Sequence record: SRR20825006_2358
Direction: 5' to 3' (one strand)
Length of the DNA: 40,570 bases
This document shows, in pieces, positions 1 through 40,570 of the stretch. The notes under the pieces are model-generated. The model saw only the letters and a list, made by a program, of their open reading frames with translations, made no database searches and was not told the DNA's origin. The translations under genes and the position numbers were made by a program. Numbering within the stretch: the first letter of the stretch is position 1; each line of letters starts with the position of its first letter.

Positions 1-30
1 CGTGCACAATCCGGCCCCGTGCACAATCCG
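1..30. repeat. 13-bp direct repeat CGTGCACAATCCG x2
   Basis: Identical 13-mers at 1-13 and 18-30. Confidence 0.8.
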
Positions 31-370
31 TCTCTTCACAGCGGCAGTCGAGGAAACCATGGATCGGGCAGATCAGGCACAAACAAATCCCCTGCTGCTG
101 CTTTTCCAGTGCCTGCTTAGCCGTGATACAGCCGCACAGCGACATTCTTCAAGTCGGCGCCGAGGCGCTGCCGCACGATTCCGCGGATCTCCCAACAGCT
201 CTACACGCGACATCAAGTCGGCGCATTCTGGCCTGAGCGTGGACAAGGACGCTGTGGAAACAGTTTCATATCCCGTCGCCGAATCCCGCGTCGGTCTCAG
301 TCTAGAAGGCTTCGAGATCGTATGGGCTCATCACCTCGCGCGCACTTCAGCCTGAGTATGTCAGTAGGGG
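1..370 (-). pseudogene. Decayed CorE-like ECF sigma factor (sigma4 plus Cys-rich tail), several frameshifts; runs to the window edge
   Basis: Manual minus-strand translation across frames gives *NCFHSVL / TLRPECADLMSRVELLGDPRNRAAA / LGADLKNVAVRLYH / AKQALEKQQQGICLCLICPIHGFLDCRCEE. This is colinear with CVCLYKLLPTLKSEYAEILWRADL...RVRLHRARQALRQQLEETCRTCPIHGYLDCEC of 9563..10177. The upstream limit is approximate. Confidence 0.75.
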
Positions 371-474
371 TTTGTTCTCTTTCATCGCTCCATCCTCTTG
401 AGAGTTGAAGCCTTCGGCAAACCCGGCGCGGTTCAGCCCGCCGATAGAAGGGCAGTTGTAGAACTTTGTGATAG

Positions 475-1164
475 TTACAAGCTACAGCTCTTGCCGTCGC
501 GCATTGATTCACAAGTGCAGTCGTCAAATCTACCTTCGGAGCAATCGGTGCAGAACGCTGCTAGAGAAACACGCAGTGCTTGGCGCGCCCGATGCAGGCG
601 CACTCTCGCATTCGATGGTGTGATCCCAAGATCAGCTGCGGCTCGTTCACGCGGTTCATCCGACAGATCGATCCGTTCAAGAATCTCTGCATAGTCCGGG
701 CGCAACCCCGGCACAAGCTTTCGAAGACAGCTGCAAACGCCTTTCTCGTTCGCTAGATCTACCTGGCCGTCGGCCAATACCATCTGGTCTTGCATGTAGC
801 TGTCTTTTCGGCGCCGCCGTGCAGCCTCACTGCGGTAATGATCGGTCAGCACCGAGCGCAACACCGTATACAACCAGGCGACCACACTTTCGCTATTCCT
901 AAGTACTGTCCCGCTGTTGATGACTCGCACGCAGAAAGTTTGAAGCACATCCTCCGCAGTGACCGAATCGCCGACCCGGCGCACGAGATAGCGACGAAAT
1001 TCGTGATAATAGTCGGTGAGTGCCATTTCTATTTCCGGGGTCATCGGCCGTGACGTGTTGTCGAGCTCATCGGAAAGTGGGTCGGTTTTAATCGTCTTAT
1101 GTGTTGCTACAGTCATGCTCAAAACCTCGGCCCGAGTTGGCAAGATCGGGCGATCTGGAAACAT
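475..1164 (-). CDS. ECF sigma factor, CorE/SigZ-like (ECF44/ECF238) with CxC linker and Cys-rich C-terminus
   Basis: Sigma2 (AEDVLQ..., WLYTVLRSVLTDHYR), linker CSC, sigma4 (LGITPSNARVRLHRARQAL), tail CTDCSEGRFDDCTC. The start codon is uncertain and could be a downstream Met. Confidence 0.88.
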   Translation of the reverse strand: MFPDRPILPTRAEVLSMTVATHKTIKTDPLSDELDNTSRPMTPEIEMALTDYYHEFRRYLVRRVGDSVTAEDVLQTFCVRVINSGTVLRNSESVVAWLYTVLRSVLTDHYRSEAARRRRKDSYMQDQMVLADGQVDLANEKGVCSCLRKLVPGLRPDYAEILERIDLSDEPRERAAADLGITPSNARVRLHRARQALRVSLAAFCTDCSEGRFDDCTCESMRDGKSCSL

Positions 1165-1253
1165 CTTCGGGCTGAGCGCCTTAGGTCAACGCACAAAAAC
1201 ACCCCACGCTAGCCTTGCGCTAAAACCCACCATAGGGGTCGAGTTTCGGGTTC

Positions 1254-1294
1254 ATAATACGAGAATCGAGAGCAACGGCATTGATCTAAATCAA
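1254..1294 (-). promoter_or_regulatory. FNR/FixK box with class II promoter geometry upstream of the sigma gene
   Basis: Perfect TTGAT-CTAA-ATCAA at 1281-1294. Minus-strand -10-like TATTAT at 1259-1254. The box centre falls about 41 bp from the implied start site (~1246). Confidence 0.75.
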
Positions 1295-1424
1295 AGCCAT
1301 AAAGAGTAACGGTACAGTAGTTCAGTAAGGGCAACCGCCGTGGTCGAAGGTAAGTCGAGAGAAATCTGTGGTGGACGCCGGGCGCGAACCTAGGCCGGGC
1401 AGCAGCAAACCAACACGGTTGCCC

Positions 1425-2318
1425 TTATCCGGCCATTCTGGCCGGCTTAGTCCCTCTGCGCGTCACCAACACGACCCCAAGAATCGCAAGGACAATGCCG
1501 ACGATCTGCATCCAGCCAAGGGTCTCACCGTAAAACAAAGCGCCCATTGCAAGGCCGAAAATCGGGATCAGGAAGCTTAACGCGTTCGCGCGGTTGAGAG
1601 GCGCTTTCTCCAGCACGGAGAACCATAGCCAGTATACTAACGCCGACCCGAACAGACTGAGAACAAGGAGCGCGCCTACAAATGGCAACGACCATCGGAT
1701 CGTTGTTGGCTCCTCCGTGGCCCAGGCGACAATAGCGAGCGGAACACTGCCGATGAGCAACTGGAGGCCCATTGCCATAAGGGCGTCGACGTTTCCGGCA
1801 ATTCGTTTAATTACAACGTTGCTCACCGTGACGCCGAGTGCAGCCAGGACAATATAGGCTACTCCTAGAATGTAATTTTCTTGCCCGCCGGTGAGTATCT
1901 GGGGCGAAGTGATGACGAGTATCCCCATAAAGCCCAAGGCAAGGCCTGCTTTGCCCAGCGCGGTCAACTGTTCTTTGAGGATGATACCCGCCAGGCCCGC
2001 CGCCAACAGCGGTTGGGTGTTGGCGATTACAGTGGCGATGCCCGGGGAAACGAATTCCGCGGCATGGAACATCCCCAAGAAGCCCAGGCTGGTGGCACCT
2101 GCGCCAACGATGGCCAACATTGTCCAGATTCGACGACTTTTGGGCAGGGGCTGCCGCAATGCAAGCGCGACGATGATCAACGCTGCGCCTGCCAGGAACG
2201 CGCGCAGCGTGGCGAATGTCAGGTGAGGGGCAAATTCAATGCCGACGGTTATCAGCGGGAAGCAGGCAGCCCAAAGCAACATGACCAGAATGATTTGCGC
2301 GATGATTCCAACGGTCAC
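1425..2318 (-). CDS. DMT/EamA family transporter
   Basis: About 10 hydrophobic segments in two EamA-like halves (LLWAACF..., NTQPLLAA, LIPIFGL...GE); GTG start. Confidence 0.85.
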   Translation of the reverse strand: MTVGIIAQIILVMLLWAACFPLITVGIEFAPHLTFATLRAFLAGAALIIVALALRQPLPKSRRIWTMLAIVGAGATSLGFLGMFHAAEFVSPGIATVIANTQPLLAAGLAGIILKEQLTALGKAGLALGFMGILVITSPQILTGGQENYILGVAYIVLAALGVTVSNVVIKRIAGNVDALMAMGLQLLIGSVPLAIVAWATEEPTTIRWSLPFVGALLVLSLFGSALVYWLWFSVLEKAPLNRANALSFLIPIFGLAMGALFYGETLGWMQIVGIVLAILGVVLVTRRGTKPARMAG

Positions 2319-2435
2319 TCGACTTTCATCCCATCGTCTATCCGTCCCGCGACACCACCATCACGACCTACTGGCGTTTGTCTGCCAAGTCTCGTGTCGT
2401 TGCTGATTGGATTCACACGAGTTGATCCGTTCGGT

Positions 2436-3350
2436 TCACGCACACTGGCAGGGATGAACGGCCCGGTTTTCCGCGCCGCGCGACATCTCGCGGGTCAACC
2501 AGAAACCGGCCCCGAGCAGCAATGCGCCACCATAGATCATGCCCTGCGCCGGGGTTTCGGCGAAGATAAGGTAGCCCAGCGTTGACGCCACGACCGGCGA
2601 GACGATGATATCGACGAGCGCATAGACATTGGCGTTGAGGGTCTTGAGGACGATGGAGATGCCGAAATAGGCGAAGCCGGTCGAGACGATGCCCAGCCCC
2701 GCTGCCCAGAGCATCACCGGCAGGTCCATCCCGAGTGCGGCATAGGAGATGGTCGCGGCGGGCGTGCCGGGGCCGGCGAGGATGAGCGCTGGCGACAGGA
2801 TCAGCGCCCCCGCGAGCATCGACCAGGCGATGTCGTTGCCGGCCTCGGTCTTTCCTTCGTAGCGCATGTAGGTGACCATGGCGGCGTAGATCGCGCCGTC
2901 GCCGAGTGCGACGAGGTTGCCGATCATGTGGCCGCCCTCAAGCGGCTTGGCGAGGACGATACCGGTCAGCGCGACGGCGAAGATCAGGATGTAGCTCTTG
3001 CGTGCCTTTTCACCGAGAAACAGCGCCGAGAAGATGAACACGAAGAAGGGCGCGACGCTCCAGAAGATCACCGCATTGGCGATGGGCACCAGCGTCATGG
3101 CGTAGTTGAAAACGCTGATCTGCGTGGCGATCAGCACGCCGATGATCGCGGTGTCTTTCAGGTTGCCTTTCGGAAAGCGCAAGGGCCGGCCGGTCGCCAG
3201 CGGCATGACCGCCATCAGAAAGGCGGCCGCGAAGCTCAGAGCGTAGAAATTCAGCGTCTGGATCGGGATCAGTCCGTCGGTGAGCTTCACGAACACGCCG
3301 ATTGTGGCCTCCGACAGCGTGATCAGCAGGAGCAGGAGAACGATCTTCAT
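2436..3350 (-). CDS. DMT/EamA family transporter with C-terminal HPCQCA
   Basis: Two EamA-like halves (APFFVFIFSALFLGEK, SPVVASTLGYLIFAE). The start overlaps the CDF stop (ATGA). Confidence 0.85.
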   Translation of the reverse strand: MKIVLLLLLITLSEATIGVFVKLTDGLIPIQTLNFYALSFAAAFLMAVMPLATGRPLRFPKGNLKDTAIIGVLIATQISVFNYAMTLVPIANAVIFWSVAPFFVFIFSALFLGEKARKSYILIFAVALTGIVLAKPLEGGHMIGNLVALGDGAIYAAMVTYMRYEGKTEAGNDIAWSMLAGALILSPALILAGPGTPAATISYAALGMDLPVMLWAAGLGIVSTGFAYFGISIVLKTLNANVYALVDIIVSPVVASTLGYLIFAETPAQGMIYGGALLLGAGFWLTREMSRGAENRAVHPCQCA

Positions 3351-4282
3351 TTCCGGCTGCGGCCCCCTGCCGTGCGCGTCACGTCGATGGCTTCAGCCCC
3401 GGACTCATCAAGGCAGGTGTCCTCGACCTGCAAGGTGACGAAGAAGAATCCGAATTTTTCTTTGAGCATGGCGTGCGCTGCCGCCAGGACCGCTTGGGGA
3501 TCGGTCTCGTCGGCGACGCGCACATGACCGGAGAAGACGTAACGGCCGCTGGTCAGAGCCCAGGCATGAACGTGGTGGGCATTCGCAACGCCTTCGACCT
3601 GCTCCAGCGCGCCGGTGACATCGGACAGGCCGACGTCGGCCGGTGTGCCTTCCATCAATAGGTGAGCAGCGTCGCGCAGAATGCCCCAGCTGGCCCAGAG
3701 CAGCACGAAGCCGAAGCCCATACCAAGGATCGGATCGATCAGCAGGAACCCGGTGAATTGAATCACGAGTGCCGTCACGATAATGAGCAGGCTGCCGACG
3801 AAGGTTTGAATGATGTGCCAAAGTGCGCCTTTCACGTTCAGGTCGCTCTGGCTCTGCTTCCAGATCAAGCCGAGCGAAATAAACTCGGTGAAAAGCCCGC
3901 CCGCCGCGGCCCAAAGCATCGGCCCGGTAGGCAGCTCGATCGGGTCGGACAGCCGCATCGCACCCATTACGATCACGATGAGCGCCATGCCCAGAAGGAA
4001 GCCGCCATTGACGAGCGCTCCGATAATCTCGGCGCGGTACCAGCCGAAACTGCGATCCTCGTCGGCGGGGCGGCGGGCAAGCTTGGCGGCGACGATCGCG
4101 ACTAGTACGCCACCCACCGCCGAGAAGGTGTGGAAGGCGTCGGAAATCACCGCGATCGAGCCCGTCCAGAGGCCGATGCCCATCTCGATTACGAAATAGA
4201 TGCCGGTCAGCCAAGCCGAGATCACCATTCCCCGTCCGCTTGACGGCATGTGGCCGGCATGGCCGCTATGGGCTTGGCTCAT
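3347..4282 (-). CDS. Cation diffusion facilitator (CzcD/ZitB-like)
   Basis: SDAFH, FGWYRAEIIGALVNG, NVKGALWH, LMEGTP, HHVHAW; His-rich N-terminus. ATG at 4282 preceded by GAGAGGA. Confidence 0.9.
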   Translation of the reverse strand: MSQAHSGHAGHMPSSGRGMVISAWLTGIYFVIEMGIGLWTGSIAVISDAFHTFSAVGGVLVAIVAAKLARRPADEDRSFGWYRAEIIGALVNGGFLLGMALIVIVMGAMRLSDPIELPTGPMLWAAAGGLFTEFISLGLIWKQSQSDLNVKGALWHIIQTFVGSLLIIVTALVIQFTGFLLIDPILGMGFGFVLLWASWGILRDAAHLLMEGTPADVGLSDVTGALEQVEGVANAHHVHAWALTSGRYVFSGHVRVADETDPQAVLAAAHAMLKEKFGFFFVTLQVEDTCLDESGAEAIDVTRTAGGRSRK

Positions 4283-4596
4283 TGATTCTATCCTCTCTTC
4301 ACGTACTCTTTGACTACAAAGTTCTGCGTTCATTTCGCGCCACGGCGAGGCAGACGCTCCCGCGGCTACCACCGGCTTCAGCGTGAAAGGATCCAGGATC
4401 ATTGCATCGCATCAGACCACCTGTCACTCCCCTCTTCGAGATCAGCCCCTATCTCATCCCTTGATTGGACGGGACAGGGGTAAATTCGCAGAAACTCGAG
4501 AGTTATTGCCAATTTATCTGTCGCTACTGTCGATTCCAAGTAAATTCTTGATTGCCGTTTTATTTCCCAGCACGGAACAGTCAAAATGTTTGGGCA

Positions 4597-5058
4597 TCAA
4601 ACCTTAAGAGGGGGTTCCAGCGTCAACATGACGAGGTGTAGGAGGGTCCGGCGGCCTAGCTGAAGTCGTCTGATGACTATCTGTTCGCTGAGACCGAGAT
4701 CTGTGGCGATCCTGGTGGGCGGATGATTCAGAATTTCCGCGCGCCACACCACCTCGGCGTAGCGGGGTTCCAAGAGACGCATAAGCGTTTCGATAAACTC
4801 CTGCAGAATTGCCTCCATCTCGGTGTCGTCGGAGCCGTCCGAGTCCGGTGGACACCCAGAATCTCCCTCCCCGTCGCTATTTCCGTTCCGGCCTTTGTGT
4901 GCCGCCAAAACGCCACCATCAAGGCTGTCGCGCTGGCGTCGGCATGGCTGGCACCTTGGGGTTAAAAACCCTTCTGGATGAACGAGCTGTTCGTTATCTG
5001 GATCAATCAGGCCGGCTTTTGAAGCGGCGCGGTTTCCATCTTCCATCGTCTCGATCAC
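4597..5058 (-). CDS. Sigma region-4-only protein related to the local CorE-like sigmas
   Basis: C-terminus LEPRYAEVVWRAEILNHPPTRIATDLGLSEQIVIRRLQLGRRTL resembles sigma4 of both intact sigmas, with no sigma2. GTG start with GGAGGAG RBS. N-terminal half contains CQPC. Confidence 0.6.
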   Translation of the reverse strand: MIETMEDGNRAASKAGLIDPDNEQLVHPEGFLTPRCQPCRRQRDSLDGGVLAAHKGRNGNSDGEGDSGCPPDSDGSDDTEMEAILQEFIETLMRLLEPRYAEVVWRAEILNHPPTRIATDLGLSEQIVIRRLQLGRRTLLHLVMLTLEPPLKV

Positions 5059-5128
5059 TTGGCCTCGCTCCTCCGCTGCTCAAAACCGGGACGGTGTGCC
5101 CACCCGGATTTTCATTGGCGTCACATAA

Positions 5129-5155
5129 GACGTGAATGGGTCGCCGAAAGTTACA
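5129..5155 (-). promoter_or_regulatory. Putative ECF promoter TGTAAC-N17-CGTC (toward sigma4-only gene, CDF, DMTs)
   Basis: GTTACA at 5150-5155 and GACG at 5129-5132 on the + strand; intergenic. Confidence 0.65.
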
Positions 5156-5229
5156 CAAATCCTTCACGGCCACCGGAGCGGGTCGGAGCTTTCCTTCCCG
5201 TCGAACGACTATGCGATCAGCGCTCCTTG

Positions 5230-5255
5230 TGTAACGGAGCCAGCCGGGCATCGTC
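5230..5255 (+). promoter_or_regulatory. Putative ECF promoter TGTAAC-N16-CGTC (phaB-phaA)
   Basis: TGTAAC at 5230-5235 and CGTC at 5252-5255; intergenic and divergent from the previous site. Confidence 0.7.
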
Positions 5256-5361
5256 TTCTAGACATGGAGGACCCCGAAGGATTGAGCCCGTCAGGAGGAA
5301 TGAACGTGATCAAAGACCTTGCCCAACGCGACACAACGCAATCTGCAGTTTTCGCACAAGG

Positions 5362-5379
5362 CTGCAACGGCCGTTGCAG
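5362..5379. promoter_or_regulatory. Perfect 18-bp palindrome CTGCAACGGCCGTTGCAG, possible operator upstream of phaB
   Basis: Self-complementary 18-mer ending 33 bp before the phaB ATG. Confidence 0.45.
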
Positions 5380-5411
5380 AGCGGCTGGTATCTCTTACGG
5401 GGGTTGAAATC

Positions 5412-6134
5412 ATGGGACGAACGGCATTGGTGACCGGCGGCACGCGCGGAATCGGCTCCGCGATTGCCAGAACCCTGCGCGATGCGGGCTATACGGTCGC
5501 CGCTAGCTACCACGGCAACGATCTGGCGGCCGAAGACTTCAAGGCGGCAACGGGCATCCCTGTTTTCAAATGGGATGTGGCCGATGACGAGGCCTGCGCC
5601 GCCGCCGTCGCGAAAATCACCACCGCATATGGCCCGGTCGAGATTCTCGTGAACAATGCGGGGATCACCCGCGACGCTATGCTCCATAAATTAACGTCAG
5701 AGCACTGGCGCGCGGTAATCGATACCGATTTGACCGCTTGTTTCACTATGTGCCGCACCGTCATTTCCCCGATGCGGGAGCGCGGTTACGGCCGCATTAT
5801 CAACATCAGCTCGATTAATGGCCAGAAGGGCCAACTGGGCCAGACCAACTATGCGGCGGCGAAAGCCGGTCTTCTGGGATTCACCAAGGCGCTAGCGCTC
5901 GAGAGCGCCGCCAAAGGCGTCACCGTCAACGCCATTGCCCCGGGCTATATCGAGACCGACATGGTCGCCGACGTTCCCCCTAAGGTTCTCGATAGCATCG
6001 TCGCCCAGATCCCGGTCGGCCGCCTCGGCCAACCCGAGGAAATTGCCCGGGCCGTGGTGTTTCTGGCGAGCGACGACGCGGGTTTCATCACGGGTTCGAC
6101 ACTGACCGTCAATGGCGGCCAGTACCTGATCTGA
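5412..6134 (+). CDS. phaB: Acetoacetyl-CoA reductase
   Basis: ALVTGGTRGIG, NNAGITRD, SSINGQKGQLGQTNYAAAKAG, NGGQYL. ATG 5412 matches the usual family N-terminus. Confidence 0.92.
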   Translation: MGRTALVTGGTRGIGSAIARTLRDAGYTVAASYHGNDLAAEDFKAATGIPVFKWDVADDEACAAAVAKITTAYGPVEILVNNAGITRDAMLHKLTSEHWRAVIDTDLTACFTMCRTVISPMRERGYGRIINISSINGQKGQLGQTNYAAAKAGLLGFTKALALESAAKGVTVNAIAPGYIETDMVADVPPKVLDSIVAQIPVGRLGQPEEIARAVVFLASDDAGFITGSTLTVNGGQYLI

Positions 6135-6185
6135 GCGGAATCAGGAACCAATCCACTCAAGCGAGACAAGAAGGAAAGCACACCG

Positions 6186-7373
6186 ATGACTCACAAGCAG
6201 GTTATGCTTTGTACCCCCGTGCGCACCGCGATCGGCACCTATGGAGGATCCTTGAAAGATCTGCCGGCGACCGAGCTCGGCGCAACGGCGATCCGCGCGA
6301 CGATCGAGCGGTCGGGCGTCGATCCCTCGCTCGTTCAAACCGTGGTCATGGGACAGGTGATCCAGGCGGGCGCCAGAATGAACCCTTCACGCCAGGCGGC
6401 AATCGGTGCTGACATTCCGGTTGGCGTGCCAGCGATGACCGTCAATCGGGTGTGCGGCTCTGGGGCTCAGGCGATCGCCTCGGCGGCCCAGGAGATCATG
6501 CTCGGACATATCGACTGCGCGGTCGCCGGCGGCATGGAGAACATGGACCAGGCCCCCTACATCGTTCAAAACGGGCGCTGGGGTTATCGCATGGGTGATG
6601 CCCAGATGCACGACAGCATGCTCCGTGACGGCCTGAACGACGCCTTTTCCAGCGAGCACTCCGGCTGGCACACGGAAGACTTGGTGAAGAAGGCTCAGAT
6701 TACGCGCGAAGATCAGGATCGCTGGGCCGAACGCTCTCAGCGGCGCTTTTCCGAGGCGCAGGCTGCTGGCAATTTCAAGCAAGAGATCGCTCCGGTAGAA
6801 CTCAAGACTCGTAAGGAGACGACCACATTCGACGCCGATGAACACAACCGACCCGACACGACCCTCGACAGTCTGAGCAAGCTCAGGCCTGCCTTCCGCA
6901 AGGAGGGTACGATTACGGCTGGCAATGCGCCGGGACTCAACAGCGGCGCGGCGGCGATGATAATCGCCGAGGCGACTTGGGCGGAGAAGAACGGTCTTAA
7001 ACCCATGGCCAGGTTGGTTTCCTACGGTGTGGGCGCGGTCGATCCCGGCATGTTCGGCCTCGGACCGGTACCGGCCGTCTTTCAGGCTCTGGAGCGGGCG
7101 GGCTGGAGCGTTGGCGATCTCGACCGCGTCGAGATCAATGAGGCCTTTGCCGCCATTGCCGTTGCGCTCGCGCGTGAGATCGGAATCGAACAAGACATCG
7201 TCAACGTCGAAGGCGGCGCTATTGCCCACGGTCATCCGATCGGCGCAACGGGGGCCGTTTTGACGACGCGACTCCTGCATGCAATGGAGCGCAATGGGGT
7301 CAAGCGGGGCTTGGTGACGCTCTGCATCGGCGGCGGGCAGGGCATCGCACTCACCTTGGAGCGGACGTCCTGA
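6186..7373 (+). CDS. phaA: Acetyl-CoA C-acetyltransferase (beta-ketothiolase)
   Basis: NRVCGSG, NEAFA, GHPIGATG, LCIGGGQG thiolase motifs. Confidence 0.92.
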   Translation: MTHKQVMLCTPVRTAIGTYGGSLKDLPATELGATAIRATIERSGVDPSLVQTVVMGQVIQAGARMNPSRQAAIGADIPVGVPAMTVNRVCGSGAQAIASAAQEIMLGHIDCAVAGGMENMDQAPYIVQNGRWGYRMGDAQMHDSMLRDGLNDAFSSEHSGWHTEDLVKKAQITREDQDRWAERSQRRFSEAQAAGNFKQEIAPVELKTRKETTTFDADEHNRPDTTLDSLSKLRPAFRKEGTITAGNAPGLNSGAAAMIIAEATWAEKNGLKPMARLVSYGVGAVDPGMFGLGPVPAVFQALERAGWSVGDLDRVEINEAFAAIAVALAREIGIEQDIVNVEGGAIAHGHPIGATGAVLTTRLLHAMERNGVKRGLVTLCIGGGQGIALTLERTS

Positions 7374-7530
7374 TGCTGACTGTCGGATCCGCAGGTGACG
7401 GGCAGGTAGCTTGAAGATGCCGTTCAAACCTACCGTCGCTGCGTGACCATAGTGCTTCATGCCGTTTTCTCCGCGTTCAAGCGGCCACAAAGATACTTAA
7501 AAACAAGAATGCCGAAGGATAGGGGCCAAA

Positions 7531-8040
7531 ATGCTTGTCGCGACAATACTGGCGCTGTCACTCGCCATATTGACGTTCTTATTTCATTATGCGGTTCTGC
7601 GTTGGCTGTCCGGTGGCATGGCGCGCATCGCGATGACCGCTGGTGTGCGTATCCTGGTCATCGTTCTTATGGTGACCGCAGCGCATCTCATCGAGATTGG
7701 GATTTATGCGGTCGCCTATGCGCTTGGTGATGGCGTCCTCGCCCTCGGCGGTTTCGGCGGCCTGGCCGTCGCCGAGCCGCTCGACTACCTCTATTTTTCG
7801 ATCGTGAGCTACACCTCGCTCGGGCTCGGCGATGTGTTTCCTTCTGATCACCTCCGCTTCATCACCGGCGTTGAGGCCTTGAACGGCCTGTTGCTGATCG
7901 CTTGGTCGGGATCCTTCATATATATCGCGATGGCACGTCTTTGGCCGTGGCGATCCTGCACCGAGCCGACTCGCGGCAACGCGGACAAGAGGTTCAAGTC
8001 GGCCCCGATGCCACCTCAAAATACGGACAGTATGAATTAG
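7531..8040 (+). CDS. Small potassium-channel-like (Ion_trans_2) membrane protein
   Basis: YLYFSIVSYTSLGLGDVFP pore helix and filter flanked by TM helices. Confidence 0.8.
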   Translation: MLVATILALSLAILTFLFHYAVLRWLSGGMARIAMTAGVRILVIVLMVTAAHLIEIGIYAVAYALGDGVLALGGFGGLAVAEPLDYLYFSIVSYTSLGLGDVFPSDHLRFITGVEALNGLLLIAWSGSFIYIAMARLWPWRSCTEPTRGNADKRFKSAPMPPQNTDSMN

Positions 8041-8141
8041 CCTTCCAAATGCTCATAGAATATTTCTGGTGTGGGCAGAACGGCAGAGACAATGTGCAGT
8101 ATAGGAATGCCCATATTCTATAGAGTGGGCGAGAGGATCTG

Positions 8142-9455
8142 ATGAAATCTGATTACCAGGCGAACAGCATCACTCTGACCGGCGGTGTCTCGATGGGCAC
8201 CGGCGTCATGATCGGAGCGGGAATCTTCGCGCTTACCGGTCAGATTGCAGAACTTGCGGGCCCGTGGTTTCCGCTTTCCTTCATCGCCGGCGGGATCGTT
8301 ACCGGATTCAGCGCCTATACCTATGTGAAGATGTCGAATGCTTTCCCGTCCGCTGGCGGAATCGCAATGATCTTGCAGAAGGCCTATGGGCCGGGGGCAA
8401 TTGCGGCCGCCGCCGCTTTGCTGATGGCGCTCTCCATGGTGATCAACGAGAGTCTCGTCGCGCGGACTTTCGGCGCCTACGTTCTCAGGCCATTCGAATT
8501 AGAGGCAGGCAGCATTCTCGTGCCCGCGCTTGGCGTCGGGCTGATCGTCTTCGCCTATCTTGTTAACATATCGGGCAATCGCTCCGTTGGCCTGTTCTCA
8601 GTCGTCATGGCATTCCTGAAAATCGGTGGCATCGCCGCCTTCGGCATTGCCGCGCTGGTGGCCGGCGGCTTCACCTTCGAGCCGGCGTCAGGGTCGTCGC
8701 AATCCATCCCGATCGCCGGCTTCACGGCGTCGATCGCGTTTTCGATCCTCGCATTCAAGGGCTTCACGACGATCACCAACAGTGGCGCCGAGATCGTCGA
8801 TCCGCATCGCAATGTCGGCCGCACGATCATCATTTCAATCGCGATTTGCGTGGTGGTCTATCTGCTGGTCGCGTTCGCGGTCGGTTCCAGTCTCTCGCTC
8901 GACGAGATCGTCGCCGCGAAAGACTATTCGCTCGCGGAGGCAGCCGAACCGGCCCTCGGTCCTTACGGTTTCTATTTCACCATCGCGCTTGCTGTTGTCG
9001 CGACCGCCTCGGGGCTGCTCGCCAGTGTCTTTGCCGTCTCGCGCATGCTGGCGATGCTGACCGACATGAAGATGATCCCCCACAGTCATTTCGGCATGTC
9101 CGGTCCGATCCGCGAGCACACGTTGGTTTACACCGTGGTGATTGCGGGAGTCCTGACGGTGCTTTTTGATCTCAGCCGCATCGCATCGCTCGGCGCCTTC
9201 TTCTACCTGGTGATGGATATCCTGATCCATTGGGGCGTGTTCCGCCGCCTGCGCCACGAGATCGACGCGAGCGGCTGGGTACTGATTATGGCTATCGCGC
9301 TCGACGCGCTCGTGCTCGGCGTCTTTGGCGCCATAAAGCTGCAATCAGATCCGCTTATCGTGGTCATCGCGGTCGCCGCCATCGCCGCAGTGTTCGCCTA
9401 TGAGCGCGTCTTTCTGTCGCGCTGGACCGCGGAGGAAAAACATGGCGGTCACTGA
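8142..9455 (+). CDS. APC family amino acid permease
   Basis: GVMIGAGIF, PSAGG, AFKGFTTITNSGAEI; about 12 TM segments. Confidence 0.88.
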   Translation: MKSDYQANSITLTGGVSMGTGVMIGAGIFALTGQIAELAGPWFPLSFIAGGIVTGFSAYTYVKMSNAFPSAGGIAMILQKAYGPGAIAAAAALLMALSMVINESLVARTFGAYVLRPFELEAGSILVPALGVGLIVFAYLVNISGNRSVGLFSVVMAFLKIGGIAAFGIAALVAGGFTFEPASGSSQSIPIAGFTASIAFSILAFKGFTTITNSGAEIVDPHRNVGRTIIISIAICVVVYLLVAFAVGSSLSLDEIVAAKDYSLAEAAEPALGPYGFYFTIALAVVATASGLLASVFAVSRMLAMLTDMKMIPHSHFGMSGPIREHTLVYTVVIAGVLTVLFDLSRIASLGAFFYLVMDILIHWGVFRRLRHEIDASGWVLIMAIALDALVLGVFGAIKLQSDPLIVVIAVAAIAAVFAYERVFLSRWTAEEKHGGH

Positions 9456-9562
9456 GCAGTTGCCAAGCCCCGCTCATCATCCGGCGATCACGCTATTTTC
9501 GAGATTTATATCGCAACAGGTGAAAATGATCTCTCGCCATATCTACGAGGCCGGGAGAGAAC

Positions 9563-10177
9563 ATGACTGACGATCAAGACAGTGATTCACCACGAGACGC
9601 TGTCCATGCAGTCATGGTGGAAATTCAGCAGGACTTCTTTCGCTTTCTCGCGCGGCGGCTCGGCAATGAAGAGGAGGCCGCCGACGTTCTGCACGATTTC
9701 TACGTCAAGGTGCTTGCCCGGGTTGGCGATGTTCGCGACACGGAAAAGCTGCGCGCCTGGATGCGCCGGGTGTTGGAGACGACGTTAGTCGACTATTACC
9801 GCGCCCAAGGCAAGAAGCGTCAAAGGGACGCGGAATACCACTATCTGGAGTCAGTGCTCTTGACCGGCGAAGCCAAGAGCGATCTCGATCTCTTTGTCTG
9901 TGTGTGCCTTTACAAACTTCTTCCGACCCTAAAGTCGGAGTATGCGGAAATCTTGTGGCGCGCCGACTTGATCGGCGAGTCCCGCCAAAGTATCGCTGGC
10001 ACGCTCGGCATCACGGAGAGCAATTTTCGCGTGCGTCTGCACCGGGCCCGCCAGGCCTTGCGGCAGCAGCTGGAAGAGACCTGTCGGACCTGCCCAATTC
10101 ATGGCTATCTCGATTGCGAGTGCGACTACGCCGGCCATGTTCGTGCGGAGATCGGGGAAGGACCCTCCGAACTGTAA
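9563..10177 (+). CDS. ECF sigma factor, CorE-like with CxC linker and Cys-rich domain
   Basis: Sigma2 (AADVLHDFY, WMRRVLETTLVDYYR), linker CVC, sigma4, tail CRTCPIHGYLDCEC. Confidence 0.9.
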   Translation: MTDDQDSDSPRDAVHAVMVEIQQDFFRFLARRLGNEEEAADVLHDFYVKVLARVGDVRDTEKLRAWMRRVLETTLVDYYRAQGKKRQRDAEYHYLESVLLTGEAKSDLDLFVCVCLYKLLPTLKSEYAEILWRADLIGESRQSIAGTLGITESNFRVRLHRARQALRQQLEETCRTCPIHGYLDCECDYAGHVRAEIGEGPSEL

Positions 10178-10198
10178 CGAATTGCTCCCCGGACCGTC
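10173..10198 (+). promoter_or_regulatory. Putative ECF promoter TGTAAC-N16-CGTC overlapping the sigma stop codon (phasin to phaC operon)
   Basis: TGTAAC at 10173-10178 and CGTC at 10195-10198. Confidence 0.7.
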
Positions 10199-10293
10199 TA
10201 TCTGAACGACGGCCCGAATACATTGGCGCGCCGTCGCGCACCAGCTTCAGGTCACCCGTTCTCAATCTGATGGACCATCCGAAGGAGCCGACC

Positions 10294-10740
10294 ATGCCAA
10301 ACACATCCAAACCCACCAATCCCGCAGTTCTGCAGTATCGGGGGCTCGACCTCGAAGCCATCACGGCCCTGCAAATGCGTAATGTTGAAGCGCTCCGGAG
10401 CATGACGAATCTCATGTTCGACACGACGGAAGCGGTCACTAGGCGCCAGGCCGAATTCCTTGAAACCCGCGTCGGCCAGATGAGCGCGGCGTTCGAGCCT
10501 GGCGAAAACGCTTCGGATCCAAAGGCTCTTTTCGAACGGCAAGCCGAGGCCTATCGCGATCTCTTCGGGGCGCTCGCCAGCCATGTTGGGGAGCTTGCCG
10601 AGATCACGTCCAAATGCTGCGCCGGGCTGGTGCACGAGGCGAGCCGAGCGGCGGCGGGCCAGGACGACGAGAGCGCTGCCGTGAAGCGGTCGGAGAACGA
10701 CGGCACCGCAGCCTCGAAGACAAGCGCAGCGAAAAAGTAG
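10294..10740 (+). CDS. phaP: Phasin family protein
   Basis: DLEAITALQMRNVEAL...EAVTRRQAEFL resembles alphaproteobacterial phasins. AAGGAG RBS before ATG 10294; PHA gene context. Confidence 0.7.
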   Translation: MPNTSKPTNPAVLQYRGLDLEAITALQMRNVEALRSMTNLMFDTTEAVTRRQAEFLETRVGQMSAAFEPGENASDPKALFERQAEAYRDLFGALASHVGELAEITSKCCAGLVHEASRAAAGQDDESAAVKRSENDGTAASKTSAAKK

Positions 10741-10755
10741 TCGCGGGCAGGGTTC

Positions 10756-11115
10756 ATGAACGCGCTTTCCTACTTCCTGATCTGGGCGGTGATCATCTTC
10801 GTGATGATGCGCTTCGGCTGCGGCGCCCATGTCATGGGACATGGGCACGGCAAGGCCAAGCACGGCGATGCGAACCACAGCCGGCAAAAGAATGCCGAGG
10901 AGTTGCGGTGGATTCCCCCAACCAAGGACGTCGATCCCGTCTGTGGCAAGACCGTCAGTACCGACAAGGCCAAGCCGAGCGTCCATGACGGCAGTGTTTA
11001 TTATTTTTGCTCGCGGGAATGCCGGGAGCGCTTTGAGGCTGCGCCCGAGCAATATGTCGGACCCGGTGCCAAGACCGAGACGCCGACGCCCCAGTTGGAG
11101 GACCGCCATGTCTGA
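10756..11115 (+). CDS. Membrane-anchored YHS/TRASH metal-binding protein
   Basis: N-terminal TM plus MMRFGCGAH, His-rich linker, DPVCGK...YYFCSRECRERF. Confidence 0.85.
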   Translation: MNALSYFLIWAVIIFVMMRFGCGAHVMGHGHGKAKHGDANHSRQKNAEELRWIPPTKDVDPVCGKTVSTDKAKPSVHDGSVYYFCSRECRERFEAAPEQYVGPGAKTETPTPQLEDRHV

Positions 11116-11446
11116 TCTCAATATCTCTTCGAGGACGCCGCCGCGCGCGGGGACGCCCCTGCCGGTTCAGTCTGCTTCAAGAATACCCGTGATGGCGCTC
11201 GGCTTGAGCCTAGGCCTCTTCCTGGCCGTCACCTTCGCTCTTTGCGTCGGCTTCGACCTTTTGTTTCCCGGCCAGGCGATGTATCAAAGCTGGTTCCGGC
11301 TCCTTCCTGGCTTCACTTGGCTGAGCTGGCAGAGCTTTTTCCTCGGCCTGGCCGAGAGCTTCGCCTATGGCTGGTATGTGGCACTGGTCTTCGCGCCGCT
11401 TTACAATTTCTTTGCCGCGCACAGTGGCCGGGGAGGCCGGCCATGA
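11108..11446 (+). CDS. DUF5676-like membrane protein
   Basis: LLPGFTWLSWQSFFLGLAESFAYGWYVALVFAPLYN; overlaps both neighbours, consistent with operon packing. Confidence 0.7.
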   Translation: MSDLNISSRTPPRAGTPLPVQSASRIPVMALGLSLGLFLAVTFALCVGFDLLFPGQAMYQSWFRLLPGFTWLSWQSFFLGLAESFAYGWYVALVFAPLYNFFAAHSGRGGRP

Positions 11447-13266
11447 CGACGGCAAAGAGGCAAAAAGCCACGACCGATGCCGGCGACAAACGGGCACCCG
11501 CACTTAAACTGGTAAGCCAGGCGGATGCCCGGCGTCAGAAGCGTGTGGAGGATGCTTCGGACGCTCGACTGCCGGGCCAGGATCTCGTCGACTACCAGGT
11601 CGACCTCTGGCAGCGGACGATCCTTTTCTGGGACACGCTCAGACAACGCGCCGACAATATGCTCGAGCATGAACGCGCCGGTTTGCCGCCGTTGCTCGAC
11701 TTCAAATACGAGACGATCCTCGACGCACGGCGCTTCGAGCCTCCCGCGAACTATGCGCTCCTGCGGATTACGGAAGTCGGCGATGACTGCTGGGACGACT
11801 GCGTCGATCCCGACAAGCCGCCGGTCATCGTGGTCGATCCGCGCGCCGGGCACGGGCCGGGGATCGGCGGGTTCAAGCACGATTCCGAAGTCGGCATGGC
11901 GCTCCACGAGGGGCATCCAACATATTTCGTGATCTTTTTCCCGGAGCCATCGCCCGGCCAGACACTGGCCGACGTGTTACATGCACTCAGGCGCTTCGTG
12001 GAGGAGGTCGCCGGACGCCATTCCGGCACGCCGCCTGTCCTTTACGGCAACTGTCAGGCCGGTTGGGCGATGACTCTGCTCTCGGCCGACTGTGAGGGTC
12101 TGGTCGGCCCTGCTGTGCTGAACGGCTCGCCGCTGTCCTATTGGTCAGGCGAGGCCGGCGTCAATCCGATGCGGGTGACCGGAGGACTGCTCGGCGGCGC
12201 CTGGCTCACGCATTTGACGGCCGATCTCGGCAACGGCCGCTTCGATGGCGCGTGGCTGGCCCTGAATTTCGAGAACCTGAAGCCGGAAAAGGCTATTTGG
12301 GAGAAATACGCCGGTCTGTTCCACAAGGTCGATACCGAGAGCGAGCGCTTCCTCGAGTTCGAGCGCTGGTGGAACGGGTTCTATTTCCTCAGCCGCGAAG
12401 AAATACTGGCGATCGTCGAAAACCTGTTCATCGGCAACAAGCTGGAACAGGGCATCATGCGCATCTGCGACGGCTGCATCGCCGATTTGCGCCGCATCCG
12501 CAATCCGTTGGTCATCTTTGCCTCCTACGGAGACAACATCACGCCGCCGCATCAGGCTCTGGGCTGGATTCCGACCGTATATGAGGATACGGCCGATCTG
12601 AAGAAGGCGGGTCAACGGATCGTCTATCTGACCAATCCGCATGTGGGCCATCTCGGCATCTTCGTGTCGGCCAAGGTCGCCCGCCTTGAACATCGCGCCA
12701 TTCTCGAAAACCTCGATGAGATCGAAGCCCTCGCTCCGGGCCTCTACGAGATGAAGATCGACAACCCGAGCGGCGACCCCGACTGCCACAAGCCGCAATT
12801 CACCGTGCGGTTTGACGAGCGGCGGGTCGAGGATCTGAAGTTTCCGGAGCAAAGCCAGGCATTCGAACAAGTGCGGGCTGTTTCCGAGGCGGGCGAGGCG
12901 TTCTACCGGAGCTTCGTCAGTCCGTGGGTTCAGATGGCGAGCAATCCATGGACCGCGGAGTCGTTGAAGTGGCTGCATCCGATGCGAACGAGCCGTTACT
13001 TGTTTTCCGAGTCGTTCAACCCATGGATGCGCGGTGTCGCGGCTCTGGCAGATGGTATTGCCAAGACGCGGAAACCGCTGCCCGAGGATCATCCTTTGCT
13101 GGAAAGGGAACGGGAGCTTTTCGCCGAATTTTTCGGGGCGATCGAGCAGGTCCGCGAGTGGCGCGACGCCGGCTACGAACAGGCGTTCGGGCAGCTTTAC
13201 GGCCAGGAGACATCCGCGGCGGGAACAGTAGGGAATGAAGGCGAGGCGAAGAACGATGGCCGTTGA
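11443..13266 (+). CDS. DUF3141 alpha/beta hydrolase (PHA synthase/depolymerase-like)
   Basis: DPRAGHGPGIGGFK, GNCQAGW nucleophile elbow, GDNITPP, GHLGIFVS; ATGA coupling at 11443. Confidence 0.85.
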   Translation: MTTAKRQKATTDAGDKRAPALKLVSQADARRQKRVEDASDARLPGQDLVDYQVDLWQRTILFWDTLRQRADNMLEHERAGLPPLLDFKYETILDARRFEPPANYALLRITEVGDDCWDDCVDPDKPPVIVVDPRAGHGPGIGGFKHDSEVGMALHEGHPTYFVIFFPEPSPGQTLADVLHALRRFVEEVAGRHSGTPPVLYGNCQAGWAMTLLSADCEGLVGPAVLNGSPLSYWSGEAGVNPMRVTGGLLGGAWLTHLTADLGNGRFDGAWLALNFENLKPEKAIWEKYAGLFHKVDTESERFLEFERWWNGFYFLSREEILAIVENLFIGNKLEQGIMRICDGCIADLRRIRNPLVIFASYGDNITPPHQALGWIPTVYEDTADLKKAGQRIVYLTNPHVGHLGIFVSAKVARLEHRAILENLDEIEALAPGLYEMKIDNPSGDPDCHKPQFTVRFDERRVEDLKFPEQSQAFEQVRAVSEAGEAFYRSFVSPWVQMASNPWTAESLKWLHPMRTSRYLFSESFNPWMRGVAALADGIAKTRKPLPEDHPLLERERELFAEFFGAIEQVREWRDAGYEQAFGQLYGQETSAAGTVGNEGEAKNDGR

Positions 13267-14473
13267 TGGCGCGATCCTGGTCATCAATAGTGGATCCTCC
13301 AGCGTCAAGTTCGCGCTGTTCGACGCGGCTCCCGCCGAGCCCCAGCGAACCTGGTCGGGTTCTCTGGAACGCATTGGCTTCGACGAAGGACGTTTCCTTG
13401 TGAGGGCAGCGGACGGGACGGCACTGGTCGATGAAATGCGGGCAATTCCCGACCATGACGCGGCCCTCGACCTGCTTCTGAACTGGGCCGAGGATCGCGA
13501 CACGCAAGCGACACCCGTTGCCGTTGGCCACCGGTTGGTACATGGCGGAGAGGGCTGTGATTGTTCGCTTGTGGTCACGCCCGCGCTTGAGGTCCGGCTG
13601 AAGCAACTGGTCCCGCTCGCGCCCCTCCATCTGCCCCATAACCTGGCCGGCATCACGGCGGTCCGACGACAACGGCCCGATCTCCCGCAGGTCGCCTGCT
13701 TCGACACCGCGTTTCACCATGGCTTGTCACGTGTGGCGCGCTTGACCGGCTTGCCGCGCCGTTTCGAGCAAGAGGGTATCCGGCGCTACGGTTTTCACGG
13801 CCTGTCTTATGAGTATGTCATCGGCGAGGTACGCCGGCGTGACGGCGACGCAGCTGCGGAGGAACGAATCATTGTTGCCCATCTCGGCAACGGCGCGTCG
13901 ATGGCGGCGATCAGGAACGGACACAGCGTCGAGACCACCATGGGCTTCAGTACACTTGCCGGCCTTCCCATGGGGACGCGTCCCGGCGATCTCGATCCCG
14001 GCGTTCTCCTGCATCTCCTGATCGAAAAGCAAATGACTCCCGACGCCCTTCAACAGGTGCTCTACACCGAATCGGGCCTGCTCGGTCTGTCCGGCTTGAG
14101 CCGCAACATGGCCGATCTCCTGGCCCGGCGGGACGTTCCAGAGGCGGCGGAGGCGATCGACTTCTTCAGCCACCATGCACGCCGGCACCTGGCTGGCCTG
14201 ACGGCCGCGCTCGGCGGTCTCGATCGGTTGATTTTCACCGGCGGTATTGGCGCTAACTCGCCCGAAATCCGCGCCAGCATCTGCGAGGGGCTCGATTATC
14301 TCGGTCTCACGCTTGATGCGGAGCGGAACGCCGGTCAACAACGCGTTGTCTCGACCGACGACAGCGGTGTGCTCATCGAAGCCTTCAAGACTGACGAGGA
14401 GTTGGCCATCGCGCGCCATACTCAAAACATTCTGAGGGCATCCGGAAAGGAGAATGTGCGAGCCCATGGTTGA
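13256..14473 (+). CDS. ackA: Acetate/propionate kinase
   Basis: INSGSSSVKF, GHRLVHGG, FDTAFH, RRYGFHGLSY, HLGNGAS, FTGGIG. Confidence 0.92.
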   Translation: MAVDGAILVINSGSSSVKFALFDAAPAEPQRTWSGSLERIGFDEGRFLVRAADGTALVDEMRAIPDHDAALDLLLNWAEDRDTQATPVAVGHRLVHGGEGCDCSLVVTPALEVRLKQLVPLAPLHLPHNLAGITAVRRQRPDLPQVACFDTAFHHGLSRVARLTGLPRRFEQEGIRRYGFHGLSYEYVIGEVRRRDGDAAAEERIIVAHLGNGASMAAIRNGHSVETTMGFSTLAGLPMGTRPGDLDPGVLLHLLIEKQMTPDALQQVLYTESGLLGLSGLSRNMADLLARRDVPEAAEAIDFFSHHARRHLAGLTAALGGLDRLIFTGGIGANSPEIRASICEGLDYLGLTLDAERNAGQQRVVSTDDSGVLIEAFKTDEELAIARHTQNILRASGKENVRAHG

Positions 14474-15476
14474 TCATCCCGCCACTCTCGAAGATCTCGT
14501 CGCACGCGCGAAGGAGCGCACGCCGATCCGCGTCGCCGTGGTCGCCGCCGATCAAGGCCTTGTCCTCGAAACGGTTCAGGAAGCCGTGGCGCTTGGCCTG
14601 ATCGAGCCCCGGCTCGTCGGCGATCCCGACGCGATTCTGGCCTGCGCAGCCTCCTCCAATGTGGAGATCGACCGGGCTGCGATCGTATCCGCAAAGAGCG
14701 ACGCCGAGACAGCCCGCGCCGGTGTCGATCTCGTCCGAAACGGCGATGCCGACGCGGTCATGAAAGGTCACATTCACACCGATGCCTTCATGCGGGCCCT
14801 GCTAGACACGGACCAGGGCCTCAGACTCCCAGGTCGCCGCGTCAGCCACGTCTTCATGGTCGACATTCCAGCCTATCCGAAGCTCCTCGCGATCACGGAC
14901 GCGGCCATCAACATCATGCCGGACCTCAACGCGAAAGCGCAGATTCTTGAGAACGCCATCGCACTTTTCACGCTCCTTGGCATAGAAGCACCGAAGGCAG
15001 CTGTGTTGTCGGCGGTCGAGACGGTCAATCCGGCCATTGCATCGACCCTCGACGCGGCCTGTCTCGCTTTGATGGCCAAACGGGGCCAGATTGCAGGTGC
15101 GATCGTCGATGGCCCGATGGCTTTTGACAACGCCATCTCAGCCGACGCAGCCCGCGAGAAAGGCATCGTCTCGGAGGTCGCCGGAGATGTCGATATCCTG
15201 CTGGTCCCCGATCTCGTTTCCGGCAACATCTTGGCCAAGAATCTCGAATATCTGGCCGGCGCCACGGCGGCGGGCGTCGTCATGGGCCTCGCCGCGCCGG
15301 TGGTGCTCAGCTCCCGCGCCGATCCGCCGGCCGCCCGGTTGGCGGCGCTGGCGCTCGCCGTCCTGATGCATCAACCTGCGCTGCCTCGGTCGCAGCAGTT
15401 GCAACAAGGAGAATCGGAATCGGCCATTCATTGCGCGGCTCAACCTGAAGCCGCGTGCTGTCCGATGGGAGCGTGA
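14466..15476 (+). CDS. pta: Phosphate acetyl/butyryltransferase
   Basis: MKGHIHT, TDAAINIMPDL, DGPMAFDNAIS, GNILAK, SRAD; extra tail CAAQPEAACCP. Confidence 0.85.
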   Translation: MVDHPATLEDLVARAKERTPIRVAVVAADQGLVLETVQEAVALGLIEPRLVGDPDAILACAASSNVEIDRAAIVSAKSDAETARAGVDLVRNGDADAVMKGHIHTDAFMRALLDTDQGLRLPGRRVSHVFMVDIPAYPKLLAITDAAINIMPDLNAKAQILENAIALFTLLGIEAPKAAVLSAVETVNPAIASTLDAACLALMAKRGQIAGAIVDGPMAFDNAISADAAREKGIVSEVAGDVDILLVPDLVSGNILAKNLEYLAGATAAGVVMGLAAPVVLSSRADPPAARLAALALAVLMHQPALPRSQQLQQGESESAIHCAAQPEAACCPMGA

Positions 15477-15479
15477 ACC

Positions 15480-17264
15480 ATGGGGCACCATCCAACGAAA
15501 ATACGAACGGAGCAAACCGCGCTGGCAACGCCTCGCAACGAACCGATGGGAAGGGGTTTATCCCTGGATCAACCTCTCCACGCGACACTCGGGCAGATCA
15601 CCGCCGGTGTGTCGCCCGTGGCGCTTGCTCAAGCGTATACGGACTGGGCGCAGCATCTCGTCATGTCGCCCGACAAGCAAATAGAACTAGTTCGGAAGGC
15701 CGCCCGCAAATGGGCGCGCTATCTGGAATACTGTTCACGGGCTTGCTCGGATCCTCATTGCGAGGCCTGCATCGAGCCCCTGCCGCAGGACAAACGCTTT
15801 GCCGGTGATCCGTGGCAGGCATGGCCATATAACGCGATCTATCAGGGTTTTCTCCTGACCCAGCAATGGTGGCACAACGCCACAACCGGCATCTCCGGCG
15901 TCTCCAGGCACCATGAAGAGGTCGTTTCCTTCGTTGCCCGGCAGTTGCTCGATATGATGTCGCCTGCGAATTTTCCGTCGAGCAACCCCGAGGTCCTGAA
16001 GGAGACCCTCGATACCGGGGGCCAAAATCTGGTACGCGGCGCGGTGAACTTCTTCGAGGACTGGCAACGCGCGGTCCGTGGGGGGCCACCTGCCGGCACG
16101 GAACGGTTTGCGGTCGGCGACAACCTGGCGGTTACACCGGGCCAAGTGATTTTCCGTAACGAATTGATCGAACTGATCCAATACATGCCGGCGACGGATA
16201 AGGTTCATCCCGAGCCTATCCTGATCGTGCCTGCCTGGATCATGAAATACTATATCCTCGACCTTAGCCCCGAGAACTCGCTGGTGAAATACTTGGTCGA
16301 GAAGGGTCACACGGTCTTCATGATCTCCTGGAAAAATCCGACGGTCGAAGATCGCGACCTTGGTATGGAGGACTATCGCCGGCTGGGCGTCATGGCCGCG
16401 CTCGACGCGGTGTCAGCTATCGCGCCGGAAAGCCGCGTCCACGGCGTCGGCTACTGCCTCGGTGGAACGCTCTTATCGATTGCTGCGGCGGCCATGGTCC
16501 GCGATGGCGACGACCGGCTGGCAACCATGACCCTCTTCGCCGCGCAGACGGACTTCACGGAAGCCGGCGAATTGATGCTGTTCATTGACGCGGCCCAGGT
16601 CAGCTTTCTTGAGGACATCATGGCCGAGCAGGGCTGTCTCGATACCAAGCAGATGGCCGGCACGTTCCAGCTGCTTCGCTCCAACGACCTCATCTGGTCG
16701 GCCATGGTTCAGAATTATCTCATGGGACAGCGCCGACCGATGTTCGACCTGATGGCGTGGAATGCTGACGCCACGCGCATGCCTGCCAGGATGCACTCCG
16801 AATATCTCCGGCAGCTGTTCCTCGATAATGATCTGGCGGACGAACGCTATTGCGTCGACGGTCGCCCGGTGTCGTTGCATGACATCCGCATTCCGATTTT
16901 TGCGGTCAGCACGCTCTCGGACCATGTCGCGCCGTGGCGGTCGGTTTACAAGATCCACAGCCAAACCAATGCTGATGTTACCTTCGTACTATCCAATGGC
17001 GGCCACAATGCCGGCATTGTGAGCCCACCTGGCAACACCCGGCGTCGTCACCAGATCGCCACCCACGATGATCTCGCGGCCTACCTGGACCCTGACACCT
17101 GGCAGGCGCGGGCCACCCACCATGAGGGTTCATGGTGGCCCTGTTGGCTAGGGTGGCTTAGCAACCATTCGGGTGAACCCGTTAAGCCCCCTGGCCTGGG
17201 GGCGGCGCGCAAGGGCTATCGGCGGCTGGGCGAAGCGCCCGGCACCTATGTGCTGATGCCCTGA
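15480..17264 (+). CDS. phaC: Class I PHA synthase
   Basis: TPGQVIFRNELIELIQY, PAWIMKYYILDLSPENS, lipase box GYCLGG, DHVAPW, GHNAGIV, SWWP. Confidence 0.92.
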   Translation: MGHHPTKIRTEQTALATPRNEPMGRGLSLDQPLHATLGQITAGVSPVALAQAYTDWAQHLVMSPDKQIELVRKAARKWARYLEYCSRACSDPHCEACIEPLPQDKRFAGDPWQAWPYNAIYQGFLLTQQWWHNATTGISGVSRHHEEVVSFVARQLLDMMSPANFPSSNPEVLKETLDTGGQNLVRGAVNFFEDWQRAVRGGPPAGTERFAVGDNLAVTPGQVIFRNELIELIQYMPATDKVHPEPILIVPAWIMKYYILDLSPENSLVKYLVEKGHTVFMISWKNPTVEDRDLGMEDYRRLGVMAALDAVSAIAPESRVHGVGYCLGGTLLSIAAAAMVRDGDDRLATMTLFAAQTDFTEAGELMLFIDAAQVSFLEDIMAEQGCLDTKQMAGTFQLLRSNDLIWSAMVQNYLMGQRRPMFDLMAWNADATRMPARMHSEYLRQLFLDNDLADERYCVDGRPVSLHDIRIPIFAVSTLSDHVAPWRSVYKIHSQTNADVTFVLSNGGHNAGIVSPPGNTRRRHQIATHDDLAAYLDPDTWQARATHHEGSWWPCWLGWLSNHSGEPVKPPGLGAARKGYRRLGEAPGTYVLMP

Positions 17265-17376
17265 CCCAGGCTGTGACCCTGTCGTCCGCAGCTATGTCTG
17301 GTCCCGAATAATATCGTGCGCGGCGAGACGGATCGCGCCTGGCCCGCCTGGCCGGAGAAAGGAGCAAGCGCAAAAA

Positions 17377-18159
17377 ATGGAACTCATCGATATGAAAGGC
17401 CGGAAGGGGTTGGTGGTGGGAATTGCCAACGAACACAGTTTGGCCTGGTCGGCGGCCCAGCATTTTCGGAACGCCGGCGCCGATCTTGCCATCACCTATC
17501 TGAACGACAAGGCCAAGCCCTTTGTTGAGCCGCTTTCGCAACAGGTGGACGCGCAACTTTTCCTGCCCTGCAATGTCGCCGAGCCGGGACAATTGGAGGC
17601 CGTCTTCGGGGAGATCGAGCAGAAATGGGGCCGATTGGATTTTCTGTTTCATGCGATCGGGTGGGCCCGTAAGGAAGATCTCCATGGCCGGTTGACCGAT
17701 TGTTCGGGAGAAGGCTTCGCTGAATCGATGCTTATCTCGTGCCACTCCTTCATCCGTATGGCGAAGCTCGCCGAGCCGCTCATGGACAAAGGTGGCAGCT
17801 TGACGACGCTCAGCTACTACGGCGCAGAAAAAGTGGTCGATCATTACAATGTCATGGGGCCAGTCAAAGCCGCCCTTGAAGCGTCTGTACGCTACCTGGC
17901 CCATGAACACGGTGGCAAGGCGATCCGGGTGAACGCGATTTCGGCCGGGGCGGTCGCGACACGCGCCGCCTCGGGCATCGAGCATTTCGACGAACTATTG
18001 AATGAGACCGTCCGCAAGGCACCGCTGCGGCGCACGGTGGACGCCTGCGAGGTGGGACGTACGGCGCTTATGCTGGCGAGCGATTATACGAGCGCCATCA
18101 CCGGGGAAACGCTCTACGTCGACGCGGGCTTTCACATCGAAGGGATGGTGTTTCACTGA
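17377..18159 (+). CDS. fabI: Enoyl-ACP reductase
   Basis: GIANEHSLAW, YYGAEKVVDHYNVMGPVKAALE, NAISAG, TRAASGI. Confidence 0.9.
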   Translation: MELIDMKGRKGLVVGIANEHSLAWSAAQHFRNAGADLAITYLNDKAKPFVEPLSQQVDAQLFLPCNVAEPGQLEAVFGEIEQKWGRLDFLFHAIGWARKEDLHGRLTDCSGEGFAESMLISCHSFIRMAKLAEPLMDKGGSLTTLSYYGAEKVVDHYNVMGPVKAALEASVRYLAHEHGGKAIRVNAISAGAVATRAASGIEHFDELLNETVRKAPLRRTVDACEVGRTALMLASDYTSAITGETLYVDAGFHIEGMVFH

Positions 18160-18374
18160 TGGCCGGCTTCGAACCCGAAAAAGACGTAGTGGTCACCGAC
18201 CCGGTATGCGGCATGCGCCTGACGCCCGAAAAGGCCGTCGCTCACGAGGAGCGTGAGGGCTGGGCGTATTTTTTCTGCTCGGAGGGCTGTCACAAGCTCT
18301 TTCTTACAGCGCCGGAACGATACTCCTCCTCACTGGCCTATTTCTCGCAGCCATCGGCCGGTAAGGATACGTAG
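18159..18374 (+). CDS. Stand-alone YHS domain protein
   Basis: DPVCGMRL...YFFCSEGCHKLF...PERY; coupled to the fabI stop. Confidence 0.85.
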   Translation: MAGFEPEKDVVVTDPVCGMRLTPEKAVAHEEREGWAYFFCSEGCHKLFLTAPERYSSSLAYFSQPSAGKDT

Positions 18375-18653
18375 CCGCAGACCTGTGACGTCAGACGAAG
18401 AACGGATCGTCGTAAAAGCGTGAGCGATGCGTCCCTTGCAGAGGACCTTTACGAGTATCCGGGACGCAATTTTGTAGGGTTTCGAACGACCGATCTATGG
18501 AAGATCGGCAGCCGATTTCGGGCCGAGTGCCGCTGTTCCGCCTTCGCTCTACGCCTGTTCAGGCACGGCAGGCGAGGCTCCCAAAGGGCTTCAGACGATC
18601 TCTGCCGCCTCAGTCCGCCCGCCCGGCGGCCACTGCCTGTGAATCCCCGTCAC

Positions 18654-18679
18654 TGTAACGCTGAGCGTCTCTCGTCGTC
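18654..18679 (+). promoter_or_regulatory. Putative ECF promoter TGTAAC-N16-CGTC (SHOCT-copA operon)
   Basis: TGTAAC at 18654-18659 and CGTC at 18676-18679; intergenic. Confidence 0.7.
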
Positions 18680-18812
18680 CTTATAGATGTGAGAACAGAG
18701 ATCCTGCGAACGTTTCCGCGAATACCGACAGCGGTGACGGTTTGTACGCCGAAGTCGCATTTCACATCGAAGAGATGATTGGACAGGCCATGTACCACGA
18801 AAGGAGCGTCAA

Positions 18813-19148
18813 ATGAGAAGACGATTGACGAATTTGGCCCTGGCGCTGCCCACCGCGGTGGTCTCGATGCCGGCACTTGCGCAAACCTCGGCCGATCGAT
18901 CCGACTATTGGCACTATGGCTGGGGCTGGGGACACATGATTTTTGGCTCCGTCATGATGATTGTCTTCTGGGGCGGGATCATCCTCGCGATCGTGCTCGC
19001 GGTCCGCTGGCTGGGTGGCGATTCAGGACGGGTAACCCGATCGCAATCACGAACGAACGGGCCCCTCGACATCCTTCACGAACGCTTTGCCCGCGGCGAG
19101 ATCGACAAGGAAGAGTTCGAAGAACGAAAGCGTCTGCTCTCCGACTGA
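18813..19148 (+). CDS. SHOCT domain membrane protein
   Basis: Signal peptide, [45 protein letters not shown]. Confidence 0.85.
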
Positions 19149-19227
19149 AACCGTCTTCCAACAAAAGCCAGAGCCGCGGAAGACCGCACATCCATCGTCA
19201 ATCGAACCGGAAAGCCGGAACAAGCCA

Positions 19228-21588
19228 ATGAATAAGCACGATGATCACGATCACAGCCATCGCTCTGACGGTACAACAGGTTCCGTCAAGGCTATGACGG
19301 CCAGAGATCCGGTTTGCGGAATGACGGTGCAGTTGGATCAGGACAAGCCGAGCCAAGAGTACGAGGGTGAGACCTATCACTTTTGTTCTCAAAAGTGCCA
19401 CGACAAGTTCGCGGCCGACCCGGAGCATTATCTCGCCGGCGAGCACAAGGCCGAAACAGCGCCTAAGGGCACGAAATATACCTGCCCGATGCATCCCGAG
19501 ATCGTGCGGGACGAACCGGGAGAATGTCCGATCTGCGGCATGGCGCTGGAGCCTATGGGGGTTCCAGCCCCCGATGACGGACCGAATCCCGAGCTTGTTG
19601 ATTTCAAGCGCCGGTTTTGGATCGGCGCCGTGCTGACGGTTCCGCTTCTTGTGCTGACGATGGGCCCCTTTGTTGGGCTCGGTTTCGTCCGCGACATCTT
19701 CGGCGAGCGTGCGACGCTGTGGATCGAACTCGCTTTGGGGACACCGGTCATTCTCTGGGCCGGTTGGCCATTCTTCGTGCGTGGCGTCAAGTCGGTGATC
19801 AACCGCAGTCTCAACATGTTCACGCTCATCGGGATGGGCGTCGGCGCGGCCTATCTCTTCAGTGTCGTCGCCGTGCTCGTGCCGGAGATTTTCCCGGACG
19901 GATTTCGCGATGCGGAGGGCCATGTCGGGGTTTATTTCGAAGCCGGCGCCGTGATCGTCGTGCTGGTGCTGCTCGGCCAGGTGATGGAGCTTGGCGCGCG
20001 CGAGCGAACGGGCTCGGCGATTCGCGCCCTTTTGGATATGGCCGCCAAGACCGCCCGGGTGATCCGCAAGGACGGGAGCGAGGAAGAAATCCCGCTCGAG
20101 GACGTCAAGGTCGGCGATCGGCTGCGCGTCCGCCCGGGCGATAAGGTCCCCGTCGACGGCGTGGTGGTCGAGGGACGTTCGTCGATCGATGAATCGATGA
20201 TCTCTGGCGAACCGGTTCCGGTCGAGAAAGTCGAGGGCGACAAGGTCACCGGCGCCACAATCAACGGCACGGGCAGTCTCGTGATCGAAGCCGAACGCGT
20301 CGGCTCCGACACCATGCTGAGCCAGATCGTCGAGATGGTCGCGAACGCGCAGCGCAGCCGTGCCCCGATCCAGAAACTTGCCGACTCTGTGGCGGGCAAG
20401 TTCGTACCGGCCGTGATCGTCATTGCAATTCTCTCGTTCATCGCATGGTCTCTTTGGGGGCCTGCCCCGGCCCTCTCATACGGACTGGTCTCGGCAGTCG
20501 CCGTTTTGATCATCGCCTGTCCGTGCGCGCTGGGCCTGGCAACGCCGATGTCGATCATGACGGCGACGGGCCGAGGCGCGCAAGCCGGCGTGCTCATCAA
20601 GAACGCCGAGGCGCTGGAACGCTTCGCCAAGGTCGACACGCTGATCGTCGACAAGACGGGGACGCTGACCGTCGGCAAGCCGAAGCTCGTCGCGGTCTTG
20701 CCGCAACCCGGGCATGAGGAGGACGAGGTGCTGCGCTTGGCCGCAAGCCTGGAGCGGGGCTCGGAGCACCCACTCGCCGAAGCCATCGTCACCGGGGCCG
20801 AAGAACGCGATGTTGCGCTGGCTAACGCGGATGAATTCGAAGCCGTCACCGGCAAAGGGGTAAAAGGCGTCGTCGACGGCAAATCAGTGGCGCTCGGCAA
20901 CGCAAAGCTGCTCGCCGATCTGGGGCTCGACGGCGGCAAGCTCTCCGAGACCGCCAATGCTCGACGTGACGAAGGCGAAACGGTGATGTTCGTCATCGTC
21001 GGGTCCGAAATCGCCGGTCTCGTGTCGGTTGCCGATCCGGTCAAGGAGACGACGCCGGACGCGCTGAAGGCGCTGCACGAACAAGGCTTCCGCATCGTCA
21101 TGGCGACTGGCGACAACGAGCGTACCGCGAAGGCGGTGGCTGGAAAACTCGGGATCGACGAGATCCGTGCCGACGTGTTGCCCGAAGACAAGGCGCGCAT
21201 CATCAAGGATCTGCAAGACGAAGGCCGAAAGGTCGTGATGGCAGGCGATGGCGTCAACGACGCGCCTGCACTGGCCCAGGCCGATGTCGGCATCGCCATG
21301 GGCACCGGCGCCGACGTGGCGATCGAGAGCGCGGGTTTCACCTTGGTCAAGGGTGATCTCAACGGCATCGTCCGGGCCAGGAAGCTCTCGCGCGCGACGA
21401 TGCGCAACATCAAGCAGAACCTGTTCTTCGCCCTGTTCTACAACGCCGCAGGCGTGCCGGTGGCGGCAGGGGTTCTGTTCCCGTTCTTCGGGATTTTGAT
21501 CTCGCCGATATTCGCAGCCGCGGCGATGAGCCTGTCGTCCGTATCGGTAGTCGGCAACGCTCTCCGGCTGCGCTCGGTGAAGATCTAG
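19228..21588 (+). CDS. copA: Cu(I)/Ag(I)-translocating P1B-type ATPase with YHS and CPMHP domains
   Basis: [57 protein letters not shown]. Confidence 0.93.
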
Positions 21589-21639
21589 AAGGGCTCATCC
21601 CGGCGCGGCAATGCGCTTTACGGAAAGGAACCACAAGCT

Positions 21640-22716
21640 ATGAACGTCATATCGTTTTCCCGGGCCGCCGCCTGGACAGGACTGATGGCCTTGGCGTTGG
21701 GAGCGCAGACGGCTCTTGCTGAACCGCTCGTGTATGTGCCTCTCGGCGGGGAGAACAAGATCGTCGCTGTCGATGCCGCGACGGACGAAATCGTCGATAC
21801 GTTGACTGGTCCGGCGGCGGTTCATGGGCTCGCCGGAACGCCCGACGGACAGTTCTTGATTGCCGGAAGCTTCGAGACGCGCGCATCAGACGGCGAAGCT
21901 GTCGCGAAGCCGGCGGGCGTTTCCGAAGACGAGCATGCCGCGCACCATGGTGCCGCCTCCCCCGATGCCAGGAACGCCGTCGCGGAAGTCAGCACGGTCT
22001 CGGTTGTTCGAACGGTCGACGGGTCCGTGGTCCGGCGCATCGACGTACCCGGCGCCGTCCATCACGTCGCGGTCAGTGACGATGGCCGGTTCGCCGTCGT
22101 CACCCATCCCAACGCCGGATCAATCAGTGCCATCGACCTCGGCTCCTATGAGGTGGTCGCGACGGTCGCCACCGGGCCCCTGCCCAATTACGCGGCCTTC
22201 GCTCCTGGCGGTGACCGTCTTTACGTCAGCAACGCCGGCAACGACACGGTCAGCGAGATCGACACGGCACGGTGGATCGTCCGGTCGAATACCGTTGTCG
22301 GCGGCAGCCCCGAACACATCGTTCTGTCCAGAGATGGCGTCACTCTCTACGTCAACAACGTCGACGACGGCACGGTCTCCGTCGTTGAGGTCGGCGACCA
22401 GACGGTTGTGAAGACGATTCGCCTCGAAACGGCCCTCCACGGGATCGACCTGTCCGATGACGGCGGCGCGCTCTTCATCGCGGTCCTTGGTGGCGACAAG
22501 GTGGTTGCCATCGATCTCGCTACCGGCGCCCAGCGCAGTGTTTCCTCGGCTCCCGCCCCGTACCACCTCGCCGTCATTCGCGGGACGGGCAAGCTCTACG
22601 TCTCCAGCGCCGACGAGCCGAAAATTTGGGTGATCGATCAGCGGGATCTCAGGATTCGCGGAGAGATCCAGATCGGCGGCAAAGGCCATCAGATGGTTCA
22701 GGGCGCGGGCGGATGA
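21640..22716 (+). CDS. Exported YncE/YVTN beta-propeller protein with His cluster
   Basis: Signal peptide, repeated propeller units (LYVSNAGNDTVSEID), EDEHAAHH. Confidence 0.82.
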   Translation: MNVISFSRAAAWTGLMALALGAQTALAEPLVYVPLGGENKIVAVDAATDEIVDTLTGPAAVHGLAGTPDGQFLIAGSFETRASDGEAVAKPAGVSEDEHAAHHGAASPDARNAVAEVSTVSVVRTVDGSVVRRIDVPGAVHHVAVSDDGRFAVVTHPNAGSISAIDLGSYEVVATVATGPLPNYAAFAPGGDRLYVSNAGNDTVSEIDTARWIVRSNTVVGGSPEHIVLSRDGVTLYVNNVDDGTVSVVEVGDQTVVKTIRLETALHGIDLSDDGGALFIAVLGGDKVVAIDLATGAQRSVSSAPAPYHLAVIRGTGKLYVSSADEPKIWVIDQRDLRIRGEIQIGGKGHQMVQGAGG

Positions 22717-22764
22717 CCTCGACCGTATTTCGGAAACGACGAGGGTCGGAAGAGGGGACGCGAC

Positions 22765-23007
22765 ATGGCGCAGCATGAAACCAGCGGCTTTCGGAGCTTC
22801 ATTTTCTCCCGTTCGGGCATGGTGTTGCTCGGATTCCTGGCAGTGGCGGGTTACTTCCTGTGGGAAGAGCATGCCGCGCATATTCTGGGCTATCTGCCGC
22901 TCCTCCTCATTCTCGGACTCTGCGTGGGCATGCATTTCTTCATGCATGGCAGCCACGGGGGCGATCACGGATCGCACCGCGACGAACCGCGGGAGGACGA
23001 CAGATGA
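22765..23007 (+). CDS. DUF2933 membrane protein
   Basis: YFLWEEHAAH...LCVGMHFFMHGSHGG. Confidence 0.8.
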   Translation: MAQHETSGFRSFIFSRSGMVLLGFLAVAGYFLWEEHAAHILGYLPLLLILGLCVGMHFFMHGSHGGDHGSHRDEPREDDR

Positions 23008-23675
23008 GCAACGAAGTTCCAGCCTACGGCCTCTGGTTCTTGGTGGTGGTCAACTCGGCGATCTTCATCCTGTTCGCCTTTAGCTTCTTTAAGCCGAAGA
23101 CTGGCCGGGACTGGCGCTCATTCGGTGCTTTCAGCGCCTTTCTGGTCGCGCTTTTCACTGAGATGTACGGCTTCCCGCTCACCATATATTTCCTATCGGG
23201 CTGGTTGCAGACCAACTACCCAAGCGTCGACTGGCTTGCCCATGATTCCGGCCATCTCCTGGAAATGCTGTTTGGCTGGAAGGCAAACCCGCACCTCGGG
23301 CCCTTCCACATTCTGAGTTTCGGCTTTATCGGCGGCGGGTTCATCCTGCTCTCCGCCGCTTGGCGCGTCCTTTACCAAGCACAACGGACGGGAACGCTCG
23401 CGACCACGGGGCCTTACGCCCGCATTCGCCATCCTCAATATGTCGGCTTCGTCCTGATTCTGGTTGGGTTCCTGTTCCAGTGGCCGACCATTCTCACACT
23501 GGCGATGTTTCCCGTTCTGCTTGTCATGTACTGGCGTCTTTCCCTGCGCGAAGAGCGGGAAGTCGAAGCCGAATTGGGTGACGTGTACCGACGCTACGCC
23601 GAGAGAGTGCCCCGGTTCATGCCCCGCCTCAAAGACATTTTCACCAGCCCGGCCGTTGAGGGGGACCGACAATGA
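23004..23675 (+). CDS. Isoprenylcysteine carboxylmethyltransferase-family membrane protein
   Basis: ALFTEMYGFPLTIY, TGPYARIRHPQY, EE...YRRY..RVPRF; typical partner of DUF2933 in copper clusters. Confidence 0.85.
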   Translation: MSNEVPAYGLWFLVVVNSAIFILFAFSFFKPKTGRDWRSFGAFSAFLVALFTEMYGFPLTIYFLSGWLQTNYPSVDWLAHDSGHLLEMLFGWKANPHLGPFHILSFGFIGGGFILLSAAWRVLYQAQRTGTLATTGPYARIRHPQYVGFVLILVGFLFQWPTILTLAMFPVLLVMYWRLSLREEREVEAELGDVYRRYAERVPRFMPRLKDIFTSPAVEGDRQ

Positions 23676-23777
23676 GCCGAATTCATTATCGGCTCCATAG
23701 ACCAGTCGGAATGACCGGTTGTCGACGGCGCCCGCACGACTCTCGACTGGATGCCAACGCATCGGAAGAGATTAGAC

Positions 23778-23992
23778 ATGAACCAAAAGAAGTATAAGCG
23801 CTCAGCCACGGACCTGCAGCGCCGTTCAAGTCCGGCCGCCATTTTTGTCATCACCGTGGTCGCTGCCGGTGCTGTCTTTGTCGGATGGAAAGCCATCGCA
23901 CCATTGTCGCGCGACACGACGACTGACGTCACCGTTCCGAGGCTCTGCCCCTCGCAAGAGCAGGCAAGGCGGCGTTCGACGCCAACTGCGCG
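23778..23992 (+). pseudogene. Truncated, frameshifted c-type cytochrome
   Basis: TM anchor ...VTVPRL, a frameshift near 23945-23950, then LARAGKAAFDANCA, cut just after the first Cys of the expected CxxCH. Confidence 0.6.
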
Positions 23993-24199
23993 CCTATGCC
24001 AACGTACCGGAGGCCCGCGCCTCGATCAGCCGGTACCTGGCGTTCTACAACGGCCGGAGACCCCAATCATCGCTTGGCGGGCAGGCCCCCGATCAGGCAT
24101 ATCTCACGACGCAGCAGCCAATCCCGGCCGCAGCCTAACCTAGGCGGACATCCACTTAGCGACAGCCCCGAAACTGTTCAGACAAGCCGAGCCACCTCT
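23986..24199 (+). mobile_element. IS3-family remnant (orfB C-terminus and right end)
   Basis: LRAYANVPEARASISRYLAFYNGRRPQSSLGGQAPDQAY...AA* (stop 24138), followed by an IS-end-like CTGTTCAGACAAGCCGAGCCACCTCT. Confidence 0.78.
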
Positions 24200-25101
24200 C
24201 GGCGTCCGTTCGCCAGCGCCTCACCAACCGCGCCCGCGAGCGCGGCGAGGACGTCGATCTCGTCTTCATCCGCTACGCCCTGGAACGGCTTCTCTATCGC
24301 CTCGGGACGTCTGGTCATTGGGACCGCTTCATCCTGAAAGGCGCCCTGCTCTTCATCCTCTGGACCGGTGAACCGTATCGCGCCACGCGCGACCTCGACC
24401 TTCTCGGCTTCGGCGAACGGGACATCGAGGCGCTGACCACGACCTTCCGGGCGCTCTGCGATACGCCCGTGGAGGAAGACGACGGCCTTGAGTTCATCAC
24501 CGAGTCCGTCCAGGTCGAGCCGATGCGGGACGAGGAAGGGCACCCCGGCGCCCGCGTGCGCCTCGAGGCACAGCTCGCCAGTGCCCGCCTATCGGTTCAG
24601 GTCGACATCGGTTTCGGCGACGCCGTGACGCCGAAGGCCGAGGAGATCGAGTCCCCGTCGCTTCTCGCGCTTCCCGCCCCGCGCATCCGCGCCTATCCAC
24701 GGGAGACGGTAGTCGCCGAAAAGTACGAGGCGATCGTCTCGCTCGGCATGCTGAACAGCCGGATGAAGGACTTCTACGATCTCTGGGTGCTGGCGTCGTC
24801 CTTCCCGTTCGATGGACAGACGCTCGCCCCGGCGGTCCGCGTCACCTTCGACCGGCGCGGCACCGCGCTGCCCGAGGTCACCCCGGTGGGGCTGAGCGAC
24901 GAGTTCGCGGGCGACCGGGGCAAGCAGCAGCAGTGGCAGGCATTCCAACGCCGGGGACGCCCGGCTCTTCCGCCACCGGCGCTCCCCGATGTGGTCGGCT
25001 CCATCAGGGAATTCCTCACGCCGCTCACGGAAGCGCTCCGCCAAGGGCAGCCGTTTGACCGGCAATGGTCGGAAGGGGGATCCCCTGGCGTCGTGACGTG
25101 A
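24199..25101 (+). pseudogene. abiEii: AbiEii type IV TA nucleotidyltransferase toxin, start removed by the IS
   Basis: Open frame from 24199: SASVRQRLTNRARERGED...RYALERLLYRL...FILKGALL...RATRDLD...AEKYEAIV...NSRMKDFYDLW. There is an in-frame TAG at 24157-24159 and no start codon until the internal GTG at 24469. Confidence 0.8.
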
Positions 25102-25362
25102 AGCGACGATCACGGTGACCGCCGGCGACGGTGGCCGACGATGCCGACATCGTCCGGAGGAGGGCAGGAAACCGAAGATCGGCCGTTGTTTCCGAGGCGT
25201 ATGGCCAATAACAGTCCTCACAAGTTTTGGTTCGTTGCTTGTTTCGTCGAGCGCACCAGCGATAGAATTCCTGCAACGGATTTCGCGTATGGGCCCTGGG
25301 CAGGCGACGGCAAGACGATCCGAAATGGAAGGCCCCATTCGCGTCGATCGGAAGGAAGACGG

Positions 25363-26088
25363 ATGCATCGCATCTTTCAGACCTTCATCGACCGCCTCGC
25401 GGAAAGCGTCGACCTCGACGACCTGCACAAGGCCATGGCCGACGCAGCGGCCGCGCTCGACCTCACCTGCTTCGCCTATCTGTCCATGCCCCACCGGCGT
25501 GGGGCGGAGGCGCTGGTGGTCTCCACCTATCCGGCCGCCTGGATCGGCCACTACGTCGAAAGCCACTACGAGCGCGTCGACCCGGTCATCCTCCAGGCGA
25601 CGCGCGGTGCCGATCCCTTCGAATGGGGGCCCGGCGCCGGGCAGTCTGAGCTCACCAAGCGGCAACAGCAGTTCTTCGACGAGGCGGCCGCCTTCGGCAT
25701 CCGCTGCGGCTTCACCATTCCGATCCACGACGGGCGTGGGCCGGTCGCCGCCGTGACCTTCGCCGCCGACGAGCGTCATCCGGCGTTCCGCCGCAGCGTC
25801 GAGGCGCACGCCACGGCCCTGCAGCTCATGGCGCTGTATTTCCACGCCCATGCCCGCCGCAAGCTTGCCGCCGACCGCGTCGTCGACGGCGCCGCGCTGT
25901 CGCCGCGCGAGTTCGAGTGCCTGGAGTGGGCGGCCCAGGGCAAGTCCGCCTGGGAAATCGGCCGCATCCTCGGGATCTCCCGCCGCACGGTGGCGTTCCA
26001 CCTCGACAACGCGAAAATGAAGCTCAACGTCCGCACGGTCTGCCAGGCCGTGGCACGCCTGTCCGCATCCAAGCCGACGTTGCACTGA
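25363..26088 (+). CDS. traR: LuxR/TraR-family AHL-responsive regulator
   Basis: STYPAAWIGHY...YERVDPV autoinducer domain; LSPREFECLEWAAQGKSAWEIGRILGIS HTH. Confidence 0.88.
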   Translation: MHRIFQTFIDRLAESVDLDDLHKAMADAAAALDLTCFAYLSMPHRRGAEALVVSTYPAAWIGHYVESHYERVDPVILQATRGADPFEWGPGAGQSELTKRQQQFFDEAAAFGIRCGFTIPIHDGRGPVAAVTFAADERHPAFRRSVEAHATALQLMALYFHAHARRKLAADRVVDGAALSPREFECLEWAAQGKSAWEIGRILGISRRTVAFHLDNAKMKLNVRTVCQAVARLSASKPTLH

Positions 26089-26103
26089 GCGGGGGCACCT
26101 CGT

Positions 26104-26127
26104 CACCCCGTGCAAGTGCACAGGGTG
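26104..26127. promoter_or_regulatory. lux/tra box-like inverted repeat upstream of the AHL synthase
   Basis: CACCCCGTGCA-AG-TGCACAGGGTG, arms 10/11 complementary, with a GTGCA...TGCAC core as in tra boxes. Confidence 0.7.
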
Positions 26128-26184
26128 TCTCGCGCCAGCTGTTCGCCTCCAATGCGCGAAAGTTCCCCTTCGCAGGAGGCGATC

Positions 26185-26817
26185 ATGATGCAACTCATCA
26201 CGTCCGACCGGTACGGCGCGTTCGCCGATGATCTCGCCGAGATGTACCGCCTACGTTACCGCGTCTTCAAGCAGCGGCTCGACTGGGACGTCGAGGTCAG
26301 CGGCGACATGGAGATCGACACCTTCGACGCGCTCCACCCCGTCTATCTCCTGCAGCGTGGCGCCGGCGGCCGCGTCCAGGGCTGCGTGCGGCTGTTGCCG
26401 ACGATTGGCCCGACCATGCTGACGGAGACCTTCGCCGCGCTGCTGGCCGGGGCGCCGGCGCCGTCGGACCCGGCCGTGTGGGAGAGCAGCCGCTTCGCGC
26501 TCGACGTCGAACGCGACGGCCCTGAAGGCGCGCATGGCGTCGCCCGGGCGACCTTCGAGCTCTTCGCGGGCATGATCGAGTTCGGGCTGTCCCGCGGCCT
26601 CTCCGACATCGTCACCGTCACCGACGTCGCCATGGAACGGATCCTGCGGCGCGCGGGCTGGCCCCTGCGGCGCATCGCGGCGCCACGGTCGTTCGCCGGC
26701 ACGCGATCGGTCGCCGGCTATCTCGAGGTCTCCCCGGCCGGCCTCGCCAACGTGCGACGGCGCGGCGACCTTACGGGCCCGGTGCTCTGGGCGCCGGTCG
26801 CGTCCGCCGCCGCGTGA
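26185..26817 (+). CDS. traI: Acyl-homoserine lactone synthase (LuxI/TraI)
   Basis: RLRYRVFKQRLDW, EIDTFD, RLLPTIGPTML, WESSRF; CAGGAGG RBS. Confidence 0.9.
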   Translation: MMQLITSDRYGAFADDLAEMYRLRYRVFKQRLDWDVEVSGDMEIDTFDALHPVYLLQRGAGGRVQGCVRLLPTIGPTMLTETFAALLAGAPAPSDPAVWESSRFALDVERDGPEGAHGVARATFELFAGMIEFGLSRGLSDIVTVTDVAMERILRRAGWPLRRIAAPRSFAGTRSVAGYLEVSPAGLANVRRRGDLTGPVLWAPVASAAA

Positions 26818-26925
26818 GCTCGGCCCGGCGCTCGGAATCAGGCACTGGGGAGGAGATCGCAGAAAACGGGGGATATCGGGGGCAGGCGACGGTCTTCTCC
26901 CGCGCTCGACGCGGAGCCTGCCGGT

Positions 26926-27745
26926 ATGGTCAAGCCGCCGAACAGCAGCCCCGGTGCGGATTGGCGCCGATGCGCGGCCTACGACTACACCGCCGCCTTG
27001 CCGCGGCGGGGGTGGGCGTGGGAGTTCCTGCGCCGCGACGCGGCCTACCGGCGCGCCTGGTCCGAGGCCTCGGCGGCCGTCGCGATCGAACGGCCCGCGC
27101 CGAACCTGACAATCATGACGGCGCGGACGGAGCTGCCCGAGCTGGCCAACTGGTGCCTGTTTTTTCGCCGATGCGCCCGAGCGGACGGCGACCGAGGCCG
27201 TCGTCTTCTGGGATTCGCGCGCGTGTCCGCACGTGCTGCCGATCCGCGCGCTTCCCGCCGCCGTGCAGGGCGATAGCGGCCGCTTCAGCTTGTCGGAGGT
27301 CCCGTGCCGGGCGGCGCTCCTCCGGATGCCCGACGGGCGGCAGCACCTTCTCTTTTCGGAATCCGGCTGCGCGCTTCAACTCGACATCCGGGGTACAAGC
27401 CTGTCCGAGCCGGTGCGCCTGCTGACCGATGCCGTTCTCCCGGCCGTGCATCTCCGCGCCCGTCTCGCTACGCTCGAAGGCCTCGCCAATATCGTTGGGC
27501 GCGGCCGATTTCCAGACTATCGAATGATCGAGCCGCGCGGGCGGCGGCTCCGCGTGGTGCTGCAGGCGCTGGACGGCTGGCTCGCCGGCGCACCCTATCG
27601 CGAGATCGCCGTGGCGCTCTTCGGCGAGGCGCGCGTCGAGGCCGACTGGCGCGATCCGCGCGACCACTTGCGCGACCAGGTGCGTCGCGCCGTCCGCCGC
27701 GGACGGGAGCTCATGCGCGGCGGATACCGCAAGCTCCTCCGCTGA
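26926..27745 (+). CDS. fseA: FseA transcriptional activator (DUF6499 plus DUF2285, msi172-msi171), made by a +1 programmed frameshift
   Basis: ORF1 has AYDY...WAWEFLRR. Slippery site TGG.TGC.CTG.TTT.TTT.CGC at 27151-27168. The +1 frame continues FADAPERTATEAVVFW...LQALDGWLAGAPYREIAVALFG...GGYRKLL. Confidence 0.82.
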
Positions 27746-27753
27746 GGCGCCGC

Positions 27754-28020
27754 TCAGGCGTCTTCGAGTAGTTGCCTGTAGCCGGATCGCGTCATCCAGT
27801 GCGCCCGCGCGAGGTGGTCTTCCCAACAGCGGCGGGCGGCGGCGTCGGTATCCGGGTCCCGTCCGAGCACCAAGCGCGAGACCTCCCGCCAGTCGGCCCC
27901 GTCCGCCTCGGCATCCAACAGCCGCAGGTAGGTCACGAAATGGGATTCGTCGTAGGGCGTGATCCGCTCCGCCCAAGGGACTTGGTCGGCGGCTTTCGGC
28001 GCCTGATTATCCGTCGGCAT
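27754..28020 (-). CDS. qseM: QseM antiactivator (stand-alone DUF2285)
   Basis: ITPYDESHFVTYLRLLDAEADGADWREV...HLARAHWMTRSGYRQLL; divergent from the XRE gene. The start could alternatively be 28041. Confidence 0.82.
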   Translation of the reverse strand: MPTDNQAPKAADQVPWAERITPYDESHFVTYLRLLDAEADGADWREVSRLVLGRDPDTDAAARRCWEDHLARAHWMTRSGYRQLLEDA

Positions 28021-28116
28021 CGTGCGGAATTCCTCTGCCATTGTTGCTGCCCGCGTCGCCGCTCGCGTCTCGGCTGTAAAGCCCGCAACAGGCTTGCAAC
28101 GCCGACATCTCGCCGA

Positions 28117-28151
28117 TTGTTGAAAATACTCCGTGGTGAAATACTCAACAA
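28117..28151. promoter_or_regulatory. Tandem QseC (C-protein-like) operators between qseM and qseC
   Basis: Outer inverted repeat TTGTTGA...TCAACAA, with ATACTC repeated 15 bp apart (28126 and 28141). Confidence 0.65.
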
Positions 28152-28169
28152 GCCGGTGCTCTCTCGTCC

Positions 28170-28406
28170 ATGGAAATACGAGAGGTGCTGGCGCTCAATC
28201 TGCGAAAATACCGGCAGGCCCAGGGCCTGTCGCAGGAAGAACTCGCCGACCGCGCGGACATCGACCGCACCTATATCAGCGCCTTGGAGCGCAGCGTTTA
28301 CGCCGCCAGCATCGAGGTGGTGGACAGGCTCGCCCAGGGTCTTGGCGTGGAGGCAGCGGATCTCCTGCGCCGGCCCGCCACATCCGCGAAAGAGCCTCAA
28401 CTCTGA
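28170..28406 (+). CDS. qseC: XRE-family controller protein
   Basis: NLRKYRQAQGLSQEELADRADIDRTYISALER; divergent from qseM. Confidence 0.82.
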   Translation: MEIREVLALNLRKYRQAQGLSQEELADRADIDRTYISALERSVYAASIEVVDRLAQGLGVEAADLLRRPATSAKEPQL

Positions 28407-28823
28407 GGCGCTGTTCCTCGCTCCCCGAGTTCATCGATTTCGGCTCTTGGTTCTCCGATTAGGGCGCCCGCCCGGCCTCGCGGCCGCTCGCCGGGCTCTC
28501 GTGAACCGAGCCGCCTGACGGCGTCTCGGCCCTTCGGGCTTCGATCCCTGGCGCGATAGGCAGCCCTGCGGGCTGCCCGACGGCCGCCGCCCTTGCGGGC
28601 GGCGAACTTGTTTCTGTTGCCTTTCCCGGTGGCGCGGAGTGGGCGGCGCTCCCTTCTAGGCCCGCCGCGGCGTCCCGCAACCCTCCGCTGCGCTCCGGGT
28701 CCTCCACTCCGTTCCGGCCCTCCGGGTGCGGTCCGCCTCTTCGGCGGGCCTGTCCGGTCGCATCTCGCCGCCCACCCCGCTTCCGGGGAAAGGCGCGCGA
28801 GGTTTTGCGAGCGGAGGTTTGCC

Positions 28824-29729
28824 ATGCCGGAGCGCAAGCGGGAGACGGTCTATCAGGAGGTCACCGACCGGATCATTGCCGAGCTTGAGGCCGGGCGGGT
28901 GCCATGGGTCCAGCCCTGGGGCAAGGCCAAGGCCGGGGTCGGCCTACCCCGGAACGCGGCGACGGAGCGCAGCTATTCCGGGATCAACATCCTGATCCTG
29001 TGGGGCGCGGTCATCGAGAAGGGATACGCCGCGCAGCACTGGCTGACCTTCCGCCAAGCCCTTGCCTTGGGCGGGCACGTGCGCAAGGGCGAGCGCGGCA
29101 CCACCGTCGTCTACGCCGACCGTTTCATCCCCAAGGACGAGCGGAAGCGCGCGGCGGAGACGGGCGACGAGCCGCAGGCGGTGCCCTTCCTCAAACGCTT
29201 CACCGTGTTCAACGTCGCGCAGTGCGAGGACCTGCCCGAGCGTGTCCATGGCGGGGCGGCACCGCTGCCCGAGCGCGAGACCGTCCCGCACGCCGAGGCG
29301 CTGATTGCCGCGACCGGTGCCGATTTCCGCATCGGCGGCGAGCGCGCCTTCTACGTGCCGAGCGCGGACTTCATACAGGTACCGCCGCAGCCCGCCTTTT
29401 TCGAACAGATCAACTACTACCGGACGTGCTTTCACGAGCTCGGCCACTGGACCGGGCACGCCTCCCGGCTCGCCCGCGACCTGTCGGGCTCGTTCGGCTG
29501 CAAGGCCTACGCCCGCGAGGAACTGGTCGCCGAGATGGCGAGCGCGTTCGTCTGCGCCAGCCTCGCCATCGCGCCCACCGTGCGCCATGCCGACTACATC
29601 GGCTCATGGCTCGAGGTCTTGCGCGAGGACAACCGCGCCATCTTCCGCGCCGCGAGCCACGCCTCCAAGGCCGCCGATTATCTGTTGGCTTTCCGTGAGA
29701 CGGCGGGCGCGGCGGGAGCGGCGGCATGA
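28824..29729 (+). CDS. ardC: ArdC-family antirestriction / ssDNA-binding protein
   Basis: YQEVTDRIIAELEAGRVPWVQPW, YSGINIL, WLTFRQA, HELGHWTGH, YAREELVAE; GGAGG RBS. Confidence 0.9.
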   Translation: MPERKRETVYQEVTDRIIAELEAGRVPWVQPWGKAKAGVGLPRNAATERSYSGINILILWGAVIEKGYAAQHWLTFRQALALGGHVRKGERGTTVVYADRFIPKDERKRAAETGDEPQAVPFLKRFTVFNVAQCEDLPERVHGGAAPLPERETVPHAEALIAATGADFRIGGERAFYVPSADFIQVPPQPAFFEQINYYRTCFHELGHWTGHASRLARDLSGSFGCKAYAREELVAEMASAFVCASLAIAPTVRHADYIGSWLEVLREDNRAIFRAASHASKAADYLLAFRETAGAAGAAA

Positions 29730-29929
29730 GCGCGCCCGCTCCCGTGCCACTCGCCAGCGAGCCGACACAAGAGGGCGAGCAGACCCTCGTTCCCGGCGTC
29801 CGCCCGGTCAGCCAGCGCGAACGCATCGAGGCGCGCATGGCCGCGCCGCTCACCCCGCGCGTCCCGCAGAAGCCGTTGAACGTCGGCCTGTTCGACGAGG
29901 ACGCGCGCAACCAGCTCGACCTGTTCTGA
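29726..29929 (+). CDS. Small hypothetical protein ending in QLDLF
   Basis: ATGA overlap with the ardC stop; 67 aa; C-terminal NQLDLF. Confidence 0.7.
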   Translation: MSAPAPVPLASEPTQEGEQTLVPGVRPVSQRERIEARMAAPLTPRVPQKPLNVGLFDEDARNQLDLF

Positions 29930-29943
29930 CCCGGAGGCCCGCC

Positions 29944-30363
29944 ATGATCCTGATCCCTGACGACATCCGCCAGCGCCTGCTCGCCAACGGCGCCGCCGAG
30001 CGCGAGACCGACCACGTCCCCGTCGTGAAGCTGTTCGACCCGACCGGCGCGGCCACGTGGCTGATCACCGAGATGATGCCGGACGGCGACAGTCTGTTCG
30101 GGCTCTGCGACCTCGGCTTCGGCTGTCCCGAGCTTGGCTATGTCAGCCTCGCCGAGCTTGAGAGCGTCAAGGGACCGCTCAGGCTCGGCATCGAGCGCGA
30201 CCTCCACTTCGCCGCCCGCTTTCCGCTCTCGGTCTATGCCGAGGCGGCGCGCATCGCGGGCCGCATCACCGAGTCCGAGCGCATGCTGTCGCAGGCCGCC
30301 GCCGCGCTCCGCATCCGCAATCCCGAGCTTCCGCCCGACGGGGCGGGACCGACGCGCCGATAG
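29944..30363 (+). CDS. DUF2958 protein
   Basis: PVVKLFDPTGAATWLITE, FGLCDLGFGCPELGYVSL, IERDLHF; GGAGG RBS. Confidence 0.85.
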   Translation: MILIPDDIRQRLLANGAAERETDHVPVVKLFDPTGAATWLITEMMPDGDSLFGLCDLGFGCPELGYVSLAELESVKGPLRLGIERDLHFAARFPLSVYAEAARIAGRITESERMLSQAAAALRIRNPELPPDGAGPTRR

Positions 30364-30433
30364 GCGGCGCACGGCCCCCGCCTGCGCGCTGCGAGGGGAG
30401 GGGGCCGCCAACCTCAGACCATGGAGAGTGACT

Positions 30434-32173
30434 ATGCAGTTGCAACACATCCCCCTCGACAAGCTGGACGTCTCGGCGTGCAATATGCGGAACGCCAAGC
30501 GCGAGCCGGACGTCGCTGACATCCTGCCGAGCGTCCGCGCGCGCGGCATCCTGCAGCCGTTGCTGGTGCGGCCCAACGGCGAGCCGGAGCGCTTCGAGAT
30601 CGTCGCCGGGCGGCGGCGCTTCTTCGCCGCCAAGGCGGTCGCCGAGGAAGGCGGCGAGGTCGAGCCCGTGCCCTGCGCCGTGATGGAGCCGGGCGACGAC
30701 GCGGACGCGCTCGAAGCCTCGCTGATCGAGAACGCCGCGCGTCTCGACCCCGACGAGATGAGCCAGTACGAGACCTTCGCGCGGCTCACGAGGGAAGGGA
30801 AGTCGGTGGCCGAGATCGCCGAGACCTTCGGCATCACCGAGGTCATGGTGAAGCGCCGCCTCGCCCTCGGGAACCTGATGCCGAGGATCAGGACGGCCTA
30901 TCGCAAGGGCGAGATCGACGCCGAGACCGTGCGCCATCTCACCCTGGCCTCGAAGGCGCAGCAGAAGGACTGGCTCGCCCTGTTCGCCGACCCAGAGCAA
31001 TACGCGCCGCGCGGCTTCCAGTTGAAGCAGTGGCTGTTCGGCGGCCAGTCGATCCCTACCAGCGCCGCGTTGTTCCCGGTGGAGGACTATCCCGGCCAGA
31101 TCGTCGCCGACCTGTTCGGCGAGGACGCCTACTTCGCCGATGCCGACCTGTTCTGGCAGAAGCAGAACGAGGCCATCGCGGCGAAGCGGGACGCGCTTCT
31201 GGAAGCCGGATGGGCGGAGGTCGTCGTGCTGGAGCCCGGCCAATACTTCCATAGCTGGGAGCACGAGAAGACCCCGAAGACGAAGGGCGGCAAGGTGTTC
31301 ATCGCCGTCTCGCACCGGGGCGAGGTCGAGGTCCACGAGGGCTGGCTCAGCCGCAAGGAGGTCCGCCGTGCGGCCAAGAAAGCCGCCTCGGCGGACGCGG
31401 ACGGCGACGCGACCGAGGCTGCCACCGTCGCGCGCCCCGAGGCCACCAAGGCGATGCAGAACTACCTCGACCTGCACCGTCACGCCGTGGTCCGCCTCGC
31501 GCTCGTAGCCCACCCGGGCGTGGCGTTGCGGCTCATGGTGGCGCATGCCGTCGCGTCCTCCGGTCACTGGCAGGTGGAGCCCGAGCCGCAGCAGGCCGGC
31601 AGTGACGCCATCGCCGAGAGCGTCGCGAACAGCCCGGCGCAGCAGGCATTCGACGCCGAGCGGCAGGCAGTGCTGGCCTTGCTCGACCGGCCCGACTATC
31701 ACCACAGCGTGACCCAGCCGGGCTACGACGCTTATCCCACGGCGGTCGTATTCGCCAAGCTGCTGGCGCTGTCCGATGACGACGTGTTGCGTATTGCCGC
31801 CTGCGTCATGGCCGAAACGATGGCGGCGGGGAGCGCTGTGGTCGAGGCGGTCGGCAACCACTTGGGCGTGGACGCGGGGCAGCACTGGCAGCCCGATGAC
31901 GCGTTCTTCGACATGATCCGCGACAAGGCCGTGCTCAACGCCATGCTGGCCGAGGTCGCGGGCAAGCGGTGTGCCGACGCCAACGTCGCGGAGAAAGCGA
32001 AGACGCAGAAGAAGATCATCCGCGACTGCCTCGACGGCGCGAACGGCCGCGCCAAGGTCGAGGGCTGGCTGCCCGGCTGGCTAGCGTTCCCCGTGCGGGC
32101 GTACACTGAGAACGGCAGTCTCAAGACGGCCGACGAATGGGCGCGCGTCCGCAACCTGTTCGATGCCGCGTGA
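30434..32173 (+). CDS. ParB/RepB/Spo0J-family protein (long mobile-element type)
   Basis: SVRARGILQPLLVR, EIVAGRRRF, ASLIEN, central HTH. Confidence 0.88.
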   Translation: MQLQHIPLDKLDVSACNMRNAKREPDVADILPSVRARGILQPLLVRPNGEPERFEIVAGRRRFFAAKAVAEEGGEVEPVPCAVMEPGDDADALEASLIENAARLDPDEMSQYETFARLTREGKSVAEIAETFGITEVMVKRRLALGNLMPRIRTAYRKGEIDAETVRHLTLASKAQQKDWLALFADPEQYAPRGFQLKQWLFGGQSIPTSAALFPVEDYPGQIVADLFGEDAYFADADLFWQKQNEAIAAKRDALLEAGWAEVVVLEPGQYFHSWEHEKTPKTKGGKVFIAVSHRGEVEVHEGWLSRKEVRRAAKKAASADADGDATEAATVARPEATKAMQNYLDLHRHAVVRLALVAHPGVALRLMVAHAVASSGHWQVEPEPQQAGSDAIAESVANSPAQQAFDAERQAVLALLDRPDYHHSVTQPGYDAYPTAVVFAKLLALSDDDVLRIAACVMAETMAAGSAVVEAVGNHLGVDAGQHWQPDDAFFDMIRDKAVLNAMLAEVAGKRCADANVAEKAKTQKKIIRDCLDGANGRAKVEGWLPGWLAFPVRAYTENGSLKTADEWARVRNLFDAA

Positions 32174-32179
32174 TCCGTC

Positions 32180-32209
32180 GCGGGCGGCGGCCCGACGGCC
32201 GCCGCCCGC
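32180..32209. terminator. 13-bp GC hairpin between convergent genes
   Basis: GCGGGCGGCGGCC-CGAC-GGCCGCCGCCCGC; only a weak U tract. Confidence 0.65.
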
Positions 32210-32215
32210 TCTCGT

Positions 32216-33427
32216 TCATGCTCCCGCTTCCGCTTCAGACGGAAGGCCGGCGAGCCAAGCGTTCAGCCTCGCGCTCGCGTCACGGACGTCGTCGAGTATT
32301 CTCCGGGCTGACTGGCCGCCGTCGGCGTAGATCGTCCGGGTCTCCACGTCGCGCAAGGCGCGGCCGATCGCTGTCAACTCCTCGATCCGCTGATCGTCCC
32401 CGAGCCCGACGCCGAAGGTTGCGGCCTTGAGCAGCACCAGTCCGATCTCTCCGGCCGACGACTGGATGCCGTCGAGCCGTCCCTGATCGTCCATTTCCTG
32501 GAGCCGCGCCGCGAGGCTCGCGAGCTTTCGCGCGTTTTCCGAGACCGTCTCCCGCACGCCGGCGACCGAGTCAGCATGGAAGCCGTGCGGCTCGATCCAG
32601 CGTGTCCAGATGCTCCGTGCCGTCTCCCTTGCCGCCCGCGCCGCCGCGTCCATCTCGTCCCAGCCGCCGCCCATGGAGAGACGTTCGTGTGCAGCACGGT
32701 CGAGATTGCTCGCCATCTCCTCCAACGGCTCGACCATCTCCGCGAAGTCTCCCGGCGTCCGGGCCGCGAGGTCGCGCGCCGTTTCGGCCGCCCATGCGAG
32801 TCCGTGGCGTGTCTCGTTGAGCCACGGCTTGACGCGACGTTCTTCGAGTTCGTCGGCGTATACGACGACATCGACGACGAGCGACGCGGTCTGGCTCAAG
32901 AACTCGGATTCCGGGCTCGGCCGGCCGCTGCCGTTTCTCGCCCGGTCCCAATCGAGAACCCGGTCGATCACCTCGTGCGGCTCAGCCGGCCGCGAGGTAG
33001 CCATCTGGCGGAGGTACGGCACTCCGGCGACGTAGTAGAGCGGCGCATCGCCCTTCGGCACGGCGATGGCGAGCACGGTGCGGTCTTCGACCACGGCGAA
33101 CGCGAGCGCCGGCGTCACCGACGGTTTGATGCTGTTCGCACAGATGCCCGCGACGCGGTCGAGCAGGCGTTCCCGCTCGGACGCGCTTTCGCAATCCGCG
33201 AGGCCGATCACCCCGCCCGCCTTGGAGACGCCGAGCAGGATCGTGCCGAAATTGGAGGTGGCGAAGGCCGCAATCTCCTTGGCGAGATCGCGTGCCTGGC
33301 CGGGAAAGCGTTCCTTGAACTCCATATCCTGACGCTCACCGCCGGCGGCGAGCGTCGGCAGGCATCGCGAGAGATCGGCATCGGCCCAGGGCGGCACGGG
33401 CTGATTTGGTGAAGGTTCGTCGGCCAT
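32216..33427 (-). CDS. Schlafen/AlbA_2 domain protein with an uncharacterised helical C-terminus
   Basis: GERQDMEFKE, AKEIAAFATSNFGTILLGVS, VLAIAVPKG..PLY, YLRQ. The start is uncertain (33427 or upstream). Confidence 0.82.
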   Translation of the reverse strand: MADEPSPNQPVPPWADADLSRCLPTLAAGGERQDMEFKERFPGQARDLAKEIAAFATSNFGTILLGVSKAGGVIGLADCESASERERLLDRVAGICANSIKPSVTPALAFAVVEDRTVLAIAVPKGDAPLYYVAGVPYLRQMATSRPAEPHEVIDRVLDWDRARNGSGRPSPESEFLSQTASLVVDVVVYADELEERRVKPWLNETRHGLAWAAETARDLAARTPGDFAEMVEPLEEMASNLDRAAHERLSMGGGWDEMDAAARAARETARSIWTRWIEPHGFHADSVAGVRETVSENARKLASLAARLQEMDDQGRLDGIQSSAGEIGLVLLKAATFGVGLGDDQRIEELTAIGRALRDVETRTIYADGGQSARRILDDVRDASARLNAWLAGLPSEAEAGA

Positions 33428-34135
33428 GGTCCCAATTTGCCGCGTGGCCATGCGCAGAGACAAGGCTCATCGGATGCGGCTGCCGGATGATGGTCCGAGA
33501 GAGCGGTCCCGCGCCTGTCAGACGGGGTGGGCGGCGGCGCAAGCGTCGTCGGCCGGTGCCGTGCTCGCGCGTTTGGATGATCCGCCTATTGTCCGCATCC
33601 GCCCGCCGAGGCCAAACTGCGAGCCGTGCGGTCCAGCGCCAAGGCAATCGGCCAGCGAGCACGCGGCGCCGCGTCTTGCCGCCGTCTGGGGGCCGACCCT
33701 GAGCTCGCTCGCAACGGACATCGAGTGGCGAGGCCGGATGCGGTCTCGGCGTCATTCGTTCGGTCAGCAGGGGGCTACGCCGCAGCCGGTTCCGGTGTCT
33801 GATTCCAGCAGCCTGTAGGGCTGTCGTCCGCGGACGTAGACCGCGCCGCCTCCAGTCCGATCCGCCGTCGTTGCAAGCGCCCACGCGCCTGCTCCGGCTT
33901 GTGGACCTATGGCGGTCCCCGTTCCGGCGAAACCGGCTCCGGCGACTATTTTCCCCGCCGTGCTCGCTGCGCTGCGCGCGGCTTCCTCGCGCCCGCTGCG
34001 CTCCAAAATAGCCGCCTCCACCGGTCCTCCGCTGACGCTCCGGCCCTCCGGGTGCACCGGTTCGGCGCCCGCCATGGACGGTCCGCCGTAAGCAGGGCGA
34101 TGGGCGCCCTGCACGATCAAACGGAGGATCGAACA

Positions 34136-34468
34136 ATGGCAGCCATCGGATACGTCAACCGCCAGTCGGACGGCTCCTACAAGGGCTTCATCAACACCCT
34201 CAGCATCCGGCGCAGCGTCGTGCTCCTGCCGAACCGCGACAAGGACGCCGACAACCAGCCGGACTATCGGGTCTTCACCGACGACCGCGAGCGGGTGGAA
34301 CTCGGCGCCGCCTGGAAGCGGGTGGGCCAGAACTCGGGCAACAGCTACGTCTCGCTGAGCCTGGCCGCCCCGGAGTTCGGGCCGCGCAAGCTCTACGCCA
34401 ACCTCGGCCGCGCCGCCGGGCAGGACGATCCCGACACCTTCGCGATCATCTGGAACCCGGTCGACTGA
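34136..34468 (+). CDS. DUF736 protein
   Basis: MAAIG, YKGFINTLSI, PDYRV, ELGAAW, YVSLSLAAPEFG, YANL; GGAGG RBS. Confidence 0.88.
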   Translation: MAAIGYVNRQSDGSYKGFINTLSIRRSVVLLPNRDKDADNQPDYRVFTDDRERVELGAAWKRVGQNSGNSYVSLSLAAPEFGPRKLYANLGRAAGQDDPDTFAIIWNPVD

Positions 34469-34481
34469 CGGCCACCGCCTC

Positions 34482-34511
34482 GGCCCCGCGCCCTTCGGGC
34501 GCGGGGCCTTT
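34482..34511 (+). terminator. Intrinsic terminator after DUF736
   Basis: GGCCCCGCGCCC-TTC-GGGCGCGGGGCC followed by TTT. Confidence 0.65.
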
Positions 34512-34530
34512 CGCCTGTCTCGGAAGGGGC

Positions 34531-34558
34531 GGCGAATGCCCGGGCGGCGGTTTTCGCC
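34531..34558 (+). promoter_or_regulatory. FseA box upstream of rdfS
   Basis: GGCGAA-N16-TTCGCC (34531-34536 and 34553-34558), the inverted repeat I recall for FseA-activated rdfS promoters. Confidence 0.78.
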
Positions 34559-34646
34559 GGTCCCGGACCGCCCCCTCGCGCGCCCATCCTCGCCGTCAAC
34601 GGCGCGATCCTGCCGGTCGCGCGCTCCGGACGACGAGGTGACGACG

Positions 34647-34877
34647 ATGAGCGACGACGAGCACGAACGCGCCGCCCGCGCGAAGAAAGGCAGCCCCTTC
34701 CTCAACACCGCCCAGGCCGCCCACTACGTCGGCTTATCGGGCCGCACGCTCGAGAAAATGCGCGTGACCGGCGGCGGGCCGAAGTATCGCAAGCACGGTC
34801 GCTACGTCCGCTACCACATCGACGACCTCGACGCGTGGTCGGACTCCCGGTCCAAGGGCTCGACCTCCGATGCGTGA
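34647..34877 (+). CDS. rdfS: Recombination directionality factor / excisionase
   Basis: MSDDEHERAARAKKGSPFLNTAQAAHYVGLSGRTLEKMRVTGGGPKYRKHGRYVRYHIDDLDAW. Confidence 0.88.
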   Translation: MSDDEHERAARAKKGSPFLNTAQAAHYVGLSGRTLEKMRVTGGGPKYRKHGRYVRYHIDDLDAWSDSRSKGSTSDA

Positions 34878-35433
34878 GGACCGGCTCCTGTCGTCGGGCG
34901 TTCTGCGGCCGACGCGGCGCCGGCGCGGGCGTCGCCGCCCGCGCGTCCCGCTCGTCCTCGCGGGCCTCGGGCTCGCAGCGCTCGGCTTCGCAACACTCGC
35001 CGCGCCGGCGCCGCGCCTCGTCTGGAACGCCAGCGCCAGCGCGCCCGTGGGGCTCTACTGGGTCAGCCGCACGGCTCCGGCACGCGACGATCTGGTGCTC
35101 GCCACCTTGCCGCCCGACGCCCGCCGGCTCGCGGCCGACCGTGGCTATCTGCCGGTCGGGGTGCCGTTGGTGAAGCGTCTCGTGGCGGTTGCGGACGATG
35201 TCGTCTGCGCCGTCGGCGATGCCGTCTTCGTCAACGGCACGTATGTCGCCACGCGTCGCAATCGCGACTCCTTCGGCCGTGTGCTGCCGCGCTGGACCGG
35301 CTGTCGCACGCTCGCCGCCGACGAGGTCTTCCTGCTGATGGCACATGTCCGCGGCTCATTCGACAGCCGGTATTTCGGGCCGGTGCGGTGCGCCACGATC
35401 ATTGGGAGGCTCGTGCCGCTATGGACCGAATGA
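34870..35433 (+). CDS. traF: S26-family conjugative peptidase
   Basis: WNASASAPVGLY, RGYLP, LVKRL, SFDSRYFGP. Confidence 0.88.
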   Translation: MREDRLLSSGVLRPTRRRRGRRRPRVPLVLAGLGLAALGFATLAAPAPRLVWNASASAPVGLYWVSRTAPARDDLVLATLPPDARRLAADRGYLPVGVPLVKRLVAVADDVVCAVGDAVFVNGTYVATRRNRDSFGRVLPRWTGCRTLAADEVFLLMAHVRGSFDSRYFGPVRCATIIGRLVPLWTE

Positions 35434-36071
35434 CCGTCCGGGTGCTGGGCATGGTTGCCGTCGCGACGCTGGCGTGCCCGTCCTCCGCCGTCGCCGAACC
35501 GGCCGCCATCAAGCAGCGGCTCGACCGCTGGGAGCCGTTCATCGCCGGGGCCTCCGCCCGGTTCGCCGTCCCGGCACTCTGGATACGCGCGGTCATCCAG
35601 GCCGAAAGCGCCGGGCGAACCATGCTCAACGGCCGTCCGATCACTTCATCCGCCGGTGCCATGGGCCTCATGCAGGTGATGCCTGACACCTACGACGAGA
35701 TGCGCCGGCGAAATGGCCTTGGTCACGATCCGCACGATCCGAGCGACAACATTCTGGCCGGGACCGCCTACCTCCGCGCCCTCTACGAACGCTTCGGATT
35801 CCCGGGTCTGTTCGCCGCCTACAACGCCGGGCCCAGGCGATACCAGGAGCATCTGACTGACGGGCGACCGTTACCGCGCGAGACGCGTCTATTCCTCGCG
35901 CGACTTGATCCGACCCGCTTGACAACCAGCATCGATGGGATCGTCCTTCCGGATCGGCGTCTCTTCTTTCCTCTGCGCACGACAGTCGCGGGCGGTCACA
36001 AACCCTTGGCGGCGCCGGCCTCGGGGAACCTGTTCGTGCCCTTGCGCACCGTCCCGGACAGAGACCGATGA
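35430..36071 (+). CDS. Lytic transglycosylase (msi107-like)
   Basis: IRAVIQAESAG, SSAGAMGLMQVMP, AAYNAGP; ATGA overlap with traF. Confidence 0.88.
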   Translation: MTVRVLGMVAVATLACPSSAVAEPAAIKQRLDRWEPFIAGASARFAVPALWIRAVIQAESAGRTMLNGRPITSSAGAMGLMQVMPDTYDEMRRRNGLGHDPHDPSDNILAGTAYLRALYERFGFPGLFAAYNAGPRRYQEHLTDGRPLPRETRLFLARLDPTRLTTSIDGIVLPDRRLFFPLRTTVAGGHKPLAAPASGNLFVPLRTVPDRDR

Positions 36072-36145
36072 GCCGCGGCGGCACGGACGGTGCCCTGTCG
36101 GAGAGAGAGAACCTCGTCTCGGTTATCCCAGCGTACCAGCCAGGA

Positions 36146-36270
36146 CGAAGCGGCCGTCAAGGATGCGCGGTCCCCCCAAAATGCTCCGCTGCGCTGGCGC
36201 TCCGCTCCGCATTTCGGCTCCCCCGCGCCCCGCTGGCGCGGCGCCTCCGGCGTCCTTGACGGCCGCTTCG
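36146..36270. repeat. Long hairpin with 18-bp perfect arms
   Basis: CGAAGCGGCCGTCAAGGA (36146-36163) pairs with TCCTTGACGGCCGCTTCG (36253-36270); the arm contains TTGACG. Confidence 0.85.
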
Positions 36271-36326
36271 CCGGCCGATGGCGGGAGCTGTCCTCGATGA
36301 GGAGGACAGCAACGATGGAGGTTCCG

Positions 36327-36689
36327 ATGACCACGCTTCACACGCATCCGCACGCCGCGTTCGACCGCTTCCCGCAGCTCCGCCGCGACTTGACCGCCGA
36401 GTTCGGCAGCGACGGAATTGACGCCGTTATCGAGCATTTTATCGCCGCCGAGCGGGCCGATTTCCACTGGGACGGACGCATCGCGGAGATGAATCTCGGC
36501 GCCTGGGAGAGCCTCGACGACGAAGACGAGACGTTCGAGCGGGTGGCGATTCTCGGCTACTTCCGCGCCCGCTACTACGTCGCGACGTGCCTCATCGATG
36601 CCGATCGGCATGTCCACTGGATGCTCGGTCTGCGGCATTTCGAGAGCTTCGAGAGCGCCGATCAGGCGTTCTTCGCGGGCGGCGGATGA
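36327..36689 (+). CDS. Hypothetical acidic/aromatic protein
   Basis: GGAGG RBS, 120 codons, coding-like high-GC3 usage; no family recognised. Confidence 0.7.
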   Translation: MTTLHTHPHAAFDRFPQLRRDLTAEFGSDGIDAVIEHFIAAERADFHWDGRIAEMNLGAWESLDDEDETFERVAILGYFRARYYVATCLIDADRHVHWMLGLRHFESFESADQAFFAGGG

Positions 36690-36839
36690 TGCCATGAGCC
36701 ACCCTGGGAGCGGTACCGCCAAGTGCCGCTCCCGACTTCTTTGTGTGGTGATCCTGGCCGGTGCGCGACCCGTTGCCCGAGCCGAGGTTCAGTGAGAGAT
36801 CGCAGGTGATCGCAGGAGGGACGGTAGGTGGCTCAGAAG

Positions 36840-36960
36840 CCCGGTAGGGCAAGATAAAAGAACGGCACCATCGCGTTGCCTCGATGCCCTCAAGTCTTTG
36901 TCTGCACATCTTTTTTCAGGATCAAGGATGGTGCCAAAGCGGGTGAGGATGGTGCCGTTT
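36840..36960 (-). other. Candidate oriT (MOBP-type nic plus repeats)
   Basis: Minus-strand TATCTTG^CCC (36856-36847) is one mismatch from the RP4-type TATCCTG^CCC. AACGGCACCATC (36861-36872) is inverted at 36948-36959. AGGATGGTGCC occurs twice (36925, 36946). The site lies just upstream of the relaxase. Confidence 0.6.
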
Positions 36961-37030
36961 TACGCGCTACCCATTGGAAACCCATGCTTTTTCCGGTGCC
37001 AAATGTTGCTGAAAGGTCGTGGAGAACGCG

Positions 37031-39007
37031 ATGGCTGACGATGTGTTCAAACCCAAGCTTGGCAAGATCCGCTCGCGTGGCGGCAAGGGCGGACGCAAGT
37101 TCCTGCATCGGGTGTTGGCAGCGACCAATCGGGCAGGGGGATATCGGCGTTTGGGCCGGTCGCGCTTTACCGGCAGTCGACTGGGGCGCGCGAGCGGGGC
37201 TGGGCAGGTGCTCGCAAATCGTGATCATTATGCTGCCTTCCGACAGCGTCGGGTTATTATCAAATCACGGATTGTCCGGCTGGCGGGAAAAGGCATGCAG
37301 GGCGCACGGGCGCATCTGCGCTATATCCAGCGCGACGGCGTTACAAGAGAAGGTTTGCCAGGGGAACTTTACAATGCCGATCAGGATCGGGCGGATGGCA
37401 AAGAATTCCTCGAGCGGGCCGATGGCGACCGGCATCAGTTCCGCTTTATCGTCTCGGCCGAGGACGGCGCAGAATATGCCGATCTCAAACCCGTCACCCG
37501 GCGGCTGATGAGGCAGATGGAAAACGACCTTGGTACGACACTCGACTGGGTCGCGGTCGATCATTTCAATACCGGCCATCCTCATACCCATATTTTGATG
37601 CGCGGTAAGGATGATCAGGGGCGCGATCTGGTTATTGCCCGCAACTATATGTCACGCGGCATGCGCGAGCGGGCGGCCGAGATTGTCAGCCTCGATCTCG
37701 GGCCGCGTACCGATCTGGAAATTGAAAATCGGTTGCGACGTGAAATCGATCAGGACCGCTTGACCAGTATTGATCGAAATATGCTGCGTCAGGTGGGCGA
37801 GGACCGGATTGTCAGTGCAGCAGATAAAGATGCCTTTCGTCAGAGCCTGCGGGCAGGCCGTTTGCAAAAGCTCAAACGCCTCGGACTGGCCGAGGAGATA
37901 ACCCCCGGTCAATGGCGACTTGAGGAAGGTCTGGCAGCAACGTTATCCCGGATGGGCGAATGCGATGACATCATCAAGACCCTGCATCGGGAAATGAAAC
38001 GCCGGGAAATTACCCGTAGCCCCGCCGATTTTGTAATCAATTCCGTACATGAACCGGACAAACAACCCATCATCGGTCGTGTTGTCACACGCGGCCTGTC
38101 GGATGAGCTGAACGACCGGCATTACCTGATCGTCGATGGGGTGGATGGCAAGACCCGCTATGTCGAGATTGGCAAAGGGGAGGCGACCGAGCTGGTTCCG
38201 GAAGACAGCATTGTTCATATCTCGCCAAGAAACGTCCAGCCCCGGAAAGTTGATCGCACGGTGGCCGAGATCGCCTGGGAAAATGACGGACGTTATAGCA
38301 TCGACGTGCATCTGGAGCATGATCCGACGGCGACAGAAGAATATGCTCAGGCCCATGTCCGGCGGCTGGAAGCCATGCGTCGGTTAACCCAAGGTGTAGA
38401 ACGTGAGCCAGATGGGACATGGATCATCACACCTGATCATCTGGAAAAGGCTGTTGAATATGAACGGGAGCGCGGCAAATCTTCGCCGGTGATCATCCGG
38501 CAACTATCCCACTTGTCGCTTGGACAGCAATTGGAAAGTGATGGGGCGACCTGGCTGGATCGAGAGTTGGTAGGTTCAGACCCGGTTCATGTCCGTGACG
38601 CGGGTTTTGGTCGGGAGGTACGCGACGCTCAGGCCAGACGTCGGCAATGGCTAATTGCCCAAGGACTGGCGCGTCAGGAGCAGGACCGGATCATCTATCG
38701 TTCCGACATGATCGATACATTGCAAAAGCGGGAACTGGCGCGTATGGCCCGACAGCTTTCGAAAGAACTCGGGTTGCATTATGTCGAGACCGGTTCAGGC
38801 GAGCGCGTGGAGGGAACATTACGGCGCTCGGTCGAGCTTGCCAGCAGGAAATATGCGCTTATTGAAAAGAGCCAGGAGTTTACGCTTGTTCCATGGCGGC
38901 CCGTGCTGGCGCGTCAGCTTGGCAAGCAGGTGTCGGGGATTATGTGTGACGGGAATACGATATCATGGGCTATTGGCAGGCAGAGAGGTGGCCCGTCTGT
39001 TTCATGA
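37031..39007 (+). CDS. rlxS: Relaxase RlxS (MOBP/VirD2-like plus DUF3363)
   Basis: HLRYIQRDG, DRHQFRFIVSAEDG, DWVAVDHFNTGHPHTH, GATWLDREL, FTLVPWRP. Confidence 0.92.
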   Translation: MADDVFKPKLGKIRSRGGKGGRKFLHRVLAATNRAGGYRRLGRSRFTGSRLGRASGAGQVLANRDHYAAFRQRRVIIKSRIVRLAGKGMQGARAHLRYIQRDGVTREGLPGELYNADQDRADGKEFLERADGDRHQFRFIVSAEDGAEYADLKPVTRRLMRQMENDLGTTLDWVAVDHFNTGHPHTHILMRGKDDQGRDLVIARNYMSRGMRERAAEIVSLDLGPRTDLEIENRLRREIDQDRLTSIDRNMLRQVGEDRIVSAADKDAFRQSLRAGRLQKLKRLGLAEEITPGQWRLEEGLAATLSRMGECDDIIKTLHREMKRREITRSPADFVINSVHEPDKQPIIGRVVTRGLSDELNDRHYLIVDGVDGKTRYVEIGKGEATELVPEDSIVHISPRNVQPRKVDRTVAEIAWENDGRYSIDVHLEHDPTATEEYAQAHVRRLEAMRRLTQGVEREPDGTWIITPDHLEKAVEYERERGKSSPVIIRQLSHLSLGQQLESDGATWLDRELVGSDPVHVRDAGFGREVRDAQARRRQWLIAQGLARQEQDRIIYRSDMIDTLQKRELARMARQLSKELGLHYVETGSGERVEGTLRRSVELASRKYALIEKSQEFTLVPWRPVLARQLGKQVSGIMCDGNTISWAIGRQRGGPSVS

Positions 39008-39246
39008 TTTCGGGCACTTGTTGTTGAACGATACTCCATCAACATTTTGGAAGAGAGAATATAGGTTGTTAAGTAATTAGTGGCGGTTTGACCTATCGTT
39101 GTGATGAGGACGATGTCGAAATCCTGCGCGGCAATGACGCCGACTGAATCGCATTGGAGGCGACCTTGGCAACCAGCGTCATGCACGGTGACATCGTGCG
39201 CATTGCCGAACGGTGTTTCTGACGGGTGTGCAGGCCACCCAAATTT

Positions 39247-40570
39247 TCAGGCCGCGTTTTCAATGGCCGATCTGGCGACGAAATGATGGGCGGCGACCTG
39301 TTGAAGATCGGCAAAATCGGGTTGATAATCCAGACCATGCACCGGGCTTGGTACTTCGCCGGTAATCAGGTTGAAATGCTGGCGCCGTTTTCTGGGATCG
39401 GGGATCGGAACGGCGGACATCAGCTTTTTGGTATAGGGGTGCTGCGGGTTTTCAAACACCGCCCGACGCGGCCCGATTTCAACAATCTGGCCCATATACA
39501 TCACCGCGACCCGGTGGCTGATCTGTTCGACCACGGCCATATCATGGGAAATAAACAGGTATGAAATCCCGATTTCCGCCTGAAGCTCGCCCAACAGATC
39601 CAGAACCTGCGCCTGTACCGAAACATCAAGAGCCGATACAGACTCATCGGCAATGATCACCTTGGGCGATAAGCTCAATGCCCGGGCAATACAGACGCGC
39701 TGGCGCTGCCCGCCGGAAAATTCGTGCGGATGGCGGGTGGCGGCATCGACGGGCAACCCGACCCGATTAAACAGATACTCCACCCGGTCATCAAGCTCCG
39801 CCCCCTTGGCCAGACCATGGATCACCAGCGGTTCTGCCACCAATTCACCGACCGTCATGCGCGGATCAAGCGACGCATAGGGATCTTGGAAAATCATTTG
39901 AACGTTTCGGCGCACCGCCCGGGTTTGCAGCCGCGAGGTCGCATCGATTTCACGCCCGTCAATCACCACTTCGCCCTGCCACGGGATCAAATTCATCAAG
40001 GCCCGGCCGGTGGTCGATTTACCACACCCACTTTCGCCAACTATTGAAAGCGTCTCGCCGGGGAAGATATCGAAGCTGACCTTTTCGACCGCATGAACCC
40101 GTTTTTGCACGCGTTGCAACAACCCGCCCTTGATATCGAACCGTACGGTCAAATCACGCACCGAAACAAGCGGCTTGGCCAAGCCAAGATCAAGCGCCTT
40201 TCGGTCCGTACTTGCCGGGCCTTCGGTCCCGGTCATCGCACCAAGACGGGGCACGGCGGCCAAAAGGCCGCGGGTATAGGCATCACTCGGGGCTTCAAAC
40301 ACCTCAGTGACCGTCCCACTTTCGACCACCTTGCCCTGGTTCATGACAATCACCCGGTCGGCCATTTCGGCGACAACCCCCATATCGTGGGTGATCAGAA
40401 TGATGGCGGTGCCGGTTTCGCGTTGCAGATCGCGCATTAACCCCAAAATCTGTGCCTGAATCGTCACATCAAGGGCCGTAGTTGGCTCATCGGCAATCAG
40501 GACATCGGGGTTGCAGGCCAACGCCATGGCAATCATCACCCGCTGGCGCATGCCGCCCGACAGTTCATGG
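39247..40570 (-). CDS. Peptide/glutathione ABC transporter ATP-binding protein with two ATPase domains, 5' partial
   Basis: [39 protein letters not shown]; the frame is open to the window end. Confidence 0.92.

Follow-up and report, generated by a model that had tools for sequence, protein, structure and literature searches.

Background

Only two sigma factors of the CorE-like kind are characterised, CorE and CorE2, both from the myxobacterium Myxococcus xanthus and both activated by metals (PMC3107203, PMC4937300); an activity switch by direct metal binding is established for these two proteins only. Cys189 is given as the main residue for activation of CorE by copper (PMC3107203, section 12; PMC4937300, discussion). 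CorE answers to Cu(II) and not to the oxidants tested. The CorE-like group corresponds to ECF44, now placed in or beside ECF238, which has been described as having neither a conserved promoter nor autoregulation.

Two low-oxygen systems also bear on the locus described here. In Bradyrhizobium diazoefficiens, FixK2-box units under microoxia include phaC2, xfp-ackA, thyP...MBL, ppsA, HlyD-ABC, DUF2933-ICMT and genes for USP and CBS proteins (PMC9104804, Table 2). In Burkholderia cenocepacia, the low-oxygen-induced lxa cluster holds phaB, phaC, ackA and pta under an FNR-like motif, together with FtsH, kinase and cation ATPase genes, and PHA has been proposed as its electron sink; the word 'copper' has zero occurrences in the main text of that report (PMC3721108).

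Gene content and promoter copies of the window

The window is the whole stretch of 40,570 nucleotides analysed here (sequence record SRR20825006_2358). Its repeated promoter, described below, lies on a mobile heavy-metal island that has mer, cueR-like and heavy-metal ATPase genes as neighbours; the mer and cue genes beside the island have their own MerR-family regulators. Gene identities assigned in an earlier, sequence-only reading were upheld by Pfam and NCBIfam. On the minus strand lie a sigma factor gene (sigma1, 475..1164, start possibly at 1116), two DMT/EamA transporter genes (1425..2318 and 2436..3350), a CDF cation efflux gene (3347..4228, in an open frame that extends to 4402) and a gene for a sigma4-only protein (4597..4818), the open frame of which runs to 5058 although conservation is confined to the final ~72 residues. 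The plus strand carries phaB (acetoacetyl-CoA reductase, 5412..6134; TIGR01829 above cut-off), a phaA/bktB-like thiolase (6186..7373), an ion channel domain protein (7531..8040), an APC family permease (8142..9455) and a second sigma factor (sigma2, 9563..10177). These are followed by a phasin (10294..10740), a membrane-anchored YHS protein (10756..11115), a DUF5676 membrane protein (11108..11446), a DUF3141 protein with a PhaC-like hydrolase fold and a G-x-C motif (11443..13266), acetate kinase (ackA, 13235..14473), a phosphate acetyl/butyryl transferase (pta/ptb, 14454..15476), a class I-like PHA synthase with an intact lipase box, GYCLGG (phaC, 15480..17264), enoyl-ACP reductase (fabI, 17377..18159) and a small YHS protein (18159..18374). 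Further on are a SHOCT membrane protein (18813..19148), a P1B ATPase with YHS and HMBD domains (copA, 19228..21588; TIGR01511 above cut-off), a YncE-like beta-propeller (21640..22716), a DUF2933 protein (22765..23007) and an ICMT-family methyltransferase (23004..23675). The ATPase has the membrane motifs CPC, YN and MxxSS, which we take to mark the P1B-1 class of Cu(I)/Ag(I)-type ATPases.

Four exact copies of TGTAAC-N16/17-CGTC occur in the window at the positions and on the strands that the sequence-only reading had given, and, as that reading had also proposed, each stands upstream of its cluster and on the same strand; the distance to the likely start is 96-311 bp. The copy at 5129-5155 (minus strand), which precedes the sigma4-only/CDF/DMT cluster, has a 17-nt spacer, and the other three, all on the plus strand, have 16 nt. 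The off-consensus 17-nt length is retained in three diverged loci (L025, L028 and L029) in which the spacer sequence itself has diverged. The copy at 5230-5255 precedes phaB-phaA; that at 10173-10198 precedes the phasin operon, with the stop codon of sigma2 sitting within its -35 element; and that at 18654-18679 precedes SHOCT-copA, a layout shared with L029 and L108. A fifth copy is found in the nearest genome (G001:C15:17235-17260, minus strand), outside the window and some 40-65 bp to its left; it precedes the genes of two proteins, one Met/Gln-rich and the other of the VTT family. RNA contigs, assembled from runs whose oxygen and metal status is not given, are weakly consistent with transcription from two of these promoters: contigs from two studies start at 5272 and 5279, downstream of the phaB-phaA copy, and one with an adapter starts at 10221, downstream of the phasin copy. 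By chance a mean of 0.03 copies would be expected in the window, and none of 100 shuffles reached four; as the pattern was fitted to the four window sites themselves, the independent check is a de novo search from which the window and near-identical loci are left out.

Conservation of the promoter motif in related loci

Such a search was carried out on 70 dereplicated related loci, which are not independent of one another. TGTAAn-N16-CGTC was the top motif; the top de novo word upstream of genes had 111 copies in 56 of the 70 loci, where 1.1 were expected. The motif has 162 sites in 62 of the loci, compared with 2-10 sites for other spacers and nine for a reversed control; 157 of the 162 are non-genic, and 133 have a co-oriented gene no more than 400 bp away. 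Within the sigma2 clade (21 loci), 53 of 54 sites have C as their sixth base, compared with 17 of the 108 sites elsewhere; the TGTAAC form follows the clade of the sigma factor at 9563-10177. On this computational evidence, TGTAAn-N16-CGTC(T) serves the proteobacterial branch of CorE-like (ECF44) sigma factors as its -35/-10 promoter, and sigma2 is most likely the reader of the TGTAAC sites. The motif is compatible with the CorE promoter as described in words, which place AAC at -35 and, 16-18 nt further on, a G. In contrast to the description of ECF238, 16 of 83 family members here carry their own promoter upstream of the sigma gene.

Sequence features of the sigma factors

Both full-length window sigmas bear the ECF44 marks, in agreement with their earlier designation as CorE-like. 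As in CorE and CorE2, they have sigma2 and sigma4 domains and no others, and no anti-sigma domain was found among the scanned window proteins. A CxC motif between the two domains (C-S-C in sigma1; C113 and C115 in sigma2) is invariant in the family alignment, and a CRD of the form C-x2-C-x7-C-x-C holds the four invariant cysteines equivalent to CorE 181, 184, 192 and 194 (numbering of PMC3107203); in sigma2 these are C174, C177, C185 and C187, with His180 among them. A P1B ATPase among the targets completes the likeness, and the AAC...G promoter geometry is compatible with it. The sigma4-only protein is akin to region 4 of CorE-like sigmas and has neither CxC nor CRD.

This branch differs from CorE and CorE2 in that the equivalents of Cys189/Cys178 are missing, in that most of its targets are energy, storage and membrane genes, and in the predicted FNR promoter of sigma1 described below. 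No equivalent of CorE Cys189 is present in any of 77 CRDs, the window sigmas having Tyr and Phe there, and the equivalent of Cys174 of CorE2 (Cd/Zn), found in 11 of the 77 relatives, is replaced by Pro in sigma2 and Ser in sigma1. A His lies within the CRD in 63 of 77.

Content of the regulon

The first genes behind the sites are most often cfa (24 sites), followed by the sigma factor gene itself (17) and genes for P1B ATPases and Crp/Fnr proteins (13 each). Further targets include xfp, arc, ppk2/pit, glgA, trehalose genes, cls, ppsA, thyP-prs-MBL and genes for USP and CBS proteins. Multicopper oxidase is the first target at three sites and lies behind a site in only three of 17 loci. With operon leaders and functional categories assigned by hand, metal genes, although present in 62 of the 70 loci, are in ECF-driven units in 25 of these 62, whereas low-oxygen/energy-type genes are in such units in 50 of 63. 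That PHA and acetate genes share one motif with an ATPase of the Cu(I) type holds here and in some relatives, but the coupling of metals to PHA synthesis is not supported as first proposed: the regulon is far broader, and phaC occurs in only four of the 70 loci (within 10-20 kb).

Many of these targets recall the low-oxygen systems. Overlap with the FixK2 units is gene for gene and includes phaC2, xfp-ackA and DUF2933-ICMT; it differs in that the FixK2 regulon is chromosomal and uses a Crp/Fnr activator with the housekeeping sigma factor and no ECF sigma. The lxa cluster shares phaB, phaC, ackA and pta, but has an FNR/Anr-like motif and no reported CorE-like sigma. cfa is not among the entries drawn from the FixK2 and lxa sources.

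FNR boxes

A perfect FNR/FixK box that had escaped the sequence-only reading lies ahead of sigma1 at 1281-1294. With a -10-like TATTAT at 1259-1254 it forms a predicted class II FNR/FixK-type promoter (1254..1294, minus strand), with transcription predicted to start near 1247; one RNA contig with an adapter ends at 1236, which is weak evidence. By itself the window box is not significant, as 46 of 100 shuffles match at one mismatch. However, the box and its 21-nt distance to the -10-like hexamer are conserved in L029/L028 and L045, the sigma1 clade having a perfect box at the identical distance in three of three. Within the window, sigma1 alone has a conserved TTGAY-N4-RTCAA box that is spaced from its -10 element as in class II promoters; there is no FNR box before sigma2 or at the four target operons. 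Among the proteins of the nearest genome is one of FNR type, with the Cys motif and an ETVSR helix. The helix of the Crp/Fnr gene behind an ECF site is VHVNR rather than ETVSR, so its FixK-likeness is not established.

Among the 70 loci, 33 contain 42 perfect FNR boxes (30 per Mb), compared with 99 in 21.6 Mb of five genomes. Family-wide enrichment before sigma genes is modest: 4 of 83 have a perfect box and 19 of 83 one with at most one mismatch; for the 1256 other genes of these loci the counts are 29 and 151.

DUF3141 operons were compared in 28 loci without a sigma gene and 13 with one, with 1506 random 1-kb windows as background. ECF sites were found in none of the 28 sigma-less loci, of which 10 had a perfect FNR box and 18 a box with at most one mismatch, the remaining 10 having none at that threshold; the random windows gave 30 and 168 of 1506, respectively. 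An ECF site was present in 10 of the 13 sigma-bearing loci (one of these belonging to a neighbouring gene), and all 13 had either an ECF site or an FNR box. SHOCT-copA likewise has an ECF site in the window, whereas two Halomonas loci have an FNR box before it. From these leader sequences, the regulon appears interchangeable with FNR control at the same operon leaders. Since the genes served are largely induced by low oxygen in other bacteria, the sigmas may be relays of a low-oxygen response rather than plain copper alarms.

Possible functions of the regulon

We lean, at a little better than even, towards a regulon for persistence at low oxygen that is fed by FNR, takes in Cu(I) export and is possibly metal- or redox-gated. 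Host FNR protein would switch on sigma1 through the box at 1281-1294, as its conserved geometry suggests, and the island would therefore plug into host oxygen sensing. Sigma2, reading the TGTAAC sites, would together with sigma1 transcribe phaB-phaA, the operon that runs from phasin to fabI, SHOCT-copA and, to the left of the window, the gene of the Met-rich protein. The regulon would then be a mobile module resembling the FixK2 and lxa regulons, in which PHA may serve as a sink for electrons, ATP may come from acetate kinase/phosphotransacetylase, phosphoketolase and arginine deiminase, cfa and cls may act on membranes, and ppk2 and the Cu(I) exporter may complete the set. Cu(I) builds up in the absence of oxygen, and an exporter would be useful in such a module for this reason. 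PHA and copper genes would be co-regulated as members of one low-oxygen programme, and not through detoxification of copper by PHA; nothing tested supports the sequestration of metal on granules suggested earlier. By analogy with CorE, the Cys motifs probably place sigma activity under a second control, by metal or by redox state.

If the sigmas were instead direct metal sensors as in Myxococcus, with Cu, Zn or Cd inducing copper efflux and the PHA pathway and oxygen playing a minor part, the retained CxC and CRD cysteines would be explained, as would the metal activation of CorE and CorE2, the P1B ATPases and multicopper oxidases among first targets, the metal genes in most loci, the mer and cue genes flanking the island, and a DUF2933-ICMT-ATPase-DUF3141 run in Acidovorax T1 that is divergent from a heavy-metal two-component system. 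We regard this as possible but rather unlikely: the Cys189 equivalent is missing throughout, the Cd/Zn-type position is substituted, low-oxygen/energy-type genes are found in ECF-driven units in more loci than metal genes are, multicopper oxidase is seldom behind a site, mer and cue have regulators of their own, and FNR boxes stand before sigma1 and, by exchange, at DUF3141 operons. For these reasons metal stress as the inducer, in the form first proposed, is not borne out. Sensing of oxygen or redox state by the sigmas themselves, through an FNR-like oxygen-labile iron-sulfur cluster or a thiol switch on CRD/CxC, would fit the exchange with FNR control, the frequent His in the CRD and the identity of its C-x2-C-x7-C spacing to that of the host FNR-type protein; moreover, as sigma2 has no FNR box, a protein-level signal would be needed if it answers to oxygen. 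Yet spacing alone is matched, CorE with the same spacing responds to Cu(II), and the CRD is poorly predicted in a fold model (pLDDT <50 at residues 178-204) and is found in no solved relative, and we consider this sensing improbable. Hardly more probable is the broader proposal that proteobacterial CorE-like sigmas are oxygen-responsive, being FNR-transcribed in some lineages and carrying an oxygen-labile Fe-S or metal-thiol switch on CxC/CRD. Their regulon would then be a portable one for persistence in hypoxia, made up of PHA, fermentative ATP, membrane remodelling and Cu(I) export, and would take the place of FNR control at the same operons. If the sigmas were a general-stress or stationary-phase system (acid, starvation) belonging to the mobile element, without special ties to oxygen or metal, and if the FNR boxes and metal genes reflected shared islands, this would account for cfa as top target, for the common trehalose, glycogen, cls and pit/ppk2 genes and for FNR boxes in only part of the family; the gene-for-gene FixK2 overlap and the position-specific exchange of ECF site for FNR box make it very improbable.

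With a sharp consensus and one base specific to the clade, the regulon of the group's largest branch becomes predictable from sequence and directly testable. If the low-oxygen reading is true, a group filed as metal sensors partly relays the FNR response in mobile form; the joint travel of PHA, acetate, cfa and copper-export genes on the plasmids and integrative elements found in marine and wastewater bacteria would then be explained. If metal activation is true, the sigmas switch on an entire persistence programme in response to metal. Either way, the locus offers an inducible, anti-sigma-free promoter system before a PHA pathway.

Relation to published family members

The claim that this coupling was undescribed stands in part. 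No published account of the promoter consensus or the regulon was found, but the gene linkage is in print, as two rows (62-63) of a 2016 table for Thalassospira profundimaris WP0211 (TH2_19844/TH2_19889; PMC4937300, Table S4). There the order is that of the window: sigma, two EamA, cation efflux, ECF fragment, SDR, thiolase, ion channel, permease, sigma, phasin, DUF3141 and acetate kinase. These genes are tabulated as neighbours only, and the discussion of that paper counts metal genes, names no promoter and draws no link to PHA or FNR. For both window sigmas the best NCBIfam model is SigZ (TIGR02959, the original ECF24), which was rejected at 88 and 91 bits against a cut-off of 168.65; SigZ-type members, unlike the window sigmas, generally have no linker CxC. 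Several relatives recovered here, namely WP_008282895/897 and those of Sphingobium DS20 and C100 and Marinobacter MnI7-9, are within the published 67-member list.

Promoter motif of the CorE-like sigma family

The four copies of TGTAAC-N16/17-CGTC that the sequence-only reading had placed at 5230 (+), 5155 (-), 10173 (+) and 18654 (+) do sit at these positions, and the gene identities it had assigned are borne out. The breadth of the sigma family was surveyed in three sets: 401 genomes of the class, of which 10 gave a match, 30 plasmids, and the best 80 of 159 confirmed genome stretches. Homologues of the two CorE-like ECF sigma genes in the window, sigma1 (475-1164, -) and sigma2 (9563-10177, +), led to 99 loci (6 plasmid regions, 80 genome loci and 13 further genome stretches); removal of 29 that overlapped the window or one another left 70. 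Sigma genes were counted from HMM hits, and in some loci the gene caller had overlooked the sigma.

When all 5-mer/gap/4-mer words in the upstream regions of the 70 loci were counted without bias, TGTAA-N17-CGTC was the top word, with 111 copies in 56 loci against 1.1 expected. Conservation of the motif in related loci is confirmed by a whole-locus scan, which found 162 sites in 62 of the 70 loci, 157 of them outside called genes; spacers 1-3 bases off yielded 2-10 sites and the reversed word nine. The sites share the consensus (c)TGTAA[C/T/G]G-N15-CGTC(T), and purines stand 35-37 nt from its first base, in the zone expected for transcription starts. A search for targets outside the island gave genome-wide motif counts no higher than the reversed control; the motif clusters at sigma loci only. 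We conclude with high confidence that it is the promoter of these sigmas.

The sixth base of the motif tracks the sigma tree (a quick version): in the sigma2 clade (21 loci) 53 of 54 sites have C, against 17 of 108 elsewhere, counted by hand among related loci that are not independent. This points to sigma2 as the reader of the window's sites; sites are also present in loci with the other sigma type alone, and individual sites can be assigned to individual sigmas only provisionally. The motif lies upstream of its own sigma gene in 16 of 83 cases, and in 17 of the 83 the -35 element contains the sigma stop codon, as at 10173. The 5155 site has an off-consensus 17-nt spacer, yet the same spacing is retained in three diverged loci. 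Behind this promoter lies a conserved sigma4-only paralogue (4597-4818, -) that has neither the CxC motif nor the Cys-rich tail and is 55-58% identical in Aurantimonas loci; its product might compete with the full sigmas as a form of feedback.

Contigs from RNA libraries of four studies were compared with the predicted starts. Contig 5' ends at 5272 and 5279 (two studies), a contig start at 10221 and a contig end at 1236 (the last two with adapter attached) each fall 5-14 nt inside predicted starts; this match to the promoters is a weak hint, as contigs cannot prove starts. At the 18654 promoter the contigs continue into other sequence, leaving no readable start. RNA coverage of the sigma4-only region is scant in two of the four runs, which proves nothing, and coverage in two runs (X2 and X4) looks flat and may include DNA.

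Sigma family and cysteine motifs

Both sigmas carry a CxC linker and a C-x2-C-x7-C-x-C tail, sharing the four tail cysteines described as invariant among CorE-like sigmas in PMC3107203. Relatives from our analysis are among the 67 CorE-like proteins already listed in print, and in Table S4 of PMC4937300 a Thalassospira locus shows the same gene order as the window, including phasin, thiolase, DUF3141 and acetate kinase; the family and its neighbourhood were therefore already known. The discussion of that paper, as far as consulted, tallies metal genes alone, and it also remarks that the Cys on which CorE and CorE2 depend is missing from alphaproteobacterial members. In agreement, this residue is present in none of the 77 tails examined here, and the Cd/Zn-type Cys of CorE2 is also missing from both window sigmas. 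The ECF reclassification (PMC7826278) describes group ECF238 as having no conserved promoter and as not autoregulated. A literature search, with subscription journals and image logos mostly outside its scope, found neither this promoter nor an FNR link or PHA link for CorE-like sigmas.

The predicted structure has a normal ECF fold in which the Cys-rich tail is not resolved, and sequence and fold searches of the PDB returned ordinary ECF sigmas only. Two Marinobacter loci (L039 and L043) each hold two near-identical sigma copies, one of which has an FNR box upstream and no intact Cys-rich tail pattern.

Genes behind the promoters

A co-oriented gene starts within 400 bp of 133 of the 162 sites. 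Commonest among the first genes are cfa (24), sigma genes (17), and genes for a P1B ATPase (13) or a Crp/Fnr-family protein (13), followed by many others. Under our own gene categories and a conservative rule for ECF-driven units, such units include low-oxygen or energy-stress genes in 50 of the 63 loci having them, metal genes in 25 of 62, and PHA/acetyl-CoA genes in 11 of 25, the SDR class not being all phaB. The polymer synthase gene phaC occurs in four of the 70 loci, an underestimate given the 10-kb flanks, and on maps read by eye all four copies lie behind a site in co-oriented runs; an automatic operon rule (gaps of 200 bp or less) gave none of four, as the gap is larger or an antisense ORF was miscalled in between. 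The coupling of PHA synthesis to copper efflux, proposed from the sequence alone, thus stands in part: the shared promoter recurs in relatives, but the rarity of phaC and the broad target list make PHA plus copper one part of a larger regulon.

Among the direct targets of the sigma promoter, the Crp/Fnr-family gene, whose product has a GLTFVHVNR helix, recurs often (L018:22630-23448, plus 12 more loci). A feedback loop from sigma through FixK back to sigma was considered and dropped, the recognition helix of this target being VHVNR. In a Croceicoccus locus, a second F-type ATP synthase operon (L021:72-6880) lies behind a sigma-family site, in a region with nine sites.

Proposed low-oxygen control and its alternatives

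The targets match low-oxygen gene sets known from other bacteria. According to PMC9104804, FixK2-box units of B. diazoefficiens include phaC2, xfp-ackA, thyP...MBL, ppsA, USP, CBS, HlyD-ABC and DUF2933-ICMT, the last of which is the tail of the window's copA operon; similarly, PMC3721108 places phaB, phaC, ackA and pta of the lxa locus under an FNR-like motif.

Where the sigma is absent, an FNR box often stands in for the ECF site. We compared operon leaders, picked by hand, at 28 control DUF3141 loci (8 plasmid regions and 20 of 23 matches in genomes without a sigma match; one plasmid has a sigma 75 kb off, and 17 loci hold distant paralogues, 42-50% identical). Within 1 kb of the leader, no ECF site occurs in any of the 28; a perfect FNR box occurs in 10 (2% of random windows) and one with at most one mismatch in 18 (11% of random windows). 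Among 13 DUF3141 loci with a sigma, 10 have an ECF site (one serving a neighbouring gene) and all 13 have an ECF site or an FNR box. Likewise, SHOCT-copA has an ECF site in the window and an FNR box in two Halomonas loci. The sigma loci hold perfect FNR boxes at about six times the density seen in five whole genomes. In the window a perfect box lies at 1281-1294 ahead of sigma1, set 21 nt away from a TATTAT hexamer; box and spacing alike recur before the other two members of the sigma1 clade, whose proteins are about 53% identical or less, and the nearest genome encodes an FNR-type regulator. These observations moderately favour the view that the sigmas relay a low-oxygen response, in which the regulon would be induced at low oxygen and the Cys motifs may provide a second check on sigma activity.

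Several results weigh against this link. Across the family, an FNR box precedes a sigma gene only about twice as often as background, mostly in two clades; none lies before sigma2; the recognition helix of the Crp/Fnr target is not FixK-like; and 10 of the 28 control loci have no FNR box at one mismatch or fewer, one of them adjoining a metal two-component system. The island is moreover one of metal resistance, and the Cys motifs do not vary. That the regulon is mainly metal-driven, as the sequence-only reading held, accords with these last features; against it stand the counts for ECF-driven units, with metal genes in 25 of 62 loci and low-oxygen genes in 50 of 63, and we consider it a possible but rather unlikely explanation. 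Direct sensing of oxygen by the sigmas seems improbable.

Relatives (e.g. L107, L025 and L026) have cfa, ppk2, pit, DUF47, CHAD and two ECF sites between the permease gene and sigma2. In the window this block of about 7.6 kb has been deleted and the permease gene lies directly ahead of sigma2; the join, at 9534-9551, about 12-30 bp before the sigma2 start, is common to L023 and L024. Sigma2 is thus without the upstream sequence it normally has, and readthrough from the phaB promoter may transcribe it, a possible positive loop.

The island and its surroundings

Positions 1-24000 form a cargo block of lower GC (0.55-0.65) adjoining a stretch of 0.67-0.71 GC that encodes LuxR/LuxI, ArdC, ParB and a relaxase; the cargo therefore sits on a mobile element. 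At its right edge (23751-24337) GC climbs from about 0.59 to 0.68 and a truncated-looking ORF precedes an AbiEii-domain ORF, which adjoins the TraR/TraI-like LuxR/LuxI pair of the backbone (25141-26817). A VirD2-like relaxase (DUF3363) and then a low-GC ABC transporter ATPase (37019-40570) mark a second cargo or the host boundary. The sigma2 protein is identical in one Tepidicaulis and one Rhodobiaceae record. An Rfam search gave no match, positions 1-24500 hold no meaningful repeats, and scans with sigma70 promoter and terminator consensus sequences gave nothing informative above chance level.

Just upstream of the SHOCT-copA promoter, at 18474-18477, a related strain (RNA run X1) has a different sequence inserted; L023 carries a duplication around this position.

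Leftward, the nearest genome continues with a fifth motif copy, a Met/Gln-rich protein and a VTT protein, followed by mer genes, MerR-family regulators and another heavy-metal ATPase (names, VTT excepted, being our reading of the translations). Three tandem 18-bp units abut the upstream side of the fifth promoter's -35 element and extend across the left edge of the window (1-29; L014:17277-17329). The protein behind it (L014:16588-17223, -) looks secreted, has no Pfam match and is a possible copper/silver sponge; its kin, with the VTT gene, lie behind the same site in L103, L105 and L107.

Follow-up and report, generated by a model that had tools for sequence, protein, structure and literature searches.

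The analysed stretch of DNA (sequence record SRR20825006_2358, 40,570 nt; hereafter the window) carries a PHA/acetate region at positions 10294..17264. The genes from phaB to copA described here lie on the plus strand, and a short ECF sigma ORF is found at 4597-5058. A PhaB-like reductase of the SDR type (5319-6134; Pfam adh_short_C2) and a PhaA thiolase (6186-7373; Thiolase_N, Thiolase_C) are encoded upstream of the region, and a gene for a CorE-like (ECF44-type) sigma factor (9563..10177; Sigma70_r2, r4_2) is located directly 5' of the phasin operon. The operon starts with the phasin gene (10294..10740; Phasin_2), whose product scored 47.1 bits against PF09361 (gathering score 24.9) and 26.3 against TIGR01841, under the cut-off of 30.2. 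It is followed by genes for a small protein (10756..11115) that combines a YHS domain (Pfam) with a hydrophobic N-terminal segment and a run rich in His and for a DUF5676 protein with two TM segments (11108..11446). The DUF5676 start overlaps the YHS stop codon and its stop overlaps the start of the DUF3141 gene (ATGA); the DUF5676 protein bears the same annotation on a Halomonas plasmid. The short-form DUF3141 protein (11443..13266) was assigned by Pfam and alignments as a PhaC-like alpha/beta hydrolase, and the best Foldseek matches of its AF2 model (pLDDT 84.5) were PHA synthases. Next come an acetate/propionate-family kinase, AckA (13235..14473; Acetate_kinase, TIGR00016 349.8 versus a cut-off of 293.4), a short Pta/Ptb-type phosphotransacylase (14454..15476; PTA_PTB, NF006045) and a PhaC-type PHA synthase (15480..17264), which exceeded the Pfam cut-offs for PhaC_N and PHBC_N, also matched Abhydrolase_1 and scored 557.4 bits with the class I model TIGR01838, under its cut-off of 622.65. 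Pfam thus upheld the family calls that the preliminary description of this DNA had made for the phasin, DUF3141, AckA, Pta and PhaC. Downstream are a FabI-type enoyl reductase (17377..18159; Pfam, NF005717 above cut-off), a small SHOCT-domain membrane protein (18813..19148; Pfam SHOCT) and a P1B-type copper ATPase, CopA, with N-terminal YHS and HMBD domains (19228..21588; Pfam).

A mobile variant of a known operon

According to the ORF and Pfam data, the DUF3141, AckA, Pta and FabI genes are co-directional and adjacent, with overlapping or abutting junctions. The synteny of this module was kept across 29 loci of the lineage to which the window belongs, and a YHS gene stood immediately 5' of DUF3141 in most lineage loci. 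The order AckA-Pta-PhaC was invariant (40/40 lineage loci), and PhaC was absent from many lineage loci that retained the AckA and Pta motifs described below. By gene content, adjacency and synteny, the window operon is of the DUF3141-pta-ackA-fabI type, which was also widespread in sister-lineage loci. We rate the region as a new variant of this known operon, located on a mobile copper-resistance island.

The reference system is the orfA-pta-ackA-fabI operon of Sinorhizobium meliloti (Summers, Denton and McDermott 1999, as cited in PMC8231600), which is reported to be phosphate-stress inducible via PhoB. As far as it is portrayed in that citing source, it likewise unites a DUF3141-type ORF, a short Pta, AckA and FabI, four co-directional families in one operon. 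The window lineage differs from this portrayal in its short-form DUF3141, the fixed order of AckA followed by Pta, the additional phasin, YHS, DUF5676 and PhaC genes, the ECF-type promoters, the copper-gene neighbours and a lineage-specific cysteine motif in each protein. A second relative is found among the island-borne class I PhaC clusters of Pseudomonas, e.g., class I.3 with phaP, DUF3141, eutD, ackA and fabI (bioRxiv 10.1101/2025.03.12.642780). In the account given there, PhaC also moves with a phasin, DUF3141, Pta, AckA and FabI on mobile elements; neither "copper" nor "cysteine" occurs as a term in the body of that preprint.

Cysteine motifs and their conservation

Translation of the ORFs confirmed every cysteine motif that had been named in the preliminary description. 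The phasin contains C108-C109 (10615-10620). DUF3141 contains C116 and C120 (11788 and 11800; DDCWDDC) and C342 and C345 (12466 and 12475; ICDGC), and its lineage-specific set also includes C217 and C448, which the earlier inventory had omitted. In AckA, C108-D109-C110 (13556 and 13562) follows immediately 3' of HGGEG. The Pta tail reads H326-C327...C335-C336-P337 (cysteines at 15432, 15456 and 15459), and PhaC has an N-terminal CxxxCx4CxxC with four cysteines in 13 residues (C85, C89, C94 and C97; 15732-15770). Other cysteines are family-wide and not decorations, namely DUF3141 C204, the nucleophile in the invariant NCQxGW box, the catalytic C326 of PhaC (8/8) and AckA C155 and C350 (79/80 each). 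The overall cysteine content of the five proteins was ordinary (0.97-1.76%). They contained seven cysteine pairs at most four residues apart, versus about 1.15 from the summed per-protein shuffle expectations, and the per-protein shuffle tests gave P values of 0.055, 0.025, 0.11, 0.31 and 0.043. Taken by itself, the window gives no more than a suggestion of clustering. The case for the motifs is strong because of the homologue comparison, in which they were kept within the island lineage and missing outside it.

For AckA, DUF3141 and PhaC, the lineage and sister-lineage groups were defined by the Pta tree. The AckA motif "HGGxxCxC" was present in 39/39 lineage members and 0/27 of the sister lineage, and CxC was found in none of the 70 other AckAs compared. 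C108, D109 and C110 account for three of just 10 lineage-specific positions in this protein. Alignment to the Methanosarcina thermophila enzyme (1g99) equated R100, E106 and E388 with the catalytic residues R91, E97 and E384, respectively; the CxC starts two residues past the Glu aligned with E97. Further lineage-specific changes include the replacement of the Glu of GIGEN by Ala (33/36) and a Thr to Arg change at 331. In DUF3141, at least four of the six extra cysteines occurred in 34/35 lineage members versus 0/32 of the sister lineage, and none of the six was found in any of 22 long-form DUF3141 sequences. C342 was often replaced, either by other potential metal ligands (D/H; likewise C116 by H) or by the non-ligands G, S and N. 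The CWxDC segment is an insertion, modelled as a low-confidence loop.

The C-terminal "HCAxQPExACCP" tail of Pta was found in 48/49 clade sequences. Its mean top-residue frequency was 0.78, compared with 0.47 for the preceding linker, and non-ligand substitutions were recorded at C327 (A/V) and C336 (R/G/S). The tail follows a variable, flexible linker and, with a pLDDT of about 44-51, is predicted to be disordered; both this tail and the DUF3141 loop are low-confidence regions, which makes the predicted structures uninformative there and no support for the interpretation below. Among PhaC proteins of the lineage, C94 and C97 were present in 22/22 members and at least four cysteines in 19/22, individual members carrying 2, 3 or 4. 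None of approximately 105 diverse full-length PhaC representatives had the N-terminal cluster (three had C97 alone and one a CxxC). The phasin CC was present in 57/62 homologues, often with an additional "CCCGPSK" insert, and in the nearest genome the best phasin had no cysteine. These counts bear out the initial claim that ordinary homologues lack most of these cysteines. Cysteine occupancy with and without copper neighbours had been set beforehand as the check: the island orthologues conserved the cysteines and the others lacked them, and neither an equal frequency outside metal islands nor a failure of conservation among island orthologues was found.

Copper genes, sigma factor and promoter motif

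Among lineage loci whose two flanks each covered at least 6 kb, 23/24 had a YHS gene or CopA (at least 40% identity) in the flanks, compared with 0/9 sister-lineage loci. The window ATPase scored 590.5 bits against TIGR01511 (cut-off 397) and contains the CPC, YN and MSLSS motifs, which we take to be those of the P1B-1 Cu(I) type. As judged from the subfamily model and the CPC motif, it is a copper-type, P1B-1 Cu(I) ATPase.

In the sigma factor, Sigma70_r2 (residues 22-83) and r4_2 (114-166) are separated by the CxC motif C113-V-C115, and four cysteines (C174, C177, C185 and C187) lie within the last 31 residues; the cysteines were kept in 13 orthologues. No anti-sigma domain was detected by Pfam next to the sigma gene, its neighbours being the genes for an amino-acid permease and the phasin. 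The CorE family is characterised by a CxC between sigma2 and sigma4.2 and a Cys-rich C-terminal domain (PMC4937300), and the window protein resembles Myxococcus xanthus CorE/CorE2 (ECF44; PMC4937300, see also PMC3107203) in the CxC, in the lack of an evident adjoining anti-sigma gene and in the proximity of a Cu P1B ATPase; its C-terminal Cys-rich stretch may correspond to the Cys-rich domain. It differs in having four C-terminal cysteines where six are described for CorE2 (PMC4937300). The reported CorE targets are copA, copB and cuoB; the putative regulon in the window, proposed from the promoter motif, would add a cysteine-decorated PHA/acyl-phosphate operon. CorE-like sigma factors may be specific for Cd/Zn instead of Cu (PMC4937300), which counts against copper as the metal.

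The pattern search identified four matches to TGTAACG-N15-17-CGTC in the window, where 0.10 were expected. An ECF-type motif points towards the short ECF sigma ORF (TGTAAC-N17-CGTC; 5129..5155, minus strand), and three on the plus strand precede the phaB-like SDR gene (5230..5255), the phasin operon (TGTAACG-N15-CGTC; 10173..10198, overlapping the sigma stop codon) and SHOCT-copA (18654..18679). The motif was much denser in lineage loci (62 matches per 699 kb) than in sister-lineage loci (1 per 443 kb), and it formed an invariant block in 9/9 aligned sigma-to-phasin or sigma-to-YHS intergenic regions. It also occurred 5' of PhaB in another locus (L121), and in other loci it preceded SHOCT 10 times and CopA 7 times; 28 of the 62 lineage matches preceded genes without an assigned identity. 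For the Magnetovibrio-type loci (L005, L006, L133-L136 and L142), neither a sigma match nor the promoter motif appeared in the results; the module there has the cysteines without this regulator. This point and the 28 unassigned matches count against the leading interpretation given below.

Discussion

Several alphaproteobacterial orders and Halomonas showed the pattern of extra cysteines, and the 49 loci, many of them near-copies, comprised 39 distinct Pta sequences. Both TGC and TGT were used at every conserved cysteine among orthologues of 55-100% identity, and we count this codon turnover as a sign of purifying selection. The sequence comparison assigns each motif a single origin followed by retention, with no repeated gains. 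The "parallel gain" in five proteins that was put forward earlier is correct across the proteins and incorrect across lineages. The single origin of each motif also means that the association with copper genes counts as one evolutionary event, and this association may reflect common descent on one type of mobile element instead of function.

The conserved extra cysteines suggest that copper may be bound by the enzymes and by the protein that coats the granule. CxC, CC, CCC, CxxxC, CxxC and HC are motif types typical of Cu(I)-thiolate proteins, and we infer that metal binding, most likely of Cu(I), is the best reading of these residues. The replacement of DUF3141 cysteines by His or Asp, i.e., by other ligands, is in favour of metal binding; the non-ligand substitutions at Pta C327 and C336 and at DUF3141 C342 are against it. 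In the sequence, AckA C108-C110 is near the substrate site and might serve substrate specificity instead. The comparison establishes the motifs, their conservation specific to one lineage, the single origin of each, the link with copper genes and the promoter motif in common with copA, while metal binding, the metal concerned, sigma-factor control and the physiological role are inferred. Our leading interpretation, which we hold tentatively and at slightly less than an even chance, takes the region as one member of a separate lineage of the DUF3141-AckA-Pta-FabI module that moves horizontally. In this copy the module is enlarged by the phasin, YHS protein, DUF5676 and PhaC, and in the lineage every core protein has gained a conserved cysteine motif of its own. 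The module is cargo of a copper island and would most likely be read from the ECF-type promoters that also serve the Cu(I) ATPase, with the CorE-like metal-sensing sigma factor probably in control, to judge from the promoter motif. The cysteines would most likely hold metal as thiolate, with Cu(I) as the leading candidate, and the physiological purpose may be that a copper load switches the enzymes or is buffered by them and by the coat of the granule. The earlier proposal of metal- or thiol-redox regulation or a metal-binding granule surface is partly supported, above all in its comparative part; it gains new support from the promoter motif common to the phasin operon and SHOCT-copA, and the additional CCC inserts of phasin orthologues fit the granule-surface idea.

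The conservation and context evidence applies equally to thiol-redox switches, in which copper or oxidative stress would oxidise the cysteines to disulfides, sulfenates or S-thiolated forms, toggling the acyl-phosphate and PHA enzymes with no metal retained. CxxC, present in both DUF3141 and PhaC, is a classic redox motif, and oxidation of the AckA CxC, so close to the E97-equivalent Glu, could affect catalysis. However, CC, CCC and CxC form disulfides poorly and are common as metal-thiolate motifs, His and Asp at cysteine positions suit metal ligands better than redox pairs, and three adjacent cysteines in the phasin inserts are hard to account for by a switch; we regard this explanation as unlikely. 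We consider it similarly improbable that the motifs serve as constitutive structural sites for Zn or Fe-S, stabilising an enzyme lineage whose copper-island location reflects shared mobile-element ancestry and not function. DUF3141 (CxxxC plus CxxC) and PhaC do have the right number of cysteines for a tetrahedral site, and the single origins would allow the copper-gene link to be historical. Nevertheless, the variable PhaC count and the frequent replacement of DUF3141 C342 are unusual for such a site, the Pta motif belongs to a tail with predicted disorder, the phasin CC/CCC belongs to a helical coat protein without a fold to stabilise, and the occurrence of one promoter motif here and before copA speaks for a functional connection.

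Still less likely is a role of the cysteines as catalytic thiols or carriers. In that case, the Pta arm and the cysteines of AckA and PhaC would pass acyl thioesters or persulfides from one active site to the next, or would fit the pathway for substrates that bear thiols. The fixed AckA, Pta and PhaC order is in line with this, as are the resemblance of the Pta tail to a swinging arm (variable linker, conserved tip and predicted disorder), the existing cysteine nucleophiles of DUF3141 and PhaC and the further lineage-specific AckA substitutions, including those in GIGEN and at 331. Such carriers would leave the phasin CC/CCC and the copper-gene link unexplained, PhaC is missing in many loci that keep the AckA and Pta motifs, and the literature searched gave no precedent for such a Pta arm. 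Engineered kinase-phosphotransacylase-synthase routes to polyesters or polythioesters exist, and if the carrier-thiol explanation were true, the module would be their natural counterpart. Functionless neutral markers spread with a successful mobile element, which would agree with the single origins and the near-copies, are highly improbable in view of cysteine retention down to approximately 55% protein identity with synonymous turnover at every site, a Pta tip conserved while the adjoining linker varies freely, and a pattern that spans several alphaproteobacterial orders and Halomonas.

Within the copper-binding interpretation, the CCC inserts of the phasin fit a metal-binding granule surface. 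Metallothioneins, with CxC/CC runs, and Csp-type copper storage proteins, which are helical and Cys-lined, serve as Cu(I) sinks. The window proteins resemble them only in motif type, without a sequence relationship, and we do not claim membership; each of them has few cysteines, set into what are otherwise enzymes and a phasin. A literature search found no link between Cu(I)-thiolate buffers and phasins. In a more speculative extension, to which we give a low probability, the island would build a copper-buffering polyester granule. The Cys-bearing phasin, with its CC and, in many relatives, CCC inserts, would coat PHB granules, and Pta, AckA, DUF3141 and PhaC would attach to the phasin or to one another through their cysteine arms and loops, held by shared Cu(I)-thiolate bridges, with one CorE-like sigma factor switching on the whole set. 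If this were true, the pathway would come together on the granule under copper stress, and Cu(I) would be stored at the same site until its export by CopA.

Gene organization of the module

A close-packed run of genes, all on the plus strand, was delineated at 9563-21588 of the window by ORF and Pfam analysis. It comprised an ECF sigma factor (9563-10177), a phasin (10294-10740), a small YHS protein (10756-11115), DUF5676 (11108-11446), DUF3141 (11443-13266), AckA, a kinase of the acetate/propionate family (13235-14473), Pta, a short phosphotransacylase of the Pta/Ptb type (14454-15476), a PhaC-type synthase (15480-17264), FabI (17377-18159), a SHOCT protein (18813-19148) and a P1B ATPase with YHS and HMBD domains (19228-21588). 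The ATPase contained the CPC motif and passed the copper-translocating model TIGR01511 (590 bits versus a cut-off of 397). Several of the gene junctions overlapped, including an ATGA at 11443 and the eight bases shared by the YHS and DUF5676 genes, and the run thus fits a single operon. Its 5' side encoded a phaB-like reductase, a phaA thiolase, a K+ channel, an amino-acid permease, a CDF transporter, EamA transporters and two further ECF sigma ORFs (4597-5058 and 475-1164, both on the minus strand), as assigned by Pfam.

The nearest genome (G001) matched 9500-18200 at 100% identity. A near-identity search of plasmids returned partial matches, none of the records spanning at least 80% of the query; the Halomonas and Burkholderia plasmids described below were examined from among them. 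Genes of the conjugative-element type were located at 24469-39007 and encoded an AbiEii toxin, a LuxR/LuxI quorum-sensing pair, an ArdC anti-restriction protein, a ParB-like protein, an SLT transglycosylase and DUF3363. The G+C content of the conjugative-type region was 0.67-0.71, above the 0.56-0.64 of the metal island. An integrative conjugative element or a plasmid probably carries the copper/PHA module as cargo.

All six cysteine motifs named in the preliminary description of this DNA were found where it had placed them. The five proteins that carry them (phasin, DUF3141, AckA, Pta and PhaC) were ordinary in cysteine content and contained seven close cysteine pairs, against approximately 1.15 expected from the summed shuffle expectations. 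The shuffle test gave P values of 0.025 to 0.31 for the individual proteins, and clustering judged from the window alone is only suggestive.

Distribution of the cysteine motifs among homologues

The preliminary description had further held that ordinary homologues lack most of these cysteines, and the comparisons of AckA, DUF3141 and PhaC bore this out. Relatives with genomic context were collected as 80 loci from species genomes for AckA and 80 loci from metagenomes for Pta, while the DUF3141 family was examined in 401 genomes of the phylum, with flanks retrieved for six. Cysteine at both 108 and 110 of AckA (the CxC motif) occurred in 10/80 loci, exactly the ten in which DUF3141 adjoined the kinase. 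None of the remaining 70 AckA proteins had the pair; at 108 they carried Tyr, Phe or another residue, and at 110 Glu, Gln, Lys or another residue. The Pta proteins of the CxC loci ended in a C-terminal extension, HCAxQPExACCP, which was missing from shorter relatives. In a search confined to the tail, the motif lay on PTA_PTB proteins in 31/31 matches; as this search was word-based and covered proteins of 187-595 residues, carriers outside PTA_PTB are possible. The closest undecorated relative, locus L014, encoded an AckA of 58% identity without CxC next to a Pta of 63% identity, with no DUF3141, YHS or CopA gene in the 10 kb upstream. Its Pta ends at the contig edge, and the locus was excluded from the trees because of this incomplete sequence.

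The DUF3141 sequences comprised two forms. The short form (15 rows, approximately 600 aa, at least 56% identity) carried C116 and C120 within a four-residue insertion, together with C217, C342, C345 and C448; one row (L110) had His at 116 and Gln at 120. The long form (22 rows, approximately 750 aa, 41-50% identity) kept only the family-wide C204, and the six extra positions lacked Cys in all 22. The Cys-bearing short form of DUF3141 was also observed without AckA and Pta (loci L115-L120 and L202), for example in genomes G275, G342, G029 and G128 and on a Burkholderia thailandensis plasmid (L202). These loci still had CopA-like ATPases nearby, and L202 also held YHS and cupredoxin genes.

The PhaC alignment contained 133 rows, i.e., the window, 25 loci and 107 representatives, the latter being those of at least 500 aa among 150 returned. 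The N-terminal cluster (C85, C89, C94 and C97) was found only where PhaC was cluster-linked and at least 67% identical; three of the representatives had C97 alone and one had a CxxC. In the nearest genome, the second PhaC (L002) had two cysteines in the region of the cluster. Among 62 phasin homologues, residues 108-109 were CC in 57, SC in three and CS in one, and the last was a frameshifted fragment. Visual reading of the listing identified an inserted AGCCCGPSK-like segment in 26 phasin homologues, and a few had a second GCC segment. Cysteine was absent from the best phasin of the nearest genome.

Origin and conservation of the motifs

The Pta tree of 103 complete sequences united the 48 tail-bearing sequences and the tail-less L153, whose Pta stops inside the tail motif, in one clade of 49 rows with a support of 100. 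This tree included the tail columns; a repeat on core columns only was in agreement, requiring two changes, namely one gain and a loss in L153. In the AckA tree (131 rows), built with columns 106-112 removed, one branch (support 99) separated 40/40 CxC sequences from the remaining rows. All trees were inferred with FastTree only. The parallel gain of cysteines proposed initially therefore holds across the proteins and not as a repeated event in evolution, since the Pta and AckA trees give a single lineage origin.

The loci of the tail-bearing Pta clade (the decorated lineage) were then compared with those of the sister lineage, leaving out rows gapped at the scored columns. The AckA CxC was present in 39/39 decorated versus 0/27 sister sequences, at least four of the six extra DUF3141 cysteines in 34/35 versus 0/32, and PhaC C94 with C97 in 22/22 versus 1/3 (sister locus L022 has both), many of the loci being near-copies of one another. 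The median cysteine content was modestly higher in the decorated lineage, at 1.48 versus 1.23% for AckA, 1.48 versus 1.28% for Pta and 1.16 versus 0.45% for DUF3141. According to record titles, the decorated lineage includes Magnetovibrio, Hyphomicrobium, Novosphingobium, Pseudooceanicola, Rhodospirillales, Hyphomicrobiales and Halomonas. All four enzyme motifs were present on the Halomonas sp. KO116 plasmid (L201). This plasmid also has an extra gene between DUF3141 and AckA (11642-11977 of L201), encoding a hypothetical protein of 111 aa with a CIEC motif and a Cys-His end; the window has no counterpart.

Features of the individual proteins

When AckA was aligned with the Methanosarcina thermophila enzyme (1g99), C108, D109 and C110 corresponded to F99, T100 and T101, two residues past E97. 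Only ten positions of AckA are lineage-specific, these three included. The equivalents of R91, E97 and E384 were retained; a loss of the metal-binding Glu384 in lineage AckAs had been considered and was rejected, as this residue is present as E388. The Glu to Ala replacement seen in 33/36 lineage members falls instead in the GIGEN adenosine motif, at residue 340 and at E334 of the M. thermophila chain, where Glu was found in 88/90 others. Thr was replaced by Arg at 331 in 36/36 lineage members. Both changes likewise belong to the ten lineage-specific positions and may point to altered nucleotide or substrate handling. The island AckA (C15:30573-31715) was the sole Acetate_kinase match in the complete nearest genome, which argues that the module is more than a spare copy; two other PTA_PTB matches in this genome lay in ORFs of approximately 770-840 aa.

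The Pta model had a core pLDDT above 90, with values of approximately 44-51 at residues 310-340. Within the lineage, the tip of the tail was conserved and the linker was freely variable. The predicted fold of DUF3141 (pLDDT 84.5) resembles PHA synthase, with 9knj, 6k3c, 5xav and 5hz2 as the top Foldseek matches. An invariant Cys of this protein lies within an NCQxGW box, and the CWxDC insertion belongs to a low-confidence block of the model.

Copper linkage and candidate promoters

When only loci flanked by at least 6 kb on both sides were compared, a YHS gene or CopA (at least 40% identity) accompanied 23/24 decorated versus 0/9 sister loci, a difference that rests on one evolutionary origin. 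The conserved order in the lineage was (sigma)-(phasin)-YHS-DUF3141-AckA-Pta-(PhaC)-FabI-(SHOCT)-CopA, with AckA 5' of Pta in 40/40 decorated loci. Genes for ICMT/PEMT-family methyltransferases repeatedly adjoined the YHS and CopA genes, at 22860-23675 in the window, at 3450-4121 and 7306-7965 of the Halomonas plasmid and once on the Burkholderia plasmid.

The intergenic region 3' of the sigma gene contained an invariant block, ACTGTAACG-N15-17-CCGTCT, in 9/9 aligned loci, which was kept whether the next gene was phasin or YHS. The motif TGTAAC-N15-19-CGTC occurred four times in the window versus 0.10 expected, preceding the short sigma ORF at 4597-5058, phaB, the phasin gene and SHOCT-copA. 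The copies 5' of phaB, phasin and SHOCT-copA lie at 5230-5255, 10173-10198 and 18654-18679, respectively. Its frequency was 62 per 699 kb in decorated loci versus 1 per 443 kb in sister loci. Across the lineage, it lay upstream of phasin (8), YHS (4), DUF3141 (3), SHOCT (10) and CopA (7) genes, and 28 copies preceded genes of no assigned identity. The sigma factor at 9563-10177 has a CxC between sigma2 and sigma4, a defining feature of the CorE-like (ECF44) metal-dependent sigma factors according to PMC4937300, and a Cys stretch at its C-terminus that may correspond to the C-terminal Cys-rich domain of these factors. We infer that the promoters may be read by this sigma factor and be copper-responsive. 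The 153-aa product of the short ORF, whose own motif copy lies at 5155-5129, matched region 4 only (23.6 bits, under the cut-off); this sigma factor may thus be atypical or truncated.

Contigs from RNA libraries of four studies contained copies of the module 97-99% identical to the window. One (run X4) covered 9511-18674, from the sigma gene to past FabI; another (run X1), of 6452 bases, extended from phasin to PhaC (10221-16649). The latter starts at 10221, with adapter beyond, 23 bases 3' of the CGTC of the promoter motif. These contigs are a weak hint of expression, since they cannot establish transcription or a transcript start.

Discussion

The DUF3141/Pta/AckA/FabI module is of a type already known from S. 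meliloti, for which an operon of pta, ackA, fabI and a DUF3141-type ORF has been described as PhoB-controlled (cited in PMC8231600). Clusters that combine PhaC with genes of the DUF3141/pta/ackA/fabI type are known from Pseudomonas islands (bioRxiv 10.1101/2025.03.12.642780). What is new is a lineage whose every protein bears its own conserved Cys motif, in a module that travels with a Cu(I) efflux system and is apparently co-transcribed with it. No report of the motifs or of the copper linkage was found in a search of open-access papers and preprints.

We favour the reading that the motifs form metal-thiolate sites, with Cu(I) as the leading candidate metal, because of the motif types, the occasional His/Asp replacements and the genomic context. 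The same cysteines could act in thiol-redox switching, which we regard as rather improbable, and similarly low odds attach to their forming structural Zn or Fe-S sites. A role as carrier or catalytic thiols is more doubtful still. Both Cys codons, TGC and TGT, occurred at each conserved Cys site (in a count that leaves out two AckA rows), so the residues have been maintained through synonymous change; the motifs are unlikely to be a neutral marker.

If the cysteines bind copper, as the metal-thiolate reading holds, this would be the first case found of a storage-polymer and substrate-level-phosphorylation pathway in a copper regulon, and the enzymes and the granule coat would be metal sensors or sinks. 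The natural Cys-tagged phasins are a practical lead towards metal-binding bioplastic granules, and the mobile module may increase the copper tolerance of marine or biofilm bacteria. The reading, if true, would also give a testable physiological setting to DUF3141 and to the long-known, unexplained DUF3141-pta-ackA-fabI module, and CorE-type sigma factors would gain a wider target range.
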